Below are positions 1 through 64,000 of a stretch of 64,000 nt of DNA, one piece after another (the stretch's first letter is position 1; every line of letters starts with the position of its first letter). The notes beneath the pieces are model-generated. The model was given only the letters and a program-made list of their open reading frames with translations, was not told where the DNA came from and did no database searches. Both the position numbers and the translations under genes were made by a program. The stretch is from Bacillota bacterium (lineage in GTDB: Bacteria; Bacillota; Clostridia; Peptostreptococcales; Anaerovoracaceae): assembly GCA_016280485.1 (NCBI GenBank), contig JAEEGU010000051.1, positions 18,166 through 82,165 on the forward strand, read 5' to 3'.

Positions 1-578
1 TCGTCAGGAATACAGAGCAGCCAACGCAGTGAGACACCCAATACTTCGGCGGTTCGCGGCAGATCATCAAGGCCGATCGCTGTAAAGCTATGCGTAATGA
101 CTCTTTGCAGCTCCGGACGGATATCGTCCGGAAAGTTGAGCTGGTGACGCTTTCCTGGGGGATATTGACGGAAAGTAAACTCTCTGACTCTATTTGTCGG
201 GTCTTCTGTATCGATCCACCAGGGTTCGCAGAAGGCGCCCTGATCGCAAAGGCGGATGATTTTTTCGAGTTGCTTGTCACTTACAGCTTCGCATAGAGCA
301 GTAAATTCTTTTTCTTCGTCTGACTGCTTAACAACGATACCTACGGCGTGATACAGATCGATAATGCTGGAAAGGCCGATCGTGTTAACCGCAATGGGGA
401 GGTCAGCGTATTGGATCCGGACAATCTGGCGTTTTGTATCCTCGATTGCGCGGCTGGCCGTAACGCTTTGCGTCTTTTCTGCAAGCTGCTCCTGGAGTCC
501 ATTGGCGATGATTGCCTGGCTAAGAAATTCCATGCATTTTCCCTTCGGTGGGACATAAGTTCCATTAAACGCTCGCAT
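1..578 (-). CDS. hypothetical protein, partial (runs off left edge); HTH-like C-terminal segment
   Basis: My own minus-strand translation is open from ATG 578 to base 1 with no stop (alternative ATG at 533 with an AAGGGA SD). It is absent from the ORF track because it is truncated. The segment LDDLPRTAEVLGVSLRWL looks like a helix-turn-helix. Confidence 0.5.
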   Translation of the reverse strand, partial: MRAFNGTYVPPKGKCMEFLSQAIIANGLQEQLAEKTQSVTASRAIEDTKRQIVRIQYADLPIAVNTIGLSSIIDLYHAVGIVVKQSDEEKEFTALCEAVSDKQLEKIIRLCDQGAFCEPWWIDTEDPTNRVREFTFRQYPPGKRHQLNFPDDIRPELQRVITHSFTAIGLDDLPRTAEVLGVSLRWLLCIPD

Positions 579-687
579 GTTCTTTGAACGAAAAAAATAG
601 AAAAATCTAAATTCTTCGCTTCCTCCTTTCAAAGGTATTATGGACGTTTATAGTTGACAACAATTTCATTTTTTTATTGTCAGATAT

Positions 688-715
688 ATTATATAGTTTT
701 TTTACATTTTGTCAA
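688..715 (-). promoter_or_regulatory. sigma-A-type promoter for the leftward gene
   Basis: Read on the minus strand: TTGACA (715-710), 16 nt spacer, TATAAT (693-688). It lies in an AT-rich divergent intergenic region. Confidence 0.45.
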
Positions 716-811
716 GTAAACGAGACATAATAAGCAACGCCGATACGCTATTATTCCAGTAAAATCGAGATAAAATCTATACTGAAGATAGTCTCTTTTC
801 AATCTTCCCTA

Positions 812-1002
812 TTGACAGTCAATATGTTTTAGTATATACTATGTGTGTACTTTATGGAGATTTTACTGCTGTTATCAGCAGCTTCACGAAGTATTTTTTT
901 GTAATTCGGAGACACTTCCCTACTTGTGGGCGAGGTGTCTCTTTTTATTATATAAACTTTTTTATGTGCTTGTGTTGGACGCACAAGCAGAAAGGAGAAA
1001 AC
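812..1002 (+). promoter_or_regulatory. Leader-repeat copy E9: promoter + structured leader + intrinsic terminator + SD hairpin
   Basis: TTGACA 812-817, 17 nt, TATACT 835-840, then GTAC at 847. P1 arms 847-859 and 882-893 enclose the hairpin CTGCTG/CAGCAG at 866-881. Terminator hairpin 908-941 plus T5. Hairpin 967-989 (loop TTGGACG) abuts the AGAAAGGAG SD; ATG at 1003. Confidence 0.8.
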
Positions 1003-1335
1003 ATGAGAACACGGAAAATCTCTATTTTGGAGGGAATCGTGATCGCGGTTATGCTGATGATCATACTGATGATGATCGCAGACCTTGACGCAGCCTGTAT
1101 GAGCGCAGCAATCAAAAAGAGTCCTTTTCTGATCGCAGCATGTGCGGTATGCGCGGCCTTGAACAAGGCTCGCTCACGACAGGCATTCGAAAGATTCGTC
1201 AGGAGAGCCTATGAACGCAGCGCGAAGACAGTATCATATGTTGTCTTCAAGCGGCATAATATGGCACTCAAGTACCTGACAAAGGATGAAAGGCAGGAAT
1301 TTGTCTACCTGAGGGAGGTCATAGGACGAAGATGA
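1003..1335 (+). CDS. small membrane protein
   Basis: Internal ATG of ORF 841..1335, 8 nt after AGAAAGGAG. Contains a hydrophobic helix (ILEGIVIAVMLMIILMMIA). First gene after E9. Confidence 0.6.
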   Translation: MRTRKISILEGIVIAVMLMIILMMIADLDAACMSAAIKKSPFLIAACAVCAALNKARSRQAFERFVRRAYERSAKTVSYVVFKRHNMALKYLTKDERQEFVYLREVIGRR

Positions 1336-1742
1336 TCAACGAAAAGATCGGAAACATCTTCTATGACTCGGAACCTTGGGAGACATTTTTTATGCCCATT
1401 TCCGCTGATTACGAGTTGTCCGGCGCAAACATCATCCTGGATCGCATGTTTGGCGTCCAGAGAGCCCTGCAGGAAAGAGGCTACCACCTCTTTCCTGACG
1501 CGCTTCTTGTTGGCGGTGCGGTGGCTGTAATCACAAAACCGAGAAGGGAAAGCGCAATAGCGCTTCCCATGCTTCAAAAGTCTCTGCAGATTTGCTCGGA
1601 CGTCTGTAAACGGGAAGGGATTAAACACCTGGCGATGATTCCCTTACGGGATGATTCGCTTCCCTGGCCTGTTATTAGGCGAGCGGTTTCGGAGGAATTG
1701 AAAGATGTCACCGTAACGGTGTACAGGAAGGAGGTAAAATAA
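1332..1742 (+). CDS. hypothetical protein (weak, degenerate macro-domain-like pattern)
   Basis: ATGA overlap with the upstream stop. IGNIF... and IKHLAMIPL..LPWPVIRRAV loosely recall small macro domains, but the Gly-rich loops are absent, so the function call is low confidence. Confidence 0.6.
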   Translation: MINEKIGNIFYDSEPWETFFMPISADYELSGANIILDRMFGVQRALQERGYHLFPDALLVGGAVAVITKPRRESAIALPMLQKSLQICSDVCKREGIKHLAMIPLRDDSLPWPVIRRAVSEELKDVTVTVYRKEVK

Positions 1743-3551
1743 TTGGGCCAGATTTCCAAAAAGCTCTTTGAAGTCACCGGGGCTCGTAATGTTTCGAGCA
1801 CGTTCGCCAAGGAGTTTACTGAGACAGAAACATCAGCCAATGCCATTTCTGACTGGAACGTGAGCAGTCCCGGTATGAATTTTCTACGTGCCTCACGTCT
1901 GCTAAGAGACGGTGTCCTGGCAGTCGAAGCCTGGGTTTCCGCAAGCGTCGGCGCTCCCGTTCGTGACGTTGCTGTCATGCGGGTCAGCGACGACCTGATT
2001 AGTGCGGAATACGCACACAGAACGAGTGCCGCTACGGACGTCGTTGCGTTTAATAAGACGAACGGACTTCTCCTGGCGGCGAAAGTTGGAGCGACCGGGC
2101 GGTTTACTCAGCTCGGCTCCTTTGGCCAGTCGAAAACCGAGTCTGCCGCAAGCATCCTGTTTTGTTTGATTCCTGTTTTTCAGGAATTGAACCCGGCTTT
2201 CGATGCGGATATTCAGACTTTGGTTCGGTGGTATCCCAATCGAGTCAACAGCGCCGGCGATGTGACGTTTTCTGATGACGCAAAAAACGCTCTTTTCCGT
2301 ATCTGTGACGCTTTTTATCACGGCATTGTTCGGGATAACGTCAGAATCACAAATATGGATCAGAACGGAAACATTACCAAGCTGGAAAGAACTGACGTGG
2401 ATTCTCACGTCTACGACGGCATTCCTTTGCTGGGCGTACCGAGGATTCTGGTGGGCAGGCAGGTTTCGCTAAGAGGTAGCTGCTTGCTTCATGACGCACT
2501 TCTTGCGAATAAAAAACGCCGTGAGGAAAGCCTTGCGTCGCTCAGTCCGGAACAGCTTGCGGAGGTTCCTCATTCTCCTGATAACACGGTTGTTCCATCC
2601 TGGGTTACGGATATGGTCGAAAGCTTTTACGCGACCGAAAATACCCTGGAGCCCTTCAATAACTTCCGTGTTGAATCCGGAACCGGCGGTGGCAAAACCT
2701 TTGGTGTTCGGCTCATGGCCGAAATCATGGGCAAGCCGCTGAAAACACTCAATCTGGATCCGGACTCAGATAAAACGGAATTGAAGAGTCAGATCGTGCC
2801 GAACACGAAGTCCGGCGGATTTGCGATCCGGATGCCCTCTTTCCTGGATATCGTCAACGACCCTGTCAGCGCCTACGAAGACATTACAGGCGTTGAAAAG
2901 ATTGGTGTTTCCGTAGATGAATGCCAGGAGGCCTACAACAAGGCAATGGCCGGCGGCGACCAGGGTAAAGCATTCCGCCATATCCTTTCTCCCCTGATGC
3001 AGGGTCTCCAAGGCCCGTACATCGTGGAAATCCAGGAGATGTCAAGAGCTCGGGCCGGTGTGCTGTCCGGCTTAAACGAGGTGTTTGACCGAGACTCCGT
3101 GATCCACCTGGAAGGCTCCGGGGAGCAGTTCAAACGAAATCCGAAATCGATCGTTGTCTCAACGGATAACTTCGGATACTCCGGCTGTAAACCGATTTCC
3201 CCGGACGTTCGGCGCCGATTCTCCCACATTGAAAGGCTTCCTTCTCTTTCTGACGACGACGCCGTAACCCGTGCGATCCAGCGAACCGAGTTTGATGATC
3301 GTGCCCTGCTCAAGCAGATGTGGAAAATCATAAAGGAAGTAGCGAAGATCTGCCGAGAGAAGGATATTCGTGCCGGCGACGTCGGGCTTACGGAATTGAT
3401 CGCGTGGGCGATGAAGCTCAAGATCGGTGTGAACCGCACGGTGGCGTTCACCCAGACCGTTCTTACGCACGCCTCCGGCGACGATCAGGAGCAGAAAGAG
3501 ATCAATGATGCCATTATGGTTTCGCAGGCTGTCGGGCATTTCTTTGATTAG
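1743..3551 (+). CDS. AAA+ ATPase, MoxR/CbbQ/CobS-like (AAA_5 type)
   Basis: TTG start 9 nt after GGAGG. Walker A is ESGTGGGKT. The Walker B/sensor region is YIVEIQEMSRARAGVLSGLNEVFD. It is paired with a downstream VWA protein. Confidence 0.85.
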   Translation: MGQISKKLFEVTGARNVSSTFAKEFTETETSANAISDWNVSSPGMNFLRASRLLRDGVLAVEAWVSASVGAPVRDVAVMRVSDDLISAEYAHRTSAATDVVAFNKTNGLLLAAKVGATGRFTQLGSFGQSKTESAASILFCLIPVFQELNPAFDADIQTLVRWYPNRVNSAGDVTFSDDAKNALFRICDAFYHGIVRDNVRITNMDQNGNITKLERTDVDSHVYDGIPLLGVPRILVGRQVSLRGSCLLHDALLANKKRREESLASLSPEQLAEVPHSPDNTVVPSWVTDMVESFYATENTLEPFNNFRVESGTGGGKTFGVRLMAEIMGKPLKTLNLDPDSDKTELKSQIVPNTKSGGFAIRMPSFLDIVNDPVSAYEDITGVEKIGVSVDECQEAYNKAMAGGDQGKAFRHILSPLMQGLQGPYIVEIQEMSRARAGVLSGLNEVFDRDSVIHLEGSGEQFKRNPKSIVVSTDNFGYSGCKPISPDVRRRFSHIERLPSLSDDDAVTRAIQRTEFDDRALLKQMWKIIKEVAKICREKDIRAGDVGLTELIAWAMKLKIGVNRTVAFTQTVLTHASGDDQEQKEINDAIMVSQAVGHFFD

Positions 3552-3562
3552 GGGGTGGCAAG

Positions 3563-6115
3563 ATGATTACGACTCGCTTCCACCTGAACAACGAATTCTC
3601 CGACCGGGAATTATTTACCAGTGAAGAGTTCCGAAAGTACCTGGAAACATTATTGGAAAGCATGACCGGGAATCAATGCTACACGCTGAATCTTGTCCAT
3701 GATCCCAATGATGACAATCTCGGCTTCACGACCGGACAGCAGGTTTTTGTCAATACGGGGCACAAGTATGCCTCGTATTACAAAAAGCAGGAGCAGCGAT
3801 TCATGTACAATATGGCCACGTTCTTTCATGAAGTCGGTCATCTTCTGGATCCTGCTCTCCTGGGTGATTTCATGAAAACGCTTGCCGATATCAAGGCTGC
3901 GGTTCCATTTGTTCCGATTCCCCGCAAAGAGCTTATGGCTGCGTATAATGTCCTTACCGATAAGCGCTACACCGACTTGGTCTTTACGCTCGTCCAGTCC
4001 ATTATGAACATTGGACTGGACGCCCATGACGAGGAAGCTATTTCGGTGAACTACTCAGCTATGGTAGGACGCTGCCTCCGGTTGGCGCTTGGTGTCGACA
4101 AGGCAACGCACCTCACGCTGCAGCAAATGCGAGCTGCCGGCTGCTCCGAGATGGATATCCGAAATTCCCTGATTTTTGAGTATATCCGTTTTGGCGGCGA
4201 GGAAGGCTTGCTGGTCGAGGATACGGATGATAAATTGTCCGATCCCGCCTACCTTTTTGTGCAGAGCGTTAAGACACCGTTAGATGTCCTGAGATTTTCC
4301 GACGACGCCGATGCGCGAAGAGCTGCTGCCTTTGAGGTTTTTGCCGCTCTTTGGCCTGTGATTCTGCAGGAAATGCAGGACAGAGCCTCTCCCCCGCCCC
4401 AGCAATCTCCTTCGTCATCAGACGCAGGAGCGCAATGCGGTGAAGGAACGGAAGACGGGCAGGATTCCGATGGCAGCAATAATTCTGATTCTTCCCGGAG
4501 ACAGAACGGAAGCGATTCAAAACCAGATGCGTCAAATTCCGGGAAAGGAAACAGCGATTCTGGCCCCTCCCCTTCCCGGGATTCTTCCGGTGCGGCTGAA
4601 AACGACAGCCGGCAGAAAAATGATAATGCATCTGAAGCGGGCAGTCAGACCGGCAGCCAGGAGTCGAATTCAGAGGGAGGCAAACAGGATTCCTCGGGGA
4701 GCAGCGGCGCAGAAAGTCCTTCTGAAGACTGGGGAGGATCCCAGTCGAAAAAGAACGATTCAAACGCTGAGAACAGGAATCAAGCTGGTTCCCAAAATCC
4801 TTCCGGGAAAACAGATAAAACCGATTCATCCTCCGGTTCCAATGCTTCAGATTCTTCAAATGGCTCCGAAGGGCGAGAATTTGACGCGAATGGCAACGCT
4901 GCGGAAAACGGTCCTGCCGGACAGCAAGAGACCGGCTCAAATGCTGAGAAGGCCGGAAACGGGAAGAACTCGAAACCTGAACTGCAGAGCCGTCCCGAGT
5001 GGACTCCGGATCCTGATGTAATTTCTGATATCGTAAAGCAGATTAAAGAGATTGCACAGAGCTTCGAGACCAAGACTCCGGAAAAGACCGCTGGCAAATC
5101 AATCAAGGTCGATTCCAACTCCAGCGGGAAGGAGCAGGATGACCGCGGCGAGGAAATGGGCCGTTCAGCGTTTGAGAAGGTACTTCAGCAGCATGCGGCA
5201 AGCAAAGCGGAAGAATTAGCGGATAAGGAAGTAAATCAAGGAACAGATAAGGCAATAAAGGGAGTTATTAAAACCCTTGACGCAACTTCTCCGCATAAGA
5301 ATCTTCCTGTGTACACGCATCGATCAAATGTAACGCCCGAACTCCAAAGGCGGTATGAGCAGCTCGAATCCGAGCTTCATCCGGTTCGCCGCCGTCTGGT
5401 GGAAGAAATGCGGCGAATGTTCGAAGAACTCAGAGACGGTGCGACTTTGCGAAAGCGTTCCTACGGCCGCATCGATGCAAAGAACTTCCAGCGCGTCCCG
5501 ACAGATCAGAAGTTCTTTATGAAAAAGAAGGCGCCGCAGGATGTTCCGCATCTTGCAATCTGTGTTGTCGTAGACCGATCCGGCTCCATGACCTGTGGCG
5601 AAGAATGCAGCAGAATCTATTTTTGCTGCAGAGCGGCAATTCTTCTTGAGGGATTTGCCTCAGATCTGGATATTCCCATAATGGTCTGCGGTCATAATAC
5701 GGCAGCAAGGGGAATCAACTTCTATATATCCAGAGATTTTGAGGCTCCCAGAAGAAGCAAACGGGTGTTTGCGTTGGCAGATACTACCACGTCCGGATGC
5801 AATCGAGACGGCTATGCGTTTTTGATTGCCTCTGAACTTCTGGCCAAACGTCCGGAAGAAGATAAGCTGCTTATCATTCTCTCAGATGGTTGTCCGAATG
5901 ACGACTACTATGGAGGGGATTCTGCCGCCGAAGATATCCGTAATATCTTAAAGCGAGCCGAACGTAAAAACGGGATTGAAACAATCGCGTGCGCGTTCGG
6001 TGATTCAAAGGAACAAGTAAAAGAGATCTATGGTTCGAAATGTCTGGATATTTCGGATCTCTCCACGCTGCCCCGTACGCTTACCAAAATTGTGCGTGAG
6101 CGCTTGGAGGAATAA
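3563..6115 (+). CDS. metallopeptidase-like (HExxH) N-domain, long disordered linker, C-terminal VWA domain
   Basis: HEVGH motif (FFHEVGHLLD). About 230 aa of S/G/N/D/Q-rich low complexity. MIDAS-type VVVDRSGSM and LSDGCPND motifs. This is the classic partner of MoxR-type ATPases. Confidence 0.85.
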   Translation: MITTRFHLNNEFSDRELFTSEEFRKYLETLLESMTGNQCYTLNLVHDPNDDNLGFTTGQQVFVNTGHKYASYYKKQEQRFMYNMATFFHEVGHLLDPALLGDFMKTLADIKAAVPFVPIPRKELMAAYNVLTDKRYTDLVFTLVQSIMNIGLDAHDEEAISVNYSAMVGRCLRLALGVDKATHLTLQQMRAAGCSEMDIRNSLIFEYIRFGGEEGLLVEDTDDKLSDPAYLFVQSVKTPLDVLRFSDDADARRAAAFEVFAALWPVILQEMQDRASPPPQQSPSSSDAGAQCGEGTEDGQDSDGSNNSDSSRRQNGSDSKPDASNSGKGNSDSGPSPSRDSSGAAENDSRQKNDNASEAGSQTGSQESNSEGGKQDSSGSSGAESPSEDWGGSQSKKNDSNAENRNQAGSQNPSGKTDKTDSSSGSNASDSSNGSEGREFDANGNAAENGPAGQQETGSNAEKAGNGKNSKPELQSRPEWTPDPDVISDIVKQIKEIAQSFETKTPEKTAGKSIKVDSNSSGKEQDDRGEEMGRSAFEKVLQQHAASKAEELADKEVNQGTDKAIKGVIKTLDATSPHKNLPVYTHRSNVTPELQRRYEQLESELHPVRRRLVEEMRRMFEELRDGATLRKRSYGRIDAKNFQRVPTDQKFFMKKKAPQDVPHLAICVVVDRSGSMTCGEECSRIYFCCRAAILLEGFASDLDIPIMVCGHNTAARGINFYISRDFEAPRRSKRVFALADTTTSGCNRDGYAFLIASELLAKRPEEDKLLIILSDGCPNDDYYGGDSAAEDIRNILKRAERKNGIETIACAFGDSKEQVKEIYGSKCLDISDLSTLPRTLTKIVRERLEE

Positions 6116-6123
6116 AGCTCTTT

Positions 6124-6155
6124 CCCTCCCCCGCTATGGGGGAGGGTTCTTTTTT
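6124..6155 (+). terminator. intrinsic terminator of the AAA-VWA operon
   Basis: CCCTCCCCC/GGGGGAGGG hairpin followed by TTCTTTTTT, directly after the stop at 6115. Confidence 0.7.
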
Positions 6156-6170
6156 GCGCTCTATGTGGAG

Positions 6171-6199
6171 TTGACAGACCATTAAAAAAAGTATATAAT
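6171..6199 (+). promoter_or_regulatory. consensus sigma-A promoter
   Basis: TTGACA 6171-6176, 17 nt, TATAAT 6194-6199. GTAC again begins 6 nt after the -10. Confidence 0.7.
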
Positions 6200-6247
6200 C
6201 GTTTCGTACCAAAAGAGAGGAGGAAAGCGATATTTCGCTGGTGAATA

Positions 6248-7552
6248 ATGGAAGACAATAAGTATACAATTACCGACGAAGAGCTCGAACGGCTCCCGAT
6301 AAAAAAGTTGACAACGGGATCCGGCGGTACTCAGCAGTATGTACGGTATGACGAGGAAAGCGGGATCGCGTATCTGCTGGACTCTAAAATGAAATATACT
6401 GGCCGGGCCTCCAACATTAAAGGTTCGTTAATGCAGAAGTCGGAAGCCCAAACTCCGTCTGTGCAAAGCAAAAAAGAGGACAAGGATCCAAAGCCAAAAC
6501 GCAGTACGGTTAAGGCAGCCAAGAAAGAAAAAAATCCTCCGGATGTAACAGATCCGGAGGCGGAACTGGAAGCAAATGCCAGAAAGAAGAAACTGCTCGG
6601 CTTTGGATTGCTTGGCCTTGCTGGAATCGGCCTTCTTCTCTACCTGCTGTCGATCCTCGGAATACTTAACCCTTCCGGTCCCGCAAGCAACAAGCCTAAG
6701 CCAACAACTCCCGCAGACCCGGCGGCGGTTGATATCAAGGACTTGGCTGCTGCAGAAAAATATAACGTATTGATCTTTACCCGGAATATGTTCCAGGGAG
6801 ACGTTATTACGGAGGAAGACCTGGCCACCTTTGAGATGTCGAAAGCGGAATTCGCCGTCTGCGGCGGCGCCTATACCCTCGCCTGCAAGGACGCTGTGAT
6901 TGGCATGGAACTTACGAGATTTATGCCGTTCGGATCGGTTGCAGTATATGACTCCTGCGCCGCCAAGTCGAGCTTCCAGATTTCGCCGTGGTCGTCGCTG
7001 CCTGCCGGACAAAGTTACCTTGATGTGCCCGTTTCTCTGGTGCTCAAGGATCTGTCCGCTGTAATCCCCGGCGATTACGTCGATTTAACGATCAGCGTAA
7101 ACACGACTCGTTCCCAGGATTCTGAAGAAGCGGCGTCCAATACTGACGGAATGGAGCATACCTCTGCGGTTTCCGCATCGACGACCACCGATACATATCG
7201 TTTCGCCCGTATTTGCGTTGCAGATATTATTTTGCAGGACGGAACATCTTTTTACGCTACAATATCACGACTGTTCACTGTGCCGGACGGGTTCCTGCCT
7301 GCTGTTCTGCGGGACGAGTACAATGCGGAAACGATCGGCAATCTGGTGCCGAAGTATTATCGTTTTGTCGTCACAGACGCCCAGTTGTCCGAGATTGGCA
7401 CGATGCCGCCGGAAGCCACATCGGTAGACGCTGTTATGCTGGAGGAGTCTCAGAATCCGTATTTCCAAAACTTCTCCTCCAGGACGGATTACATCGTATC
7501 GCTGATTTGTCGGCGAAGCGAAGAAATTCAGCAGGAGGCCGACAATGAGTGA
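6248..7552 (+). CDS. CpaB/RcpC-like protein (N-terminal TM, SAF domain, beta-clip C-domain)
   Basis: TM helix LLGFGLLGLAGIGLLLYLLSILGIL. SAF-like segment NVLIFTRNMFQGDVITEEDL. IPGDYVDLTISV...ICVADIIL resembles the CpaB C-domain. Confidence 0.65.
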   Translation: MEDNKYTITDEELERLPIKKLTTGSGGTQQYVRYDEESGIAYLLDSKMKYTGRASNIKGSLMQKSEAQTPSVQSKKEDKDPKPKRSTVKAAKKEKNPPDVTDPEAELEANARKKKLLGFGLLGLAGIGLLLYLLSILGILNPSGPASNKPKPTTPADPAAVDIKDLAAAEKYNVLIFTRNMFQGDVITEEDLATFEMSKAEFAVCGGAYTLACKDAVIGMELTRFMPFGSVAVYDSCAAKSSFQISPWSSLPAGQSYLDVPVSLVLKDLSAVIPGDYVDLTISVNTTRSQDSEEAASNTDGMEHTSAVSASTTTDTYRFARICVADIILQDGTSFYATISRLFTVPDGFLPAVLRDEYNAETIGNLVPKYYRFVVTDAQLSEIGTMPPEATSVDAVMLEESQNPYFQNFSSRTDYIVSLICRRSEEIQQEADNE

Positions 7553-8066
7553 AGAAAAGACCTGGCCGAACCAGACTTCAGAGCCACCTCCCGAGCCGCC
7601 AGAGAATGCCGCTGTGCGCGATAGAGTAGAAGCAGCGAAAAGGGTGCTGTCTCACGATGAAAACGAAACATCCATGCCGGAGCCGCTTCTGAAGACCATT
7701 CTGATTGATCTGGCTTTGGCTTTTGGTATGCTTGCATTGGGCGTCGTTCTCACAATTCAGACCAAGAAAATATCGTATGCAGTGCCTCTGATTTTCTCCG
7801 CTTTTCTGGCATACCTGGCTCTTTCCATGCTGAGTGACTACCGTGCGGGAAAAATCCACGAACGGGTTTTGCTTTGCACTTCGGCAAACTCCAGTTTTCC
7901 GGGCTTTTCTGTCACAATGCAAACGACAGATAAAGAAGGGCCTGTTGACGTATTCAAGTTCTATTATCGCAATCGGAAATCTTGTCCGTTCAAAGAAGGG
8001 TACGTTTACGCTGTTTACACAAATGACAATCAGCCGCATCGAGTGATTGCCTGGAAAAACTTTTGA
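7545..8066 (+). CDS. membrane protein (2 TM)
   Basis: GGAGG SD. 8-nt overlap with the upstream gene. Two hydrophobic helices. Confidence 0.6.
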   Translation: MSEEKTWPNQTSEPPPEPPENAAVRDRVEAAKRVLSHDENETSMPEPLLKTILIDLALAFGMLALGVVLTIQTKKISYAVPLIFSAFLAYLALSMLSDYRAGKIHERVLLCTSANSSFPGFSVTMQTTDKEGPVDVFKFYYRNRKSCPFKEGYVYAVYTNDNQPHRVIAWKNF

Positions 8067-8082
8067 AAAAGGGAGAAAAGCA

Positions 8083-8283
8083 ATGGATACCGCGCAACAC
8101 ATACGAAACATTCGGGAGAGCGTCGGCCTCACCCAGGAAGAGTTTTCCAAAGCCTATGAGATTTCGCTGGAAACGCTGAAAGCGTGGGAGGACGGGCCCC
8201 AGCAGCCGCCGATCTATATTCTCAAAATGCTTGATTTGTACGTCAAGATATATCCTCCGGAAAAACTTGGAGCGCCTGATTGA
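8083..8283 (+). CDS. XRE-family HTH protein
   Basis: Internal ATG after the GGGAGAAAAG SD. IRNIRESVGLTQEEFSKAYEISLETLKAWE is a typical HTH_3 motif. Confidence 0.75.
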   Translation: MDTAQHIRNIRESVGLTQEEFSKAYEISLETLKAWEDGPQQPPIYILKMLDLYVKIYPPEKLGAPD

Positions 8284-8299
8284 CAGGCGCTCCTTTTTT
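8269..8299. terminator. bidirectional terminator between convergent units
   Basis: GGAGCGCCTG/CAGGCGCTCC hairpin with T6 on the plus side and an A/T run on the other. It overlaps the stop of 8083..8283. Confidence 0.65.
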
Positions 8300-8834
8300 A
8301 ACTTGATGTAGTTTGTTTTTCGGGAGCTGTACCAATCGGCATGTACATTTCCCGGATCCAGAGAAAGTAGTCGCAACAGGTTTCGATGTATACGCGAAGG
8401 GCTCTCTGATAGCTTTCAAGCCGTGCTCCTGGCTGCATTGCGTCGTTGATGTTCCTGGCTGCGAATACCAGCCGACGCTCCTCCCATTCGGGGTAAAGCG
8501 TTTGAAGGTCTTTGACAGCCCCGACGTATTGCATCGCCTCGGGCGAGTTTTCCTCATACATAAACGAAGAGACGCTGTAACGGCTTAATTGCAGGCAGCA
8601 CTTTTTTGCGTCAACTGAGCTTGTGGCCTGCTTCATCACATGCTCCAGGAGCGCTTTGGCGTTAAGTAAATACTGCCGTCTCAAGATCAGCTCGTTGTAT
8701 GCGGATCGGAATTTTGCGTTGTCTTTGCTTTCCGGGTGGAGTTCAAAGTATGTCGCGGCATTTGCAATGCGCTCGCTTGTTTCTTTTATGCTGTTGTTGA
8801 TTTTGATACTTTGCCGTGGATCGTTCTTCAACAT
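8298..8834 (-). CDS. hypothetical protein
   Basis: 178-aa ORF, last gene of the minus-strand array. There is no good SD next to the only possible ATG. Confidence 0.5.
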   Translation of the reverse strand: MLKNDPRQSIKINNSIKETSERIANAATYFELHPESKDNAKFRSAYNELILRRQYLLNAKALLEHVMKQATSSVDAKKCCLQLSRYSVSSFMYEENSPEAMQYVGAVKDLQTLYPEWEERRLVFAARNINDAMQPGARLESYQRALRVYIETCCDYFLWIREMYMPIGTAPEKQTTSS

Positions 8835-8907
8835 AGTATGTCAAAACAGCCTTTGCCGTTCTGTATCCTCCCTCCTGGAATGAGATGAACATGGGGTTAT
8901 GCGAAAA

Positions 8908-10101
8908 TCAGTTATCTCCGTAGGTTATGCGGTCTCGCTGGGTTAGTGCGGTAATAGGATCGTAGCCAATGATTGAGGTTGTTGGCGTAGCTGAAGACTC
9001 GTTGTAAACTTTTATGTACCAGGTAATAATTCCGAATGAAGGAGAATTTGTGTTGATCGTAACGGCATAAACATCAGATGGGACATATGCGCTGCCGATC
9101 ATCCTATATTCTGTTGCCGAGACAATTTTACTAAAGTAAGGTCCGTCAGTTCTGCGTTCAATGATGTGTTCACAGTTTTCGTAGGCATCAGGTTGAATGG
9201 TGAGGCGCCGATCAATGCTTCGAATTCCTTCATAAGCTACGTCGATCAGAAGTTCGTTTAGCTTTTCATCTGTCACGCGAAGATCATAGATGTCTGAAAT
9301 GTAGTAGGTTTGCCCTTCCCTGGCAATATCGATTCCGACCACCCCGATCAGTCTGCAGGTCCGGAAATCAATAATGCGCATCTGGATAGTAGATGTTTCG
9401 GCGTCCCGTAACTCGCAGAGCCAAAGAGACCCGTATTCTTCGGGGTTCCGGAAAGCTGCGTCGGAGCTCCGATCATAGGTCTCGTTAACCATGCAATTAA
9501 ACGGGCCGTCCTGACGGGCCGTATAGTGCGTGATATAGTTTTTGAAATCAGAAATTATAGTGCCTTGGCTGCAGGTAAAGTAGTACCCGAATGCTCGTTT
9601 GGATTTAAGCGGGGCGTCGGCTCCGGCCAAGTTGCATCTCGGATTGAGAATAATGGCGCCGTCAAAGTTGGTCTTGACGCCAACAGAAATCGTGAAGGGT
9701 TCTCCCTCGTATTCCAGATCGACGCTCCAGATCTTATCGTTCCGAGCCATTTTTTCGACTTCGAAGTAGTTGTACGGATAGCATTGATAATATGCTTTTA
9801 TCTGCTCCGGGGTATAAATGAATTCTTCATCCTCCCCCTGCGGGAAAAGGGGGCTGCCGGTTTCTTCCGTACCGCTTGGAGCGACGTAACTGGGCGTGCA
9901 GATATTTAGGTCATCGCAAGATGAATCCTCAACATGACCTGAGGAGTAATCCGGGGATGTCTCGGTAATGTGTGAAAGATTAGGGCTCGTCGGCTGCGTT
10001 TCTCCTGGTTCGTTACTGCTTGAAACGATGATAACAAGAACGAGTCCGACTACGATAAAGAAAGCGAGGATTGCAAGAATGAGCTTTGTCTTCCCGTTCA
10101 T
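8908..10101 (-). CDS. membrane-anchored extracytoplasmic protein
   Basis: GGAGG SD. N-terminal TM anchor LILAILAFFIVVGLVLVIIV, followed by a Pro/Ser/Thr-rich linker. Confidence 0.7.
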   Translation of the reverse strand: MNGKTKLILAILAFFIVVGLVLVIIVSSSNEPGETQPTSPNLSHITETSPDYSSGHVEDSSCDDLNICTPSYVAPSGTEETGSPLFPQGEDEEFIYTPEQIKAYYQCYPYNYFEVEKMARNDKIWSVDLEYEGEPFTISVGVKTNFDGAIILNPRCNLAGADAPLKSKRAFGYYFTCSQGTIISDFKNYITHYTARQDGPFNCMVNETYDRSSDAAFRNPEEYGSLWLCELRDAETSTIQMRIIDFRTCRLIGVVGIDIAREGQTYYISDIYDLRVTDEKLNELLIDVAYEGIRSIDRRLTIQPDAYENCEHIIERRTDGPYFSKIVSATEYRMIGSAYVPSDVYAVTINTNSPSFGIITWYIKVYNESSATPTTSIIGYDPITALTQRDRITYGDN

Positions 10102-10106
10102 ACGGG

Positions 10107-10775
10107 CTACCTCCTTGTCCGGCCTGCCTTTCTCCGTGAATCAAACAAAGAAGGGTATTCTGCATCAAGGGCTTTCGCAATAATCTCATAATCCGGGTAA
10201 TGGTCTATGGATTTTGACGGAATCTCAATGAGCCGTTTTCGAAGCCTTTGATACGGAATGCCGGTGATTTCTGAAAGTTTGCGCATGGTGTAATGCTTGT
10301 AGCGCATGATTTTGATTACGTCTGGGAACTGAATGCTTCCAAGAGTTTGCTCCGTCGGCGTATTCTCGTGCCGTGGCGCTCTGGGAGCGTGGTATTCACT
10401 GAGGACTTCTACGGGAATTCCCGTAACATCGCTCAGCGCATTTGCGAGTTCGACGGGCATAGGCACTCCGTCAGAAACGAAAAGGGCTTTGTCGAGGGCC
10501 TCTGGCGTCCACCCGATCAGCTCCGCGAGCTCTTCAAGGGAGTACGTTGTTTTCTTGAACCATCTTCTAATCGCGGGATAAGGGCAGTTCCCGGGAAGGT
10601 GATTGTCGGTAAGACGGGAGAAAAACTTTGAGACGGCCTGACGTGTTACACCGTATCGCTCGCCAATCTCAGCCATGGACATTCCATCAATTCGCTTGGT
10701 GCAAATGTCGATTTTTACTTCTCGGGACATACATCCGGGGTTCATGAGCCGCCTATCGGTAATGTTCTTTTTCAT
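10107..10775 (-). CDS. multi-HTH DNA-binding protein (candidate regulator)
   Basis: Three HTH-like segments: MSMAEIGERYGVTRQAVSKF, YSLEELAELIGWTPEAL, YTMRKLSEITGIPYQRLRKRL. The start is uncertain because no adjacent SD is present. Confidence 0.65.
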   Translation of the reverse strand: MKKNITDRRLMNPGCMSREVKIDICTKRIDGMSMAEIGERYGVTRQAVSKFFSRLTDNHLPGNCPYPAIRRWFKKTTYSLEELAELIGWTPEALDKALFVSDGVPMPVELANALSDVTGIPVEVLSEYHAPRAPRHENTPTEQTLGSIQFPDVIKIMRYKHYTMRKLSEITGIPYQRLRKRLIEIPSKSIDHYPDYEIIAKALDAEYPSLFDSRRKAGRTRR

Positions 10776-10844
10776 GAGGGTTTTGCGAATTCAGATCCGT
10801 TGTCTGAACCGCATGGGACCTCCTTTCTTTGGCATTATATTACA

Positions 10845-11360
10845 TCAGCATACATAACGCAATACTGTATTCGCAACAAGTCCAACTGCGAGGAGCACCA
10901 TTATCGCTCCGACTGCTATTTCACCAATAGAACCCTCCCTGATCGATGCAGCGTGAAAATTGCCGGGCAACGGGTAAAATAGGGGGATTCCTTTCACGTT
11001 CAAAAGGTCCAGAGCGATATGACTGATCACCCCGGAAACAAATCCAAATAACAGGACTGAAAACACGCCGATTTTGCCATTAAGAAGCAGGAACAAACCG
11101 AGATATAAAATCGGACTATGGAATAGCGTCCGATGACCCCACAAGCAATTTATGAGTGTTGAGGTTGAGCCGGTCGCGTGACCGGCTTTTGATTTTCTGT
11201 TGTCTACATCCGGGAAAAGGCTGCCGAGTATCGCAAAGCCAAACGCGAACGGCAGCAGGATTTCCGGTGACGGCCGTAATCCAAAGTCGCTTCTCAGTGC
11301 TGCCGCAACGGTAACACCCCCCGCAACGGCGCCGCCGGCGATATGGGTCTTCCACTTCAA
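10845..11360 (-). CDS. YdjM/DUF457-like membrane-bound metal-dependent hydrolase
   Basis: TTG start. Multi-TM. Motifs LFPDVDN and HRTLFHSP...SHIALD are typical of the family. Confidence 0.7.
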   Translation of the reverse strand: MKWKTHIAGGAVAGGVTVAAALRSDFGLRPSPEILLPFAFGFAILGSLFPDVDNRKSKAGHATGSTSTLINCLWGHRTLFHSPILYLGLFLLLNGKIGVFSVLLFGFVSGVISHIALDLLNVKGIPLFYPLPGNFHAASIREGSIGEIAVGAIMVLLAVGLVANTVLRYVC

Positions 11361-11366
11361 ATCTTC

Positions 11367-14171
11367 TCATTCCTTTCGCTGCGACAATTCAAATTTCGGC
11401 CCATATTCTGATTGCTGGCTGTCGTCCAGGAAAATGGTTGCTGTAAACTTCGCTCCCTTCTTGATCTTTCCATTTTCTTCGGTATCTTTTTTTCTCAGCG
11501 TGGCTACTTTGATTTTTTCATGATTGATAAGCTTTTGGGCCATCTGGGGCGTGACTGTTGTGGCACGCATGATCCCGCCCTTTGCGTTTTTCTGAATGCT
11601 GAACTTACAACCGGCTGCGTAATTGTCGCAGCGATATGCGTACATTGTTTCACGGACATTTCCGCCGCATCTCCAGCAGGTTCCGACGCTCTCACAAAAG
11701 GCGTCGTCTGCTCGCATGACTCGCACCGTGCCATCGTCGAGCTTTTTCAGCGCTATAGAGCCGGGATAGTCCTTGTTTTTGTCCCGTGAATAGAGCGTAA
11801 CGCCTGATATTGTTTTTCCGGCAAGGAGTGACTTCGCCATGGTCTTCGTGATTTTGCAATGACAAAGCATTGTGTTTTCGAATCCTATTTTCGGGATAAG
11901 GAACTTACAGGGGGATGCAGCGTTCCAGTTCTTACATCCGTATCCAGACTTCCCTTCCAGTATGTCTCCACCGCACATAGGGCATTTCCCGATCACTTCC
12001 CGTTCCATAGAAACGGCGACGGAGAATCCGGATGAAGCGTCCCGGTTAATTGTAATGCTGCCGGGAAACATTCTTTCCTTTGCCTCAGACCACAGAGTTT
12101 TTACATACACGGTCTTCCCTTTTAACAGATTCTTAGCCATTGCTGGGGTTATGTTTGTTCTGCAGAGGATGCCCTTTCCGGCTTCTTTCCAGATGACGAA
12201 TTTGCATCCGTTTTTATAATTGCTGCAGCCATAACCTCTTTTGCCTTCAATCACATCCCCACCGCACCAGGGGCACTTCCCTACTACGGTGTGGCTGTTC
12301 GGACTCAACTGGGAAACGTCGAGCTTTGGGAAATCCTGAGTGAGCACTTCCCGAATCGACTCAAGCACCGATTCCGTCAGATCCGCAGGCGTTTTTTCCC
12401 CAGATATGATATCTTCCTGATATACCCACCATTGCGCTGTCAGATCCGCTTTTTTGAATTCATCCGGAAGGATCCTGTAAAATTCTCGTCCCTTTGGGGT
12501 TGAGACGATATTTTTACCTTCCATCGCGCAGTATCCGTCCGTTACAAGATCATCGACGATCTGGACGCGAGTTGCGTCCGTTCCGATAGAGCCGTTTGCA
12601 CCCTCTTTTTCCGCGTCCTTCTGGAGCAGCAGTTCCTTGATGTACGGATCGTCCACATATCGGGCGATTCTCGTCATGTCCTCAATCAGAGACGCCTTCG
12701 TGTATTTGGGCTTTGGCCGTGTCGCGCATTCCTTTACTTCAGAATCCTGAACAAAAGCGGCACATCCACCAGCCGGTATGCGGCACAGATCGGACGGGAG
12801 ATCCTCTTCTTCCTCCTCAGCGTCTTTCCCGAGCAGAGAAAGAAAGCCAGGCAATATGATTTCGGTTGCGGTAGCCCGAAGCTGGGCTCCGTCCGGGAGC
12901 GGTATTTCAAGAATTGTTTTTTCCTTCTTCGCGTTGGGCAAAAATTGCGCCAGATAATAATTTGCGATCGCGGTATATACGTTGCGCTCCTGCGCGGTCA
13001 TAATATTGACATCTACCGTTTTGCCGGAGGGAATGATCGCAAAGTGTGCTGTTATTTTAGAATCATCAAAACACCTTGATTTGATCGTCATATCCAGCGG
13101 CAGGTTTATTCCCAGGCTGTTCATGGTGGCAACGGTTGTCCTGGGCGCCTCATTGTAGTGCTCTTCCGATAGATACTGGCAGTCTGTCCGGTTATAGGTA
13201 ATTGCTTTGTACTTATCTCGAAGCGTTTGGGTGATTTCCAGTGTGTCTTGCGGCGAATAACCGAATCTTGATGAACAAAAAGATTGTAATTTTGTGAAGT
13301 TAAACGGAAGCGGAGGCTTTGACGTGATCGACTTTTTCTCTACGTTTCCGGGACCTCGGAATAAATTGACCAAGTCCTGTTTCTCTTCTGCGTAGGACTT
13401 ATCCTGGATCATTCCGTCAGTAAGATTCGGATCGCCCTCGACTGGAATATACTTCGCTGTTACTGCAGGCCCATTATTGACCTGTACGGAACATTTCACC
13501 TCGTAGTAGTACGTCGGCTGGTGGTTTGCGATCAGCGCGTCACGGGCAACTACAAGGCCCAGCGTGGGGCATTTCACCCGGCCTACCGGGAGAAACATTC
13601 CGTTCAGCGAAGAAAAGAATCTGGAAAGATTGACTCCGACCTCCATATCGGCAACGGCCCGGGCATAAGCGGCCCAACCCATTGGCTCCCACTTTTTGTT
13701 GTCAAACAGATTGTTGAGGGCCTTTACAAGCGCTTCCTGCGTGGTGTTCCTCGTATCGAGTCGCTTGACGTTTCCGGAATAGTGATGCCATCTCAGCAGT
13801 TCGTCAACAAGCAGTTGGCCCTCGTTGTCCGGGTCCCCGGCATGAATGACCGTATCCGATTGGCGAAGCAGATCTCCAATCATGGAAACCCGCCGTGCAT
13901 ACTCGTTGTCTCCCGATCGATCCCGAGGCTGCTTTACCCGCATTCCCCAGTCCGGAAAGTAAATCGGCAGCTTTGAAAGATCGCTCTTGTTGGCCATGGC
14001 CGGGTCGTAATCTTCCGGCTCTTTCAGCTCAAGAAGGTGTCCAAACAGCCAGGTTACACGGTATTCCCCCACGCTGAAGAAATCATTTCCAACCTTTTTT
14101 GCTGTACCAGGAAGAGCGAAGGCGATGTCTTTGGCCAAAGAAGGTTTCTCGGCGATTACCAAACAATTCAA
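11367..14171 (-). CDS. topB: type IA DNA topoisomerase (Topo III-like) with three C-terminal Zn-ribbon repeat units
   Basis: Toprim N-terminus LVIAEKPSLAKD and GDPDNEGQ. The C-terminus has three units of CPxCGG...GYGC..Y...CKF plus a repeat. TTG start after GGAGG. Confidence 0.93.
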   Translation of the reverse strand: MNCLVIAEKPSLAKDIAFALPGTAKKVGNDFFSVGEYRVTWLFGHLLELKEPEDYDPAMANKSDLSKLPIYFPDWGMRVKQPRDRSGDNEYARRVSMIGDLLRQSDTVIHAGDPDNEGQLLVDELLRWHHYSGNVKRLDTRNTTQEALVKALNNLFDNKKWEPMGWAAYARAVADMEVGVNLSRFFSSLNGMFLPVGRVKCPTLGLVVARDALIANHQPTYYYEVKCSVQVNNGPAVTAKYIPVEGDPNLTDGMIQDKSYAEEKQDLVNLFRGPGNVEKKSITSKPPLPFNFTKLQSFCSSRFGYSPQDTLEITQTLRDKYKAITYNRTDCQYLSEEHYNEAPRTTVATMNSLGINLPLDMTIKSRCFDDSKITAHFAIIPSGKTVDVNIMTAQERNVYTAIANYYLAQFLPNAKKEKTILEIPLPDGAQLRATATEIILPGFLSLLGKDAEEEEEDLPSDLCRIPAGGCAAFVQDSEVKECATRPKPKYTKASLIEDMTRIARYVDDPYIKELLLQKDAEKEGANGSIGTDATRVQIVDDLVTDGYCAMEGKNIVSTPKGREFYRILPDEFKKADLTAQWWVYQEDIISGEKTPADLTESVLESIREVLTQDFPKLDVSQLSPNSHTVVGKCPWCGGDVIEGKRGYGCSNYKNGCKFVIWKEAGKGILCRTNITPAMAKNLLKGKTVYVKTLWSEAKERMFPGSITINRDASSGFSVAVSMEREVIGKCPMCGGDILEGKSGYGCKNWNAASPCKFLIPKIGFENTMLCHCKITKTMAKSLLAGKTISGVTLYSRDKNKDYPGSIALKKLDDGTVRVMRADDAFCESVGTCWRCGGNVRETMYAYRCDNYAAGCKFSIQKNAKGGIMRATTVTPQMAQKLINHEKIKVATLRKKDTEENGKIKKGAKFTATIFLDDSQQSEYGPKFELSQRKE

Positions 14172-14233
14172 GATTTATCCTCCTGAAAAAATGGCGATTT
14201 ATCGTTTATTTTCGGTTATCTTAATACTCTAAA

Positions 14234-14262
14234 AATTATATAATATAATTTGTTAGTTGTCA
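14234..14262 (-). promoter_or_regulatory. consensus sigma-A promoter of the topoisomerase operon
   Basis: Minus strand: TTGACA (14262-14257), 17 nt, TATAAT (14239-14234). Confidence 0.7.
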
Positions 14263-14292
14263 ACTGCTCGCGGATTTTACCCCATAAAAAAT

Positions 14293-14325
14293 ACCGGGAA
14301 ACTGCCATAAAGACAGTTCCCCGGT
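14293..14325 (-). terminator. intrinsic terminator after the helicase gene
   Basis: ACCGGGGAACUG...CAGUUUCCCGGU hairpin followed by AUUUUUUAU on the minus strand. Confidence 0.7.
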
Positions 14326-14336
14326 ATAACGGATGA

Positions 14337-16640
14337 TTATTGTTTTTTGGGCCTTGCTTTTGCTCCTTCGTGGTGAAGGCGCGAGGCAAGAAGCGTGATG
14401 CGGCTCATGCTTGGATCCGCGGTGCTGTCACGCATAATCGCAGTCCTAAGAGCCTCAGTTTCTCCTACGACAATGACGTGCTTTGTCGCTCTTGTTATTG
14501 CCGTATAGACGAGATTTCGGGCAAGCAGATTGCTGTGGACGTTTGACAAGACTAAGATGACGGTGTCCGTTTCGCAGCCCTGCATCTTGTGTACGCTCGA
14601 CGCATAGGCGAGATCGACGTTTGCCATCATCTTTGAGTCATACGCAACAAACGTGTCGTTGAATCTGATCGTAGCAACTTTTTCCATCTTGTCGCTATCC
14701 TGTGAGATCTTTTCCAACGAGATTCGTTCAACGAATCCGATCTCTCCGTTTTTGGGACCTTCTGTATTAACCAGTTGCATGACCTTATCCCCTGCGTGGA
14801 ATGTAACGCCATGGGAAGTAATTGTCATCTGGTCGGAGAGAATGGGATTGATCCTTGCCTGCAGCGCTTCATTAAAGCTGGTTGCTGTGAGCGACGTCGT
14901 TTTGCTTTTCTTGCGGTAAGGAACAAGCAGCGCAACGTCGTCCACGGTCAGGGTGGATTTGCTGATCAGCGTGTTGTAGAGGTTGCACGCAGTATCGAAG
15001 ATTTGGATGTCCCCTTTTCGCTCAGCGATCATGAATGCGGAGCACAGGTTTTTACTCCAAATCAAATCCGGCTGCCCGGTACGAATCTTAGCGGCGTTCA
15101 AAGGAATCAGGTTGATGTGATTGTCCGATTTCTGTCGAAAAATCTTATTCAGCCGGAAGACCTTGATTTCACCGCTGGATATGATATCGTGCAGGACGTT
15201 GCCGGCGCCGACGGACGGAAGCTGGTCCGGATCTCCGATCAGGATAACACGGGTTCCTTCTTCCACATGCCTCAGAAACATTGCCATTTGCAGGAGGTCG
15301 GCCATTGATATTTCATCGACAACCAACGCTTTTGCATCCAGCGTCCAATCCTCTTGGAGTCCTCCCCCGTTGCTTGGAAAGTTCAAAATCTCCTCTGTGT
15401 TTCTGCCGGTATAACCCAGAGCAGAAAGCACCGTGCTTGCAGGAGCTCCCGTCGCTTCTTCCATGCGCCGGGCGGCACGCCCTGTGGGAGACAGCAGCAG
15501 GATCTCACGATCCGGTACTTGTTCGACTTTTTTGAGTACATAGAGGAGACCTTTTATGACGGTTGTTTTTCCCGTGCCCGGAAATCCGGTGATCACGGAG
15601 ACACCGTTTCGGACGGCGCCGAGAATCGCGGCTTTTTGCTCGTCTCCAAACTTGATGTCTTCCCTGTTCTCATATTCCGTAATCGCATCTTCATATTCCT
15701 TCTCTTCCTTTTTCATAGCGGAAGCGTTATGTGCCAGGGCGAAGAGCTTCTTGGCGACAAACACCTCTTCCATGTAGGATTCGTTGGTGTAGAAGAGCCC
15801 GGAGTTGAGACGGATTCGTTTGCCGTCGCAGGCATTCATGAGAACCGCGTGGGCGAGTTCCTCGCTGACTGCGTTTGAACGACGGTTTAGAAGCTGCAAA
15901 GCGCCGACAATGCCTCGCCGACGGTCTCCCCGCAGCAGAATCGAGCTGGGAAGGCACGTCGAACCCTGAACGCTTGCGTTTCGCAGAGCCGTGTGAAGTG
16001 CGCTTTCGATACGTTTCGGACTGTCGAGCTCCGCAAGTTGCGTGGAAATGGCGAATTCGTCAACGCTGTCAAAGGTTCCTCCGAACAGGCACAGGCAGTA
16101 GGGATCTAATCGAACATAATTTGCGGTGATGTTGTGACGACGCATTTCCGCGAGATCTACTGACACACGGTTTCCAATTAAACGGATCAAATCCCGTTCA
16201 ATGGAGCTTTCGGCCAGCTTGAGCTTCAGATTTTCAAGCGCTTCCGTGCCGGCAATCCGTGCGGCAGCAGGCGGAATGTCATCCTCCTCCAGCCGCTTCC
16301 AGGCGTCTTTTCCAAGTAGGGTGTACAGTTTTGTGGCTCGCTTCTCCCCAAATCCTACGCCCAAGGAAGAAATGAATTTGATGAACTCCTTTTTGGTATC
16401 AGGCGGTTTCAGCTCAAATTCAGATACGGAAAACTGTTTTCCGTATTTCGCTTCCTCAAACGCTCCTTTTAGGATTACGGTGGCGTCGGTATCCGGAAGA
16501 TAGAACCCGACGGCATTAAAAACCATCGGATCCCCTTCCACAGTTTCATACCGCGCAACAGTAAATCCGTTTTCGGAATTGATGTAGGTTGTTCTTGTTC
16601 GCTTAGCAATAAGGACAACCTTTTCGTCCTTATTTTCCAT
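14337..16640 (-). CDS. RecD-like SF1B DNA helicase
   Basis: Walker A GFPGTGKTT, Walker B LVVDEISM. The C-terminal motifs YASSVHKMQG and VYTAITRA are typical of RecD2/TraA-like helicases. Confidence 0.9.
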   Translation of the reverse strand: MENKDEKVVLIAKRTRTTYINSENGFTVARYETVEGDPMVFNAVGFYLPDTDATVILKGAFEEAKYGKQFSVSEFELKPPDTKKEFIKFISSLGVGFGEKRATKLYTLLGKDAWKRLEEDDIPPAAARIAGTEALENLKLKLAESSIERDLIRLIGNRVSVDLAEMRRHNITANYVRLDPYCLCLFGGTFDSVDEFAISTQLAELDSPKRIESALHTALRNASVQGSTCLPSSILLRGDRRRGIVGALQLLNRRSNAVSEELAHAVLMNACDGKRIRLNSGLFYTNESYMEEVFVAKKLFALAHNASAMKKEEKEYEDAITEYENREDIKFGDEQKAAILGAVRNGVSVITGFPGTGKTTVIKGLLYVLKKVEQVPDREILLLSPTGRAARRMEEATGAPASTVLSALGYTGRNTEEILNFPSNGGGLQEDWTLDAKALVVDEISMADLLQMAMFLRHVEEGTRVILIGDPDQLPSVGAGNVLHDIISSGEIKVFRLNKIFRQKSDNHINLIPLNAAKIRTGQPDLIWSKNLCSAFMIAERKGDIQIFDTACNLYNTLISKSTLTVDDVALLVPYRKKSKTTSLTATSFNEALQARINPILSDQMTITSHGVTFHAGDKVMQLVNTEGPKNGEIGFVERISLEKISQDSDKMEKVATIRFNDTFVAYDSKMMANVDLAYASSVHKMQGCETDTVILVLSNVHSNLLARNLVYTAITRATKHVIVVGETEALRTAIMRDSTADPSMSRITLLASRLHHEGAKARPKKQ

Positions 16641-16848
16641 GGTTGAGAAGCTCGTCTACGGCTTTAATGGCCAGACATTTCAAATGCCGTACCGCAAGGC
16701 ATTCGGTATCGACCTCACCATTCTTCATGGCAAAGACCTTCCAGCCATCTTCACCGTAATTCTTCAGGAAATAACCGCGGTATGTGTACTCCCCTATCAC
16801 GGGGAATCCCATATCGTCGATTACTTTTTTAGCACCCGTATATCCCAT
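16630..16848 (-). CDS. small hypothetical protein
   Basis: 72 aa. TAATG overlap with the upstream stop and an 11-nt overlap with the helicase start. Confidence 0.55.
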   Translation of the reverse strand: MGYTGAKKVIDDMGFPVIGEYTYRGYFLKNYGEDGWKVFAMKNGEVDTECLAVRHLKCLAIKAVDELLNHGK

Positions 16849-18233
16849 TACGCGGCGCCTCCCTTCTGCTTCGGCGTACGCTTGTACGCAATCTTCGGCG
16901 CACAGATCGTAGATCCGATTTTGACGGCTTCTTTGTACGCCTCCGGATATTTCAGCTTCAAAACATCCTTATCGACGGACGTTTTGCTTCTGACCTGGCA
17001 TCCGATCGTCCACTGATAGCCGGTGTTGCCGTCCACCAAGAAACCCTCCTTGGAGTCTTCGTCAAGGGTTTCGTAGACCTGCAGCGTGAGAAGCGAGATC
17101 TGCTCCTCCAGGCCATTCAATACGGCCTCGGCTTCTTTCCGCTTCTGATCCAGCGACGCCCACTGCTTCAGCAGAGGCAGCGTATCGGTAGAAAGTGCTT
17201 CCTTTTTCCCATCCGTCAAAACCTCTTTGGACTTCTCGTAGGTAAAGAAGGCGTAAAGGTCTTTTTCGGATTCTCCGGTCCAATCCGGGAGACGGCCGGC
17301 AGCGATGTAGCGGTCAAAGAATTCCCGTTCATGCTTGATAAGGTCTTCTTCGGCTGCAATATCTCTGTCGATGCGGTGGCAATACCATCCGTCGAGCTTG
17401 TTGCTCGTGACCATTCCGATGAAGGCGCATTCGATTCGCTCGTCATCAAGAACAGCCATGTACTGCATCGGCTGGCGGAGATAATGCTGGGGAACGCCGC
17501 CCTTCCATTCATCCTCGGAGAAGGTTGAGCTGGTTTTTGCCTCGAAAATAGCCAGTTTCCCGTTTGAGAGCTGGACGATAGCGTCAATGTTGGCGGTCAT
17601 CCACTGCCATTTTTTGTGTCGAAACAGGAACGGGCAAGGAATCTGCTTGCTGTTAGACAGCTCGCAGAAGGTCTTGATTACCAGAGGCTCCTTCTGATGA
17701 CCGTAGGCGAAGATGAACGCCTTTCCAGCGTCGTGATCGGTGTTCGGCAGGGTCATTTTGCTGTGTGCCATGGTGCGCTCACTGGAGCTTTCGTACTTGT
17801 GAATTCCCATGGCGACGGCGGAATCAGATCCGCCGAATCCCATGCACCGAATAAGAACCCACTCGCTGTTTGTGATGAACATGCAGTTCACCACCGCAAC
17901 AGCGTTTGGAAATCGCGCAAAAGGCTCCCATTTGATGATATCCAGCAAGGGGCGAATCTTATTCGAGAGCTCCTCTGCTGATAATACATCCAGGAGTAAT
18001 TCGTGGTCTGCGTTCGCAATAAGAACGCCTTCATCATCTGTGAACACACGCTGCAGAGCCCATGCTACCTTATCTTCGTCTTCGTGGAGAAGAAGGGCAA
18101 CCTGCCGCAGCTTTTCCATTCGGGCGGAAACCCGAACGTACATATCTGCCCACGCTTCTGCCAGGGCTTTGTCAGCATATCCCGGCTTTTTTGCGGGAAG
18201 AGCGCAGGGAAACGCGGTATATGTGTATGACAT
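16848..18233 (-). CDS. YqaJ/lambda-exonuclease-like PD-(D/E)XK recombination nuclease with N- and C-terminal extensions
   Basis: Internal ATG after AGGAGGAAAC. Motifs GFGGSDSAVAMG and DAIVQL...LAIFEAKTS...YLRQPMQYM. Confidence 0.8.
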   Translation of the reverse strand: MSYTYTAFPCALPAKKPGYADKALAEAWADMYVRVSARMEKLRQVALLLHEDEDKVAWALQRVFTDDEGVLIANADHELLLDVLSAEELSNKIRPLLDIIKWEPFARFPNAVAVVNCMFITNSEWVLIRCMGFGGSDSAVAMGIHKYESSSERTMAHSKMTLPNTDHDAGKAFIFAYGHQKEPLVIKTFCELSNSKQIPCPFLFRHKKWQWMTANIDAIVQLSNGKLAIFEAKTSSTFSEDEWKGGVPQHYLRQPMQYMAVLDDERIECAFIGMVTSNKLDGWYCHRIDRDIAAEEDLIKHEREFFDRYIAAGRLPDWTGESEKDLYAFFTYEKSKEVLTDGKKEALSTDTLPLLKQWASLDQKRKEAEAVLNGLEEQISLLTLQVYETLDEDSKEGFLVDGNTGYQWTIGCQVRSKTSVDKDVLKLKYPEAYKEAVKIGSTICAPKIAYKRTPKQKGGAA

Positions 18234-18279
18234 TTCTGTTTCCTCCTGTATCTTTTGACAAGGGGGCGTTTCCGCCCCC

Positions 18280-19458
18280 TTAGGTGTCGATAGGCTTGTC
18301 CAGCTCCTTCCAACGGTAGTTGGCGATCCGGGCAATCCCCTCTTCAATCTCATGGATATCACGGTCGCTAAAGCCGGCGGCTTCCGCGTAGACAGTCATC
18401 TCGCAGATCGAGACGTAGATGTCGAACATGGTGCAGCCGCGGTTAGGATCACAGCCGTCCAGGAACAAACTGAGATTATCGGCGCATTCACCGATCAGCT
18501 TATTCCGAAGTCCGGCCTTCTTGCAGAGGTTGATCAGGCAATCTCTGGGACGGTTGATGACCGTCTCGGACATTGCAGTGATCTTCGTGTTCACGTCGCC
18601 GAACTTTGCGTAGACGCCGGAGGCCAGGTCCGTGAGCAGGTCAATCCCTTCACGGCCGGGCTTGTGCTTGTGATCCACGCGGATGCACGATCCGATCGGG
18701 ATGCGTGCGCCGGTAGAGGACGTGATGATCGGCGTAATGGTCGCAGCGGAGTTTTTCGCGTTCGACGTCTGAATCTTGACGGTGAACGCCATGCCGGGAA
18801 TAGGCCGGGAGCCCTGCTTCATCACGCTTTCATACTTCTTCCGGAGGACTTCGGCGTCGTTTCCGCCGATCGCGTAGTTCGCACGGGTGTATTCAAGGCT
18901 GTTGAATCCATCCATGAACGCAAGATCGTGGAACGTACTGCGCAGCGTGGCGACAGTCTGTTCGAACAACTGGTCAATGGGCATGATGCAATACTCGTTG
19001 CTGCCGACAGCAGTAACCTTGCCGTTGCACACCCAGACCTGATTGTCACGGTTCTTTCTGGCGTCGTGATCTTTCGCGGCGGTGAAGATGTCCTTGAAGA
19101 ATCCCGGATCCCGCTTTTCGTCCTCGTTCTGCTTCTCGTCGTAAATGGCGAGGGCAGTTCCGATAAGCTGCCGGACCGCAAAGGATCGAAGCGGGACAAG
19201 GCCGGTGGGCGTATCCAGGAAGAGCCCGGATCCAGCAGGCTCCAGCGTGTCTCTTACGATCTCCTCCTCAATACCGAAGCGGGTACGCCGCTGGACTTCA
19301 TCGACGAAAAGGGGGCCGAGGGAATAGTCAACGCCGAGTTCGTGCGTTTTATGGCTTTCCCATGTGCCCTCGCTTTCCATCTCTTTCAGTTCTTCCATGA
19401 ACTCCTGTTCATTGGAAAAGTCTGCCTCGTAAGAGTCCTTGATAAATCTGTGCTTCAT
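18280..19458 (-). CDS. hypothetical protein, DUF932-like (from memory, uncertain)
   Basis: Start moved to the internal ATG at 19458, directly after the hairpin and AGAAAGGAG SD of copy E1. Size and overall pattern resemble the phage/plasmid DUF932 family. Confidence 0.65.
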   Translation of the reverse strand: MKHRFIKDSYEADFSNEQEFMEELKEMESEGTWESHKTHELGVDYSLGPLFVDEVQRRTRFGIEEEIVRDTLEPAGSGLFLDTPTGLVPLRSFAVRQLIGTALAIYDEKQNEDEKRDPGFFKDIFTAAKDHDARKNRDNQVWVCNGKVTAVGSNEYCIMPIDQLFEQTVATLRSTFHDLAFMDGFNSLEYTRANYAIGGNDAEVLRKKYESVMKQGSRPIPGMAFTVKIQTSNAKNSAATITPIITSSTGARIPIGSCIRVDHKHKPGREGIDLLTDLASGVYAKFGDVNTKITAMSETVINRPRDCLINLCKKAGLRNKLIGECADNLSLFLDGCDPNRGCTMFDIYVSICEMTVYAEAAGFSDRDIHEIEEGIARIANYRWKELDKPIDT

Positions 19459-19704
19459 TGGTTCTCCTTTCTGTGGCTGTTCAAACCACTTACAATGTGC
19501 CAATTGCATTCACGCAAAGGGCGTTGTTTCTACCCCGGGCTATTGCCTGGAGCGATTCTTCGTATATATAAAAAGAGACCCTTCCCGACTTTTCGGAAAA
19601 GATCTCTCAGTTACTAAAAAATACTTCGTGAAGGTGCCTATCACGGCACTAAAAACCTTCATAAAGTACGTTGTTATTATATAATACTTTCGCCAATTTG
19701 TCAA
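19459..19704 (-). promoter_or_regulatory. Leader-repeat copy E1
   Basis: Minus strand: TTGACA 19704-19699, 17 nt, TATAAT 19681-19676, GTAC 19669-19666. Terminator hairpin 19607-19574 plus a U run. SD hairpin 19489-19473. This copy has the longest post-terminator spacer. Confidence 0.8.
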
Positions 19705-19826
19705 TTTAGATTTTTCGTATCGACTATTTTTTGAATATTTTTGATTTTTCTCTTGACAAAACGACTTATTCTGTTCTATGGTTATCGTAGATTAAGAAAT
19801 TAAACACAAAGAACGGAGGTAACATC

Positions 19827-20189
19827 ATGGGTGACAGCAAACTCGACATAATCCGAAAGATCATTAAAACGGATGGACTCCGTCTGAAAGAGGATGAAAA
19901 GGATACTCTTTTCAGTATTGCTAATGATCCCTCGAAGTACGACGGGTTCGTAAGTAAAGTTTTCACAAGAAAAGACTCCGGAAAGGATTACCGTGGCCCT
20001 TGGGACTCGGAATCAAAATATCAGTATAAAATCCGCACAAGTCCAAAGCTACAAATAGATAAGCGATTTATGCATGAATGCGACGGCGTGAAGCAAGATA
20101 AACATTGGGATTGGGATAATCCCTGGCAGATTACAGATGTCCGAGAAATCATTAAAATTCTACGTGAAATTTTCTCAACGTATGAGTAA
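19827..20189 (+). CDS. hypothetical protein (opposite-strand, AT-rich cassette)
   Basis: ACGGAGG SD 7 nt upstream. 120-aa ORF. Local AT-richness contrasts with the flanking sequence. Confidence 0.6.
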   Translation: MGDSKLDIIRKIIKTDGLRLKEDEKDTLFSIANDPSKYDGFVSKVFTRKDSGKDYRGPWDSESKYQYKIRTSPKLQIDKRFMHECDGVKQDKHWDWDNPWQITDVREIIKILREIFSTYE

Positions 20190-20218
20190 ATTACCCAATA
20201 GAAAATTCGCACTAAAAA

Positions 20219-20250
20219 CGGCGGCCACAGGTCAAATCTTGCGGCCGCCG
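20219..20250 (-). terminator. terminator of the E2 operon (hairpin shared with the convergent plus-strand gene)
   Basis: CGGCGGCC/GGCCGCCG stem. On the minus strand it is followed by UUUUUAG. Confidence 0.6.
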
Positions 20251-20263
20251 CTTATGATATGGA

Positions 20264-21097
20264 TCAGTTTTCAGTTGTGATGTCGTCCCAGGTGATGATG
20301 CTTGCGATGCCGGAATTTTTGATTTTCCGAGCGCACATCATGCACGGGACGGCTTTTATTGATTTGCCGTTCTCAAATCCTGCGAGATACATTTTTGCGC
20401 CCCGGGCTTCCCTGCCGGCCTGAGTTAGAGCGTTGTCTTCGGCGTGGATCGCAACACACAGCTCGTAATTTGCCCCATGTGGGATGTTCTTTGCCTTGCG
20501 AAGACACGCACCAATATCGCAGCAGTTCGGCTCGCCTGCTGCGCTCCCGTTGTAGCCGGTCGCAATAATCCGGTTATCGGTAGTGACGATGACGGCACCG
20601 TACTGTCTACGAAGGCAGGTCGATCTTGAGCTTACGGCTTCCGCAATACGAAGAAAATATTCGTCCTTGGTAGCACGGTTATGTGTTTTGCCGTTATAGT
20701 TTTCAGCCCAGGCCTGCTTCATTACTGGATTATCGTTCAAGTAGGCAGCGAGGGCCTCGCGGTCATCATCAGAAAGGCCGTCTGCAAACTTAGCAGCATT
20801 ACTGATCGCAAACCGAACACGGCTTTGTTTTCCGATATCAAATCTTTCATATTGAAGAGGATCTGTGTAATCGTCGTTGGCCGATGTGAAGAGCGTAATA
20901 TCAGCCAGGTTCAAATCCTTAACGATGCTCGAAGAATCGTCATTTTTTTGTTGTACGTCGATCAGCTTAGAGGTAATGTTAACGGTTAGAACGAGCCCCT
21001 CATTAAGCTGCTGAAGGTCGTTATTATATGCAAAAACAATTCGATTGTTCCGTGCAAGAGCATATTTGGCAATGAACTGATTCTTGTATTGATGCAT
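20264..21097 (-). CDS. dCMP/cytidine deaminase domain with ~130-aa N-terminal extension of unknown function
   Basis: C-terminal half carries VAIHAEDNAL and PCMMCARKI (the H-A-E / PCxxC zinc-deaminase signature, ComEB-like). AAGGGAG SD. Confidence 0.85.
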   Translation of the reverse strand: MHQYKNQFIAKYALARNNRIVFAYNNDLQQLNEGLVLTVNITSKLIDVQQKNDDSSSIVKDLNLADITLFTSANDDYTDPLQYERFDIGKQSRVRFAISNAAKFADGLSDDDREALAAYLNDNPVMKQAWAENYNGKTHNRATKDEYFLRIAEAVSSRSTCLRRQYGAVIVTTDNRIIATGYNGSAAGEPNCCDIGACLRKAKNIPHGANYELCVAIHAEDNALTQAGREARGAKMYLAGFENGKSIKAVPCMMCARKIKNSGIASIITWDDITTEN

Positions 21098-21152
21098 GAT
21101 TTAGCTCCCTTTTTCTGTTTTTGGAGTTGACAGATATAATATAGCGGATATG

Positions 21153-21195
21153 AAAACAAAACGCAACCAGAAAATCCGGTTGCGTTTTGTTTTTT
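21153..21195 (-). terminator. hairpin/terminator upstream of the deaminase gene
   Basis: AAAACAAAACGCAACCGG...CCGGUUGCGUUUUGUUUU, a long stem with U-rich 3' arm. Confidence 0.5.
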
Positions 21196-21215
21196 AAGAA
21201 ATATGCTGTTTTGTT

Positions 21216-21431
21216 TCAGAGTTTTTGGCTGCGCAAAATGAGCCAGGTGAATTCTGATGGCTGACATCCGGTGGATGCTTCAAATCCCTTTGAGATTTTC
21301 TCCGCAATGGCATTCGGATCAAGCATTCCCTGAACGGCCATTTGTATCGAAGCTGCTTTGGGAGTATTGTCTCCGCTAAAAGGGTCCGGCCATTGAATAT
21401 TAAAAACGATTGCAGCAATGAGCGTCATCAT
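21216..21431 (-). CDS. small hypothetical protein
   Basis: 71-aa ORF preferred over the overlapping 21194..21418. Only a weak purine-rich SD. Confidence 0.35.
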   Translation of the reverse strand: MMTLIAAIVFNIQWPDPFSGDNTPKAASIQMAVQGMLDPNAIAEKISKGFEASTGCQPSEFTWLILRSQKL

Positions 21432-21476
21432 TTTGAGTCTTCTTTCTTTTCAGCAACGATTTTGGGACAAACGTGA

Positions 21477-21719
21477 TTACTCATACTGCAGCACGCCTTT
21501 AATAGCCTTTAGTTGCGCTCTCCCCTCTTCGTCCGCAAGGATCCCAAGCCAATCGTTAGCAGGGATCACGAACTGATAAAAGGAGCCGTCGGCAGCCACG
21601 ACATCATTGGCGCAGAATGTTACGTCTTCACCCGTTTTGTTCTCAACGGTCGCAATGAAATCATAATCCTGCCCTGTTTCTTTTATGACGATTTTTTCGT
21701 CTTCATATATCTTTCTCAT
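21477..21719 (-). CDS. small hypothetical protein
   Basis: AAGGAG SD. 80 aa, acidic. Confidence 0.6.
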   Translation of the reverse strand: MRKIYEDEKIVIKETGQDYDFIATVENKTGEDVTFCANDVVAADGSFYQFVIPANDWLGILADEEGRAQLKAIKGVLQYE

Positions 21720-21732
21720 GTGAATCTCCTTT

Positions 21733-22467
21733 TCAGTCCCGCCAATAGCAGTAGAGACATCCGTGTGCGCACGGATGCTTAATAGAAAGCAGTTCTACCT
21801 TTTCCCCACAGCAGAGGCAGGCTTTTCTTTGCTTGTTCTCACTGTTAGTCATGTCAACGCCGAAAAGATCACATTCATACTTTCCGACGCAGCCGGCTTT
21901 TTCAGGTATTTTCAATGCAGGTTCACTGCAGCTTTCGATTGTCAGACCAGGATGTTCGCACACGATCAGAAGTAGCGTTTGATCCAAAGCCTTGAACTGC
22001 TCCGTTGACGCCTGGAAGTTGTTTCCATACGGCAGCGGCAATCCGGCTCGCTGAAATCGTTCCTGGACGTGTCTGTACATATCCAGCACTGATACGCGGA
22101 TTCGGCGAACACCGAGACGGTACATCGCCTCGATTACTTTCTTTGCCGTTGCAATCCCCTTTTCGGTCGGAATAATTGGGTCTACGCGAACCACGAGGCG
22201 TTCCAGCGGAAATCCGCTCTGCAGCAGGCGATCCAGTTGCTCAAGTGTTTGGCTCAAAGTCGGCACGTTTGGTTCAATCACCGTTCCGCCGTATCCGGTG
22301 CAGGACAGATGCAGCATCAAACGCTCTTGATTTACGAGGAGAACTTCTCGGAAAGCCGGAGACAGTTCCTTCGTTATCACGATTGCACCGGCCACGGTTC
22401 CGAGTTTGTCTCCCCAAGATAAATCAAGGGCAGCGTCGCCTTGTTCGGTAACTCCGATTTTACGCAT
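21733..22467 (-). CDS. DUF1848-like putative Fe-S protein (from memory)
   Basis: C-terminal Cys cluster RKACLCCGEK...HPCAHGCLYCYW, plus LHLSCTGYGGTVIEPNVP and VVRVDPIIP, resemble DUF1848. Confidence 0.65.
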   Translation of the reverse strand: MRKIGVTEQGDAALDLSWGDKLGTVAGAIVITKELSPAFREVLLVNQERLMLHLSCTGYGGTVIEPNVPTLSQTLEQLDRLLQSGFPLERLVVRVDPIIPTEKGIATAKKVIEAMYRLGVRRIRVSVLDMYRHVQERFQRAGLPLPYGNNFQASTEQFKALDQTLLLIVCEHPGLTIESCSEPALKIPEKAGCVGKYECDLFGVDMTNSENKQRKACLCCGEKVELLSIKHPCAHGCLYCYWRD

Positions 22468-22642
22468 CGCTTACCTCGCCTCCTGCTTTGCCCTCGTGCG
22501 GCGCTCCTTCTGCCATGACGTGATATACTGTTTCATGGCCTTTGATCGCCACACCGATCTCAGTGACGGTGTAGCCCATTTCCGCATAGAGTCCTGCGAG
22601 GCGGTTCAGAGCTTCCTGAATCAGTTCTCCACATGTCTTCAT
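22460..22642 (-). CDS. small hypothetical protein
   Basis: GGAGG SD. 60 aa. 8-nt overlap with the downstream gene. Confidence 0.5.
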   Translation of the reverse strand: MKTCGELIQEALNRLAGLYAEMGYTVTEIGVAIKGHETVYHVMAEGAPHEGKAGGEVSDA

Positions 22643-22716
22643 GACAATACCTCCTGTTCGGCAATATTGTCCACCTGGTCTGCCATGATCTTTTCTTTAA
22701 GTTCTTCACAATTCAT
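22639..22716 (-). CDS. possible 25-aa micro-ORF
   Basis: GAAGGAGAA SD, then ATG at 22716. Its stop overlaps the next ATG as ATGA. Below the track cutoff. Confidence 0.35.
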   Translation of the reverse strand: MNCEELKEKIMADQVDNIAEQEVLS

Positions 22717-22729
22717 TTTGATTTCTCCT

Positions 22730-22996
22730 TCAGATGTGGGCCGCGTACATGACGGACGGCGTGATCGAATACACCATGGATACGCCATGTTCACGTACAT
22801 AAGCCCAGAACTCTTCTTTCTGATTTCCCGGCAAATCATGGTTAATAAAAACCAGGAGCCGGTCTATGTCGTTGTTTTTACTGTACTCAGCAATGCGTTC
22901 CTTTGCATCTCGGAGCGTCGTTTGAGGTGAATACTCGTTGTCAATCTCTTTATGGAGAAACATGAGAATCGCTGCCGGTACATTTTGCTGTGACAT
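22730..22996 (-). CDS. small hypothetical protein
   Basis: Internal ATG after the GGAAAGGAGAA SD. 88 aa. Confidence 0.6.
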   Translation of the reverse strand: MSQQNVPAAILMFLHKEIDNEYSPQTTLRDAKERIAEYSKNNDIDRLLVFINHDLPGNQKEEFWAYVREHGVSMVYSITPSVMYAAHI

Positions 22997-23060
22997 AAAG
23001 CATTCTCCTTTCCTTGCCGGAAAGATGGGCACAGCCCCGCAAATGCGGGGCTGTTGTTCT

Positions 23061-23447
23061 TTAACCGGCTTTTTCGCTTTCGTCAAGCAGTTCTTTCTGG
23101 CGTTCGGATGTGATCAAGCCCAGATTATACAGGTAACTTGCCGCATCTCTTCCGCGATAGACGCTCTCACGAAAAGACTTGATTGCGACCAATCGTTCGA
23201 AATGAACGGCATCTTCCCCATTCTCAACGGGTTTTCCGTTCTGAAATCCTGTGAAGGATTCCTGAAAACCGAAGTGCTCTCCGCCCTTGTCCAGGATAAC
23301 CGGGATTCCATTGGAATCGTGGAAAAACACCACCGGGAAGTCCCGCCGGGTCAGAGAGCCCTGAATTTCACGGGTAATGGGCTCATTGTCTCTTGACGCG
23401 AAATCCAGAACCGCCTCAAAAAATGGATTGTTCCGCTTGTGCGCCAT
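23061..23447 (-). CDS. hypothetical protein
   Basis: Internal ATG after the GAGGAGG SD. 128 aa. Confidence 0.6.
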   Translation of the reverse strand: MAHKRNNPFFEAVLDFASRDNEPITREIQGSLTRRDFPVVFFHDSNGIPVILDKGGEHFGFQESFTGFQNGKPVENGEDAVHFERLVAIKSFRESVYRGRDAASYLYNLGLITSERQKELLDESEKAG

Positions 23448-23460
23448 TCCAATCACCTCC

Positions 23461-24699
23461 TCACAGCAAAAATGCATACGCTGCCATGAGATATGCAGCG
23501 TGAGCAAGGAAGGCGAACGGAAAACGCTCGAACGCGGCGCTGCATGCGGTGTCTCCGTCATTTAAGGCGCCCTCGATCCAGCGGAGCGCAATCGCCTCTT
23601 CCCTTGTCGGGCGAAGAAAACCCTGGGAGATGTACATGCTCTTGACACCCATACTTCCCATAGGAAGTTCTTCGTCCTTGGATACATATATCCGGTCTAC
23701 CCATTCTCCGTCCTGGTTCTTTCGCTTGCTCGTCTCAATCTTGAAGGTCTTGATACATCCAAGACCATGAAGCAGTGATACGGCGGCAATGGTTTCCAGG
23801 GATACAGGCCAGTGGGTATAGTCGACCAGGTCAACCAAGTTGTAAAACATCTTGATTGCCATATCTACAAGCCCACCTTCATAGGCGCCATGGTTATTTG
23901 CGGAGGCGTAGGCGGTGAAGAAATCACTCAGTTTTCCGCAGATATAACCAAGGAGTTTATCCGCGCCGGGGCGTGTCCACAAATACTTCTGAAAGAGCAA
24001 AATGTAATGTTCTTTCGAAGAAGCACCGTCAGGGATCGGCGGGAGCTGCTCCCGGAGGGTGTGGCAGAACTCTGCGCCGTCAACTCTCGATTCTGCAGGA
24101 ATTTCGACCTTTTCGTTTTCGTCAATATAGGTAGCGAATCCGTCAGCAAGGTGCGTAAAGAGAATCAGCGGCGGAATTTGCTTCTCGTAGTCCTTTTTCC
24201 AAACATCAACAACTTCCTGGGCGCCGCGGCTCCCAACCATGAATCCGCCCATGTGCCAGCGAATTGCGAGAGCTTCTTCTGTGGATAGCGAAACGCCGCT
24301 CAGCAGATGGAGAGATTTTTCTCCATGACCGAAGGGCAGCAGATCGTCGTACTCCCAACTATCAATCTGCTCCCACAAGCCGGTGTCCGGATTTTTCACG
24401 TTCTTTTTGCAGGGCTTATAAAAGAAGGTCTTGCAGAGGTCGTGGTACATTCCGCAAACGAATGCGGAATCTTCTGGAATCCTTCCGTCCGGAAGAAGCT
24501 TGGAAAGACCTACAAGCCTGCGATACACATGCCGGGAGTGGTCATACAAGCCGCCGGCATAGTTCCCGTGATACTTCACGGATGCAGGGGCGTCAAAAAA
24601 ATCTGACGCTATCAGGGCCTCAATCATTGAGCCGTCTACTCTGCTATACCTTTTGTTCAGCGAGCGGAATTCTTCCACACGCTCTTCTTTTGTCATCAT
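23461..24699 (-). CDS. HD-domain phosphohydrolase, apparently tandem (second copy degenerate)
   Basis: YHGNYAGGLYDHS...MYHDLCK gives the H...HD signature. The second half (HGAYEGGLVDM...LLHGLG) repeats the pattern. Confidence 0.75.
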   Translation of the reverse strand: MMTKEERVEEFRSLNKRYSRVDGSMIEALIASDFFDAPASVKYHGNYAGGLYDHSRHVYRRLVGLSKLLPDGRIPEDSAFVCGMYHDLCKTFFYKPCKKNVKNPDTGLWEQIDSWEYDDLLPFGHGEKSLHLLSGVSLSTEEALAIRWHMGGFMVGSRGAQEVVDVWKKDYEKQIPPLILFTHLADGFATYIDENEKVEIPAESRVDGAEFCHTLREQLPPIPDGASSKEHYILLFQKYLWTRPGADKLLGYICGKLSDFFTAYASANNHGAYEGGLVDMAIKMFYNLVDLVDYTHWPVSLETIAAVSLLHGLGCIKTFKIETSKRKNQDGEWVDRIYVSKDEELPMGSMGVKSMYISQGFLRPTREEAIALRWIEGALNDGDTACSAAFERFPFAFLAHAAYLMAAYAFLL

Positions 24700-24746
24700 A
24701 TCGTTCTCCTTCCTCGTCCTTTAATAGGACGCACATAAGCAAGTTC

Positions 24747-25097
24747 TTAGTCAGCTCGATAGCCTTTTCGAGCTGCAGCTTCGTAGTATGCCGGATCCCA
24801 GTTATCGGCTGCTTTCAGAAAAAGGGAAGCAATTATGCTTACCGATTCCCTTATGCTTGCCCGACGCCTGGTTCTTCTGATTGCCGCCAACTCGAACCAA
24901 GCTGTTTCGTCCTCTGTCCAGTTGGGGAAACGCTGTTCGGGTAGTCCGACTTGCGCCGGGATGAAGCGGTTCGGCGCTTCCAATGACTGTCGGATCATAA
25001 CCTCTTGTATCGGAGAGATCTGCCCTTCCACAACCGCAGAATTTCTTACGGTTGCACCGTCGATGTCCCGGTAGATGTACTCAAACTCCGTGTTCAA
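24747..25097 (-). CDS. hypothetical protein, YxYRD family (paralogue of 44511..44852)
   Basis: TTG start overlapping the ssb stop (TTGA). N-terminus is EYIYRD, followed by FIPAQVGL and W.EL. Confidence 0.6.
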   Translation of the reverse strand: MNTEFEYIYRDIDGATVRNSAVVEGQISPIQEVMIRQSLEAPNRFIPAQVGLPEQRFPNWTEDETAWFELAAIRRTRRRASIRESVSIIASLFLKAADNWDPAYYEAAARKGYRAD

Positions 25098-25501
25098 GTG
25101 TCATCACCAGCCCCCTGTCCAGCCTCTTCGAAGGAATAGCTGGCGTCCAGACGCGGGGCGTAGTCCATGGGATTGACTGTGGGCTTCTTCTTGGGCTTCC
25201 ACGGGCTTACAGCGATCGTGTCAGCCTTGACTTCGATTTGGGATCGTTCCCTGCCCGTGGAGCTGTCCGTCCAGTACCGCGTGACAAGAGCGCCGGTCAC
25301 AGTAATAAGCTGCCCCTTCTTGCAATCCGCGAGGACCTCCGCCCAGACGTCCCAGGCGACAATGTCGTAAAAGTCAGCCTGAGCATCGGTATCCCGGTGA
25401 TGCGCGAGCCGCACCGATGTTACCGCCTTTCCATTCTGCGTTCTGCGCAAAACAGGATCGGTGGCAATTCTTCCTGCGAGTACGATTTGATTTACCATCA
25501 T
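25094..25501 (-). CDS. ssb: single-stranded DNA-binding protein
   Basis: Start moved to the internal ATG after GGAAAGGAAC. OB-fold pattern MVNQIVLAGRIATDPVLRRTQNGKAV...DFYDIVAWDVWAE...KKGQLITVTGAL. First gene after E2. Confidence 0.9.
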   Translation of the reverse strand: MMVNQIVLAGRIATDPVLRRTQNGKAVTSVRLAHHRDTDAQADFYDIVAWDVWAEVLADCKKGQLITVTGALVTRYWTDSSTGRERSQIEVKADTIAVSPWKPKKKPTVNPMDYAPRLDASYSFEEAGQGAGDDT

Positions 25502-25710
25502 TTTAATGTTCCTTTCCGCCCATTCGTCCAAATGGGCCGTCCCTGTGGCAATTCTTCGGCCTATATGCAAAAAGAGACCTTCTCCGCTAATCCGCGGAAA
25601 AGATCTCTCAATTACAAAAAAGGTACTTCGTGAAGATACGCCACAAACAGCATATAAATATCCTTCATAAAGTACGTGTTTAGTATATACTAAAAATGTT
25701 ATTTTGTCAA
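25502..25710 (-). promoter_or_regulatory. Leader-repeat copy E2
   Basis: Minus strand: TTGACA 25710-25705, 17 nt, TATACT 25687-25682, GTAC 25675-25672. Terminator hairpin 25608-25573 (15 bp) plus U5. SD hairpin 25537-25518 with loop UGGACG. Confidence 0.8.
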
Positions 25711-25735
25711 TTCAATTTTTCACAAAATGAAAAAA

Positions 25736-25769
25736 GGCAGACCCATCAACCGAAGTTGCGGGGTCTGCC
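25736..25769 (-). terminator. intrinsic terminator after the kinase-like gene
   Basis: GGCAGACCC/GGGTCTGCC stem followed by U6 on the minus strand, 5 nt after the stop. Confidence 0.75.
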
Positions 25770-25773
25770 TTTT

Positions 25774-26754
25774 TTAATTCGCGCCAACAGCGGCGAAGAG
25801 ATCTTCTTCCGACACATGCGCCTCGATTGCAGGCGGGGCAGGAACATACTTTTCCGAGTAAGACGATATTTTGAATTTCAAGTTATCAAACGTATTGTCC
25901 TTCTTGATATCCCTTACGGCCCCGCCAATTCCCTTTCGAAAAAACTGAAGCGCATCTTCAGCGGGATTATTAAGCAGATTACGGAGAACGGACATGAAGA
26001 CATCCGGAGCTTTGCCGGGTAGCCGCTTTTGCGTTATTCTCGCATCGATCGGGTCGTTTGAAAGAATTGCCCACAACATTGAAACGGCGGCGCAGACATC
26101 AAATGATGTGCTGCGATTACCTCGTGCTATTGCGCCGTCCGGTACGTGAGCCGGAAGGTAGTATTGATATAACGACGGAAGATCAGCGGTTTCAGTAAGT
26201 TCTGACGCAAAGAAAAAGTCGCCAAACAATATCTTTTCTCCCGCCTGGTACAGAGCGTTCGGTCCCATATCTCCGTGGACATAGCCGGCTTCGCTTAGGT
26301 CTCGGAGCATATTTCCCACCTTAATAGCGAGGTCGCCGACCTGAAATACTGAAATATCGCTCCCCCGCAATACGTCAAAGTATCTGGTATAAGCCGGAGT
26401 AATCAAGTAGATATGCTTTGTTTCTCCGTCATTGATTGTGTCAGCTTTAATCAGCACGGTGACGCAGCTTACTTTTTTCCGGTTCAGCTCAGCTATCGTT
26501 TTTACATGATTTTGTACGCGATCCCAGAGCCAGGAATAATAACCGGGCATATCTGCTTCCGAGAGCAGCAGAGCTGTTGCTACGGCGGACTCCCGTTCTT
26601 TATCGAAGGGGATCTGGATGTGTGTTATATCACAGTTTTCGGTATGAGTCCCATCGACTGAGATTTTTGCGGTATAGGTATCTCCATACCACGTTTGATA
26701 TTTCAGCCGTTCCTTTTTGCAAAACCGTTCATACGGATTTCCGGCGGTTGCCAT
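25774..26754 (-). CDS. protein-kinase-like (ePK fold) protein
   Basis: Catalytic-loop-like YVHGDMGPNAL, DFG-like LFGDFFFA, subdomain-IX-like DVCAAVSMLWAIL. GAAGGAGG SD. Has its own promoter and terminator. Confidence 0.7.
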   Translation of the reverse strand: MATAGNPYERFCKKERLKYQTWYGDTYTAKISVDGTHTENCDITHIQIPFDKERESAVATALLLSEADMPGYYSWLWDRVQNHVKTIAELNRKKVSCVTVLIKADTINDGETKHIYLITPAYTRYFDVLRGSDISVFQVGDLAIKVGNMLRDLSEAGYVHGDMGPNALYQAGEKILFGDFFFASELTETADLPSLYQYYLPAHVPDGAIARGNRSTSFDVCAAVSMLWAILSNDPIDARITQKRLPGKAPDVFMSVLRNLLNNPAEDALQFFRKGIGGAVRDIKKDNTFDNLKFKISSYSEKYVPAPPAIEAHVSEEDLFAAVGAN

Positions 26755-26821
26755 TTAGTCGCTCCTCCTTCGCTTTGGCAATAGACTGTGATCGAACCAT
26801 GCCAGAAGTTTCTATATTGCA

Positions 26822-26850
26822 ACTATATAATAAATCTGTTATTCTGTCAA
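26822..26850 (-). promoter_or_regulatory. sigma-A promoter of the kinase-like gene
   Basis: Minus strand: TTGACA 26850-26845, 17 nt, TATAGT 26827-26822. No repeat-family leader. Confidence 0.65.
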
Positions 26851-26872
26851 CTCCGCTCGTCTGAAAATAAAA

Positions 26873-26903
26873 CTCCCGCTCAAAATATTGTTTTAAGCGG
26901 GAG
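26873..26903 (-). terminator. intrinsic terminator after the XRE gene
   Basis: GCUCCCGCU...AGCGGGAG hairpin followed by UUUUAUUUU on the minus strand. Confidence 0.65.
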
Positions 26904-26990
26904 CTCATTTCTGCATTTTCCTATTCAAAAACATATTTATCACTTACGCGGAGACCCACGTAACACTCCATTACTCTTACTTTATTTTGC

Positions 26991-27458
26991 TTAATCTGAA
27001 TTATTTGTAGAATTTTGCGCCTTTTTACTTTTCCTTTCGACACGTTTTATTTCTTTGGCGCTGTCTTTTATAATATCCAGGATAACAAACTGTTTGTCTA
27101 ATGGAAGCTCGGTGATTATTTTTATAAGCGCTACGGTTTCGTCCGGAAGAGTTTTGATTTTAAGCATCAGTTCAACTGCAGTTTGAGACAACTGCGGGAA
27201 AGTAGCGTAGAGTTTTTCTTTTTCTGTCGAATTGGCTTCGACTCCAATCCGAAACATTTCTCCTGTTCCAAACTGCAGCCATTCATCTCGTACACCAAAG
27301 ACTTGAGAAATTAGTGTGATGATGTGACTGCTTGGAGTTGTTACACCGCTTTCGTATGCAGAAATTGTGCTTGCTTTGAGATTGATTCTGGAAGCAAATA
27401 GTGCCTGCGTTAATCCTAAGGCTTTTCTTAGAGTTTTGATTTGTTCGCCGGGACTCAT
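26991..27458 (-). CDS. XRE/cI-like HTH regulator
   Basis: Internal ATG after the GGAAGGGAG SD. IKTLRKALGLTQALFASRINLKASTISAYESG is an HTH_3 motif. Divergent from 27688..28203. Confidence 0.8.
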   Translation of the reverse strand: MSPGEQIKTLRKALGLTQALFASRINLKASTISAYESGVTTPSSHIITLISQVFGVRDEWLQFGTGEMFRIGVEANSTEKEKLYATFPQLSQTAVELMLKIKTLPDETVALIKIITELPLDKQFVILDIIKDSAKEIKRVERKSKKAQNSTNNSD

Positions 27459-27480
27459 GATAATCACTCCCTTCCGGGAT

Positions 27481-27509
27481 ATTTTATCATCAAAACCGTT
27501 ATTTGTCAA
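27481..27509 (-). promoter_or_regulatory. promoter of the XRE gene
   Basis: Minus strand: TTGACA 27509-27504, 17 nt, TAAAAT 27486-27481. Confidence 0.55.
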
Positions 27510-27602
27510 CGAACACAGGATTTACAAATAATTAAACTTTGCGATATGGATATTATCAAATCTAAATTTTACAGATTATCATATATATTTTCAATTTTCT
27601 GG

Positions 27603-27631
27603 TTGACTTATAGAAAACGCCATTATATAAT
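27603..27631 (+). promoter_or_regulatory. promoter of 27688..28203
   Basis: TTGACT 27603-27608, 17 nt, TATAAT 27626-27631. Confidence 0.65.
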
Positions 27632-27687
27632 AATATCAGTCGTAAAAAATATTATTGCGAATAAACTAATGCTTAGGAGGGAAAAAA

Positions 27688-28203
27688 GTGATACTTAACG
27701 AACTCAATCGCAGTACAGGCTATTACTCCTTCTACGAAAAACGCATTTCTGATCTTGAGACCTTGCAAGTAATGTTTGAGGAGAATGGGGCAAAGCCAAG
27801 CGATGAAATCATTGATTCCGTCGCTTGCCGTGTATGCGTTGTCCCGGTCGTGGTATTCCGCACTACTGAACGCGCTGCCGGCTGCAATTCTTGCCCAGCC
27901 ATGGTACACAAGGACTCGGATCTCGTCTGGAATGGAGTCGTACTGCTTATCCCCAGTAAAGCGGATATTGGTTCACCCGTGTCGCCTGATGTGATTGAAA
28001 AGGAGCTTGCGTCTTGCGATTTTCTCACAGAACAGCAAATTGCGGAAACTGCGGGGAAAGTCTTCAGCAGTTTTGAAAATATAGATCCGGTCTCCCCTGC
28101 TGCGTTTATCATCTGCGACGGAACTGAAATTGACGTCAGCATGAAATCAGCAGTGCTCGGCGCCAGTGAAACTGAGTTTGGGAAAGCTATTTGGGTAGAC
28201 TAA
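27688..28203 (+). CDS. hypothetical protein (opposite-strand cassette under the divergent XRE)
   Basis: GTG start 6 nt after AGGAGGGA. 171 aa. Confidence 0.6.
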   Translation: MILNELNRSTGYYSFYEKRISDLETLQVMFEENGAKPSDEIIDSVACRVCVVPVVVFRTTERAAGCNSCPAMVHKDSDLVWNGVVLLIPSKADIGSPVSPDVIEKELASCDFLTEQQIAETAGKVFSSFENIDPVSPAAFIICDGTEIDVSMKSAVLGASETEFGKAIWVD

Positions 28204-28216
28204 AGCGGATAAAACT

Positions 28217-28248
28217 AAATCCCGGCCTGCAAATGCAGACCGGGATTT
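28217..28248. terminator. bidirectional terminator
   Basis: AAATCCCGG...CCGGGATTT palindromic hairpin between convergent genes. Confidence 0.65.
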
Positions 28249-28267
28249 GTTATCGGTAGAATTTGGA

Positions 28268-28936
28268 TTAGCTGTGAATCTGATTCGCCTCAAATTTCTG
28301 CAGATTGTCAAGCAGTCTCTTTCTGGTTTCATCAATAATAAGATTCTTTTCCGGAAACCATGTGTTTGACAGCGGCGAAAGGCTAAGGTCCAGGCGCCCG
28401 TATTCAGGTTTCAAAAGAATAGATAACGCGTCGTTAAGTTTCAAAAGTTCCTCCGGAGTGAGCTTCTTGAGCGCAGCGTCGATTGTCTTTACTTTTTCGT
28501 AGTTTTGGACGAACGCACGCTCTAACTGACCAATGCACCAACATTGGTCGAACAGATCCGCTTCCTTTTCGAGATCGGCAGGATCTCCTTCACGTATCAA
28601 GCGACAGCCCCAGGAGCCATTCTGAAGTTTTTTCCGCATGACGGTAAGGACTGATTCTTCGCTGCGGTTTTTTGAATATGCAATAGTTTGATCCCAAAGG
28701 GGATGATCCTTCGTCATTTCCACGTTCAGAAAGAGCGTCCGCTTCCAAAACCGAAGCTCTGCCGTAAAATGCGCATCCGCAAATTTTTGTGCGACATCTT
28801 TTGTGCAAAGCCTTTCCTTCAGGAACTCGTAGATTCCGGATCCGATAGGAATATAGTCGTGCCTAATCTCGACTGGATTAGGACTTGCCGGGCCAAATTT
28901 TTGATCGAACTCCTCTATCAAATCTTTCCAGGTCAT
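28268..28936 (-). CDS. hypothetical protein
   Basis: AAAGGAG SD. 222 aa. Last gene of the E3 operon. Confidence 0.65.
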   Translation of the reverse strand: MTWKDLIEEFDQKFGPASPNPVEIRHDYIPIGSGIYEFLKERLCTKDVAQKFADAHFTAELRFWKRTLFLNVEMTKDHPLWDQTIAYSKNRSEESVLTVMRKKLQNGSWGCRLIREGDPADLEKEADLFDQCWCIGQLERAFVQNYEKVKTIDAALKKLTPEELLKLNDALSILLKPEYGRLDLSLSPLSNTWFPEKNLIIDETRKRLLDNLQKFEANQIHS

Positions 28937-28993
28937 TATTTCTCCTTTCTGTTCTGAGGAAGCGGCCCGTTCTCTGGAACAGGCCGCGTTGAG

Positions 28994-29707
28994 TTAAATA
29001 TCGACGTAATAGCACCCGGTAGTCTCACAGACTTCGCCGGATTCTGCGTCGTCTTTCGGGTCGTAAAATCCGGTGGTGCAGGGGCCGAGGCCAAGCGCAT
29101 CCATCAGATCAGCGAAGGCGTTGGCAACATCCTCCGGGAAATTGCCAAAATCCGCTACGTCGGAGATCGTATCAGCAAAAATGTTCTTAAAAAAGAACAT
29201 ATCGCCGTCACTCCAAACCGGAGCGTAGCCCTCGTAGTACCGTTCTTTGGCTGCCTTTGCGATGTCGCAGAGTTCAGACCAAATATCCTTCTGGTCTTTG
29301 CCTTCAACATCTCGACGCAGCGGATTCGTCCACAGCGTATTAGCATAGATCGGATTCAGATAGGCTGTTTCAACAGACGTCTGAATGACCTGCTCTCCTG
29401 CGAGCGTATTGAAGAAGAAGCTCAGTCCTTCGGCCATGATGTCGCTCTTACAGTGAATGCGCGCATCGCTTGCACTCCAAATGACGCTTTCTTTGGGCGC
29501 AGACACCAGAATCCTGCAAATGCAGGAAAACAGATACGCAACTCGTTCGGCAGGTGTTTCCTGGGTCGCTTCCAGCCAGCCGTCTTCTCTGGGGATGCTG
29601 GCCAAGCAGCCTTTGTCCTCTATGAGAATCGGGAGCTTTCCCGTCAGCGTTGGTAACTTGCATTCGCCGCCCTGGGCGAAAATGCACAATTCGGAATCAC
29701 ATAACAT
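28994..29707 (-). CDS. hypothetical protein
   Basis: Start moved to the ATG at 29707 after GAAAGGAG. Acidic C-terminus. Confidence 0.6.
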   Translation of the reverse strand: MLCDSELCIFAQGGECKLPTLTGKLPILIEDKGCLASIPREDGWLEATQETPAERVAYLFSCICRILVSAPKESVIWSASDARIHCKSDIMAEGLSFFFNTLAGEQVIQTSVETAYLNPIYANTLWTNPLRRDVEGKDQKDIWSELCDIAKAAKERYYEGYAPVWSDGDMFFFKNIFADTISDVADFGNFPEDVANAFADLMDALGLGPCTTGFYDPKDDAESGEVCETTGCYYVDI

Positions 29708-29721
29708 TGTGTTCGCTCCTT

Positions 29722-30174
29722 TCAAATATCAAAATCAAGCCGGGGAAAATCATAGTTTGTTTCGTGCTTCTGATTCATTTCTGCAACGCACTCTTCCGGT
29801 GCGTAACAGTTTCCGTTCAAAATAAAGCCGCCCTCATTCAGGAGCCGAGCAAAGCATTTCTTTGCTAATACCCGGTCTTCACCGAAAATGATGTCAGCTT
29901 CTTCTTTGGACATGGAGAGCGTGGCGCCGAGACGAACCCATACGCTTAACTTTTCAATGGATTTTCGGTAGCATTCAGGACAGGAGACCATCTCCCCTTG
30001 CAGCATTTCTGAGAAAGCGGTTATTCCGTGTGCTTTAGTAAAGCATCTTGTGCAAAAGTGCTTGGCACATCTCTCACATTCCCAGATTTCACCATAGTCT
30101 TCTTTCGCTTCTTCCCAGCGAAACTGGGTTCCGCAGATGTCGCATACATAGGTGTCTGAATCCATATGATACAT
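29722..30174 (-). CDS. Cys-rich (double zinc-ribbon-like) protein
   Basis: CDICG...CERCAKHFCTRC...CPEC. GGAGG SD. Confidence 0.65.
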   Translation of the reverse strand: MYHMDSDTYVCDICGTQFRWEEAKEDYGEIWECERCAKHFCTRCFTKAHGITAFSEMLQGEMVSCPECYRKSIEKLSVWVRLGATLSMSKEEADIIFGEDRVLAKKCFARLLNEGGFILNGNCYAPEECVAEMNQKHETNYDFPRLDFDI

Positions 30175-30178
30175 CTAC

Positions 30179-31132
30179 TTATGCCACCTCCTGATACTCG
30201 TGGTTTTCATAGACCTCTTTGAAACCAAAGCCAACAGCGTCGATAATGCCGTTTTCCGTGAGGTCATAGCCGAAGAAGCCGCAGCAGGAATCTACTTCCT
30301 CCCAGTTGTCCGAATTCTCCGGATCCTCTGAGATGTCGATTTCAGCGGGGCTTCCGGTATACTCGTAGGTGCGGTATTCGTACACTTCACCACACAGGTA
30401 ATTGTCGTAAGTTTGCACCTCCTCCTGCATATACTCGATTGCACGAGCTCTCCAGGTTTCTTCGGTCAGGGGCCGCGTCTTCCACGAATACGTCACCAGC
30501 CCGTTCGGGTGAACAACCTCAACCTTGATACGTTCGCCGTTTTCGTCCAGAACGTATTCGCAGGTTTCGGCCATGATCTTTTTCTTTTCTGCGATGATCC
30601 AGCCAACCTGACCGGAATCCCACGGGCAGTAGAATGGATTTGCGGCGCCGCAAGACATCGTGATCCCGCTATGGTCATACAGCCACAGCGGAAGCCATGC
30701 CATGTATGGTTCCAGAAGAGCCTGGCACTGGCCGATAGTCAGGTCGTCGAGCAACCACGCAAGGACGTCTTTCTGCGGAACATCCTTGTACTCCAGGCGT
30801 TCTTCACCATCGGATCTCCCGAAGGGCGGAAAAGAACATGACGACTCGTAGATGTCTTTACTCCCGCGGCAGTCGCGGCTTTCCTCGAAACGGATGCCTT
30901 CAACTTTCCCGGTATTGACCGCCTGGATGAACGCATCATTGGAAATATTATCCATGACAAGCCTTTGCCAGAACTCCTCCGGCGTAGTCACGCCACTGGG
31001 GGTTTCGTCGCCCAGGTTGTACTTCCGATGAAAGCAGGCCATAACACCGAGGTTATAATACTCCTTCCTTGGATTTGGGGCAAAATCGCACTGATTTACC
31101 TCAACGCAGTAGTTTTTGAAATAGTATCTCAT
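30179..31132 (-). CDS. hypothetical protein (first gene after E3)
   Basis: ATG follows the AGAAAGGAAAAACT of copy E3. 317 aa. Contains LYDHSGITMSCG...WDSGQVGWI. Confidence 0.7.
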   Translation of the reverse strand: MRYYFKNYCVEVNQCDFAPNPRKEYYNLGVMACFHRKYNLGDETPSGVTTPEEFWQRLVMDNISNDAFIQAVNTGKVEGIRFEESRDCRGSKDIYESSCSFPPFGRSDGEERLEYKDVPQKDVLAWLLDDLTIGQCQALLEPYMAWLPLWLYDHSGITMSCGAANPFYCPWDSGQVGWIIAEKKKIMAETCEYVLDENGERIKVEVVHPNGLVTYSWKTRPLTEETWRARAIEYMQEEVQTYDNYLCGEVYEYRTYEYTGSPAEIDISEDPENSDNWEEVDSCCGFFGYDLTENGIIDAVGFGFKEVYENHEYQEVA

Positions 31133-31329
31133 AGTTTTTCCTTTCTGCTCACTTGTCCCTGTGAGCCGTTCTTGTGTCCTATCTTCGTGCTATATGTAAA
31201 AAGAGACCTCTCCCGAAGTGGGAAAGATCTCCTGATTACAAAAAAATACTTCGTGAAGATGCCTTTTTGGCATTGATAAACCTTCATAAAGTACAGGATT
31301 AGTATATACTATTATTGAACAGGTGTCAA
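31133..31329 (-). promoter_or_regulatory. Leader-repeat copy E3
   Basis: Minus strand: TTGACA 31329-31324, 17 nt, TATACT 31306-31301, GTAC 31294-31291. Terminator hairpin 31232-31202 plus U5. SD hairpin 31166-31147 with loop AGGGACAA. Confidence 0.8.
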
Positions 31330-31398
31330 TAATTTTTGAAAAATTCTCCAATCTTCTATGTGCGGCCGCCCTGGTTTCCCAGGGCGGCTCATTGTGTT

Positions 31399-31926
31399 TT
31401 ACTTATGCGTGCGAGCGTTCAGCTCGTCATTTGCTGCCGCTTCAGAAATGAAGCAGTTTACGAGCTGCACCGTGTAAAAGACGGTGCCATGAACGCTTTC
31501 TTCATATCCGTAAAGGGCGGTTTCTTCTGCGTTCTCTTCAACTGTGATGCTGAGTACACGGAGGGGTTTCACAACAAGGTTTTTTGTCGTGATCCACCGG
31601 TATAAAGTGTTGAGCTTCTTATCCTGGACGATGGCATAAACCGTATCGCCCGGTTTGACGCTCGTTTGTGACAGAACAGCATGCGCATGAGCTGGCTCGT
31701 CCAGGGAAGACAGTTCTTTTATCCAGGCGTGGATCTTCCCTTCAAAGAAAGCATAGGAGTCATCTTCTTCAGACGAAAGAAACTCTTTTACCCATGCGTC
31801 GAATTGAACATCCATATTCTCCGCGGATAAATCCCACGCCCCCCACAGTTCTGGCCTTTCAGCGATTGCCACGCCAAACTGGACGCAAAGACAGTTGCGG
31901 TAATGGTCTGCAATTGAAATTGTCAT
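31399..31926 (-). CDS. hypothetical protein
   Basis: Internal ATG after the GAGAGGAGAAAG SD. 175 aa. Confidence 0.6.
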   Translation of the reverse strand: MTISIADHYRNCLCVQFGVAIAERPELWGAWDLSAENMDVQFDAWVKEFLSSEEDDSYAFFEGKIHAWIKELSSLDEPAHAHAVLSQTSVKPGDTVYAIVQDKKLNTLYRWITTKNLVVKPLRVLSITVEENAEETALYGYEESVHGTVFYTVQLVNCFISEAAANDELNARTHK

Positions 31927-31940
31927 AGGGCTTTCTCCTC

Positions 31941-32756
31941 TCAGTCTTTTGACGGTAAGAATGGAATGGCGCTCCACTTCCCTGCACTATCCTTGTGCAG
32001 CTCGATTATTGCGCCATTTTCAAGTTCGAATTCGGCCTTTCTCCAGAGTGTCTGATCCGGCAGCTCATTTCCAATGCCAGGTGTTGTGCTCGGCAAGGAA
32101 TATATTTCTCCGCTGTCCACATTTAGAATGCATCTGCGATATATGCCGGCGTAGTTCATCATCGTGATGTGGAGCATACCGACTTGATTGCCTGTAATGC
32201 GCTTATAGTCCTCCAGATAAGAATCCCAGCGCTCTGGAAGCAGATCGTACATATAGCAGACATCCAGATACTCTGATTCAATGAATTCCTCATAGCAGAC
32301 CCAGAGGCTCCCGTTGAATCCGGAATCGATAAGCCAATTAGCAAACAAATCCGAAACAACGTGTTTTCCGGAAAAGGCCTCGTTGTCGTCCGCGTTTTCA
32401 GCATAATCCACAACGGAATCGAACAGGTCCGAAATTGAACGATTGTGTTGCCGCATCCAATCAAGCTGGTATCGATCATACGCACAACGGCGAACGTCAC
32501 GCACATTCTTGACTGTGGCGTTGAGTAAAATCAAATCATCCGGTTTGTTTTTCAGGTCAATCGCAGCCTCAAGCAGGCTGATCTCTTCCCATCCGTCGGT
32601 ATTATCGTCATATTCCCTTAGTACCAGGACGGTTTCGTCGGTTGGCATCTTCAGAACGGATAAGCCGGCTGCTTCCCGTATGAGATACAGGGCATCTCGG
32701 GTCTTCTTGCCGTCTGCGGATACGTCTTGGAATAGTTTTTGTAATTCTTCGTTCAT
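31941..32756 (-). CDS. hypothetical protein
   Basis: Internal ATG after GAAAGGA. 271 aa, acidic. Confidence 0.6.
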   Translation of the reverse strand: MNEELQKLFQDVSADGKKTRDALYLIREAAGLSVLKMPTDETVLVLREYDDNTDGWEEISLLEAAIDLKNKPDDLILLNATVKNVRDVRRCAYDRYQLDWMRQHNRSISDLFDSVVDYAENADDNEAFSGKHVVSDLFANWLIDSGFNGSLWVCYEEFIESEYLDVCYMYDLLPERWDSYLEDYKRITGNQVGMLHITMMNYAGIYRRCILNVDSGEIYSLPSTTPGIGNELPDQTLWRKAEFELENGAIIELHKDSAGKWSAIPFLPSKD

Positions 32757-32807
32757 GCTGTATCCTTTCAGTATTGATCCCGCCCCCAAAATGGGGGCGG
32801 GACATAA

Positions 32808-33128
32808 TCAGATGTTTGCGATCATTACAGACAGGTCAAAGAAGTAACCTTTGATCTTTGAAATGAACGCTTCCGTTGACTCTGTGATAGGTGAAAACCT
32901 GAACTCCTGCTTACGCTGGAGCTTGCGGCTTTCCCATGACCAGGAGAATGAAATCGTTTCGTCAACGATTTCGTACTCGATTGTGAAACGGTCCTGACGG
33001 CTGATCATCTCGGGAACGATATCATCCTGGAACGATTCCATCGCACAGTCAATTACGGACATAATATCCGTCCGTGTATCAAGAAGGCCGGCGGTGTTTA
33101 CACCCTCCAGCGTTTTCCATGTAATCAT
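32808..33128 (-). CDS. small hypothetical protein
   Basis: Internal ATG after GGAAAGGAAAG. 106 aa. Confidence 0.55.
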   Translation of the reverse strand: MITWKTLEGVNTAGLLDTRTDIMSVIDCAMESFQDDIVPEMISRQDRFTIEYEIVDETISFSWSWESRKLQRKQEFRFSPITESTEAFISKIKGYFFDLSVMIANI

Positions 33129-33166
33129 ACGCTTTCCTTTCCGGCTGAGATTAACAGCCTGCACTT

Positions 33167-33544
33167 TTATGCTTCACTTGCTACTTTGGACTTGATGTAG
33201 GTTTCGCATTCCTGCTCGGTGCCGGTGAACACGAAATCATCCTCAAGGCATTCGAAGATGCACTCGACAATGACCTGCTCCGCCGCATCGCCGTACTGCG
33301 ATACCACACATTCTCTGCTGTCGTAACCGAATCCCTGGATATAGTTTAGGATTTCGTTTTCTTCGTAGTCATTGAGGTCAATGACCGTATGGACGACGCC
33401 ATACATTGCAGGAACAGGCCCCTTGATACGATCAAGCTCGGGATACGGGCCCCGCATTTCAATGCATTCCCAGCAACCATCGCCTGAAGAAAGTCTTCTG
33501 AGATGCTGGCTGCTGTCCGGATCTGCCAGATTCCAGTCTTCCAA
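33167..33544 (-). CDS. small acidic protein
   Basis: TTG start 9 nt after AAAGGAG. 125 aa, strongly acidic. Confidence 0.55.
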   Translation of the reverse strand: MEDWNLADPDSSQHLRRLSSGDGCWECIEMRGPYPELDRIKGPVPAMYGVVHTVIDLNDYEENEILNYIQGFGYDSRECVVSQYGDAAEQVIVECIFECLEDDFVFTGTEQECETYIKSKVASEA

Positions 33545-33596
33545 TTTAAGGATCTCCTTTCATTGTACCCGGCCCCGCTGATAGGGGCCGGTATGA

Positions 33597-34130
33597 TTAA
33601 GCTCGTGACGATTCGATAATTGCATCAGCGCTGCGGACCAAAAACTCTGTAAAGCTGACGCCAAGCAAGGACTCAAACGCAGCTTCTATGGAGCGTTGAT
33701 CTTTGGACTGCTTCCAGATATCCAGAAGTTCTGTTGCGCTTTCAGACACAAATGGATTAACGTCGCATATGATGTCGGCAAGAACCGTGTCTGCGTCACG
33801 AAACTTTTCATCGTGTTTTGCTTCACCGAAGATTTTTTGAGCGCCTAAAAGGAACGATACATACCCCTGATTAACTTTTGCGCCTCGCTCCTGAACGAGC
33901 TGACGCAAAAGATCATTTTGCGACTCGGCATAGAAAACCGGATCGTAGGCATACATACGCAGATCGTCGTTTCCGTTGATCTTGGACATTACCATTCCCA
34001 AGAAGCCGTCACTTCTATAACCGGAGAATACAGCGGAATAGATCGGGCTATTTTCTCCGTGCGAAAAATTGACCGTATCTCCCGGTTCTAAAAGCGCCTT
34101 ATACAAAGATTGATTTACGATTTTTCTCAT
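33597..34130 (-). CDS. hypothetical protein
   Basis: ACGGAGAAGG SD. 177 aa. Confidence 0.6.
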   Translation of the reverse strand: MRKIVNQSLYKALLEPGDTVNFSHGENSPIYSAVFSGYRSDGFLGMVMSKINGNDDLRMYAYDPVFYAESQNDLLRQLVQERGAKVNQGYVSFLLGAQKIFGEAKHDEKFRDADTVLADIICDVNPFVSESATELLDIWKQSKDQRSIEAAFESLLGVSFTEFLVRSADAIIESSRA

Positions 34131-34142
34131 AAACCTTCTCCG

Positions 34143-34559
34143 TTACCAAGGGATGATTTCGTCGCCATCCTCGAAGCAGACAGCGTGATTGCATTCCTCC
34201 GGCTGCTCCCGGTCTGTTTCTTCGTACATGGCGTCCAGGCCAGGAACCTCTTCCCTTTCGATCAGGGCAGTCCATTGGGCGGGAGTGAGCTCGACGTCGA
34301 AGCTTCTCCTGTGTGTAACCTCGACAGTCACGTTCACCGTCACCGGGGTCATTCCGATACCAGGGAAATTGTGTTCACCTCTATTGATTGCTTCTACCTC
34401 GGCTTTGCAGGCATCCTCGTAATCCGGATGCTTCTGTTCCGCCCTCTTACAAGCGTCACAGATGCAGTCCAGATTGAACTTCGACATGATGCGGCCTTCG
34501 CCGGGCGTGAATTCGTGACCGCAGCGGTCACACCGCTTTTTCGTAAAAAAATCATCCAT
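34143..34559 (-). CDS. zinc-ribbon protein
   Basis: Internal ATG after the GGAGGAAA SD. CDRCGH...CICDAC. Confidence 0.6.
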   Translation of the reverse strand: MDDFFTKKRCDRCGHEFTPGEGRIMSKFNLDCICDACKRAEQKHPDYEDACKAEVEAINRGEHNFPGIGMTPVTVNVTVEVTHRRSFDVELTPAQWTALIEREEVPGLDAMYEETDREQPEECNHAVCFEDGDEIIPW

Positions 34560-34622
34560 GATTATTTCCTCCATGTTCATCTTGCATGAGGGGGAGCCGG
34601 AATAAACCGACTCCCCCAACAC

Positions 34623-36968
34623 TTAATCGCCGTAAGACCAATCCGTATCGGATGTGCTGTCAGCGACGCCGACGCCATACCGTCCGTCCTCGATCATGGA
34701 ACGGACAGTCTGTGCCGCTTCGGTCCAATTCAGGACGGCAACGGGTTCGTACACGCCGGACTCCCGGATGCAGATGCCTTTTACCCCGGAGTCCAGGAAC
34801 ATCGAGAGATCGCCGACGTCGAAGCCAAAGCAGGCATCCCCAAACTCGTTCCGCAGAAAATCGCCAAAGTCACCGTCAAACAAGAACCGGTCTGACGCCG
34901 CAATGATGCTTTCCGCATCCGAATTGGCCAAACCGTTGACCAGCCCGGCCTCAATGATCTGTTCGACCATCTCGGCGGGGATGCTGTCTTCCGGGTCATT
35001 GGCGGCGTTTTCCATAAGCTCCGCATCCTGCTCGGATTCCGGGACACAGGGCTCGCAGCAGGAAGTAGTGCCGTTGGCAGGTTCTTCCGTCTTTTCGTCG
35101 TCTTCGTCGTCATCGTATTCATCGGGGAAAACCTGTTTCGGATTCTCCAGCCAGGCTTTGTAGGTCTCGATCTCGTTTTCGGCCAGGTAACGGCCGGCGT
35201 CACAGAGCTCCCGAATCCGCTTGGCGACCTTTGACCAGGATACCGTGATGTCCTCAATCGGGCTGCTCAGACCACCCAGGCGGAATCGGATTCCCCTGCT
35301 GTCGTGATCTTCAGCCAGATCCTTGTCAGAAATCGCAGGATAGTTTCCCCCGTTCCCGAAACAGCCCTTCAGAAAAGCAGCGTTTTCGGTGTTGGAAAGA
35401 CCTTTCTGAAACTGCTCGTAAATCGCGAATCGGGTTGTCCCGTAGCTTCGATATACCTCGTCCATGTCGTCCTGCGTGATGTGGACATTCTTGTCACCAT
35501 CATCTTCTGCAGGAGTCATTTCTTCGGAATTATCATTGGATACGTCCGGTTCAGATTGCTCTTGATTTGTCGGAGCAGCCTCGCCTTCAATGCTGCCGGT
35601 GTTTGAGGGTACTTCACTGAAGAACGGATGATTTCCGTTCTGAAGCTGGAGCTCCTCGTCGGACATCTCGTATCCCAGGGCGGAAAGAATCTTATAGAGA
35701 TCATCCAGGCCGTCGTTGGGTTCGTACTCCCAAACATACTGCTTGGAGTCACTGTCCCAACGGTTCTTGATGTATCCCTTCCCAAAGGGGGGATCCGTCA
35801 CCGCACCCGCGAGATAGAGCGCCGACTTTGCGGGGTACTTTCTGCCCGTGTCCGCAGCGTCGAAATAAATCTCTTCATCATCGGCACCAACGTAGTCGCC
35901 TACGCCGGAGAGAGTGTGCCGCAGACCGTTGTAGGAGTTGACATCCACCAGGTTCTCCCAGATCATCGCCATGATTTCCGGCAGGGCCTTCTTTGCCTTG
36001 GTCTCGGAAACGGAAGCAATAAAATTGGTCCGCAGCTTCCGGGGCCTGCTTCTGAGTTCGGCGGCTTTTACTTCCAGATAAGCGATGCGCTCACGCTCTT
36101 TGGCTGCCTTCTCAGTTCTGGCAGTATCCTGGTTCCGCTCTTCTTCCGTCAGGGGACGAAAGACTTCGAAGGCATAATAGCCGTTGTCCTTGAAATAATA
36201 CGGGACCGAACCGCCGAGTAGTTTGGCGTCACTGGGAAGATCGTGTTTTTCCTTGTCTCCGTATGCCACCGTGAGAATACGGCGGAAAGAAGACGTAGAC
36301 GTACCCTCCTCCAGCTTTTCAGCGAAGCTCTCGATAAAAGCGAAATTGGCAGCTTTTACGATTGCCTTTTCCTGCTTCTCCTGGGATACCATAAGCTCCC
36401 GGGCGAAGTTTTTAGTGCCGGCAGCCTGCAGGCAGCGTTTCCGGTCATCTGCGGAGTCCAGAGCGGCGATTGCTGCAAAGTCGAAAAGCGAAACGCCTCG
36501 CGCTTCGGCCTTTTTGAATTCGTCCTTATCCAACTTCAGAAGACCCGTTCGGTTCCGGATCGTCTGGGTGGAGAAACCGGACAGCTTTGAGACTTCTTCA
36601 ATGGTACCGCCGAGGTCCAGCATCATCTGGAAGCCTTCCGCCTGCTCATAGGGCGTCAGGTCGCTTCTCTGGACGTTTTCGCAGACCATGGTTCGCACCT
36701 GGGCCGCTTCGTCCATCTCCACAACGACGCAAGGAAGCTCAGTCAGCCCTGCCTGCTTTGCAGCGGCATGGCGACGGTGGCCGATGATTGCCGTGTACTC
36801 CCCTTCGCCGAGTTCCGGCGCCGGGACGACGGTAAGGTTCTGCAGCACCCCGTTCATCAGGATGCTTGCCGCCAGCTCAGAGAGGTCTCCGAGCTGCTTT
36901 CTGGGGTTCTTGGGGTGTGGATGAATATGCTCCACACCGATGTACATGATTTTCTTCTGTTCGTTCAT
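34623..36968 (-). CDS. large ParB/Srx-domain protein with additional repeated domains (polyvalent-protein-like)
   Basis: Start moved to the ATG at 36968 after the AGAAAGGAAAAC of E4. The ParB box is HPHPKNPRK...GVLQNLTVVP...IIGHRRHAAAKQAG. Two later segments end in ...W(S/T)..A..(I/V)R.(L/M)...GRY. Confidence 0.85.
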   Translation of the reverse strand: MNEQKKIMYIGVEHIHPHPKNPRKQLGDLSELAASILMNGVLQNLTVVPAPELGEGEYTAIIGHRRHAAAKQAGLTELPCVVVEMDEAAQVRTMVCENVQRSDLTPYEQAEGFQMMLDLGGTIEEVSKLSGFSTQTIRNRTGLLKLDKDEFKKAEARGVSLFDFAAIAALDSADDRKRCLQAAGTKNFARELMVSQEKQEKAIVKAANFAFIESFAEKLEEGTSTSSFRRILTVAYGDKEKHDLPSDAKLLGGSVPYYFKDNGYYAFEVFRPLTEEERNQDTARTEKAAKERERIAYLEVKAAELRSRPRKLRTNFIASVSETKAKKALPEIMAMIWENLVDVNSYNGLRHTLSGVGDYVGADDEEIYFDAADTGRKYPAKSALYLAGAVTDPPFGKGYIKNRWDSDSKQYVWEYEPNDGLDDLYKILSALGYEMSDEELQLQNGNHPFFSEVPSNTGSIEGEAAPTNQEQSEPDVSNDNSEEMTPAEDDGDKNVHITQDDMDEVYRSYGTTRFAIYEQFQKGLSNTENAAFLKGCFGNGGNYPAISDKDLAEDHDSRGIRFRLGGLSSPIEDITVSWSKVAKRIRELCDAGRYLAENEIETYKAWLENPKQVFPDEYDDDEDDEKTEEPANGTTSCCEPCVPESEQDAELMENAANDPEDSIPAEMVEQIIEAGLVNGLANSDAESIIAASDRFLFDGDFGDFLRNEFGDACFGFDVGDLSMFLDSGVKGICIRESGVYEPVAVLNWTEAAQTVRSMIEDGRYGVGVADSTSDTDWSYGD

Positions 36969-37159
36969 TTTGTTTTCCTTTCTGCCCGTATTTGGGGCGT
37001 CCTGTTGCGGTTCTTCCTGATATATATAAAAAGAGACCTTTCCCTTTCCGGAAAGATCTCTCAATTACAAAAAAAATACTTCATGCGGCCGCTGGAGTCA
37101 GCAGTAAAATCCTTCATAAAGTACAGGAATAGTATATACTGATTTCGCTTATTTGTCAA
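36969..37159 (-). promoter_or_regulatory. Leader-repeat copy E4
   Basis: Minus strand: TTGACA 37159-37154, 17 nt, TATACT 37136-37131, GTAC 37124-37121. Terminator hairpin 37061-37032 plus U5. Short SD hairpin 36998-36984, with GGAC just 5' of it. Confidence 0.8.
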
Positions 37160-37321
37160 CAGTTTTTCACGCCCCCTCAAAAGAGGGGGCGTTAGAATCA
37201 ACTCTTCTTGATTACGCTATCAGTCTGAGGTTGCGTAGACGAATGAGAGATCGATCATGATTCTCATGTTCATCCAGCAACTCATACTCAAAGTAAGCAG
37301 TATTCTTTGTCAAGCTGTGAC

Positions 37322-37516
37322 TTATTCAAAAGCCTTTTCGCACACGCACTCGAAATCCGAGATGTCATCGTCTTGCGTGGCATCGGTTGCCTCCCAGTCA
37401 TCAGACCAATTCACAGTGTCGGTCTTCTGGTGATCTGCGATATCCATTGCTTCTTCGGCTGTCTCTGCCTCTACGAAAATACATCCTGTTCTGACGATTG
37501 TGACACAGTATTTCAT
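37322..37516 (-). CDS. small acidic protein (paralogue of 51518..51700)
   Basis: ATG at 37516, 9 nt after AAAGGAG. The N-terminus MKYCVTIVRTGCIFVEAETAEEA aligns with MQYVVRMRITAGYTQIVEAENEEEA. Confidence 0.55.
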   Translation of the reverse strand: MKYCVTIVRTGCIFVEAETAEEAMDIADHQKTDTVNWSDDWEATDATQDDDISDFECVCEKAFE

Positions 37517-37517
37517 T

Positions 37518-37619
37518 TCAAACAACTCCTTTTATGCTGACTACCCTTGCTTCGTTTTCGTTGGGACTATCCGCAAGTGCAAGCAGTTTTGCGATCTTGT
37601 CATTTACGTTCATTCTCAT
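37518..37619 (-). pseudogene. 33-aa ORF resembling only the N-terminal motif of DUF2786 proteins (probable remnant)
   Basis: My own translation gives MRMNVNDKIAKLLALADSPNENEARVVSIKGVV. The KIAKLLALA-S-N-NEA motif is from memory. It stops at the SD of the next gene. Confidence 0.3.
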
Positions 37620-37628
37620 TTATGAAAA

Positions 37629-37647
37629 GGGGCGGCAAGGCCGCCCC
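37629..37647 (-). terminator. GC hairpin with short U run
   Basis: GGGGCGGC/GCCGCCCC stem followed by UUUUC on the minus strand. Confidence 0.45.
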
Positions 37648-37693
37648 CCTCAGAGCTAATTGCCCATCAGATATCTGATTGCATCCTGCTTCG

Positions 37694-38287
37694 TCATCTT
37701 GACTTCCTCGCAATGACCGCATCCATCAGGTTGGATGTGCGCAGAACCCACCAGTGGGACGCTTTCTTCGGCTTCCCTATCAGATCCAGCAGGGCTTCCT
37801 CGGTGCCGCAATCAGGACAGATTACAGCGTTTTCAGCATGGCGGGAAACGGCGCCGTGACCAGTAAACTTGCCTCCACAACGAGGGCAAATCCGCTTTTC
37901 GTCCTGGCTGTCCATGATCTCAAGCCGCGTGCTGTTCAGCGATTCCTGCGCATACGCCTCAAAAGCGATTGCATAGTCTTCTTCGCGCATATAGCAGCTT
38001 TCAATCTCCCAGCCGGAAGTTTTCCCACTGTCAGACATGAGCAGATCCAGGCGAATATTCAAGTCGGATTGATCGAGGGACGAGCCATAAACGCCGGAGC
38101 CGTTCTTGTTGGCCTGATATCCCGCATTATTGCTCGTGACAACGTAGGTCCTTGCCGCTAAGTCTCGTGTTTTATCGAAGGAATCCTCAGTAAAGCAGAT
38201 TTGTCCTTCGACATGGACGGTTTCTTGCGTAACAGACTCCACAGCAGCGAAGAGCGCTTTCATCGCCTGATAGTTTAATCTTACCAT
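37694..38287 (-). CDS. hypothetical protein with C-terminal zinc ribbon
   Basis: GGAGGG SD. CPRCGG...CPDCG. Confidence 0.6.
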   Translation of the reverse strand: MVRLNYQAMKALFAAVESVTQETVHVEGQICFTEDSFDKTRDLAARTYVVTSNNAGYQANKNGSGVYGSSLDQSDLNIRLDLLMSDSGKTSGWEIESCYMREEDYAIAFEAYAQESLNSTRLEIMDSQDEKRICPRCGGKFTGHGAVSRHAENAVICPDCGTEEALLDLIGKPKKASHWWVLRTSNLMDAVIARKSR

Positions 38288-38302
38288 GTTCGCCCTCCTG
38301 CA

Positions 38303-38836
38303 TTAGCCGCTGAATTCCCAGGAAGAATACCGGAAGTCCTTGCTCAGAATTCTGTCGAGCTGTTCTTCCACGTATTCTTCAACGTCACGGTCTTCCGGAA
38401 CATCAAACATCATGCTGAAGGAATCTCCCATGTCCGGGAAAATTTTGATTTTGACAGAACTTCCCATGACATCCTTACGGAGTGCGTTGTTGGCTGCTTC
38501 AAACGTAGCGTTGATCTGCTGCCGTTCATGCTCCGCCATGGAACGGAACCGCGGGGAACGGCAAAGAGCCGCGAGGCCGACCTGGAACTCCTTCACTTCC
38601 GACTCTTGCATTGGCCGAAAGATCTTTTCTTCGGCTCGCTTCAGATCTACCGGAATTTCGTCGGAGTGAAGGTGGATCCGCCCCATGGCGCGATATCGAT
38701 CAATCTTCAGGACGTTGTTCATCCGGTCGATACCGATCACTCTGGCGTAGGAGTCAAATTCTGCTGTCCCGCTATCCCGATTTGAATCGTTTTCCGGTTT
38801 GGCGATAATGAGATCGCCTTTCTTGAATTTAATCAC
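38303..38836 (-). CDS. hypothetical protein
   Basis: GTG start after the AAGGAGG SD. 177 aa. Confidence 0.6.
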   Translation of the reverse strand: MIKFKKGDLIIAKPENDSNRDSGTAEFDSYARVIGIDRMNNVLKIDRYRAMGRIHLHSDEIPVDLKRAEEKIFRPMQESEVKEFQVGLAALCRSPRFRSMAEHERQQINATFEAANNALRKDVMGSSVKIKIFPDMGDSFSMMFDVPEDRDVEEYVEEQLDRILSKDFRYSSWEFSG

Positions 38837-38852
38837 TTTCTTGTCCTCCTTA

Positions 38853-39221
38853 CTATTTTGCGCTTTGAGCGTTTTCTTTTACCTGGCTTCGGTATTTGCA
38901 CATATCTTCATTTTCTGAAAACGCCTCTTCAAGGCATTCTTTCCAGTTCAAAGTGTGCTCTGCGCCGGAGCTCGTCCCACAATCGGCCCGCATTTGAATG
39001 TAATCATCCAAAAATGAATCGATTGCCTGTTGATTAGCAAGAACGTCACGATGAATAAGGCCTTCCGAGACCTTACTATTCAAATAACTCATAACGTCTT
39101 CACGAAAATAGACTTCCCGATCGACGAAATTCGAAATTAACGTGGCGTCTTCAATGCTCAGAACAAATGTGAAGCCGGCTCTGGTGCAATACACCATGCC
39201 ATTTTTAAGTGATAATTGCAT
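38853..39221 (-). CDS. hypothetical protein
   Basis: AAGAGG SD. 122 aa. Confidence 0.55.
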   Translation of the reverse strand: MQLSLKNGMVYCTRAGFTFVLSIEDATLISNFVDREVYFREDVMSYLNSKVSEGLIHRDVLANQQAIDSFLDDYIQMRADCGTSSGAEHTLNWKECLEEAFSENEDMCKYRSQVKENAQSAK

Positions 39222-39245
39222 GTTTCGCCTCTTTTCTTTAATTGG

Positions 39246-39497
39246 TCAACAGACCCGCTGGATATCGGTAGAAGCTGCAGAACAGAAAAAATCATCCTGT
39301 GTGAAATTGTACCCACGGTAGCGTCTGAACACTAACCTGTCCGGGATGATTTCGTCTGCCTCAGCCATATCAGCATACGACGGTTCATCGTAGTCTCGTC
39401 CGATAACCTGGGCAAATTTGCCCTCGCTTACGAGCTCAGCCAGATAATTCAGCTTCAGTTCCATGAGCTGTTCTCTGGAAAGCTGTCTCACTTTCAT
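39246..39497 (-). CDS. small hypothetical protein
   Basis: ATGA overlap with the upstream gene. 83 aa. Confidence 0.55.
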   Translation of the reverse strand: MKVRQLSREQLMELKLNYLAELVSEGKFAQVIGRDYDEPSYADMAEADEIIPDRLVFRRYRGYNFTQDDFFCSAASTDIQRVC

Positions 39498-40006
39498 ACG
39501 CGAGCCTCCCTTCTGTAGACCAGCCCATCCCAGATTTCACTCGGAATGGAGGTGTCAAGACCTTCCGCCATGAAATCCAGGAACATCTCCCGGGTCAGAT
39601 TCCTTTCGGCCCATTTCGCCGCGTTGCCAATGATGCGGCGAGCGTCGGGACCGAAATTATAGTTTTCCTCCAGATACCTCTGGAGGTGATCGTACTTGTT
39701 GAAGCAGTCATCGTTGATACAATGCTCCACCATGTAGCCGATGCAGGCTTTCTTCCAGCCGTCAGGATCCGGGCCGGATAGTGCGAGGATGATGTCATTG
39801 ATGACCTCAGATTCCGACATCCATGTCAGATAGTCGCTGGGCCTGTCATAGTCCTCCGCCTCCGTGCCGCCGAAATAGAACCATTCCGGACCAATAAAGC
39901 ACACAAGGCCGTGGCCGGCTTCAGGGTCAAGGTCAAGCTTGACTATCCCGGACATCCACCCTCGACCGATCAGCGTATTCAGATCAGCCTTTACGTTGTC
40001 TTTCAT
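39494..40006 (-). CDS. hypothetical protein (first gene after E5)
   Basis: ATG follows the AGAAAGGAAAACAG of E5. 170 aa. Confidence 0.65.
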   Translation of the reverse strand: MKDNVKADLNTLIGRGWMSGIVKLDLDPEAGHGLVCFIGPEWFYFGGTEAEDYDRPSDYLTWMSESEVINDIILALSGPDPDGWKKACIGYMVEHCINDDCFNKYDHLQRYLEENYNFGPDARRIIGNAAKWAERNLTREMFLDFMAEGLDTSIPSEIWDGLVYRREARV

Positions 40007-40205
40007 CTGTTTTCCTTTCTGCCCACTTGTCCGTGTGGGCCGTCGTTGTGTCCTATCTTCGTGCTATATATAAAAAGAGACCTTCCCCACTCCAGTAGGA
40101 AAGATCTCTCGAATACAAAAAAATACTTCGTGAAGCTGCTGATAACAGCAGTAAATTCTTCATAAAGTACGGTATTAGTATATATTATTTGTGTAATAAA
40201 GTCAA
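40007..40205 (-). promoter_or_regulatory. Leader-repeat copy E5
   Basis: Minus strand: TTGACT 40205-40200, 17 nt, TATACT 40182-40177, GTAC 40170-40167. Terminator hairpin 40109-40076 plus U5. SD hairpin 40040-40021 with loop ACGGACAA. The P2 hairpin is identical to that of E9. Confidence 0.8.
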
Positions 40206-40243
40206 CTGTTTTCGAATTGCATCTCAGAAAAATTGTAAATAAC

Positions 40244-40269
40244 AAAAAAAGCCGCCCCGAAGGACGGCT
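40244..40269 (-). terminator. intrinsic terminator of the E6 operon
   Basis: AGCCGUCCUUCGGGGCGGCU hairpin followed by U7 on the minus strand. Confidence 0.7.
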
Positions 40270-40283
40270 TTTGTGTTTAGAGA

Positions 40284-40481
40284 TTAGTCTCTTTTGTCGC
40301 ATTTTGCAGTCAGGTAGATTTTGAAACCAACTGGAACGCAGCAGTCAAGCCAGTAGTCTCTGTACTCGTACTGTAAGCCGGTTTTTTCTTTTGCTGCTGC
40401 GATTAAGGGTAAATGCTTTCCCTCGCGTATCTCAGCAAAGGAAAATACACCTACAAGCATTCCTTGTCCTCGAACGTACAT
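40284..40481 (-). CDS. small hypothetical protein
   Basis: ORF 40284..40658 trimmed to the internal ATG 7 nt after AGGAGG. 65 aa. Confidence 0.5.
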   Translation of the reverse strand: MYVRGQGMLVGVFSFAEIREGKHLPLIAAAKEKTGLQYEYRDYWLDCCVPVGFKIYLTAKCDKRD

Positions 40482-40500
40482 GGCCAGACCTCCTAAAAAA

Positions 40501-40965
40501 CTATTTCGAAACCCAATAGTTTCCGATACATCCCCGCGTGGAATCCCAGGTGTCAAGCACCTTGAAGCGGCTGTTGATTCCGTCACCGTGGTTGGTTGGC
40601 ACGATAGCAACCGTATGATAGGATCCGATGTTTGCGATGATATTCCCGGTTTCGCCATGGGGGTCGTTTACAGACAGCCAAGTACACCACTCTCTGCCGG
40701 TGTACTTTGAGTTATCCGCTTTCCGGGGCTGCTTCTGCTTTTTCCAGCCTTTTTCCTCCAGGTACTTTCCGTAGCACTGCGGCATATTCAGCATATAACC
40801 TGTTCGGATAGAAACCTCTGCCAATTCACGCACTGTCTGTTCCCAGGTTTGATCCAGGGCGGTGGCGATTGCGCGTATTACGCAATCGCCAGCCTTGGTC
40901 AATCCTTTGAAATTTGCGTTATGGTAGAGGAAAGAGCTGGTTTCAGGGTATTTGCGTTCGCTCAT
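40501..40965 (-). CDS. hypothetical protein with possible papain-like Cys/His arrangement
   Basis: GDCVIRAIA (Cys), then SYHTVAIV (His), then LDTWD. GAAGGAGGG SD. The fold call is tentative. Confidence 0.6.
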   Translation of the reverse strand: MSERKYPETSSFLYHNANFKGLTKAGDCVIRAIATALDQTWEQTVRELAEVSIRTGYMLNMPQCYGKYLEEKGWKKQKQPRKADNSKYTGREWCTWLSVNDPHGETGNIIANIGSYHTVAIVPTNHGDGINSRFKVLDTWDSTRGCIGNYWVSK

Positions 40966-40983
40966 TCCACAGAAGCCCTCCTT

Positions 40984-41181
40984 CTAAGCCGGCAGCCAAA
41001 CGAGATCGCCGTTTTTCACTGCTTGGCAGGCGACGGCGTTGTCTTCTTTGGCAGCATTGAGTCTGTCCGTATCGTCGGTGCAGTAGTCGATCAACTCAAT
41101 CAGTGCGTCCTCCAATTCAGGAGAGACGAAAGCACCAAGGACAAAGCCGTTCTCGTCAACTCTGATGATAATCTTTTTCAT
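40984..41181 (-). CDS. small acidic protein
   Basis: GAAAGGAAAG SD. 65 aa. Confidence 0.55.
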   Translation of the reverse strand: MKKIIIRVDENGFVLGAFVSPELEDALIELIDYCTDDTDRLNAAKEDNAVACQAVKNGDLVWLPA

Positions 41182-41199
41182 GATTAACTTTCCTTTCGT

Positions 41200-41985
41200 T
41201 TATTCCTGGCGTGCAGAACAGACAACGCCTGCGTGCTTATATTCTCTGAAGGGCTCTTCAAACGCATCACACGCGACGCTTTGACCCACCTTCAAGTAGC
41301 GGAACCGGGCAATATTCTGATGCCAGTAGATGCCCTTTTTGATCCCAACATAGACTTCATTCTCCGCTGGGTTAAACACCGCGCTGATTCCATATCCGTC
41401 ATAGAGCGGAATGTAGCAGAGCTCATTTTGGTAGTCCTGAGAAGGAACCATGCCGAGTTCCCGCTTCTCCCGGAGCGTGAAATATGGGACTGTCGTTTTC
41501 AACGCTGAAAAGACCTCAACTTTGTCAAAGTCATCCTCCCCGTCAGAAACCAAGACCTCAAAGCGGTTCTTTACAATTGCGGCCTCACAACCGTCCCGGA
41601 AATGCAGGTCGTCAGCAGCAGTTGCATCACTTGGATAAACGTAACAGGGCCGAATTATTGCAATCGGAGTGTCCGGATTGCCGTTTTTGCCCTTTACGTC
41701 AACAAACAGCTCGAAATCGTACGCAGGATCGCTGTTTCTTGCGATAATGAGACGATTTCCGTCTGGCAGACACACTTCATTTGCCCCGCAGTTTGCCGTC
41801 TGATGGCGATTCTCGCGGCTGCTGGCAGGGTGGCTGTCTTCCGGTTCTTGTACGAAAGTACACATATCTTCCGGCTGTGACAGCGCCCCGCAGGTTTCAC
41901 ATCTGAAAATGGGCTCGCCGTCTTCGGGTTGGGTTCTCGTCCATTCTGTGTGTCCGCATTCGGGACATGACAGGAAGAATTTCAT
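41200..41985 (-). CDS. hypothetical protein with N-terminal zinc ribbon
   Basis: Internal ATG after AAAGGAG, overlapping the upstream stop as ATGA. CPECGH...CETCG. Confidence 0.6.
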   Translation of the reverse strand: MKFFLSCPECGHTEWTRTQPEDGEPIFRCETCGALSQPEDMCTFVQEPEDSHPASSRENRHQTANCGANEVCLPDGNRLIIARNSDPAYDFELFVDVKGKNGNPDTPIAIIRPCYVYPSDATAADDLHFRDGCEAAIVKNRFEVLVSDGEDDFDKVEVFSALKTTVPYFTLREKRELGMVPSQDYQNELCYIPLYDGYGISAVFNPAENEVYVGIKKGIYWHQNIARFRYLKVGQSVACDAFEEPFREYKHAGVVCSARQE

Positions 41986-42587
41986 TTTGCCTGCTCCTTT
42001 CCCGGGAAATCTTTTGCATACAGATCTTCGACTTCTCCCGTCTGATTGTTGAGCAGCGTCGCATGCCAGGCACGCCCCGTCCTGGCGCACTCCTCTTCGA
42101 AACGCTCCAGGGCCTTTTCCTTTGTCTTAAACTCGCATAGTCCGTAGGCCCGAGTTCCATTATCATTCAGAAACGTGAGGTCATACCCAACCCAGGTAAA
42201 GCGGTCCATGTTCTGATTCAGGAACGACGTGAGCCAGAAGACGAACTCCGTCAGCAGCCGGCACATCTCAAGGAAATCTTCCTTTGAACGGCCAAGGCAC
42301 TTATATGTACCGAGCTGAACGTGTTCCCGCTTCATATTGGCGCCTGCTTTGGAAACAATTCCGTCAGCGTAGAGGTCAAGGTAAATACCTTCTGATCCGC
42401 CGAAGTTCGGGATGCCGATCACGTCCCATTCATACGTATCGATCTGAACGGGATGTCCGGTCGGAAGTCCGTAATCCAGAATGTCCGGCAGCAGGCCTTG
42501 CTGCTTCAGAGCCTTGTCGGTGATTTCAAAAAGCTCAGCGCTGGTATACGGGCCGCGGATTGTACCGTCAGAAAATTTCTTCTTCAT
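41982..42587 (-). CDS. hypothetical protein
   Basis: Internal ATG after GAGAAAGGA. 201 aa. Confidence 0.6.
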   Translation of the reverse strand: MKKKFSDGTIRGPYTSAELFEITDKALKQQGLLPDILDYGLPTGHPVQIDTYEWDVIGIPNFGGSEGIYLDLYADGIVSKAGANMKREHVQLGTYKCLGRSKEDFLEMCRLLTEFVFWLTSFLNQNMDRFTWVGYDLTFLNDNGTRAYGLCEFKTKEKALERFEEECARTGRAWHATLLNNQTGEVEDLYAKDFPGKEQAK

Positions 42588-42589
42588 AC

Positions 42590-43159
42590 TTAACCGTCCT
42601 TTCTCCGGTCGAACACACACTCGACATTCCATTCCGTCGTGTCCTCGCCATGAGCGTCGACGATCTTGGCGTATGAGTGATCCTCCGAAATGGTGGATTC
42701 AGTGACATAGCCATCCTCGTGTTCTTCCGTTGCTATCTTCAGCTCCGCGCTGAAGACAGATTCAAGGTAGCGGCACGCGGCATCATATGTCGAAAAGAGG
42801 ACAACCGGAATAGAGGAATCGAACGAATACGTCGTGACTACGGCGTACAGTTTATCCTCTGCGGGTTCTTCCCCCTGCTGGCAAAAGACGATCTGCCAAT
42901 CGAAATCGGCATGATTTGGTCCGTTGTTACGCCACGCGGAATCAGCAAAGAGCTCGCCGTCTCCCGACATATAATGTTTGCCGGGCACGATCTCTTCGAC
43001 CTCGAAAAATTCTTCCAGTGTGGTTTTGCAGGCATCCTTCAGCTCAGCGCACATGGCTGCATAGGCTTCTTCATAGGAACTGAACGCCTTGATCTCCGTT
43101 TCCCGTTCTGCCGTAGATAACAGCAGAAACGGCTTTCCATCTATCTTGATTTTTAGCAT
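42590..43159 (-). CDS. hypothetical protein
   Basis: Internal ATG after GAAAGGAGAAG. 189 aa, acidic. Confidence 0.6.
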   Translation of the reverse strand: MLKIKIDGKPFLLLSTAERETEIKAFSSYEEAYAAMCAELKDACKTTLEEFFEVEEIVPGKHYMSGDGELFADSAWRNNGPNHADFDWQIVFCQQGEEPAEDKLYAVVTTYSFDSSIPVVLFSTYDAACRYLESVFSAELKIATEEHEDGYVTESTISEDHSYAKIVDAHGEDTTEWNVECVFDRRKDG

Positions 43160-43220
43160 AGCTTCTCCTTTCGGTATGCCAGCGGGTGTTACCCCGCTGG
43201 CATCGTCGTTCTTGTTTGTT

Positions 43221-43751
43221 TTATTTTTGCCGTTTCGGATAGAACTGCCTCTGCCGTGCGTAATCGCAGAGCGCGTCGGTAGAATCCGCGGTATAGGCAT
43301 CTTCGAGCCACGCTTCAAAGCTGCATTCCTCCGGCCGGCACTTGAGGTGTGCAATCTGTTCATTTTCGTATGCTTGTCGGTTCTGGTCGTAGTATTCCCG
43401 CAAGAGCACAAGCGGAAACGCCAGCTCGCAGAGGTTATCCTGCTCGCATTCTTCCTCGGAAAACAAACCGGAGCTGTCGCAGTAGACGGTCACGTCGACC
43501 ATTTCCGCGTTAGCCCATTCGTCGGCGTTTTTCTGATCTGTGGGAGGATCAGATTCAGCAATGCTTTGTTCCTGTTCCAACCAGAAGAGCAGCTCGCTGC
43601 CGATAACCGAAGTGAATTCCTGGCAACTTTGGGGATCCTTCAGATCGACTTTGACAGATACGCAATCAGAGTTCGATTCATCCAGAACTGTGCAGCAGCC
43701 AATGTTGGATTCTTTCTCATACTTCAGGGATATGGAAAGCTCTCTTGCCAT
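43221..43751 (-). CDS. acidic hypothetical protein
   Basis: AAGGAGGGG SD. 176 aa, rich in D/E and Cys. Confidence 0.6.
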   Translation of the reverse strand: MARELSISLKYEKESNIGCCTVLDESNSDCVSVKVDLKDPQSCQEFTSVIGSELLFWLEQEQSIAESDPPTDQKNADEWANAEMVDVTVYCDSSGLFSEEECEQDNLCELAFPLVLLREYYDQNRQAYENEQIAHLKCRPEECSFEAWLEDAYTADSTDALCDYARQRQFYPKRQK

Positions 43752-43763
43752 ATTTACCCCTCC

Positions 43764-44483
43764 TTAGCTTCTGGGCTTGAGCATGATTGATCTCACTTCC
43801 CCATTAACCAGCAAAAACTGTTCTGGCCACCGGAAGATGTCCAGGTACTTTTTCTGCTGGTCTTCGGAAAGGCTCCCCCAGTGCTCATGCGCGATTGCGC
43901 AGACAATGAACGGCCCGGTAAGCACGTCGTAGATCTCGCCCGTTTCTTCAAAACGGAGCGCCCGGTTGAGATCGCGGCCCTTGATCTTGCCTTCTTCGTC
44001 GCAAAGAATACACACGTTATCATCAAAGGGGCAGACCTCCTCAATGATATCCGTGTCAATGACTTTGTAGAGGCATTCCAATGTCGGCTCAACATCCATG
44101 ATTCGAGCCTCCCTGCCGGGAGCCACAAAGACGACGCGGATAGGGCCAGAATTAGCCGGATTCTCGGTCTGGCTTTCGTCGAAGGCAATTTCCTTGAATC
44201 CAAAACTGTCGCAGTAGTGATAGCTGGAATTATCGGAATCCGTTGCCTTGACGGAGACCACGTCCGAGACGGAAAGGGATCTTCCGGCGTACTCCTCCGG
44301 CTTATTCATGTTGAACATCTCGAAAACCTCTTCCAGGTTATTGCAGGCTACTTCACCTTCGAATACCTTGTCATAGATCTCCGGACGAACAGATTTGCCG
44401 CTGGTCTCCAGCCAGTCGGTTCCCATGAACGCAACTCGATCGTCGTCTCTCTCCATGTTGATTTGGAAGATTTTAATGTACAT
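43764..44483 (-). CDS. YodL-like N-domain + DUF3846-like C-domain protein (from memory)
   Basis: MYIKIFQINMERD...FMG...LSVSDVV for the N-domain, and IRVVFVAPGREA...CDEEGKIKGRDLNRAL...GPFIVCA for the C-domain. This family is common on Firmicutes conjugative elements. Confidence 0.65.
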   Translation of the reverse strand: MYIKIFQINMERDDDRVAFMGTDWLETSGKSVRPEIYDKVFEGEVACNNLEEVFEMFNMNKPEEYAGRSLSVSDVVSVKATDSDNSSYHYCDSFGFKEIAFDESQTENPANSGPIRVVFVAPGREARIMDVEPTLECLYKVIDTDIIEEVCPFDDNVCILCDEEGKIKGRDLNRALRFEETGEIYDVLTGPFIVCAIAHEHWGSLSEDQQKKYLDIFRWPEQFLLVNGEVRSIMLKPRS

Positions 44484-44510
44484 AAACCATTTTCTCCTTA
44501 CTTGTCTCTT

Positions 44511-44852
44511 TTACAGATCGTCGCATGGACGAATCGCGGATCCGTTTCTGAAGGCTTCCAGAAAAGCCTCTGCAGAAATGGTTGTCGTCGGTTCTTTTTC
44601 GCTGTGGGAAATCACCAGAAGCTCATGCCACTCCGGATCGTCGTCATATGCTTCATATCCTTTGCTAACGAAAGTTGGAGCATCAAGTCCGATTTGTCCA
44701 GGATAAAAGAAATGGCTGTCAGGACACAATGAGTCTTTCGTGAGATCAAAAATCTCAATGATTTCTTCTCTCGACAGATCTCCGGGCAGAATTTCTGCCG
44801 CGAAGAGCTTGTAGTTTGATGCGTCCCGATACATATACTCAACCAGTGTCAT
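44511..44852 (-). CDS. hypothetical protein, YxYRD family (paralogue of 24747..25097)
   Basis: EYMYRDASNYK...FFYPGQIGL...EWHELLVI. GAGGAG SD. Confidence 0.6.
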   Translation of the reverse strand: MTLVEYMYRDASNYKLFAAEILPGDLSREEIIEIFDLTKDSLCPDSHFFYPGQIGLDAPTFVSKGYEAYDDDPEWHELLVISHSEKEPTTTISAEAFLEAFRNGSAIRPCDDL

Positions 44853-44864
44853 GATTGCTCCTCT

Positions 44865-45281
44865 TTAGTAGTCAAGCTGCGTTTCCCAACTATCGCTGTG
44901 AAGCATTTCCCGAGCTTTTCGGACAGCCCAATCGTCAATGTTGATATATTGGACGTCCTTCGTAGTGATGACGGTAGCAACTCCAACAACGTACCGCAGA
45001 CCCTCGTTGCCGGCTTGCATAATGATGATCGCATCATCTTCGGCAACATGGGACTGCAGCCCGGACAAGAAGGCATCGTAGTCCACTTCGTCGGAATCTT
45101 CATTGTCGCTTGCGACGCCATCAATGCAGCCGAAAGCGCCGAATCCGTAGAGTGTCTGACCGTCCCGATGTTCCTCTAAAACCCGAAGATCATCGCCGGA
45201 AACGGTATTCATAAACGCCCTAAAGGCGTCCTCGTCCTTTACGCGGAAGTAGTTGCTTCTTGTTGTACATTCGAAATTCAT
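44865..45281 (-). CDS. hypothetical protein
   Basis: AGAAAGGAAAAA SD. 138 aa, acidic. Confidence 0.6.
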   Translation of the reverse strand: MNFECTTRSNYFRVKDEDAFRAFMNTVSGDDLRVLEEHRDGQTLYGFGAFGCIDGVASDNEDSDEVDYDAFLSGLQSHVAEDDAIIIMQAGNEGLRYVVGVATVITTKDVQYINIDDWAVRKAREMLHSDSWETQLDY

Positions 45282-45299
45282 ACGATTTTTCCTTTCTTT

Positions 45300-45809
45300 T
45301 TAAGCAGTTTTTGCTTGTTCTTTGGCAGCGTCCACGTAACCGAACAAAGTCTCGACATGCTCAAAACACGCCAGGATATTGTCGTCCAGGATGTTATCAG
45401 CAAAGCACATATCGAAGAATTCACCGTCCGGCGAGATCACGTTTGCTTCAAACCAGTTGTTGTTTCCGAATGCGAGGTAGTCGGAGTCGGTTCCTGAGTT
45501 CAGGAGCCGATGCAGCTTGTTGTCGTCGCACCACCGTCCAATTTCGTCATATACTCCGCCGTTATTGGACTTTTCTGTAACGTCAACGTATCCGTGACCT
45601 TTGACCTCTCCTTCAAGACGAATTTCACCGTGCGCCTCAATCGAAATCCACCATCCGTCCGGCATCGTGATACATCCAACTTGGCCACCATACCAGGTGC
45701 AGTTGAGATGATCTTTGTCGATGATGTTGAAAATATCGATATGAACACCAAAGCGCACTTGCTGAGCCATGATAGTGGCGACTCGCTTCTTAAATTTCCT
45801 TTGCGTCAT
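45300..45809 (-). CDS. hypothetical protein
   Basis: AGAAGGAG SD. 169 aa. Confidence 0.6.
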   Translation of the reverse strand: MTQRKFKKRVATIMAQQVRFGVHIDIFNIIDKDHLNCTWYGGQVGCITMPDGWWISIEAHGEIRLEGEVKGHGYVDVTEKSNNGGVYDEIGRWCDDNKLHRLLNSGTDSDYLAFGNNNWFEANVISPDGEFFDMCFADNILDDNILACFEHVETLFGYVDAAKEQAKTA

Positions 45810-46368
45810 TTCGCAAATACTCCTTCTGTGTCTTTATAGATTTGATCGTGGGCGGGGGCAAAATACCGTTTGTTTCGCACCACTCCCACACATAGGACAC
45901 GGAGGATACCACATTCTCCGTGATTCGATCATCATTGTACCGTTTCATGATATCCTGTGTCCGCTCTCTGAAACCTACCAGCACTCCGTCGGCATTTACG
46001 CGCAAATCAGCTTCCAAAAGAAGCGTCAGCATTGCGTTGCATCTGACAGAAGGGTCGATTTCGGTGAAAGGAACCAGGGGTTTCGAAAGCAGGAGATCTG
46101 TATCGGCGTCTGCGTTCGTGATGTGATATGGACTCACACCATGCAGGCGGATCGCTTCAACGTATTCTGCGTTGAGACCCATTTTCCGAAGGTCTTCCGC
46201 GCCGCTCATTCCGTGCTTTACCCTTCCGTGGATATAGCCGATGTCGTGGAGCAGGCCAACAATGTAGGCCAACGCCGGATCCAGGTTATAATCCACGGCT
46301 CTTTTCTGCATGTACAGGGCAACGCCGAAAACGTGTCGCTGTTTGCGAGATGAAAGTGCCACAGGCAT
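45790..46368 (-). CDS. HD-domain phosphohydrolase
   Basis: VGLLHDIGY is the HD signature. The start is set at ATG 46368, 7 nt after AAGGAGG; the track TTG at 46374 is too close to the SD. Confidence 0.8.
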   Translation of the reverse strand: MPVALSSRKQRHVFGVALYMQKRAVDYNLDPALAYIVGLLHDIGYIHGRVKHGMSGAEDLRKMGLNAEYVEAIRLHGVSPYHITNADADTDLLLSKPLVPFTEIDPSVRCNAMLTLLLEADLRVNADGVLVGFRERTQDIMKRYNDDRITENVVSSVSYVWEWCETNGILPPPTIKSIKTQKEYLRNDAKEI

Positions 46369-46381
46369 AGTCAAACCTCCT

Positions 46382-47857
46382 TTACGCAGCGAATTCTACG
46401 ATGTAATTCAGCAGGAGCGCTGATTCATCGTAGAACACGATTTCATCATTCTTGAGCGTGCCGGAGAAGCCCATTGTCATCCCGGCTTTGGCGTGTACAC
46501 AATTCTTGGATTCCCGATCCAGGAATGCCTGAGAAAAATGCGTCGCACTTTTCGGCTCGTAGGGTTTTCCGTATGCCGTGGCGAACAATCCCATGAAAGC
46601 ATGATTGCTTTTTCCCTGCGCCCAGTATGACCCGCTGAAGCTCGTATAGCCCCAGCTTTTCATAGCGCTTGGCGCAAAATAAATGCCGTTCCCCAGCATC
46701 TTGCCGGTGATAACAGCATTCGGGTTTAGAAGCAAACTTGTCTTCATGATGTTCAGCCAGTTTTCGTTTCTTGAGCCGTGCCACAGTTCTTTCACGTTCT
46801 TGATTCCCTTGGCCTTCAGATACGAATTAAATCGCTCCTTCTGAGCCTCAGGAATGACTCTGTAGACACGTTTAACCTTCTGCTTCAACTCGGCCGGCAG
46901 CTTTGCTAAAACCTTTTCCTGTTGCTCCTGAGTCGCCTCATATACGCGGACACCGTAATCCCGGAATCCGTCACGCTTCTTAGTTTTGGTTCCAACATGG
47001 GCGACAACGGACATCGCATTCAGCAAGCCTTCTTCACGGTCGATGATTTTCGGGAAGTCGCTTGGCTTTGTGGCCAGGAGCTCCGTAATGTATCGGACCT
47101 TCCGTGGTGACAGCGCAAGCAGCTTCGAAAGCCGCTGGTTAAAATCGTCGACGGAAACGGCGCTGCCCAGATCGTTCCACAGCTTCCAGCCCTCCTCGCA
47201 TTGAGCTCTTGAAACCGTCTGATTCTTCAGATGTGTTTCAACAACGCCCTTTGCGTAGGACAGAAGGACTTGGAACAGGTCATCTGCGACAGTACGGCCA
47301 TCCGGCGCTGACTCGCAACTTTCGCTTTCGCTGATTGACGGTGCAGAGTTCAGATAGATGTCGGTCTGGTCTACGTAGCCTTTGGAGAGCTTTTCATAAT
47401 ACCGGATCCAGTAAAGGTACGGTTCATATGGAACCTGAAGGTCTTTTGTGCCAAAGGCCTCTCCCCTTTCGGAACCGATACGCCCATAGGTAGCGCCGAC
47501 GGATGTGGTGACACCGCAGGAGTTACTTGGCCGCAGCCAGTAATACTTGTAATTGTTACTCTCCAGATTCACGCAGGTCAGGTACGCATCCTCGTACTTT
47601 GAACTTTCGAGATTCAGATCGTAATAATCGCAAGTCACATACATGGACGGGATCGTTTTCCCGTTTCTGATGTACGAGCCTCGTTTTCCGATGGAAAACA
47701 TGGCTCTACCTCCTGAGAACCTTTCGATTTTCAGGGTGCAGGGAATTTCTGCGTCAAGCAGCATTTCCCCTGCTTCTTTCATTACGGCGCTTTCATTACA
47801 CTCTGATTCAAGTGTTTTGATTTTGTTGCCGCATGAAAAGATAAATTTGTCTTTCAC
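46382..47857 (-). CDS. bacterial PARP homologue: WGR domain + PARP catalytic domain
   Basis: WGR-like NNYKYYWLRP...ATYGRIGS. Catalytic H-Y-E pattern: ELWHGSRNENW, GNGIYFAPS, NDEIVFYDES. GTG start after the AGAAAGGGAAAAAC of E6. Confidence 0.85.
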   Translation of the reverse strand: MKDKFIFSCGNKIKTLESECNESAVMKEAGEMLLDAEIPCTLKIERFSGGRAMFSIGKRGSYIRNGKTIPSMYVTCDYYDLNLESSKYEDAYLTCVNLESNNYKYYWLRPSNSCGVTTSVGATYGRIGSERGEAFGTKDLQVPYEPYLYWIRYYEKLSKGYVDQTDIYLNSAPSISESESCESAPDGRTVADDLFQVLLSYAKGVVETHLKNQTVSRAQCEEGWKLWNDLGSAVSVDDFNQRLSKLLALSPRKVRYITELLATKPSDFPKIIDREEGLLNAMSVVAHVGTKTKKRDGFRDYGVRVYEATQEQQEKVLAKLPAELKQKVKRVYRVIPEAQKERFNSYLKAKGIKNVKELWHGSRNENWLNIMKTSLLLNPNAVITGKMLGNGIYFAPSAMKSWGYTSFSGSYWAQGKSNHAFMGLFATAYGKPYEPKSATHFSQAFLDRESKNCVHAKAGMTMGFSGTLKNDEIVFYDESALLLNYIVEFAA

Positions 47858-48055
47858 GTTTTTCCCTTTCTGCCTATTTGTCCGAATAGGCCGCCTCTGT
47901 GTCGGTTCTTCCTGCTATATATAAAAAGAGACCTCCCCCGAAATGGGAAAGATCTCTCAATTACAAAAAAAGTACTTCGTGAGAATGCCGTTTAGGGCAT
48001 AAATAATCTCCATAAAGTACATGAACAGTATATACTATTTCTGGATTTTTGTCAA
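47858..48055 (-). promoter_or_regulatory. Leader-repeat copy E6
   Basis: Minus strand: TTGACA 48055-48050, 17 nt, TATACT 48032-48027, GTAC 48020-48017. Terminator hairpin 47957-47927 plus U5. SD hairpin 47891-47872 with loop UCGGACAA. Confidence 0.8.
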
Positions 48056-48083
48056 CACGAAAAAAGCAACATCATAAAAATGG

Positions 48084-48115
48084 GGCGCTATCGAAAAATG
48101 ATAGCGCCTCTTTTT
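48084..48115. terminator. hairpin/terminator shielding the E6 promoter
   Basis: GGCGCTATC/GATAGCGCC stem, with T5 on the plus side and CCAUUUUUAUG on the minus side. Confidence 0.55.
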
Positions 48116-48149
48116 AATCAGATCTTTTAAAAAAAATTAAAAAAATATG

Positions 48150-48195
48150 TAGACAGGGGCCCTGCTCTATGTTATATTCTATTTGTAGAGCAGGG
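48150..48195 (+). promoter_or_regulatory. promoter with flanking 10-bp inverted repeat (operator)
   Basis: TAGACA 48150-48155, 18 nt, TATATT 48174-48179. CCCTGCTCTA 48160-48169 and TAGAGCAGGG 48186-48195 bracket the -10. Confidence 0.6.
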
Positions 48196-48233
48196 TGCCT
48201 GGACTATTGAATTTAAATAAGGAGGTAATATCG

Positions 48234-48590
48234 ATGCCAGTAGTTAAGTTAACGTTGAGCCAAGAGGCCTATGAAGAATTACAGCGATTAGCTGGTAGCC
48301 AAAGCATTCAGGATTACATAAGAAGTAAAATATTCGGTAGCACTATTTTTACTGTGGATGAAGCAGTAAGACGAATCCAAGCCGGGGACTTTGATCCCGA
48401 AAAATATCCCGATGGCTTTGAACTCCCCGATGTATACGGAGACGAGTGGACTATTGCACGAGGTCCCGCAGGATCCTTTGGCAAACAGTTCTATAACCAC
48501 ATCGTAGCTAATCCTGATTTAGGCATAAGTTTTAAGAATATGGGCAAGTACGGCAGACGAGCCGTTTACACGTTTGAAAGGAGAAAATAG
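48234..48590 (+). CDS. hypothetical protein with possible N-terminal ribbon-helix-helix
   Basis: AAGGAGG SD. The N-terminus MPVVKLTLSQEAYEELQRLAG is RHH-like. AT-rich opposite-strand cassette. Confidence 0.6.
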   Translation: MPVVKLTLSQEAYEELQRLAGSQSIQDYIRSKIFGSTIFTVDEAVRRIQAGDFDPEKYPDGFELPDVYGDEWTIARGPAGSFGKQFYNHIVANPDLGISFKNMGKYGRRAVYTFERRK

Positions 48591-48797
48591 ATGAATAACA
48601 AACAGATTCGTAGGGCTATGAAGAATTTCGTTAAACATTACGGACAACAGGACACTCGAAAAATGACTAACCTGTTCTCTGCTGCGTACAAAACGCCCAA
48701 ACAGAGAATTGCGGGGAATCTAAAAACCATGCATTACGATGAAAAAACAATACTGATAACTACACATATCCCTGCCTGCTATAGCACAATGAATTAA
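48591..48797 (+). CDS. small basic protein
   Basis: ATG abuts the upstream stop (TAGATG). 68 aa, Lys/Arg-rich. Confidence 0.5.
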   Translation: MNNKQIRRAMKNFVKHYGQQDTRKMTNLFSAAYKTPKQRIAGNLKTMHYDEKTILITTHIPACYSTMN

Positions 48798-48858
48798 ACT
48801 GAATACTCTACCTGCCCAGTAGTCGCCGCTACTTTCATTTTTGTTCCTTCCTTTTGAA

Positions 48859-48886
48859 TCACCCCACCGGAAAACCGGCGGGGTGA
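48859..48886. terminator. convergent-unit hairpin
   Basis: TCACCCCACCGG/CCGGCGGGGTGA stem between the plus-strand cassette and the methyltransferase. The U runs are weak. Confidence 0.5.
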
Positions 48887-48905
48887 CAATTTCACTATTT
48901 CAGCT

Positions 48906-49799
48906 TCATGCGGCCGCATACGCCCAGATACCTTGCGTGTCTGACCGGAAGCAAGGATACATCTGGAGCGTCTGCCGTACCTTCTCGCGCCAATGCTGAT
49001 TCGAGTAGGTCCTCTTGTGCCCATCTACCATTCGGTAGATTTCACTCAGAGGAAGCCTTCCCTTGTCAGACAGGATCGAAACGAGGACGTCTCGCCAGGT
49101 TCCTGCCTTGGAGTCACGCACGTCGTAATCATAGCGGCGGGGCAGACTGACCGGGAACATCAGGGCTGCATCTTTCCGAAGCACCATCAGGTACTCATGC
49201 ACGATAGGTACAAATTTTCCTGAGTAGGTGGTCCGGCTTGACACGCAGTTATGCTGCATTTTGATAATGATCTGCTCCAGCGTACCAGGCTTTACAATAT
49301 CCGCAAGCATGCTGTACAACGTGCCTTTCTTCTTCATGTCACCCATGAGGGTAAACATCCGGCCGCCCCTCTCCAGGGCCGCAAACTGTTTCATCATGCA
49401 GTAGTTCATCATATCGACGAACTCAGCCCAGTCTTTGCAGCGGGAAAGATCGTTTTTCTTTGGATCGATCCCGTATCGATGAAGAACTTCCTCCGCGGAA
49501 TACTGCTCGCCGGAGTAAATGATCATCGACCCGTAGGGCGGATGCCAGAAGATGTTCCTGGGGATGTCCGGGATGTCCATCTCAACAAGATCAAATCCCC
49601 TGTTGAGATCCAGAAATGATCCAGGAACGCCTTTTGCCCGGCAGACATCCTCTGTAGTCCCGGAGCCTACCATGTAATCTGACAGATACGGAAGCCGATA
49701 CTGCTGAATGAGATCTTCAATCAGCAACGGTGAACAGTTGCCCCGATAGGTAGACCGTCCGCCATGGCCTCTATCCGGATAGGAAACAACACTTTCCAT
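48906..49799 (-). CDS. SAM-dependent DNA methyltransferase-like protein (orphan) with C-terminal winged-helix-like tail
   Basis: Start moved to ATG 49799, immediately after the upstream stop. Motif I is DYMVGSGTTEDV, followed ~40 aa later by a motif IV variant FWHPPYG. No nuclease gene is adjacent. Confidence 0.75.
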   Translation of the reverse strand: MESVVSYPDRGHGGRSTYRGNCSPLLIEDLIQQYRLPYLSDYMVGSGTTEDVCRAKGVPGSFLDLNRGFDLVEMDIPDIPRNIFWHPPYGSMIIYSGEQYSAEEVLHRYGIDPKKNDLSRCKDWAEFVDMMNYCMMKQFAALERGGRMFTLMGDMKKKGTLYSMLADIVKPGTLEQIIIKMQHNCVSSRTTYSGKFVPIVHEYLMVLRKDAALMFPVSLPRRYDYDVRDSKAGTWRDVLVSILSDKGRLPLSEIYRMVDGHKRTYSNQHWREKVRQTLQMYPCFRSDTQGIWAYAAA

Positions 49800-49800
49800 G

Positions 49801-50760
49801 TTAAGGCGCCTCCTCTCCGGAAGGGTTTGCTGCGGCATTATTCCAGAAGGGATACTGGTCATTCGGGAGACCAATCGCTTCCCACAGATCAACCAGAACT
49901 GGATGATTACCTTCGACGATCTCCATTCTGAAATCCGGATCGTCCATGACGTAATCCACTTCTCCTCCAAGATCGTAGAACCTGTTTTTGAGTTCGCCGA
50001 GCTTATTGAAGACGCTCTGCTTGATCGCAATCCCGCTGGAATAACACGAGACGTCGAATGCTTTGAACATCCGCCTGATCGTATCAATCGCTTCATCCGG
50101 GACGACAACAGCCGGCCAGGAAGCAGCCAATGATGCCTTCAGCGGGTTGTTCTGATACCGGCGGGACAGCTCTGCCCACAGTTCCTTTTCGGAGACACGG
50201 GAAAGATCCTGGTGCTTCTCCAGATGCGGAACGGCCTCGATTCGCCAGGATCGGGGATCGTAGTCGTCCGGATCCTCGTCCATCGGAACCTCACCGTCCC
50301 AATCTTCCGCCGTATCCTTGACGAAAGTGAGCAACTTCTGCGCCTCCTTTTCAGTAGCACAGGCCGCCAGGACGGTTGTTGCCGGAGCAGCCGAACAGTA
50401 ATGTTTTCCTTCCGTGTACTCGCTCTGGTCGATTTCTTCCAGAACGAGCCAGACTCGCTTCCCAAGCGAATCAGAAAGCGCAGCGAATTCCTCTTCGGAC
50501 ATTTCCTCAACTTTACCGACGGCGACGTTTTCGAACACACCATCGGATATCTGCCCGTCGAGCTCCGCTCTGCACAGTTCCTCGGTGTTCCTCGTAATTC
50601 GAATGATCGTGTACTCATTCGTTCCGGACTTATCGGAATTAACGAGTTCCACGATTCTCGTGATGCCATCCTTCGACCAATCATAAACGACAGACGGCTC
50701 GAAGGAAATCTTCTGTCTATGGCCGTCTCTGCCATAGACCTTCCATTGTCTTGTTTTCAT
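49801..50760 (-). CDS. hypothetical protein
   Basis: Internal ATG after AAGGAGGAG, overlapping the upstream stop as ATGA. 319 aa, acidic. Confidence 0.6.
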   Translation of the reverse strand: MKTRQWKVYGRDGHRQKISFEPSVVYDWSKDGITRIVELVNSDKSGTNEYTIIRITRNTEELCRAELDGQISDGVFENVAVGKVEEMSEEEFAALSDSLGKRVWLVLEEIDQSEYTEGKHYCSAAPATTVLAACATEKEAQKLLTFVKDTAEDWDGEVPMDEDPDDYDPRSWRIEAVPHLEKHQDLSRVSEKELWAELSRRYQNNPLKASLAASWPAVVVPDEAIDTIRRMFKAFDVSCYSSGIAIKQSVFNKLGELKNRFYDLGGEVDYVMDDPDFRMEIVEGNHPVLVDLWEAIGLPNDQYPFWNNAAANPSGEEAP

Positions 50761-51521
50761 TTTTGCTCCTCCTTGTATCCGGGCAGCATCTTCCCTGCCC
50801 ACATGAAAGCATTGACGTATTCTGCGGGAACAGGGGGATAGTCTTCGGAAAAATACTTCTTAAAAAGCGCAGCTTTTCTCCCTTTGAGATACGCCAGCGC
50901 TTCTTCTTCTGTTTGGAAACGGGTCTCCCGATCGATTATCACGATTCTGCTATCGCGGCACTTTCCTGGCAACACTTGCTGAAGGCAGATATCGTAATTC
51001 ACTTCCCACGGTTTTTTCTGGTATCGATTCTCGTCAATGGAGATCGTAGCGTGGTAGACAGCGTTACTGATTGTCCATATCGGATTTCTGTATCCAGCAG
51101 GATTCGTTACGCCTGTCGTCCACTCTCGGTAGAATTCAACGGGTTCCCACTCACGGTACTGCTTGGCCGCTTCAAGGCAGCGCAGCTTGTACACGTTCGC
51201 AGCCAAGGCGTCCGCCGTTTCGCGCAGGCTTTTGGCCAAAAGCTCTTTCCGTTCCTGGAACTGCTTTATCTCCACGTCAAGCTCAACCATGGGTGAAGAG
51301 TCGTTGAGCAGGCTGCCCATATCCACGAAGGTATCGTGCAGACAACCTGGTGTAAGGGTACTCAACTTGATGTTGATGTCGCGGTATATTTTGAGTTCTT
51401 CTCTGCTGTCAAACAAATTGTCCTTATTCGCTCCGCGAACAGCTTTGAAATCCCCTTTGAACAGTTCGTTCATTTCATCCGCGGTGGCAAACATCAGCGA
51501 CGACCAGCTTATTTTTTTCAT
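50757..51521 (-). CDS. hypothetical protein
   Basis: AGGAAGGGA SD. ATGA overlap with the upstream gene. 254 aa. Confidence 0.6.
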   Translation of the reverse strand: MKKISWSSLMFATADEMNELFKGDFKAVRGANKDNLFDSREELKIYRDINIKLSTLTPGCLHDTFVDMGSLLNDSSPMVELDVEIKQFQERKELLAKSLRETADALAANVYKLRCLEAAKQYREWEPVEFYREWTTGVTNPAGYRNPIWTISNAVYHATISIDENRYQKKPWEVNYDICLQQVLPGKCRDSRIVIIDRETRFQTEEEALAYLKGRKAALFKKYFSEDYPPVPAEYVNAFMWAGKMLPGYKEEQK

Positions 51522-51700
51522 AACCCGGTCCCTTCCTGTTCTTCGTCAAAGATTTCACACGAAATAAACTCACCGTCAATATCGTGTGCATCTCCGAAGT
51601 CGCCTGTATCCCAAGCCAGCGTTTTCGCTTCTTCTTCGTTTTCCGCTTCCACGATCTGCGTATACCCAGCGGTGATACGCATACGGACAACATACTGCAT
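51518..51700 (-). CDS. small acidic protein (paralogue of 37322..37516)
   Basis: ORF 51518..51985 trimmed to the ATG after AAAGGAGGA. 60 aa. Confidence 0.55.
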   Translation of the reverse strand: MQYVVRMRITAGYTQIVEAENEEEAKTLAWDTGDFGDAHDIDGEFISCEIFDEEQEGTGL

Positions 51701-51713
51701 GTTACGTCCTCCT

Positions 51714-52244
51714 TTATATTTTTCTGAATTCCAGGTTGAAAGTGTCGCTGTAAGCGGCGACACCGTTCCAGTCATCGTACCGAACCCTTTCTTGCTGCCC
51801 ATTGTGGCAGAAAACCAGATTAGGACGAGGTTCATCTCCATCGTCACCAAAAGGCAGGCGAGTACTACAGATATACCATTTGGCAAAGTTTTCTTTCGGG
51901 AAATGATTCTCCCGCAGGTAATGCTTTCCGTTGGCATCTCTGTAGATCTCGCGGCCGGAACCTTCTTGGATACCGATAAATTCAACCGAAATGGTCTTGT
52001 CCGGATTTCTTTTTGGATCGTTATAAAAATCGTTAAAAGAAATCTTCACGACCCATTCCTCACAGAAATCGGAGTAGGTCAGCGTGGCGTGGTTTTTGAT
52101 GTAATCAACACCTGCTTTTTCCAGCAAATGTGCAGGCATGAGGATGTAACCCTCATGCCCTTTGCTATCGATGCAGATCACCTTCCGGTGCTCCTGAATC
52201 ATGTGATCCGGCGTCACGAAAGATCTGTCAATCAATACTTCCAT
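51714..52244 (-). CDS. hypothetical protein
   Basis: TAGGAGG SD. 176 aa. Confidence 0.6.
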   Translation of the reverse strand: MEVLIDRSFVTPDHMIQEHRKVICIDSKGHEGYILMPAHLLEKAGVDYIKNHATLTYSDFCEEWVVKISFNDFYNDPKRNPDKTISVEFIGIQEGSGREIYRDANGKHYLRENHFPKENFAKWYICSTRLPFGDDGDEPRPNLVFCHNGQQERVRYDDWNGVAAYSDTFNLEFRKI

Positions 52245-52253
52245 AGCAACCTC

Positions 52254-52403
52254 CTAAACAGAGCGTGTCGACTGCAGGGGCTCTCGGAAGATTTCCCTGT
52301 CCACGTCGTCCATTTCTTTTCGGAGCATTTCTGAGCTGGCATTTCGCAGCCAGTTCACGAATTCTTCCAGATCTTCGGTTGTCCCTGTATTGCTTTTATC
52401 CAT
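52254..52403 (-). CDS. small acidic protein
   Basis: Internal ATG after AGAAAGGAAG. 49 aa. 8-nt overlap with the upstream gene. Confidence 0.45.
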   Translation of the reverse strand: MDKSNTGTTEDLEEFVNWLRNASSEMLRKEMDDVDREIFREPLQSTRSV

Positions 52404-52854
52404 TGTAGACTTCCTTTCTGTCGGCGCCGCTTTCTTCAATGTAGGAAAACAGCTTCTCTTTCACAAAGGCGTAAAGGTAGAAGTTGTAGTCTCCCTTCAC
52501 CGGGATGCAGCGCAGAAGATACGCATACTGTTCGGTATCGAAATAGAATGCGTACTGCTCGCAGTATGCGCCGGTGAGCAAGGTCTTGCCCCAGCACATC
52601 TTGCTCATGTCTGCGCGACTTTTGAGGATGCCTTCTCTGAGCGTATTGACGACGTCGTCAAATTCCTGCTTGAAGGCGGCAGTCTTCAGCTCCGGACAGG
52701 AATCGAAGAAGGTGGTGTAAAACAAGCCGCCCGAGGATCCAAAATCCCCGCGCAGGTGCCCGATCTCTCCGATACGTTCCTTCAGATCATGATCCTTGCC
52801 GAACACGAGCGAGTGCCAGCGATTACTGAGTTCTTTCAAAATCAGTTCTTTCAT
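52396..52854 (-). CDS. hypothetical protein
   Basis: GAAAGGGG SD. 152 aa. Contains HLRGDFGSSGGLFYTTF. Confidence 0.6.
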   Translation of the reverse strand: MKELILKELSNRWHSLVFGKDHDLKERIGEIGHLRGDFGSSGGLFYTTFFDSCPELKTAAFKQEFDDVVNTLREGILKSRADMSKMCWGKTLLTGAYCEQYAFYFDTEQYAYLLRCIPVKGDYNFYLYAFVKEKLFSYIEESGADRKEVYNG

Positions 52855-52875
52855 TATTATACCCCTTTCAAATCA

Positions 52876-53814
52876 TTAGATCAAAAAATGGTGGTCTTCG
52901 ACGCAATCGGGATAAATTGCTCGAATCGCCTCGATTCCGCGGAATCCGCACTTGAAGAACTGCGTCTTCTTAGCTTCAGCAGCGACAGCAGCGTCAACAG
53001 CGTCCTTGTGGAAGTTGCCGTTAAGCAGATAGTCGGCGGCTTCGCTCAGTCTGAGGTTGTGCTGAACGTAATAAGGGGCCGTCGGAGGTCCGCACTTGCT
53101 TACAACCGAGACGTTCTCGTACGCCGCGAAATGCGTCCGGATTGCTTCTTTGGCAAGCCGTTTCGCAGTACCTTCCGCGTACATCGGGCCGCAGATCGAT
53201 TCGTCGAAATCGGTTCCAATGAACTGTCCGCCGGAATAGTATTCCGACCAAACTGCACCGCACACCTTATGCCTGCATCGAACTCGCTCAATGTGGAGCT
53301 CTTCGCCGAGATAGGCATAGGTGGAAAGCTGTTCGGGCTCACCGATATTTTCCGCCATGCAGTACAGCCAGTTCTCCTGGTAATCCTTTGCTTCCGGATA
53401 GGCGTCAGGATCCTTAAAGCTAAGAAGCCAGTCGTTGAACTTCCCCGCAGGATCCCCCGTTGCCCAATGCACATAGAACAGTACGTTCTGGTCTTCGACC
53501 GTAGCGTTGATCAAAGACTGTTCCGTAAAGCTCTTCCATCGCGCAAAGGCCTCTTCTTTTGGCGTGTTGAAGTTCGCGCTCCCATCGCCGTTGTTGGTAC
53601 GGAAAAGCTCCGTTCCCTCCTGATCGCAGACGATAACGGTGATATCATTCGAGATTACCCCGTCGATCTCGCAGTAACCGAGAGGATCGCAGACGTAGAC
53701 CCATTGCTTTTGGCCATACGTAAAACGGCCGATGTACTGGTCCTCCCCTACGATTTTCCAGAGCTCGACGTATGAGTCGTTCTCCGGACAATAGAGTTTT
53801 ACTTTGATTTCCAT
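52876..53814 (-). CDS. hypothetical protein (first gene after E7)
   Basis: Internal ATG after the AGAAAGGAAAAAG of E7. 312 aa. Confidence 0.65.
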   Translation of the reverse strand: MEIKVKLYCPENDSYVELWKIVGEDQYIGRFTYGQKQWVYVCDPLGYCEIDGVISNDITVIVCDQEGTELFRTNNGDGSANFNTPKEEAFARWKSFTEQSLINATVEDQNVLFYVHWATGDPAGKFNDWLLSFKDPDAYPEAKDYQENWLYCMAENIGEPEQLSTYAYLGEELHIERVRCRHKVCGAVWSEYYSGGQFIGTDFDESICGPMYAEGTAKRLAKEAIRTHFAAYENVSVVSKCGPPTAPYYVQHNLRLSEAADYLLNGNFHKDAVDAAVAAEAKKTQFFKCGFRGIEAIRAIYPDCVEDHHFLI

Positions 53815-54017
53815 CTTTTTCCTTTCTCCCACGCTGTCCAGGCGTGGGCTTCTGTCGTTGGCTTTTCTTCTTTCTATATGTAAAAAGAGACCTTCCCCAT
53901 GATTCTTGGGTGAAGATCTCTCAATTACGGAATTTTACTTCGTGAAGTCCCAATCTGGGCAGTAATAATCTTCATAAAGTACATTGATAGTATATACTAT
54001 TGTTTACGCAAAGTCAA
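53815..54017 (-). promoter_or_regulatory. Leader-repeat copy E7
   Basis: Minus strand: TTGACT 54017-54012, 17 nt, TATACT 53994-53989, GTAC 53982-53979. Terminator hairpin 53921-53886 plus U5. SD hairpin 53848-53828 with loop CUGGACAG. The U-linker is altered to AAAAUUCCGUAAUU. Confidence 0.8.
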
Positions 54018-54035
54018 CTTGTTTTTCATTTTGGC

Positions 54036-54482
54036 TCAATGAATAATCCGCTCCCGGTCTCCCGGGAGCGGAATGTGTTGCCGCCTTGAAACTCAGCTCG
54101 AAACGAGCCTGCAAACTCTTGGTAGCGGCAGTTTTGAAGTCGACGCGTCTCCCCTAACTGACCCACAGATGCATGGCGGATGATTTGATGTCGCCCAATT
54201 TTGGAGGGCAGTGCCCAGTACATCGGAATAAGCCCAAAATCAATCGGACTATGGATCAAGGGTTTCGCATGAAATGCGAGGCGTAACGCAAAACCTTTTG
54301 CTTACTGCTTGTGGCAGCTCGCAATAGCAGAAAGAAGAAAGAACACAGGGCGCCCCACTGGAGAAATGAGCGGGGCAGAGATGAAAGGAATGCGGCCCTT
54401 GCCAGCAGCGAGCTGGCCGGCGGAGTGGACAGTTCCGCTTGCGTTCATTGCCGGGCCATATCAGGTAGAACTTGCTCTTTCT
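54036..54482 (-). ncRNA. candidate ~450-nt structured non-coding RNA (unidentified)
   Basis: It has its own TTGACA-17-TAGTAT promoter and is bounded upstream by a strong terminator. It ends in the hairpin 54072-54047 (UCCGCUCCCGG/CCGGGAGCGGA) plus UUAUUCAUU. No ORF with an SD is present. Many local hairpins, at least one needing a G.U pair on this strand. Confidence 0.5.
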
Positions 54483-54488
54483 GGCCTT

Positions 54489-54517
54489 ATACTATACCAA
54501 CTTTTTCGCTTTGTCAA
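54489..54517 (-). promoter_or_regulatory. promoter of the ORF-less unit
   Basis: Minus strand: TTGACA 54517-54512, 17 nt, TAGTAT 54494-54489. Confidence 0.6.
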
Positions 54518-54537
54518 CTCCACAGCAAATTTTTCGC

Positions 54538-54573
54538 AAAAAATTACCCCATGCCTAAAAAGGCACGGGGTAA
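54538..54573 (-). terminator. intrinsic terminator after 54576..54926
   Basis: UUACCCCGUGCC/GGCAUGGGGUAA (12 bp) followed by U6, 3 nt after the stop. Confidence 0.8.
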
Positions 54574-54575
54574 AA

Positions 54576-54926
54576 TCATGTGGACAGCTTTGGCTGCATG
54601 AATGCAATCGCCAATTCTGCCGCTTCCTTTGCGTCCTTGAGGGCTTCCATATAGGAATCAATTTCGCATAGTTTCAAATCATGATTGCTCAGTTTAACCA
54701 ACGGTTCACCGTGGTCCGGAACGTAAACAATGTTCAGCCCGCTTTTTTTCGCTTTGATATCGACCACGATCCCGCTGTTGCGGATCGTATGGTTCTGCTT
54801 GTCCTGGCGGTAGTCGCCATCGTAGAACCATTTGAGACGATATTTCTCGTTTTCAGCGGTCTGTCCGAACAACGCCCCACAAATAGGCTCCTCGGAATAA
54901 TCCCTGACAATTTTGAACTCAGTCAT
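54576..54926 (-). CDS. hypothetical protein
   Basis: ORF 54576..55181 trimmed to the ATG after AAGGGTGA. 116 aa. Confidence 0.6.
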   Translation of the reverse strand: MTEFKIVRDYSEEPICGALFGQTAENEKYRLKWFYDGDYRQDKQNHTIRNSGIVVDIKAKKSGLNIVYVPDHGEPLVKLSNHDLKLCEIDSYMEALKDAKEAAELAIAFMQPKLST

Positions 54927-55032
54927 GTTATCACCCTTTTTCAGTTTATCACTGGTGGGTGATGATGTCAAGGATGTCCTGTTCTGTGATTTACAGAGAA
55001 GTACAGGAAAGATCTCCGTCTGACCGTTGCGA

Positions 55033-55530
55033 TCAGAGGGTATGCAGAATTTCCGCAATCTTCTTTTCGTCATACTCCTCCTTCTTCTCGAACACGGCAT
55101 TGTCGAATGCCGCCCACTCGGGATCATTGCCGATACCGCGATTGTACGCAGTATTGATGAACAGCCCGATTGCTCTTGCAACGGCGTCCTTCACCAGATC
55201 GTCATCCTCCGGTCCGTCTGGAATCGAGGGGAACATTTCCTCGATATTGTACTGGCGGCAGTGTCGGTTGATGATCCGGACAGAAGCCACGGCTGCTCCG
55301 TGTATGGCGTTTCGCTCATACATGGATTGTTCCTTGCGTTCGAGGATATCTTCGCCGTCAAAGCGGTATTCCCAGGACGGAAACAGGATTTGCTGGCGGA
55401 TAACGCAGTTAGCGTAGTCCACCAAATGAATCAGGCACTCCTCAATGAATGCGAGGTATTCGTTCAAATCCTCCTTCGATGTTGCGACGGCCGCAATCGC
55501 AGCCATCAGATTCTTCATTCGGTTCAGCAT
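55033..55530 (-). CDS. hypothetical protein
   Basis: 165 aa. The SD GAAAGGA lies in the loop of the hairpin AGUGGGA/UCCCACU immediately 5' of the ATG. Confidence 0.6.
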   Translation of the reverse strand: MLNRMKNLMAAIAAVATSKEDLNEYLAFIEECLIHLVDYANCVIRQQILFPSWEYRFDGEDILERKEQSMYERNAIHGAAVASVRIINRHCRQYNIEEMFPSIPDGPEDDDLVKDAVARAIGLFINTAYNRGIGNDPEWAAFDNAVFEKKEEYDEKKIAEILHTL

Positions 55531-56074
55531 AGTGGGATCCTTTCTCCCACTCCTCGCCCTGGGTAGGACTGGAGTGGATACCCAGTCCTACCCGGGCGTG
55601 GCTTTATCAATTTGATTTCCGAGTTTTTTCTCGGACTCGTCTCTCTTCTTTGAGGACATGAGCCAAAGGAGTCACGGGCTTATCTCCTTGTCATCGGAGC
55701 AGAGGGTCACGGCCCGCCTCTGATTTCATCACCGTTCTTCGAACAGGTATGCGAGGCGGGAGCCTCGCTTCGATATTCAGTTGAGAATACCCGGCCCATT
55801 GACGCAAGGCCTATATATTTACACCAGCATCCTGGCGATTCTCCCCGTGCGCAAGCGCACGTACTGTTCGTCTTCCTTGAAGACAAACAAAAACCGCCAC
55901 TGCCCCTATACCTTCGCGCAACGTCCCTCGTTGCATCTCTAAGGGGGTGACGGATACTTCTTAGATCGGCAGCCCAGTTTGGGGTGCGGATCTGTGCCTG
56001 AAGGATATAATATCCCATTCAGTAATCTTCGTTAAGTACGGCTATATTATATACTATCATTGATTGTGTGTCAA
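55531..56074 (-). promoter_or_regulatory. long (~510 nt) structured leader with consensus promoter; divergent relative of the leader repeat
   Basis: Minus strand: TTGACA 56074-56069, 17 nt, TATAAT 56051-56046, GTACTTAACGAAG from 56039. Terminator-like stem 55953-55894 plus U5 (55893-55889). More stems follow, e.g. GUAGGACUGG/CCAGUCCUAC. No credible ORF. Confidence 0.6.
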
Positions 56075-56163
56075 CAGTTTTCTGTGCCAAATCCGTTCAT
56101 CGTGACTTCAAAAAAATTTTCAAGTTCGGCATTGGATTGGACCAAATTCGTTTGCTTTTGCAG

Positions 56164-56192
56164 TTGATTTATAAATCCTTTTTGTGTAAGAT
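56164..56192 (+). promoter_or_regulatory. promoter of the lipoprotein gene
   Basis: TTGATT 56164-56169, 17 nt, TAAGAT 56187-56192. Confidence 0.45.
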
Positions 56193-56211
56193 AAAAGCAG
56201 GAGGTGTTACT

Positions 56212-56889
56212 ATGAAAAAACATATTTGCATTGTACTAACTGTTATTATCGTTATTTCATGTTTTGCCGCGTGTTCGACCGCAAAAAAAAGAGAGAAAAT
56301 TTCTATTGACGAATTCATAGAGAAGTACAAAAGGGCCGACATTGAAACCTTAAAGGCTGATCCGCTTCCATTCTTTGAAGATTTTTACGCGGTGGAAAAA
56401 ACTGCAAAATCAAACGAAGAGTACGGCGCGAAATTCTTAGATTGGCCAGCCGATGAAACATTCAAGGAATTTGAAGACAAGGATTATCAATACAAAGATA
56501 AAGAGGTTGTTCTTTTCAACACACCTGCTGAGATCGACGTTACGATTCATAAGGGTGCCGTTTCGTCGTTATTTGTCCATATCGGAACCGGAAATGCGGA
56601 AACGGATTTTGAAACAGCAAAGGCTATAACAGACGCCCTAATCCAGAACCTTGGTGATGCGCAGAAAATCGAGATCGATTACGAGGAGGTAAGCGAAGCA
56701 GCACTAAGACAAATGTTCAATGGCGAAATGAAAAGTTTCAGTGTCTACTTCAAAAGCCCGGAGAGTGAATACATGGACCTGGATGAAGAGCAAAAGCAGG
56801 AATATTACGAAAACCAGTATTATAGCTATACGATTGCATTCGCCGTCTACGGATATGGGACGCAGCATTCCTACATTTCGATTTATTGA
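56212..56889 (+). CDS. lipoprotein (opposite-strand AT-rich cassette)
   Basis: Internal ATG after AGGAGG. Signal peptide with lipobox: MKKHICIVLTVIIVISCFAAC. Confidence 0.75.
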   Translation: MKKHICIVLTVIIVISCFAACSTAKKREKISIDEFIEKYKRADIETLKADPLPFFEDFYAVEKTAKSNEEYGAKFLDWPADETFKEFEDKDYQYKDKEVVLFNTPAEIDVTIHKGAVSSLFVHIGTGNAETDFETAKAITDALIQNLGDAQKIEIDYEEVSEAALRQMFNGEMKSFSVYFKSPESEYMDLDEEQKQEYYENQYYSYTIAFAVYGYGTQHSYISIY

Positions 56890-56907
56890 GTGCAGGAGAA
56901 AAAGTTT

Positions 56908-56938
56908 CTGGGCCAGCCTTCGGGCTGGCCCAGTTTTT
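56908..56938 (+). terminator. intrinsic terminator of the lipoprotein gene
   Basis: CTGGGCCAGCC/GGCTGGCCCAG stem followed by T5. Confidence 0.75.
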
Positions 56939-57016
56939 CAATTTAACGATGTCCACTATAAGTCGACAATGAAAAAATGTTTAACGACGCCATGAAAACT
57001 TTTACTCAAATAAAAA

Positions 57017-57042
57017 ACGGTCTCCGATAGAGACCGTTTTTT
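57017..57042. terminator. bidirectional terminator after doc
   Basis: ACGGTCTC/GAGACCGT stem flanked by A6 and T6. Confidence 0.7.
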
Positions 57043-57077
57043 GTGATTTGATTCAGGTAATCTTGGATGTGCTGCGT

Positions 57078-57455
57078 TCAAATCTGGTGCGTCCGTACCC
57101 ATTCCAACAACGCATCATAATCCATCTGGCCTGCAGCAACCGCAAGCCCTGTGTCTGCAACTTCGCGGTTTGTGCAATCCATGTGAATGCCATTGACCTC
57201 CAGAAATGTCAGCATCACATACATCCCAATCCTTTTGTTGCCGTCAACGAAAGCGTGATTGGAAATTAAAGTAAATCCGATTCTGGCTCCTTTCTCAACT
57301 TTGGTTGGGTAGAGCTCCTTCCCGTCAAATGTTGCAAATGCACCGTCCAGAGCAGATTCCAGGAGGCCTTCATCTCGAATTCCGACGCTGCCGCCGGTCT
57401 CTTGCGCAATCAATTGATGCAGCAGCTTCACCTTTTCGGAAGAGAATCGTATCAT
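57078..57455 (-). CDS. doc: Doc/Fic-family toxin
   Basis: Fic motif HAFVDGNKRIG. ATGA overlap with the upstream antitoxin gene. Confidence 0.88.
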   Translation of the reverse strand: MIRFSSEKVKLLHQLIAQETGGSVGIRDEGLLESALDGAFATFDGKELYPTKVEKGARIGFTLISNHAFVDGNKRIGMYVMLTFLEVNGIHMDCTNREVADTGLAVAAGQMDYDALLEWVRTHQI

Positions 57456-57694
57456 TTTGCCAGCTCCTCGAATGCGGGTTTGAATTTCTTCAGAATTCGT
57501 GCGGCAACGATGTCGATTTTCTCGTCGTCCGTCATGTCCAGCAAAGGAGATTGATCCACGTCAAGCAGGATATATTTGGGACGGTTATTTTTGAAAATCA
57601 CAGCTTGTCCGTTCCGATCTGCAATCCGTGTCACACGGGAAAAGTTTTGATTCGCTTCACTTACCGAGACAATGGAATTGGTATCAATGTTCAT
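57452..57694 (-). CDS. phd: Phd/YefM-type antitoxin
   Basis: 80 aa. The N-terminus SVSEANQNFSRV...AVIFKNNRPKYILL is typical of the family. GGAGG SD. Confidence 0.8.
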   Translation of the reverse strand: MNIDTNSIVSVSEANQNFSRVTRIADRNGQAVIFKNNRPKYILLDVDQSPLLDMTDDEKIDIVAARILKKFKPAFEELAK

Positions 57695-57713
57695 ATCAAC
57701 ACCTCCTACCGAT

Positions 57714-57742
57714 AGTATACTCTGCTTTTAGGTAAAATTCAA
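57714..57742 (-). promoter_or_regulatory. promoter of phd-doc
   Basis: Minus strand: TTGAAT 57742-57737, 17 nt, TATACT 57719-57714. Confidence 0.55.
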
Positions 57743-57772
57743 CCATTATTTTTCACTCTATTATTTCATGCT

Positions 57773-58279
57773 TTAAGGCCAAATATCGAATCCCTCGACA
57801 CAAAACCCCGTCTTATCACTGATATGGTCAGCGATGCGGTCCTTGAGCTCTTCGATATCGACGCAGCCAATAGCCTCGCCTTCGTTGAGCAGTTCCTTGT
57901 GGTAGACGGTCATCACATCAGGAAGATCAACGTCTTCCCCGTCGGTATCCCAGGCAATCTTGGATACCGTGAAATATGGGCCTTCGGGATCTACCAACGA
58001 TTCATTGGCATCGACTACAATGTTTTGGTCGGCGTCATTTCGGATGATACGGAATCCAAAATGTTCGCAGATCTCCTGGGGAATATCATTCAGAAAATCG
58101 CCCCAGTTGAAGTGGCGGTTGTTTTCAACGTAGATCTTCAGTCCTTTGTCTGTGCAGAGGAATTCGTTTACTGCCTCTTTCACAGCTTCTTCGGCGCAGA
58201 TTTCAACGCCACCCTCAAAGTCGAGGAGAAAACTGAAACTGCAGCCTTCGTGATCCGTGGCCATAATATTTACCAGCAA
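57773..58279 (-). CDS. acidic hypothetical protein
   Basis: TTG start 6 nt after AAAGGAG. 168 aa. Confidence 0.55.
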   Translation of the reverse strand: MLVNIMATDHEGCSFSFLLDFEGGVEICAEEAVKEAVNEFLCTDKGLKIYVENNRHFNWGDFLNDIPQEICEHFGFRIIRNDADQNIVVDANESLVDPEGPYFTVSKIAWDTDGEDVDLPDVMTVYHKELLNEGEAIGCVDIEELKDRIADHISDKTGFCVEGFDIWP

Positions 58280-58328
58280 TTTTTACTCCTTTCAAGTTGA
58301 GCCTCCCCGAAATGGGGAGGCTATGTTT

Positions 58329-58490
58329 TTAATCGTTTGGCGCAGGGTCATATAGTAAGCAGCCATCGTTGGTCACGATATCTGCCTCCTTTACTCCCAT
58401 TCGTGCTGCCTCAGCTTCATGCGAATAATCACAGAAGCCTCCGCCGTTGTTGTCGCACGTTTTACAGATTGGCCAGACACAATATGGCAT
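58329..58490 (-). CDS. 53-aa Cys-rich mini-protein (not in track)
   Basis: My own translation gives MPYCVWPICKTCDNNGGGFCDYSHEAEAARMGVKEADIVTNDGCLLYDPAPND. GGAGGGAA SD, 9 nt upstream. Confidence 0.45.
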   Translation of the reverse strand: MPYCVWPICKTCDNNGGGFCDYSHEAEAARMGVKEADIVTNDGCLLYDPAPND

Positions 58491-58493
58491 GGA

Positions 58494-59621
58494 TCATTCC
58501 CTCCAATATGCGTCCATGATGCGGAGCTCCTCCCATTGCTCTTCTGTTGTGGGCTTATGGTCTGCCACCTGATGCCGGACTCCCTTGAACTCAACGAATT
58601 CACCCTCCAGGTGTTCGAGGCCGTCAATGGAGTTCTTCTCAATGCGGTACACCTCTCTGGTTCGAATGTTGATTCTGCAGTTGCTCTCAACGACAATGCC
58701 ACCGTCCCAGACAGAGATAAACTTCGCCGGAGCAGCATCGCCGGCAAGCCATTCGCCCCCGTGAGAATCGAAAAGCGACAGCTCCCTGTAGATTGTTGCG
58801 TCAGCGTCAAACATGATCCAGTCAGCACCGTGGCTCATGGCAAATCGGATGCACTCGCGCAGATCCTCCGGAATATCCTCCGGTTCCTCAAAGCAGCACA
58901 CCCACCAGCCGTAATCACCTGTCGCGTCCTCTTTTCGGAACGTAGTCGGGCCTTCCGGACCGTCAACGCACCGATCCAGATAGTTTCTGGTTTCTTCGCT
59001 GATATTTGCCGTGGACATCCCCAAAATCACATGGATTTCGGGGTTATTCTTTTTTGATACCTGCTCCCAGGCCATCTGAAGACCGTACATCCACAGATAA
59101 ACCAGAAGGTTGTAGCTCCGGCCCACTGTGCCGATCCATTCCCATGCGTCGGGATCGACGCGGTTGAGATCATTGCTGGTTTCGTCGTCAAGAATACCTA
59201 CGCCGCGGTCGCGGGTGTAGTTTTCCAGAAGCCGATTGATCAGATCCTCGCGGTCGTTGCGTTCCTCTTTGCTGAGAGCGCCGCCGAGAAATTCATTTCG
59301 AAGTTCTTCCTCAGCGTCCAGTTCATCGTAGTTGTACAGATCAGATGCCGCCCGGATTTTCTCTGCAAAATAGTCAATCGACTGGAAAGCCGAGGCGCAG
59401 TTTTCCAGGTCAACCTTGCAGGTCGGATACACGACTGCCTCTCCGAGATCGCCGGAAATCGACAGTGTGTTTCGCTCCTTGTCGAAAATGTAGCGGATCC
59501 GATGTTCAATATGGCCGGGTTTCGCCCAATCGAGGGTAGCGACCGTGCCATAGTCATGATACACGGCGACATGGTCCCTGAAATAATTCTTTGCATGTTC
59601 CAATGCGATTTTGCAATTCAT
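58494..59621 (-). CDS. hypothetical protein; its C-terminal half shares a domain with 59668..59994
   Basis: AGGAGGAG SD. The shared segment is DIPEDLRECIRFAMSHGADWIMFDADA, matching DVPADLAACIEYAQNHDADWIMFDYDV. Confidence 0.65.
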   Translation of the reverse strand: MNCKIALEHAKNYFRDHVAVYHDYGTVATLDWAKPGHIEHRIRYIFDKERNTLSISGDLGEAVVYPTCKVDLENCASAFQSIDYFAEKIRAASDLYNYDELDAEEELRNEFLGGALSKEERNDREDLINRLLENYTRDRGVGILDDETSNDLNRVDPDAWEWIGTVGRSYNLLVYLWMYGLQMAWEQVSKKNNPEIHVILGMSTANISEETRNYLDRCVDGPEGPTTFRKEDATGDYGWWVCCFEEPEDIPEDLRECIRFAMSHGADWIMFDADATIYRELSLFDSHGGEWLAGDAAPAKFISVWDGGIVVESNCRINIRTREVYRIEKNSIDGLEHLEGEFVEFKGVRHQVADHKPTTEEQWEELRIMDAYWRE

Positions 59622-59667
59622 ATGTGCTCCTCCTGATTGATTATTATAGATTTTTCAATTCGCAGTT

Positions 59668-59994
59668 TTACTGTTCGTGCTGATCGGGAAAAACAGCAAG
59701 CGTACCCCAAAAAGTGAGGTCATCGACCGGTTCCACGTCGTAGTCGAACATGATCCAATCCGCATCGTGATTTTGGGCATATTCGATGCAGGCTGCGAGA
59801 TCTGCTGGAACGTCCTGTTCCTTCCAATCTCCCTGGATATACACGAAAGCGCCGAACTCTTCAAGGCTGCACGCCTCGTTTTTCTGGTAGCTGATAACAC
59901 CCTGGATTGCGTCGCTCCGAATCAATCTGAGCGTATCCGCTAAGATATGCCCAGTGTTCAGGGCGATCATCTTGGCCACATCAGGCTTACTCAT
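59668..59994 (-). CDS. hypothetical protein (single copy of the ...ADWIMFD domain)
   Basis: AAGGAGG SD. 108 aa. Confidence 0.6.
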   Translation of the reverse strand: MSKPDVAKMIALNTGHILADTLRLIRSDAIQGVISYQKNEACSLEEFGAFVYIQGDWKEQDVPADLAACIEYAQNHDADWIMFDYDVEPVDDLTFWGTLAVFPDQHEQ

Positions 59995-60952
59995 AATGAG
60001 CCTCCTTTACTTTTCCCTGTCCGTCCAATTCAACAATCGCCGTTACGATCGTCTTATCGGACAGGGCTGCTGTTTTTTCAAGATTTCTTTTTGCGGTACG
60101 AAGGTCGTACCGCATCGCGTATCTTGCGCTGGAAACAGTTCGCCAACCATTTCTTACTCGCTTTGATACGTACTCAGTTCTGCCGTAGGGCCATTCGAAC
60201 TGGATTACATATCGTTTTTCTTCTTCGGCTTTCTTGATGTTGGCCAGGGAGGAAATTGTACGTTTCTTCCGACCAAAGAACAATGGAGAACCAACTTCCG
60301 CCTCCTCCCAGGAAGCGAAAATCTTTGCAGACTTCAGATCGCTGCACGCTTCATGTCCGGAGGGGGTGGATCCAACGTAGTAGCTTTTTCCATATCGGAC
60401 AACTACATCCCCGGGAACAGGCTTAACCTTCCTTGGCATTCTCAGCGGTTCTGTATCGTAACCGAAGCAGAGATTTTCCGTTGCGTCAATCCCCTGTTTT
60501 GCCAGCTCAGTCTTCGCTTCCCTGGCAGCCTCCACCCAGGCGATATACTCGTCATCGGTAGAGATGTGGCGTTCTTCCCGCCGGTAGAATCTTTGGTCTG
60601 TGTAATACCACAAATATCCACGCATGCAGTGATGCTCTTTGGCGAACTCTTCGATCGTTCTGGCGGCTTTTAGCCCGTTTTCAACCCAGCGCATCAGGCC
60701 GGCGTCGTCTACGAACTCTGCACGCCCACTGACACGAAAGTGCTCCTGGAATTCTCCTTCGCACCATTTTTGGAAGTAGGCTCTTATTTCGTCTTCCGAC
60801 TGGTTAAGTGCCCAGCAATTCCAACTTCGAGCACGGCGTTCTCTGCCGTTAGCAAGCGGCTCCCACACGTTGTTGTCTCCGTGGAGAACCAAGAAAGAAT
60901 AGCCAAGTGGAGTTTTCACCACCTGACGATCGTAAACGATAACGTAGGACAT
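59987..60952 (-). CDS. hypothetical protein
   Basis: AAGGGGG SD. 321 aa. Confidence 0.6.
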   Translation of the reverse strand: MSYVIVYDRQVVKTPLGYSFLVLHGDNNVWEPLANGRERRARSWNCWALNQSEDEIRAYFQKWCEGEFQEHFRVSGRAEFVDDAGLMRWVENGLKAARTIEEFAKEHHCMRGYLWYYTDQRFYRREERHISTDDEYIAWVEAAREAKTELAKQGIDATENLCFGYDTEPLRMPRKVKPVPGDVVVRYGKSYYVGSTPSGHEACSDLKSAKIFASWEEAEVGSPLFFGRKKRTISSLANIKKAEEEKRYVIQFEWPYGRTEYVSKRVRNGWRTVSSARYAMRYDLRTAKRNLEKTAALSDKTIVTAIVELDGQGKVKEAHYE

Positions 60953-60964
60953 CGTTATACCCCC

Positions 60965-61501
60965 TTACCGTTCTTCCGTGTTCCGCACAAACCACATAAT
61001 GTCGTGGTTGTAAACTTCCACAAGAATTTTGTTGAGCGCATCATATGCCTCTTTTGTAAGGGCGCATTTCGGATCAGCCAGAGCCTCAGATATTTTCCGC
61101 TCGAATTCATGCTGACAAACCAACCAGGATTTAGGCGGTTCAGGAATCTTCCCATGCAGGCCATCAGAAACGGCTTCCGCCAAATCCCAGATCTTGCGTT
61201 CTTCTTCCTCAATATCTCTGATCAGAGAAAACAGATCCGGGACACCGGAAAGGCCATTTTCTTTCGCCTCCAGGTAGGCTTTGACCTCTTCCTCTGCGTC
61301 GAAGTCATTGTATCTTTCGCGCAGGAGTCCTGGAATGTCATCCAGCTTTGAGTAAAACTCAATATAGTTGAGTTCACGACCAATGCTGGTAAATCCGGAG
61401 AACTCAACATATTTGTTTTTCTTGCCGTTCCCCTCTTGCGTTTTGAATGCAGCGTTGAAGTCGAGAGCGTTTACTGCGGCTTCAATTGTTCGTTTTCCCA
61501 T
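60965..61501 (-). CDS. hypothetical protein (first gene after E8)
   Basis: ATG follows the AGAAAGGAAAAAAA of E8. 178 aa. Confidence 0.65.
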   Translation of the reverse strand: MGKRTIEAAVNALDFNAAFKTQEGNGKKNKYVEFSGFTSIGRELNYIEFYSKLDDIPGLLRERYNDFDAEEEVKAYLEAKENGLSGVPDLFSLIRDIEEEERKIWDLAEAVSDGLHGKIPEPPKSWLVCQHEFERKISEALADPKCALTKEAYDALNKILVEVYNHDIMWFVRNTEER

Positions 61502-61702
61502 TTTTTTCCTTTCTGCTCACTTGTCCCTGTGAGCCGTCTTTGTGTCCTATCTTCGTGCTATATATAAAAAAGAGACCTTCCCTACTTCCGTAGAAAAGAT
61601 CTCCTGATTACAAAAAAATACTTCGTGAAGGTGCCGTTTTAGGCACTGATAATCCTTCATAAAGTACAATGATAGTATATATTATTTTTTGTGTAATGTC
61701 AA
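61502..61702 (-). promoter_or_regulatory. Leader-repeat copy E8
   Basis: Minus strand: TTGACA 61702-61697, 17 nt, TATACT 61679-61674, GTAC 61667-61664. Terminator hairpin 61604-61571 plus U6. SD hairpin 61534-61515 with loop AGGGACAA. The 3' ~75 nt are nearly identical to E3. Confidence 0.8.
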
Positions 61703-61738
61703 CTGCAAAATTGCGTATTATGGAGTATAAACAGCGCC

Positions 61739-62527
61739 CTATTCCGGGCGCTGTGTGGTTTCTGTATTTCGCTCGCAATAGACAACATACCTGTATTTGC
61801 CGCCGCTGCCGTACGGGTGACAAGTTACGAGCGTCAGCATGTCCCTACCCTCCTGAATCAGCAGCTCTTCAGGCTGATATGGTTCGATAATCTTAATTTC
61901 ATCCACGACATATTCCAGCACTTCCCAGGGATTTGTCAGGTACACAACATCCCCCTGCTGCAGTCGTTCGACATTTTTGAAGTGGATGGCTCCTTCCCAA
62001 CCTCTGTGTGCCGCTAAGACACAGTTGGTATTTTCGCCGCCGATGGGCATGGAACTAATCGAAAGCTGAGCCGCGCCTCGATCTAAGTGGTTATAGGTGG
62101 CTCCAAGAAATACGGGTTCCTCGTAATCCATTGCCGGAATCGTTAGCACACCGATTTCTTCACTTTGATATCCGTAATCCGTAAGGTTTATTGTCGTTGC
62201 GGTATAACACCAGGGATCTGCAAGTCCGCTCTGTTTCGACTCGTAGATATGATTATTATATGCCTCCATTGCTTCCAGCAGCTCCGGATATGGCATTTGA
62301 TCCGGAGAAAAATCTTTGATATGGCGTATTACAGGAGGATTCTCCGGTATTTTATTATCTACGATTACTTCATAAGAATTTTCGACGTAGAAGGCCGCGA
62401 CTTCTTCTTCCGCCTGCTCCTCCTGAATGATGCGGTTGATCGTCGGCTTAGCGGCGATATATACGCCGGTCAGGAACAGGATGACTGAGAATATGATTAA
62501 GAAGATTTTTACGGGGCGTTTAGGCAT
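61739..62527 (-). CDS. sortase
   Basis: N-terminal TM helix. Catalytic TLVTCHPYG (TLxTC) motif. 8-nt overlap with the upstream sortase gene. Confidence 0.88.
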   Translation of the reverse strand: MPKRPVKIFLIIFSVILFLTGVYIAAKPTINRIIQEEQAEEEVAAFYVENSYEVIVDNKIPENPPVIRHIKDFSPDQMPYPELLEAMEAYNNHIYESKQSGLADPWCYTATTINLTDYGYQSEEIGVLTIPAMDYEEPVFLGATYNHLDRGAAQLSISSMPIGGENTNCVLAAHRGWEGAIHFKNVERLQQGDVVYLTNPWEVLEYVVDEIKIIEPYQPEELLIQEGRDMLTLVTCHPYGSGGKYRYVVYCERNTETTQRPE

Positions 62528-63386
62528 GTTTTGACGCCCCCCTTCTTTTCTTTCGACGCAGAACGACGATTATAAAAATCAAAAGACAGGCTGCGGCGAT
62601 TGCTCCGCCATATTTTAAGCCGACTAAATACTGCTCTTTCCATGTTGATTTTACCGGCTCTGTTTGTTCTGTTTTTGTTTTTTCGACAATTTTCTCGGCC
62701 TCTTGATACGGGATCCTGGAACCGCGAACCAGGAGCCTGTGTGAGTTGACGCCAAATGGAGTACACGTTATCAGGGTGGCTAAATCTTCGCCATGGATCA
62801 GCTCCAGCAATTCCGTCTCGTGGGGTAAGACTGTGTTGACCTCAACTACTTCATACGCCATCGTTTCACCGAGGACCTTGATGTAGAACACATCCCCTGC
62901 CGTGAGCTGGTCTATATCAGAAAACAGCTTTTGTTCTGCAACCCCGGAGTGTCCGGTTAATACCGTATGTGTTCCCTCTCCGCCGACCGGAAGGCTGGAT
63001 CCAATCAAATGCCCGACGCCTTCTTCCAAAACTTTTTCGCTTGTTCCGTGATAGATCGGAAGATCGACGTTGATTTTGGGAATTTCAATATAGCCCATAA
63101 TTTCAGATCCGGTTGGATTCAGGAGATCGTGGTAATCTGTTGACGCCAATTCAATTCCGTTTTTATCGTACTGTACCGGGGACAAAGAAGCATTATACGC
63201 TTCTGCTTCAGCCCTCATTTCCCGGAGGGCTGTGTCGTCCAGTTCCCGCACTTCTTCCTCGTAATCCGTCCTGACAACGCTCTGATACTTATCGTTCACA
63301 TAGTTTGAGATGATCGGATAAGCAGCGAACAGCACGGCAGCAAGCAAGAGAAGAATTGCAAAAACTATCAGGAGTATTCGTTTCAC
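62520..63386 (-). CDS. sortase with C-terminal TM (class C / pilin-type)
   Basis: Start set at GTG 63386, 6 nt after GGAGG, because the track ORF overlaps the pilin gene. LITCTPFG motif. C-terminal helix followed by RRKKRR. Confidence 0.85.
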   Translation of the reverse strand: MKRILLIVFAILLLLAAVLFAAYPIISNYVNDKYQSVVRTDYEEEVRELDDTALREMRAEAEAYNASLSPVQYDKNGIELASTDYHDLLNPTGSEIMGYIEIPKINVDLPIYHGTSEKVLEEGVGHLIGSSLPVGGEGTHTVLTGHSGVAEQKLFSDIDQLTAGDVFYIKVLGETMAYEVVEVNTVLPHETELLELIHGEDLATLITCTPFGVNSHRLLVRGSRIPYQEAEKIVEKTKTEQTEPVKSTWKEQYLVGLKYGGAIAAACLLIFIIVVLRRKKRRGASKHA

Positions 63387-63454
63387 ATTGCGCCTCCGTT
63401 TAGGGGCGGCCCCGAAGGACCGCCCCGGAATGAATTGAAAGATCGTTTTCGGTA

Positions 63455-64000
63455 TTACTGCTCGTTCTTGCGCTTCCGAATGGCCAGATAGAAGATCACA
63501 CCTGCGGCAACGATAAGCAAAGCGCCGACTACGCCATACATCCAAACGCCGTTGTCACCGGTTCTGGGCAGCTCTGGGCCTCTGGTATTGATGATCGTCA
63601 GAGGAACCATAGCGTTTACGCTGCCATCCAGAGCAGACATCGTAACGTCCTTGCCGTCTACGGTGGCGGAAGCGGTCAGAAGATTGTGGGCAAGCTCCTG
63701 ATATCCGTCGAACGTCACATAGCGGGGATCGTTCTGCATAAGACCAAGAACATCCGTTGCGTAGATTCCGCAGGCCCGGTTGCTGTCCTCAGCCGTGTTA
63801 ATCACGACGGTGATATTGTCCCGGAGCAGCGTGTACCCATTGTCTGTACGGGTTTCAGTGATAATGTAAGTATCGTCTTCAACACCGTTGATTCTGACAA
63901 TGCCTGTGGTGCTGTTGGGGATAAAGACGGTAGCGTCCTCTTCCGTGTCGCCGCGTCCGGTGACATAGTACACGCCGTCAGAATTCTTCTCGGCAACCAG
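63455..64000 (-). CDS. LPXTG-anchored pilin/adhesin, N-terminally truncated by the window edge
   Basis: The frame stays open to base 64000. C-terminal LPRTG, then a hydrophobic helix, then RKRK. Contains the Cna-B/SpaA-like segment GIVRINGVEDDTYIITETRTDNGY. Confidence 0.85.
   Translation of the reverse strand: MVAEKNSDGVYYVTGRGDTEEDATVFIPNSTTGIVRINGVEDDTYIITETRTDNGYTLLRDNITVVINTAEDSNRACGIYATDVLGLMQNDPRYVTFDGYQELAHNLLTASATVDGKDVTMSALDGSVNAMVPLTIINTRGPELPRTGDNGVWMYGVVGALLIVAAGVIFYLAIRKRKNEQ

Follow-up and report, generated by a model that had tools for sequence, protein, structure and literature searches.

Gene content and module-headed operons

The stretch of DNA analysed here (the window, 64,000 nt) carries nine copies of a 190-250 bp module, which head nine multi-gene units with about 70 ORFs in all. 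The module boundaries were re-derived independently, as extending from the -35 element to the base preceding the start codon, and all nine matched exactly the coordinates given in the initial annotation (0 expected by chance). The parts located below are the promoter, the predicted +1, a 5'-terminal hairpin (P1), a hairpin given together with its U-run (T), the SD sequence and, where indicated, a further hairpin with a GGAC loop (P3).

Copy 1 (812..1002) lies on the plus strand, with its promoter at 812-840 (TTGACA-17-TATACT), a predicted +1 G at 847, P1 at 847-894, T at 909-946, the SD at 990-996 and the start codon at 1003. Its operon (1003-8283) encodes a small membrane protein, AAA_5/MoxR-like and CobT-type VWA proteins, others and a small HTH_3 protein (Pfam; annotation of L028). 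All remaining copies are on the minus strand. Copy 2 (19459..19704; promoter 19676-19704, TTGACA-17-TATAAT; +1 at 19669; P1 19621-19669; T 19570-19606; SD 19465-19471; start 19458) is the longest module, with an additional insert of about 50 nt 5' of the SD, and precedes genes for a 392-aa protein, YqaJ, a RecD2-like helicase, topoisomerase III, YdjM, an HTH protein and others (Pfam). Copy 3 (25502..25710; promoter 25682-25710; +1 at 25675; P1 25623-25675; T 25569-25607; SD 25510-25516; start 25501) heads genes for SSB, an HD/TraI_2-like 412-aa protein, DUF1848 and dCMP deaminase (Pfam). A 317-aa protein and three further unknowns follow copy 4 (31133..31329; promoter 31301-31329; +1 at 31294; P1 31246-31294; T 31198-31231; P3; SD 31139-31145; start 31132), while a 781-aa ParB_N/HTH_ParB protein and six further genes follow copy 5 (36969..37159; promoter 37131-37159; +1 at 37124; P1 37076-37124; T 37028-37060; SD 36976-36982; start 36968).

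Downstream of copy 6 (40007..40205; promoter 40177-40205, TTGACT; +1 at 40170; P1 40123-40170; T 40072-40108; P3; SD 40013-40019; start 40006) are genes for a 170-aa protein and small proteins, one with a zinc ribbon. The operon of copy 7 (47858..48055; promoter 48027-48055; +1 at 48020; P1 47972-48020; T 47923-47956; P3; SD 47864-47870; GTG start at 47857) encodes a PARP-domain, ADP-ribosyltransferase-like protein of 491 aa, an HD protein, YodL-DUF3846 and about ten others. Copy 8 (53815..54017; promoter 53989-54017, TTGACT; +1 at 53982; P1 53935-53982; T 53882-53920; P3; SD 53820-53826; start 53814) is followed by genes for a 312-aa protein, LPD34, a 333-aa protein (no Pfam domain of its own; 30% identity to a protein of the related contig L018 annotated as RNA_pol_A_CTD) and an N6/N4 DNA methylase. 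Copy 9 (61502..61702; promoter 61674-61702; +1 at 61667; P1 61618-61667; T 61566-61603; P3; SD 61507-61513; start 61501) sits directly downstream of sortase and pilin genes, and its operon specifies 178-aa and 321-aa proteins and two DUF5983 proteins. The 3' halves of the copies at 31.1, 40.0 and 61.5 kb are near-identical.

The proposal that almost every operon begins with a module holds with few exceptions, namely a small number of plus-strand genes together with two others, which encode an Xre-type HTH protein and a 326-aa protein; promoter-like sites were found at these two and at one of the plus-strand genes (27688-28203). The window also encodes Fic/Doc, sortases and an LPXTG pilin (Pfam), and a T4SS coupling protein is present in L018; neither an oriT nor a relaxase was located. 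With its DNA-handling and likely anti-defence functions, this gene content points to a leading-region-type (establishment) regulon of a Firmicutes conjugative element from a Gram-positive, probably clostridial, host.

Two genes encode candidate regulators. The last gene of the copy 1 operon (8047..8283, plus strand) specifies a 78-aa Xre/HTH_3 protein, for which the HTH_3 match is weak at 9813-10049 of L028; among the transcriptional-regulator/HTH_3 matches in the 52 proteins scanned, it is the one independently annotated as HTH_3. Judged from its position alone, it is a candidate for an autoregulated module regulator similar to Reg576 of plasmid p576. The second, an Xre-family HTH_3 protein of 172 aa (26991..27509, minus strand), might play such a role as well; its gene lies in a region that resembles a switch, with near-consensus promoter-like sites on both strands that are not of the module type (plus strand, 27603-27631; minus strand, 27509-27481 and 26850-26822). 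The proteins scanned yielded no recognisable antiterminator, NusG paralogue, CsrA or RNA-binding family (about 60 individually against Pfam, and 52 more, Pfam-negative or previously unscanned, against Pfam, PHROGs and NCBIfam).

Architecture and conservation of the module

The motif GTACTTTATGRAG-N18-45-CAYGAAGTA matched the nine module sites only (0.00 expected, 100 shuffles), and a covariance model built from the window copies scored 97-125 bits on them, the next-best window match reaching 19 bits. Their G+C content is 34-42%, against about 49% in the surroundings. Covariance-model searches added 13 distinct copies, which come from six or more related metagenomic element lineages. All 22 copies are sense-oriented, lie directly 5' of a gene and are joined to its SD at a short conserved distance; none is free-standing. 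The architecture is shared by seven or more element lineages with ParB proteins of 34-73% identity, and the module is retained while the downstream genes are reshuffled between elements. Module identity is 57-83% within the window and 50-71% between elements, and this clustering by element suggests gene conversion or recent spread inside each element. No sequence similarity to the module was found in 72,556 plasmids. In 596 Gb of genomes and a metagenome collection, none of the exact-pattern singletons was in a multi-copy arrangement, and their number agrees with a rough estimate of about eight chance matches.

The promoter elements described initially were recovered in all nine window copies: -35 TTGACA (TTGACT in two), a 17-nt spacer, -10 TATACT (TATAAT in the 19.6 kb copy) and GTAC 6 nt 3' of the -10. 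The pattern TTGAC(A/T)-17-TATA(A/C/T)T-N6-GTAC is present in 22/22 distinct copies, and these consensus elements are what promoter activity and the +1 are predicted from. Comparison of the window copies showed an A-tract 5' of the -35 and, apart from it, no conservation between -35 and -10 or upstream. The sequence GTACTTTATGA near the start site is invariant. Overlapping the -10 and start site is AGTATATACT, extended as ATAGTATATACTAT, a 14-bp palindrome kept in 6-8 of the nine window copies and in one copy of a related element (L020 6325); most copies from other elements do not have it and carry GATATATAATC, TTGTATAATC and similar sequences instead.

P1 occupies the first 48-53 nt or so of the leader. 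Its pairing was borne out: the U.G pair, at position 7 of the stem, is invariant, and the A x C mismatch (position 8) is present in eight of the nine copies. The enclosed hairpin shows compensatory changes, all five modelled pairs being altered on both sides. The DNA from +1 to +11 hardly varies, although the sequence it pairs with does, and the 5' arm of P1 is conserved far more strongly than the 3' arm; this asymmetry hints at recognition of the DNA or of a single strand. The linker after P1 is U-rich in eight window copies, and not in the 53.8 kb copy, which has AAAAUUCCGUAAUU there. The GAAGA-rich stretch is real, though confined to the window copies. The final hairpin ends 0-1 nt 5' of GAAAGGA in seven of the nine window copies. 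P3, where present, mostly lies 1 nt from GAAAGGA and shows 11 distinct stem sequences around an invariant GGAC loop.

The expected hairpin and U-run were found in every window copy, where T has 11-14 pairs, a U5-6 run at zero spacing and a dG of -16.6 to -23.3 kcal/mol. Over the 22 copies the stem has 9-14 pairs and T ends 97-109 nt from +1; U5-7 follows directly in all 18 copies examined (dG -10 to -23 kcal/mol). The stems vary by element (GAGAGAUCUUUCC, CAGACAACUUUUC, CAGACAUUUUUCC, GAGAGACCGUCC, AACACCUUC), and hairpin and U-run are always retained. By comparison, terminators of B. subtilis have a mean of 9 +/- 2 pairs (PMC10325885). By its geometry T is a canonical intrinsic terminator, which would yield a transcript of about 100 nt. 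This changes the mechanistic reading of the module, which becomes promoter, ~100-nt terminated RNA, gene. The initial annotation neither named this hairpin as a terminator nor mentioned the published EGeRS repeats discussed below.

The claim that selection acts on the structure of the sense-strand leader RNA is supported. Covariation persisted and became more abundant once the 13 homologues from other elements were added: in the 22 copies, compensatory changes affect 19 of 35 pairs, with 97 cells altered on both sides (0/500 shuffles), and the paired fraction of cells is 88.7%, falling to 45-52% if the partners are slid. In a 17-copy alignment, G.U cells outnumber A.C cells by 80 to 12, which assigns the structure to the sense RNA. 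The view that no named RNA family is involved also stands: Rfam gave no match at the gathering threshold, and in E-value mode only inconsistent sub-threshold ones. Terminal inverted repeats are absent from the modules, in line with the earlier failure to recognise a mobile-element family. No leader peptide was found in the modules.

Possible roles of the module

We consider it somewhat better than even (a probability of about 0.55) that each module is a full expression cassette, which assigns its operon to a jointly regulated establishment regulon and in which read-through of T is the control point. Such operons would comprise genes needed right after DNA entry, for processing of ssDNA and DNA, partition-like functions and anti-defence. 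From a promoter that matches the consensus almost perfectly and has an A-rich tract ahead of it, host sigma-A RNA polymerase would initiate at the GTAC G, and the nascent RNA would fold into P1, with its conserved base and freely varying inner hairpin. The U-rich tract that follows, TTNTTT-like, is a plausible NusG/NusA pause site. T might then stop most transcripts near +100, and the SD, mostly with P3 just 5' of it, would be reached only by polymerases that pass T. Since all operons share P1 and T, one factor or condition altering read-through, RNA stability or translation could set the nine outputs together. Read-through of T is probably the shared control point, and, if so, a very strong promoter would stay harmless in the resident state.

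Conserved antiterminator pairing was not detected: candidates had a dG of -1 to -8 kcal/mol and z-scores from -2.9 to +1.7, and the alternative pairing with z < -2, seen only in two copies of one related element (L019), is absent from other lineages. This lack of a conserved alternative pairing leaves a classical switch attenuator without support. Long-stem terminators are reported to withstand at least one processive antitermination system (PMC10325885), so a P1-dependent antitermination model fits awkwardly.

It is possible, although we hold it to be the less probable course, that initiation is the regulated step and that the modules are promoter cassettes under a repressor, as in the EGeRS2/Reg576 or RK2 KorA systems. 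An Xre-type repressor of the element would bind ATAGTATATACTAT and/or GTACTTTATGA as an operator overlapping the -10 and start site, and zygotic induction would switch the genes on when the element reaches a cell that lacks the repressor; the part of P1, T and P3 would be limited to damping, insulating and stabilising the transcripts. An essentially perfect consensus promoter does call for restraint, the AGTATATACT/ATAGTATATACTAT palindrome exceeds what sigma-A contacts account for, and the near-invariance of +1 to +11 despite a drifting partner is readily accommodated. Two Xre-type HTH genes are at hand, one of which closes a module-headed operon, and control of this kind has been demonstrated by experiment in p576 (PMC6294495). 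However, the palindrome is missing from most copies of other elements, and the DNA between -35 and -10 and upstream is unconserved except for the A-tract. The Reg576 operator motif is absent as well (5 matches with three mismatches against 5.2 expected, 0 in modules), and this reading gives no reason why all 22 copies should keep a complete terminator at a constant ~100 nt.

The constancy of this distance raises the question of whether the ~100-nt RNA (P1, U-rich single strand, T and U tail) is itself the main product, a multi-copy, highly expressed sRNA of the element that might, for instance, titrate an RNA-binding protein, an RNase or a defence system of the host as a sponge or decoy, with the operons using read-through. 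We regard this as unlikely. A perfect promoter and a strong terminator at 97-109 nt are the anatomy of an sRNA gene, and hairpins guarding both ends suggest a stable RNA. Chaperone-binding sRNAs consist of a 5' hairpin, an A/U-rich single strand, a terminator hairpin and a U tail, a layout which that of the module resembles. Yet all 22 copies are joined in sense orientation to the SD of a downstream operon, a fusion that an autonomous sRNA gene does not need, and free-standing copies are lacking. The U-run is the sole conserved single-stranded stretch, so there is no obvious seed, and the P1 and T loops are free to vary.

Two further readings are very improbable. An ssDNA element of the Frpo/ssi or sso type, whose hairpins in the transferred strand would serve as promoter or priming site ahead of complementary-strand synthesis, might be suggested by the unidirectional genes, by the module heading ssb, by hairpins that fold as DNA too and by Frpo-like repeats 5' of ssb and anti-defence genes being typical of leading regions (PMC11541004), but an Frpo-like promoter is largely refuted in silico: no intrastrand duplex takes in the -10 or the greater part of the -35, and the promoter is an ordinary duplex-DNA consensus promoter, the template strand (the one transferred in the Frpo model) folds worse than the sense strand (z -1.8 vs -2.4), the 80 G.U cells would be A.C mismatches on it, and none of the 72,556 plasmids shows similarity. 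A selfish or neutral repeat, either MITE-like or a promoter segment that recombination has spread and homogenised, the copies having no regulatory meaning in common, would agree with grouping by element and with the near-identical 3' halves of three copies, but scarcely with boundaries at the -35 and start codon in place of terminal inverted repeats or target duplications, with functional elements and base pairs kept through compensatory changes at only 57-83% identity, with one architecture in at least seven lineages, or with singletons elsewhere that are never multi-copy and about as numerous as chance predicts.

Comparison with known systems

An expression cassette controlled at T invites comparison with leaders read by antiterminators (LoaP dfn/mln, lambda N/nut, HK022 put, Tn916 canT/T1, pLS20 conAn and the cATT zipper attenuator), which likewise consist of promoter, RNA hairpin, intrinsic terminator and genes; in conjugative elements of Gram-positive hosts, terminators also act as checkpoints or insulators (PMC11658703, PMC8191782, PMC13401043). 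These leaders occur as a single copy per operon set, whereas the module is present in nine copies. LoaP requires a hairpin capped by a UNCG tetraloop, together with a NusG paralogue (PMC12691694), but the P1 loops of the module vary and no such paralogue was found among the proteins scanned. The canT RNA of Tn916 (341-452 nt; PMC11658703) is much larger than the module RNA, which is also exceeded by the conAn element of pLS20, described as large (PMC8191782, PMC13401043). The cATT zipper attenuator needs pairing between the sequence 5' of a long stem and the terminator (PMC8191782, PMC13401043); no such conserved complementarity exists in the module.

The Frpo/ssi repeats of F, ColIb-P9 and other leading regions, Frpo being a promoter formed by the folded transferred single strand (PMC11541004), are dispersed elements of a few hundred bp that head ssb, anti-restriction and other unidirectional leading-region genes, as the modules do. 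The folded-strand promoter feature was tested in the module and not found, and there is no sequence similarity. The same likeness extends to the CUP repeats of the IncN plasmid pKM101, reportedly described by Delver and Belogurov in 1997. CUP elements are found in plasmids of Gram-negative bacteria, under the control of ArdK, and they too share no sequence similarity with the module.

The closest precedent is provided by the EGeRS1 and EGeRS2 repeats of the pLS20-family plasmids, conserved regulatory sequences repeated 5' of several establishment operons in Gram-positive conjugative plasmids (Val-Calvo et al. 2018, PMC6294495; 2021, PMC8708921). EGeRS1 (pLS20, pBS72 and relatives; five copies in pLS20) is structured, ends at the RBS of the establishment operon and stops incoming upstream transcription in an orientation-specific manner (PMC8708921). 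Its copies group by plasmid, as the modules do by element, and have highly variable downstream genes (PMC8708921). However, EGeRS1 is 420-750 bp long, with many hairpins and no detectable sigma-A promoter, and is more G+C-rich than its plasmid (51% vs 38%), whereas the 190-250 bp module has a consensus promoter and is poorer in G+C than its surroundings. EGeRS2 (p576, pLS20-family clade II) has four copies in p576, 50-68% identical, each with a strong sigma-A promoter, which together define a regulon (PMC6294495, PMC8708921). It resembles the module as a repeated conserved sequence with a strong promoter directly 5' of separate mosaic establishment operons; the mosaic genes behind the retained module match those behind the EGeRS repeats of the pLS20 family (PMC8708921). 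The two differ in that EGeRS2 is short and has dual TTATCCC heptamer operators for the RHH repressor Reg576; the module does not have this motif, no RHH gene was seen, and there is no sequence similarity. This published precedent makes the finding of the module less unprecedented, and the general phenomenon is already known in Bacillus plasmids. The architecture found here, in which the conserved part is a transcribed leader of about 150-200 nt with three covarying hairpins, one of them a terminator by its geometry, is undescribed.

A promoter and structured leader repeated at operon heads

The initial annotation described nine dispersed copies of a module consisting of a promoter and a structured 5' leader, at 812-1002 (+) and, on the minus strand, at 19459-19704, 25502-25710, 31133-31329, 36969-37159, 40007-40205, 47858-48055, 53815-54017 and 61502-61702. 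We recovered each of these coordinate pairs to the base when the module was delimited independently, as the interval from the -35 hexamer through the last base ahead of the start codon, and a MAFFT alignment of the nine intervals revealed invariant column blocks in the order originally described. R1, a covariance model of the module (its RNA part), scored the nine copies at 97-125 bits, as against 19 bits for the next best match in the window. The pattern GTACTTTATGRAG-N18-45-CAYGAAGTA was found in the 64 kb at those nine places only (0.00 matches expected from 100 dinucleotide-preserving shuffles). The module (190-250 bp, 34-42% G+C) is real and its first description was accurate, including the statement that it heads almost every operon: the nine copies head nine multi-gene units with roughly 70 ORFs, eight on the minus strand and one on the plus strand, which converges on the others at ~8.2 kb. 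No module heads a few remaining units, namely an Xre-type HTH gene, a 326-aa gene and some plus-strand genes; the first two, and one of the plus-strand genes (27688-28203), have near-consensus promoter-like sites.

Together with 13 copies from other elements, the window copies form a set of 22 distinct sequences, all of which contain TTGAC(A/T), a 17-nt spacer, TATAAT, TATACT or TATATT and, after exactly 6 nt, GTAC. This arrangement is essentially the sigma-A/sigma-70 consensus, with an A-rich tract 5' of the -35 hexamer, and a strong sigma-A promoter is predicted. Between the U-tailed hairpin of the leader (T) and the SD, the promoter scan listed no second promoter, and no hexamer with A2 and T6 was seen by eye. 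The TATACT-type modules can also be read as a weak antisense promoter (TTCATA-16-TATACT, + strand) at 25664-25691, 31283-31310, 37113-37140 and 40159-40186 (with TATATT in the 40.0 kb copy), because AGTATATACT is palindromic and the complement of TATGAA, in the 5' arm of P1 (the 5'-terminal hairpin), is TTCATA. Other elements have TATAAT-type copies that lack this site, which makes it a probable by-product. Two copies have the -35 hexamer inside a copy-specific palindrome (ATTGACAGTCAAT in the 0.8 kb copy, window 810-822; TTATTGACACCTGTTCAATAA in the 31.3 kb copy, 31313-31333) that is not kept in the other copies.

Each leader, when folded alone, gave the same three elements: P1, whose stem encloses a small variable hairpin; T, a long hairpin with a U-run; and, in most copies, P3, a hairpin adjoining the SD. 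Alignments of 17 and 22 copies were both fitted to the covariance model, and our own ungapped tabulations, which are independent of the alignment, agreed with them. The 17-copy alignment has 91.7% of its cells paired, compared with 48-55% when the partners are slid by 1-3 columns, and 14 pairs change on both sides. With 22 copies, representing seven lineages, the corresponding values are 88.7% and 45-52%; both partners have changed at 19 pairs (97 cells), and none of 500 shuffles reached any of the five measures. G.U cells outnumber A.C cells by 80 to 12, which assigns the structure to the sense strand, i.e. to the RNA. These compensatory changes and the G.U excess corroborate the earlier proposal of RNA-level selection in the sense orientation.

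In P1, each of positions 1-11 is paired to the 3' arm in 15-18 of the 18 copies, the exception being position 8 (paired in six of 18), where A x C in the window gives way to A-U elsewhere. At position 7 the window has U.G, L019 and L020 (two of the related metagenomic loci) have U-A, and two other copies have C-G. The 5' arm is near-invariant and the 3' arm drifts, with pairing maintained: two of 11 positions vary in GUACUUUAUGA, as opposed to nine of 11 on the opposite side, and the 5' arm is conserved far beyond the needs of pairing. In the inner hairpin both sides change at all five modelled pairs, and the apical loops are different in every copy. As regards an antisense RNA acting in trans, the window contains no site complementary to the invariant arm beyond the modules' own complementary strand, bar one unrelated match with one mismatch (5512-5522).

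In all 18 copies examined in detail, T is followed with zero spacing by U5-7 (dG -10 to -23 kcal/mol). Its stem, of 9-14 pairs in the 22 copies and 11-14 in the window, is longer than is typical of B. subtilis terminators (9 +/- 2 bp; PMC10325885). The stem sequence is kept within an element and differs between elements, with full compensatory switches (GC to CG, AU to CG, UA to CG) at pairs 1, 6 and 8-12. We predict that T is a canonical intrinsic (factor-independent) terminator, which would release an RNA of 97-109 nt in all 22 copies; since T exists on the sense strand only, the module is also predicted to block read-through from upstream promoters in an orientation-specific manner. In several lineages AUAUAUAG is conserved directly after the U-run.

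P3 has an invariant GGAC loop in 12 of 18 copies and ends 0-7 nt (usually 1 nt) before GAAAGGA, with eleven different stem sequences. The more distant lineages L018, L034 and L037 lack it, and it is therefore accessory to the core formed by the promoter, P1 and T. A GGAC-loop hairpin beside the SD suggests an extra translational or stability layer. A CsrA/Rsm-type operator, to which a CsrA dimer binds, combines GGA in a hairpin loop with another GGA in the SD; the layout here is comparable in the 12 copies, although only some of the loops fit A(N)GGA, and no CsrA gene was found among the scanned window proteins.

Related elements and their gene content

The module is rare. Exact-pattern scans gave no match in the viral collection, eight in the genome collection (596 Gb) and six in the metagenome collection, all of them singletons without a multi-copy locus, in numbers that agree with a rough estimate of about eight chance matches. 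In viral contigs a looser promoter plus GTACTT pattern matched three unrelated promoters, neither a 24-kb Megablast query nor a single module searched with blastn retrieved anything relevant from phage and plasmid collections, and viral contigs searched with ParB and a 317-aa protein as seeds yielded no relatives. The same DNA as that of the window is present on contigs of JGI metagenome 3300041006, and diverged relatives were reached via proteins: ParB homologues (73%, 55% and 39% identity) led to loci L017, L018 and L037, and DUF5983 homologues to L019, L020-23, L024-25, L034-36 and L038. The covariance models R1 and R2 located module copies in L017 (at 724, 6992 and 9813), L018 (8925, 15430 and 20151), L019 (126 and 5871), L020 (6325 and 14088), L034 (1834 and 7307) and L037 (174), all on the coding strand and each directly 5' of a gene. 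ParB recurs three times behind these copies, where YodL-DUF3846 and a protein with an RNA_pol_A_CTD domain are also encoded; the downstream genes are shuffled from element to element. The copies themselves cluster by element, with 57-83% identity within the window versus 50-71% between elements.

Several further features of these loci were recorded. A conserved small protein of ~65 aa (MYVRGQGMLVGVFSFAEIREG...) is encoded at 40284-40478 (-) in the window, 6645-6833 in L017, 9755-9943 in L018 and ~19963 in L020; the next module follows shortly after its gene in the window and L017, and in L018 its gene directly precedes ParB. A 333-aa window protein (49801-50802, -) has 30% identity to a 229-aa protein of L018 (15604-16293), which carries an RNA polymerase alpha-CTD domain (PF03118) and is encoded directly behind a module copy, and a similarly annotated 229-aa protein (L034, 2978-3667) shares an operon with another copy; this alpha-CTD-related protein may be a transcription-related accessory protein. 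The contig of L019 ends in a Cas9 gene (19774-20749), and in L017 the ParB operon and the gene of a 1828-aa SpaA adhesin have an IS200-type Y1 transposase (13414-13809) between them.

The window carries the gene set of a Firmicutes conjugative element. Its Pfam matches comprise proteins of DNA handling (SSB, ParB_N/HTH_ParB, topoisomerase III, a RecD2-like helicase, YqaJ exonuclease and an HD/TraI_2-like protein), enzymes with a possible bearing on defence (dCMP deaminase, DUF1848, a PARP-domain protein and an N6/N4 methylase) and domains common in conjugative elements (LPD34, YodL-DUF3846 and DUF5983), in addition to Fic/Doc and a MoxR-like AAA_5 protein with a CobT-type VWA protein. Related contigs encode a T4SS coupling protein (L018) and PcfJ (L034). 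It is from the sortase/pilin genes, ParB, topoisomerase III and the coupling protein of L018 that we infer the conjugative nature of the element; the JGI contigs, which extend the window by <2 kb at either end, did not reach a T4SS or a relaxase. Unidirectional anti-defence islands with SSB, ParB, methylase and polyvalent-protein-type domains have been described in leading regions (PMC11541004), and the block in the window is alike. As oriT and a relaxase were not located in the window, its status as a leading region is one that we infer.

Genes for a dCMP/cytidine deaminase-domain protein (20264-21097), DUF1848 (21733-22467) and a PARP-domain (ADP-ribosyltransferase-like) protein (46382-47857), all on the minus strand, lie in module-headed operons, and the related elements L018, L019, L020 and L034 add NADAR, MazG and NAD-dependent DNA ligase; the whole set looks like a candidate anti-defence toolkit. 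The operon of the 61.5 kb module includes a Fic/Doc toxin gene (57078-57455) adjoined by that of a Phd/YefM-like antitoxin (57452-57694, -; a weak Pfam match in the JGI annotation). Directly upstream of this first module is a sortase-assembled pilus or adhesin locus (61739-63973, -, continuing into locus L026 at 524-2656) with two sortases, an LPXTG SpaA-type protein and a GramPos_pilinD1 pilin; such loci occur on Firmicutes conjugative elements. The only plus-strand module-headed operon contains the paired genes of the MoxR-like AAA_5 ATPase (602 aa) and the CobT-type VWA protein (850 aa), at 1743-6115 (+). A switch-like region without a module (26800-27700) harbours the Xre-family HTH_3 gene (26991-27509, -), which is flanked by near-consensus promoter-like sites on the plus (27603-27631, TTGACT-17-TATAAT) and minus strands (27509-27481 and 26850-26822), with a strong terminator nearby (26906-26870). 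This gene may encode the master regulator of the element.

Possible modes of action of the leader

Since a consensus promoter is followed at a fixed distance of ~100 nt by the strong hairpin T, expression of the operons would depend on read-through, and because P1 and T are shared, read-through could be set for all operons together. We rank first a shared post-initiation checkpoint at T. TTNTTT is the motif for NusG-dependent pausing in B. subtilis; the U-tract after P1 fits it, and a pause at this site would suit such a checkpoint. An unrecognised or host factor would act through P1, in parallel with LoaP and its hairpin (PMC12691694) or with N and nut. In its most specific form, P1-T would be a new compact device in which a ~50-nt hairpin with the invariant 5' strand GUACUUUAUGA, together with an unrecognised factor of the element or the host, decides on the passage of a long-stem terminator, the ~100-nt RNA perhaps also being functional. 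This reading is tentative, and we give it a probability of roughly one in four; if true, it would provide a single post-initiation switch for the whole establishment and anti-defence regulon. A NusG paralogue or a Q/N-like, ANTAR or CsrA protein was not recognisable among the window proteins scanned (~60 individually against Pfam and 52 further ones against three libraries). Candidates for a trans-acting factor are the products of the two HTH genes at 8047-8283 and 26991-27509, ParB (34623-36968) and an HTH/sigma-r4-like protein (10107-10775). As a compact and portable promoter-leader unit, the cassette is directly testable with reporters.

Alternatively, termination may be constant and partial: T would damp a very strong promoter and stop transcription arriving from the upstream operon, and the on/off switch would be a repressor bound at the palindromic -10 and start region, a repressor model to which we give substantial weight. 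The insulator role is favoured by the long stems of T, which resemble those of terminators that resist conAn antitermination (PMC10325885). Such a repressor is compatible with the checkpoint. A third option is that the ~100-nt RNA is itself a product. A switch-type attenuator, whether of the terminator/antiterminator or the zipper kind, was rejected, as the alternative pairings (dG -1 to -8 kcal/mol; z -2.9 to +1.7) are unconserved between elements and the GAAGUAUUUUUU:GAGAGAUCUUUC antiterminator pairing found by eye is too weak and not conserved, and so was a leader peptide, for which the ORF from the AUG at +8 ranges from 6 to 52 codons and the AUG is missing in two copies.

Comparison with known regulatory repeats

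The module had been assigned to no named RNA or mobile-element family, and our searches agree with this. Rfam 15 gave no match, riboswitch or other, at the gathering threshold in the whole window; the best match in E-value mode, a PyrR attenuator (22 bits, with the gathering score at 54; E = 0.52), was not repeated in the copies of L020 and L017. A LoaP-type leader (UNCG tetraloop plus NusG paralogue) is contradicted by P1 loops that vary in every copy, and the window scans revealed no NusG/KOW family, although a paralogue may be encoded beyond the 64 kb. Derivation from a MITE or IS is at odds with boundaries that coincide with the -35 hexamer and the start codon in every copy, and terminal inverted repeats are absent from the three copies checked with their flanks. 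As an RNA motif the module is undescribed, and its covariation is unusually clean; with three covarying hairpins the motif is well supported, and a family entry built on it could help to find further elements.

An ssDNA promoter of the Frpo/ssi type was also rejected: the -10 is unpaired in DNA folds of both strands (copy 4), pairing of the -35 is confined to an 8-bp hairpin peculiar to that copy, the template strand folds less well than the sense strand (z -1.8 versus -2.4), and the ratio of G.U to A.C cells (80 versus 12) favours the latter. Frpo/ssi repeats, like the CUP repeats of IncN plasmids, are Gram-negative analogues of the module.

The module is not categorically new, being akin to the regulatory repeats of establishment regulons in Gram-positive conjugative elements. 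How such elements turn on their establishment and anti-defence genes at entry and later turn them off has been worked out for one Bacillus plasmid family only. In two papers of the Meijer laboratory, one conserved sequence is reported to recur in front of four or five mosaic operons that lie apart and form the "establishment regulon" (PMC6294495, PMC8708921). In EGeRS2 of p576 a strong sigma-A promoter is situated between operators of the repressor Reg576 (PMC6294495). The module resembles EGeRS2 in that several copies lie directly 5' of separate establishment-type operons and, at the sequence level, in the sigma-A consensus promoter inside the repeat (22 of 22 copies). Unlike EGeRS2, no module contains the dual heptamer operator of Reg576, TTATCCCnnTTATCCC (five window matches at three mismatches versus 5.2 expected); the RHH family of Reg-type repressors was absent from the window proteins scanned. 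EGeRS1 of pLS20 is 420-750 bp long, G+C-rich and multi-hairpin, has no constitutive promoter and, when in its native orientation, prevents read-through (PMC8708921), whereas the module is 190-250 bp long, has 34-42% G+C and possesses its own consensus promoter. With respect to the EGeRS1 criterion (>60% identity to the pLS20 sequence), a "distant" blastn search with one module copy against 72,556 plasmids gave no match.

To conclude, the logic of the module is common to the EGeRS, Frpo and CUP repeats, and the defining features of none of them are present. It marks and delimits a regulon of this kind (here with ~70 mostly uncharacterised genes) in uncultured Clostridia-type elements. By combining a consensus promoter, as in EGeRS2, with a structured leader that is predicted to block read-through, as in EGeRS1, the module represents a third architecture beside these two, with a putative terminator built in.

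Follow-up and report, generated by a model that had tools for sequence, protein, structure and literature searches.

Why should a strong intrinsic terminator stand between a near-consensus promoter and the first gene of the operon behind it? This question is raised by the 64,000-nt stretch of DNA analysed here (the window), and it is illustrated by the cassette c25 at 25,511-25,710, which heads the ssb operon. A preliminary description had interpreted such cassettes as attenuation, antitermination or insulation of a multi-operon regulon and had counted nine of them; we found ten in the window, the tenth on the plus strand at 812-1002. The c25 leader is made up of the following features.

25682-25710, minus strand: promoter, TTGACA (25710-25705), a 17-nt spacer and TATACT (25687-25682), with the -10 within the palindrome TAGTATATACTA
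25623-25675, minus strand: P1/P2, the 5'-terminal hairpin from the predicted +1, with arms GUACUUUAUGAAGG...CCUUCACGAAGUAC
25568-25608, minus strand: intrinsic terminator T2, a 15-bp stem with a 6-nt loop and U5, -24.7 kcal/mol
25511-25541, minus strand: hairpin before the Shine-Dalgarno sequence (SD), GCCCAUUUGGACGAAUGGGC with GGAC in its loop, followed by the SD GGAAAGGA and the SSB start codon at 25501

The c25 transcript, whose predicted +1 is 25675, 6 nt past the -10, begins with GTACTTTATGAAGG (minus strand), and its P1 is topped by a variable P2 and followed by CUUUUUU. The T2 hairpin reads AGAGATCTTTTCCGC-GGATTA-GCGGAGAAGGTCTCT at 25608-25573 and is followed by TTTTT, so that the 15-bp hairpin with five U residues described earlier proved exact in both coordinates and sequence. 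Hairpin and U5 together occupy nucleotides 68-108 past the predicted start, about 70 nt ahead of the SSB gene. The 111-nt leader folds to -47.2 kcal/mol (z = -8.3 against shuffles), while its antisense folds to only -27.3 kcal/mol, and the T2 signal is likewise strand-specific, the plus strand having no T-run after the hairpin. Taken together, the advantage of 20 kcal/mol for the sense strand and the one copy on the opposite strand suggest that the cassette functions at the RNA level.

The other nine cassettes of the window are laid out as follows.

812-1002, plus strand: c01, -35 at 812, +1 at 847, P1 847-894, T2 908-942, first gene at 1003
19459-19704, minus strand: c19, +1 at 19669, P1 19669-19621, T2 19607-19574, start of the first gene (392 aa) at 19458
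31133-31329, minus strand: c31, +1 at 31294, P1 31294-31246, T2 31232-31202, start of the first gene at 31132
36972-37159, minus strand: c37, +1 at 37124, P1 37124-37076, T2 37061-37032, start of a ParB-like gene at 36971
40007-40205, minus strand: c40, +1 at 40170, P1 40170-40123, T2 40109-40076, start of the first gene at 40006
47858-48055, minus strand: c48, +1 at 48020, P1 48020-47972, T2 47957-47927, start of a PARP-domain gene at 47857
53815-54017, minus strand: c54, +1 at 53982, P1 53982-53936, T2 53921-53886, start of the first gene at 53814
55531-56074, minus strand: variant cassette c56, +1 at 56039, with the shared promoter and P1 arms, start of a DUF3232 gene at 55530
61502-61702, minus strand: c61, +1 at 61667, P1 61667-61618, T2 61604-61571, start of the first gene at 61501

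Direct copies of the repeat numbered nine in the window, and a covariance model likewise recovered exactly nine full copies (88-112 bits). The -10 palindrome TAGTATATACTA matched ten times against 0.5 expected, and the P1 motif 20 times against 3.2 expected. An additional match to TACTTAACGAA at 27692 was dropped as being within chance expectation. The homologous terminator is present in eight minus-strand copies and in the plus-strand c01, where the stem is the variant GGAGACAC.../...GGUGUCUC and the GGAC hairpin lies at about 967-990. The exception is c56, in which the P1 arms enclose an insert of ~60 nt and the leader, 509 nt long and highly structured, carries a branched hairpin with U5GU3 at 55953-55894. 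The earlier statement that every copy has a hairpin with a U-tract extends to c56, which also has a hairpin with U5, but this hairpin is not homologous to the others. Across the nine other copies in the window, T2 has stems of 12-15 bp (-18 to -25 kcal/mol), loops of 4-7 nt and U5-6. In structure T2 is an intrinsic (Rho-independent) terminator, that is, a G+C-rich hairpin with a U-tract on the transcribed strand.

P1 and P2 form one coaxial hairpin of 48-53 nt with an internal bulge on its 5' side. It is followed by U6-8 in eight of the nine canonical copies (c54 has no U-run behind P1), and most leaders thus hold two tandem terminator-like signals. The terminator hairpin extends from +62/68 to +93/103, with the start codon 61-72 nt further on in eight copies; the hairpin-to-start distance of 60-70 nt given previously fails in c19 (116 nt), which has additional hairpins, and in c56 (~360 nt). 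The spacing from the cassette to the ribosome-binding site is conserved. In every cassette the terminator lies between a consensus promoter and an operon without a promoter of its own, no promoter-like sites were seen between T2 and the start codons of the window cassettes, and no free-standing copies were found in the window or the related loci.

At least six further metagenomic elements carry homologous cassettes; three of these elements were retrieved via ParB homologues (73%, 55% and 39% identity) and the rest via a DNA pattern scan. In an alignment of 16 leaders, compensatory changes are seen in 11 of the 12 T2 pairs, with 96% of cells paired; the T2 pairing score beats all 500 shuffles and all slid controls, with the reservation that the alignment was fitted to the model. 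The sequence of T2 is wholly different between elements, and what is always kept is a hairpin with a U-run behind it, the end falling near +93 to +103. Compensatory change across the elements argues that T2 is a genuine terminator under selection. The ten pairs of P1 show no compensatory changes and only one-sided wobble changes; its arms are almost invariant in sequence, and L023, a locus whose retrieval involved no sequence bias, has the very same 5' arm GUACUUUAUGAAGG. P2 covaries freely, its loops are not conserved, and the spacing between the arms varies. The sequence invariance of P1 is what a recognition element would show.

The whole window had no match in Rfam 15 (families such as EAR, JUMPstart, PyrR, T-box and riboswitches) at gathering thresholds, and at E <= 10 the leader gave terminator-shaped chance matches only. 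Blastn of the leader against PLSDB returned only short chance matches from Borrelia, covering ~35 promoter-proximal bases, and neither the leader nor the surrounding 12 kb found anything beyond these among PLSDB plasmids and INPHARED phages. Pattern scans of IMG/VR gave zero matches, and a strict pattern on GTDB genomes gave single chance-like matches only. With ParB as the query, tblastn against plasmids yielded just one actinobacterial match (36% identity), and ParB homologues of ~40% identity in phages have no cassette alongside.

We looked for the means by which polymerase might pass T2. When the 3' arm of T2 was blocked, the 5' arm found only a weak pairing of the U-run with GAGAGA, worth 0 to about -3 kcal/mol, and P1 was unchanged, in agreement with the earlier statement that the leader offers no alternative antiterminator pairing. 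The companion statement, that no antiterminator protein is recognizable, was also upheld: Pfam scans of the called window genes revealed no NusG/KOW, ConAn1 (PF17362) or phage Q domain. A phmmer search of the window with B. subtilis NusG had no match, CsrA and Hfq homologues were not found in the window, and the leaders contain no ops motif or boxA-like sequence. Beyond the lack of a Q-family Pfam match in the window, the sequence of the -35/-10 spacer is not conserved among the ten copies; TACTTT at +2 to +7 fits the -10-like pause element TAnnnT in most copies, copy a of L009 having TACTAC. No small basic, N-like protein conserved across the elements was found, and PDB sequence matches for DUF3232, the RHH-like ORF (48234-48590, weak and below the Pfam threshold) and the 222-aa HTH protein were uninformative. 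A protein with an RNAP alpha-CTD domain encoded behind an L009 cassette was rejected because its window homologue corresponds to the N-terminal part only and has no such domain. A leader peptide from the AUG at +8 was discarded as well, since no Shine-Dalgarno sequence precedes it, the frame is not kept and the L008 and L009 copies lack the AUG. K-turn, ANTAR and RAT readings of P1/P2 were dropped by eye, as a canonical 14-bp helix accounts for the sequence and the P2 loops vary.

We tentatively prefer to regard the cassette as a promoter-proximal termination checkpoint and insulator of an establishment regulon of several operons, in which the invariant 5' hairpin would grant the licence. We would place this reading somewhat short of probable. 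The near-consensus sigma-A promoter, its -10 within a palindrome that is probably a repressor operator, would fire, and the first 48-53 nt of the transcript would fold into the invariant 5'-terminal P1 hairpin with its variable P2 cap. The U-run behind P1 probably pauses the polymerase, which ~12 nt further on would reach the long-stem terminator T2. By default a stable ~100-nt RNA would be released, and the operon, having no promoter of its own, would be transcribed only by polymerases that pass T2. Read-through would be licensed via P1, either in cis on the polymerase, like put or canT, or by binding a factor from the element or the host, in the manner of nut/N or the LoaP hairpin. T2 would moreover stop any polymerase that had not begun at the cassette promoter. 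The sequences themselves establish the anatomy, the selection on T2 as a terminator, the sequence constraint on P1 and the lack of a cis antiterminator fold; efficient termination at T2, licensed read-through and the licensing role of P1 are what we infer. The earlier interpretation as attenuation, antitermination or insulation is thus supported in part. As for insulation, T2 does always lie between promoter and operon, but five of the ten cassettes are already preceded by an upstream hairpin with at least a partial U-run, so that there a leader terminator is not needed for this purpose. In addition, strong internal terminators are few inside the operons, and processivity is therefore not obviously needed.

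In support of the checkpoint, Gram-positive conjugative elements offer precedents (Tn916 canT/T1, ConAn) in which a cis-acting antiterminator RNA goes together with terminators that insulate. Against it, the single extended P1/P2 hairpin of ~50 nt is smaller and simpler than put, EAR, conAn2 or canT, the 12-15 bp stems of T2 belong to the length class that resisted ConAn antitermination in experiments, and no antiterminator protein domain is encoded by any called gene of the window. We consider it doubtful that the ~50-nt hairpin is a minimal portable cis 'licence' by which locally started RNAP resists T2, alone or with an unrecognized protein family. If it were, antitermination elements would gain a new class, the first of them arranged as a regulon of many copies on a conjugative element, and one small RNA module would insulate and gate ten anti-defence/establishment operons simultaneously.

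The cassette resembles several known systems in logic, and it is not a member of EGeRS, canT/T1, ConAn, lambda Q/N or put by the defining features that we tested. At lambda PR'-tR', a strong promoter yields a short terminated RNA by default, and the downstream genes need promoter-proximal modification of the polymerase by Q; with lambda N, nut-type sites recur, one in each early operon. The cassette similarly pairs a strong promoter with a predicted short default RNA and provides one site per operon, but it has no Q or N homologue, boxA or conserved promoter spacer, and its host is of Gram-positive type. The put RNA of HK022, about 70 nt in two separate stem-loops, needs no protein to act on the polymerase in cis and is present once per early operon. 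The cassette shares with put a short promoter-proximal RNA hairpin, once per operon, with cis action being hypothetical here; P1/P2 is a single extended hairpin with an internal 5' bulge rather than two stem-loops. LoaP, a NusG paralogue of Bacillota, requires a leader hairpin upstream of intrinsic terminators and lets polymerase pass them; each LoaP system serves one operon, which makes a polyketide or polysaccharide. Unlike LoaP and RfaH systems, the window encodes no NusG-like protein and the leaders carry no ops motif.

In Gram-positive conjugative elements, the closest likeness in layout is offered by EGeRS1 of pLS20 and EGeRS2 of p576, conserved sequences that are repeated before several 'establishment' operons of variable genes (PMC8708921, PMC6294495); the cassette too is a conserved regulatory sequence repeated before separate operons. 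EGeRS1 is a GC-rich multi-hairpin sequence of 420-750 bp without a constitutive promoter that blocks upstream transcription in an orientation-specific manner, membership requiring >60% similarity (PMC8708921, PMC6294495). A block to upstream transcription is proposed for T2 too, but the cassette, with its consensus promoter, spans only ~200 bp, and no PLSDB plasmid has a sequence similar to it. EGeRS2 has strong sigma-A promoters, Reg operators (TTATCCCnnTTATCCC; TTATCCC dual motifs) bound up with the RHH repressor Reg, and no leader terminator (PMC8708921, PMC6294495); the cassette has a sigma-A promoter but no TTATCCC dual motif near any copy. It differs from both EGeRS in joining promoter, invariant 5' hairpin and terminator within about 200 bp. 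In Tn916, the terminator T1 halts unlicensed transcription, and transcripts bearing the cis RNA canT pass (PMC11658703). The logic proposed for the cassette is alike, but canT is about 450 nt long, single-copy and processive over several terminators, whereas the candidate element of the cassette has ~50 nt and ten copies, each with its own terminator. ConAn, an RNA element at the start of the pLS20-type conjugation operon and a proposed filter of spurious transcription, needs the ConAn1 protein (Pfam pXO2-34, PF17362) and occurs as one large RNA per element (PMC8191782, PMC10325885). Bacillus terminator stems average 9 +/- 2 bp, and stems of >= 14 bp resist ConAn antitermination (PMC10325885). 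In contrast to ConAn systems, Pfam scans of the window genes found no PF17362, and the long stems of T2 fall in the ConAn-resistant class.

A possible, though not likely, alternative is that T2, with P1 and its U-run, ends most transcripts as a constitutive leaky attenuator, insulator or threshold filter without dedicated antitermination. A very strong repressor-controlled promoter would then give moderate operon expression when fully on, while leaky initiation or transcription from upstream would yield almost none. Polymerases that follow one another closely from a fully active promoter may also pass T2 more often than single ones, and P1 would mainly shield the 5' end. Neither an antiterminator factor nor an alternative fold was found, and the U-tract of just five U followed by AUAUA makes some read-through plausible. 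The palindromic -10 that keeps TATACT suggests a repressor at the promoter as the real switch, the Reg system of p576 operates as a promoter repressor, and EGeRS1 of pLS20 stops upstream read-through in an orientation-specific way. This account leaves unexplained why the P1 arms are invariant where the proteins have diverged to 39% identity and the terminators have diverged too, since a 5' stabilizer would need structure only. A weaker promoter or ribosome-binding site would also be a cheaper route to low expression, and T2 is uniformly very strong in the window (-18 to -25 kcal/mol) rather than tuned by operon. That same invariance would suit a conserved trans target if the ~100-nt terminated RNAs were themselves the product, a multicopy, abundant and stable sRNA that titrates or guides a host or element factor while the operons live off residual read-through. 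The layout is typical of an sRNA (a 5'-terminal hairpin without overhang, then UUUUUUUGUAAUUG as a U-rich single-stranded linker, then a Rho-independent terminator), and ten copies are driven by consensus promoters. We nevertheless consider this unlikely: each copy is fixed just upstream of a promoterless operon with conserved spacing to the ribosome-binding site, no copy in the window or the related loci stands free, and a complementary target was not found. An sRNA would, moreover, be compatible with the checkpoint.

It is very improbable that the cassette acts as DNA, whether as an operator pair made of the two inverted GTACTT..GAAG arms, as an Frpo-type promoter, or as a single-strand origin serving DNA that has entered by conjugation. 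The gene content is like that of a conjugative leading region, EGeRS1 of pLS20 is thought to work as structured ssDNA or RNA, and the initially transcribed DNA is at the same time the 5' arm of P1, so that constraints at the DNA level are possible there. Yet the pairing of P1 survives via G-U wobbles, the sense fold is better than the antisense by the margin given above, and P2 and T2 covary as hairpins while the arm spacing varies. One cassette lies on the opposite strand, although conjugation transfers a single strand, and the fold of the template strand leaves the -35/-10 region outside any long hairpin; an Frpo/ssi single-strand promoter was rejected on these last two grounds. Classical attenuation by alternative structures (a riboswitch, T-box, RAT/ANTAR-type switch, leader peptide or pLS20-type 'zipper' attenuator) is scarcely credible here, even though multicopy leader-terminator regulons of Bacillota are usually of this kind. 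Rfam gave no such match at E <= 10, no conserved element overlaps T2, no competing fold was found, the P2 loops vary and the AUG at +8 is unfit for a leader peptide. Furthermore, no upstream segment is complementary to T2 as in the zipper attenuator (pLS20 cATT).

To our knowledge, little is known of how the expression of establishment and anti-defence genes is timed and confined in Gram-positive conjugative elements, the EGeRS of pLS20 and p576 being the only cases dissected. The cassette represents a third, compact design, conserved in several uncultured elements, and its parts are cleanly separable: a promoter with a palindromic -10, an invariant hairpin, a terminator and, at the ribosome-binding site, a GGAC hairpin. 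Should the invariant hairpin prove to license read-through, synthetic biology would gain a tiny portable part for antitermination or insulation, and metagenomes could be searched with it for establishment regulons and hence for new anti-defence genes. Even otherwise, the cassette would still be a clear natural case of promoter-proximal terminators serving as leak filters.

The promoters of the window point to a further layer of control. The cassettes keep the non-consensus -10 TATACT in eight of ten cases, and consensus promoters without a hairpin/terminator leader (14263-, 6171+, 27509-, 715- and 27603+, the sign denoting the strand) have TATAAT. The palindrome around the cassette -10 is operator-like and probably a repressor operator, and with the -10 inside it, promoter repression rather than the terminator may be the master switch. 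Every HTH regulator gene of the window lies in a unit headed by a leaderless consensus promoter, including the three candidate regulators singled out in the preliminary description (10107-10775, 26991-27458 and 8083-8283). The first of these, the 222-aa protein, is an orphan without homologues and so cannot be the partner of a motif that is conserved across elements; the XRE regulator at 26991-27458 is kept at full length in the distant relative L023 (38% identity). An ungated class of regulators and a gated class of targets, as judged from their promoters, would fit a regulator-then-target hierarchy. The host element is likely a large mobile element of conjugative type from an uncultured Gram-positive-type bacterium, and the cassette-headed genes are likely of the 'establishment/anti-defence' type.

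The cassette described initially, c25 (cassettes, each a promoter, a 5' RNA hairpin P1/P2 and a terminator T2 heading an operon, are named by approximate kb position), was recovered exactly as reported, with the following elements.

From 25710, minus strand: promoter, TTGACA, 17 nt, TATACT and then 6 nt
From 25675, minus strand: transcript start, GTACTTTATGAAGG
25608-25573, minus strand: terminator hairpin, AGAGATCTTTTCCGC/GGATTA/GCGGAGAAGGTCTCT, then TTTTT
25501, minus strand: start of the SSB gene downstream of c25

In folding calculations the terminator hairpin by itself gave -24.7 kcal/mol and the 111-nt leader gave -47.2 kcal/mol (z = -8.3), while the antisense of the leader reached only -27.3 kcal/mol. 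The leaders share the anatomy listed below, the predicted +1 being the G of GTACTT.

P1: 14-bp AU-rich helix from the first nucleotide, GUACUUU-A-UGAAGG / CCUUCA-C-GAAGUAC
P2: variable 5-6-bp hairpin capping P1, above a 5' bulge
U-run: U6-8 after P1, in eight of the nine canonical copies (those with a homologous T2)
T2: +62/68 to +93/103, stem of 12-15 bp, loops of 4-7 nt, U5-6 then AUAUA
Pre-SD hairpin: GGAC in the loop, about 17 nt upstream of the Shine-Dalgarno GGA

The distance from T2 to the start codon, put at about 60-70 nt in the preliminary description, is 61-72 nt in eight copies and falls outside this range in the others; no promoter-like site was found between T2 and the genes in the window cassettes. 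The pre-SD hairpin lies at 25511-25541 (minus strand) in c25 and at the equivalent site in other cassettes, with GGAC(A/G) in the loop, and GGAC occurs 19 times in 14 leaders against 5.7 expected. Its geometry is similar to that of CsrA-type translational operators; the window contains no csrA gene.

A repeat search returned the nine claimed copies, all on the minus strand, but a tenth cassette had been overlooked on the plus strand. The window contains 10 occurrences of the -10 palindrome TAGTATATACTA, where 0.5 would be expected, and one of them led to this complete cassette, c01 (812-1002, plus strand), whose terminator stem differs by compensated changes (GGAGACAC.../...GGUGUCUC) and whose operon encodes proteins of 110 aa and 136 aa, a MoxR-like AAA_5 protein (602 aa) and a VWA/CobT-like protein (850 aa). 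A covariance model trained on the window copies found exactly nine full copies in the window (88-112 bits). A homologous terminator, initially ascribed to every copy, is present in the nine canonical ones but not in c56, where the promoter and the two P1 arms are retained alongside a ~60-nt insert and a different branched hairpin with U5. The c56 leader (55531-56039, minus strand) is 509 nt long, GC-rich and untranslated (MFE -212 kcal/mol, z = -7.7), and is followed by a DUF3232 gene (55530-55033, minus strand) and a 116-aa gene. It has no Rfam match, lacks homologues in the other loci and is possibly a regulatory RNA of large, structured type.

Three related metagenomic loci, L008, L009 and L023, were reached through their ParB homologues (73%, 55% and 39% identity) and have 3, 3 and 1 cassettes, respectively; a pattern fitting all known copies yielded four further distinct metagenomic leaders. 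No cassette was found in PLSDB, INPHARED or IMG/VR, and a scan of the GTDB representative genomes with a strict pattern yielded chance-like matches only. The T2 sequence is wholly different between elements (GAGAGAUCUUUCC, GGAGACACUUCCC, CAGACAACUUUUC, AACACCUUCGGCCC and GAACGACU), and in all of them T2 is still a hairpin with a U-run at an unchanged position. In a model-fitted alignment of 16 leaders, 11 of 12 T2 pairs showed both-sided changes with 96% of cells paired, and five of six P2 pairs covaried, whereas none of the 10 P1 pairs was doubly changed and P1 showed one-sided wobble changes only. Moreover, L023, a locus reached without sequence bias, has an identical P1 5' arm. These data indicate that T2 and P2 are constrained as structures and P1 also as a sequence. 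Behind one L009 cassette, the first gene (15604-16293) codes for a protein of 229 aa in which Pfam recognises an RNA polymerase alpha C-terminal domain (E = 1e-9); the window homologue (49801-50760) shares the N-terminal part of this protein alone.

As proposed earlier, no alternative antiterminator pairing exists: no fold competes with T2, which excludes a riboswitch, T-box, RAT, ANTAR or zipper-type switching. No leader peptide is conserved. A Frpo-like ssDNA promoter was rejected, given that the promoter is not within any long hairpin, that one of the copies has the opposite orientation and that the pairing relies on G-U wobbles. Reg576 operators, boxA and ops motifs are all absent from the leaders, and a Pfam search of every called window gene found no ConAn1, NusG/KOW or Q domain, in line with the earlier remark that no antiterminator protein is recognisable. 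Conceptually nearest are the 'establishment gene regulatory sequence' (EGeRS) regulons of pLS20/p576, in which one regulatory sequence is likewise repeated before several establishment operons. However, EGeRS have no sequence in common with the cassette, in which, unlike in them, a consensus promoter, an invariant 5' hairpin and an intrinsic terminator are combined. The cassette has neither the Reg operators found in EGeRS2 nor the 420-750-bp structure, devoid of a promoter, that characterises EGeRS1. Its resemblance to lambda PR'-tR'/Q, N-nut, put, canT and ConAn is by analogy alone, and none of the testable membership features of the compared systems was found in it. We rate leader-terminator gating of mobile-element operons as a known kind of control, of which the cassette is a conserved variant whose leader matches no Rfam family.

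The cassette -10 sits within a 10-12-bp palindrome, (T)AGTATATACT(A), which is likely a repressor operator. In six copies the palindrome also gives rise to a promoter-like sequence in antisense orientation (TTCATA-16-TATACT) on the opposite strand. The window also contains consensus promoters without a hairpin/terminator leader.

25681-25692, 830, 19675, 31300, 37130, 40176, 48026, 53988, 56045 and 61673: palindromic -10 sites
688-715, 14235-14263, 26822-26850 and 27481-27509, minus strand: leaderless near-consensus promoters
6171-6199 and 27603-27631, plus strand: leaderless near-consensus promoters

By consensus the leaderless promoters equal the cassette promoters in strength, three being perfect (12/12), and all HTH regulator genes (10107-10775, 8047-8283 and 26991-27458) belong to their units. 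The XRE-family regulator (26991-27458, minus strand) has its own promoter, back to back with that of a divergent 171-aa gene (27688-28203, plus strand); the regulator has a full-length homologue in L023 (4657-5088, 38% identity), and its neighbour is not conserved there. The sigma-70 region 4-like 222-aa HTH protein (10107-10775, minus strand) matched only itself among 5.8 billion proteins. The 6171 promoter has the AGTATATAAT-N6-GTAC context of the cassettes but runs directly into a ribosome-binding site. The leader of the promoter at 715 (640-690, minus strand) contains an inverted repeat, TGACAAT...ATTGTTGTCA, possibly an operator or a hairpin of another kind.

We tentatively favour, at somewhat below even likelihood, a promoter-proximal checkpoint in which each promoter would by default yield a stable RNA of ~100 nt, operon expression would depend on T2 read-through licensed by P1, acting in cis on polymerase or as a factor-binding site, and T2 would also serve as an insulator. 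In Bacillota, NusG/NusA pausing classically takes place where a hairpin is followed by a T-rich non-template tract. The sequence-invariant P1 beside freely evolving T2 and P2, the fixed P1-T2 spacing with a U-run between, and the precedents of Tn916 canT/T1 and ConAn argue for this checkpoint, as do the strong leaderless promoters heading all HTH units, which suggest an ungated regulator class versus a gated target class. Against it, a search of the window found no licensing factor, P1/P2 is small and simple relative to known RNA antiterminators, and T2 stems of 12-15 bp are within the length range resisting ConAn (stems of at least 14 bp; stems in Bacillus average 9 +/- 2 bp; PMC10325885). 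An insulating role is further weakened by an upstream hairpin with at least a partial U-run already present in five of ten cassettes, and internal terminators are few in the operons.

The main rival, in which T2 is constitutively leaky and screens out leak and read-through, with the promoter under the control of a repressor, seems rather unlikely: the palindromic -10, the keeping of non-consensus TATACT in 8 of 10 cassettes as against TATAAT in leaderless promoters, and the XRE regulator shared with distant L023 speak for it, but it leaves P1 invariance unexplained. That a multicopy sRNA is the product is improbable, though compatible with the anatomy, and may coexist with the checkpoint.

Contigs of JGI metagenome 3300041006 match the window at 100% identity. 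Genes behind the cassettes encode SSB, a 782-aa ParB-like protein, a RecD-like helicase, a YqaJ protein and a dCMP deaminase, as well as a PARP-domain protein, DUF5983, YodL/DUF3846 and LPD34 proteins, the MoxR/VWA pair and, within the c61 operon, a Phd/YefM antitoxin and Fic/Doc toxin pair (57078-57694, minus strand). At 20000-62000 their products are mostly very acidic (pI 4-5.5) without Pfam or PHROG annotation, which fits DNA-mimic or anti-defence-type establishment proteins. Sortases are encoded directly upstream of c61, a Gram-positive pilin past the right end of the window, topoisomerase III in the leaderless unit at 14263 (minus strand) and a T4SS coupling protein in a relative; no relaxase or oriT was seen in the window. 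Judged by gene content, the region is putatively the leading region, or 'establishment' part, of a conjugative element of Gram-positive type. Between two operons, a small gene pair on the opposite strand (48234-48797, plus strand) codes for a 118-aa protein, in which a ribbon-helix-helix/DUF1413 signal is weak, and for a basic protein of 68 aa; the pair is served by a TG-extended promoter of its own (48150-48178) and could represent a regulator or a toxin-antitoxin system.
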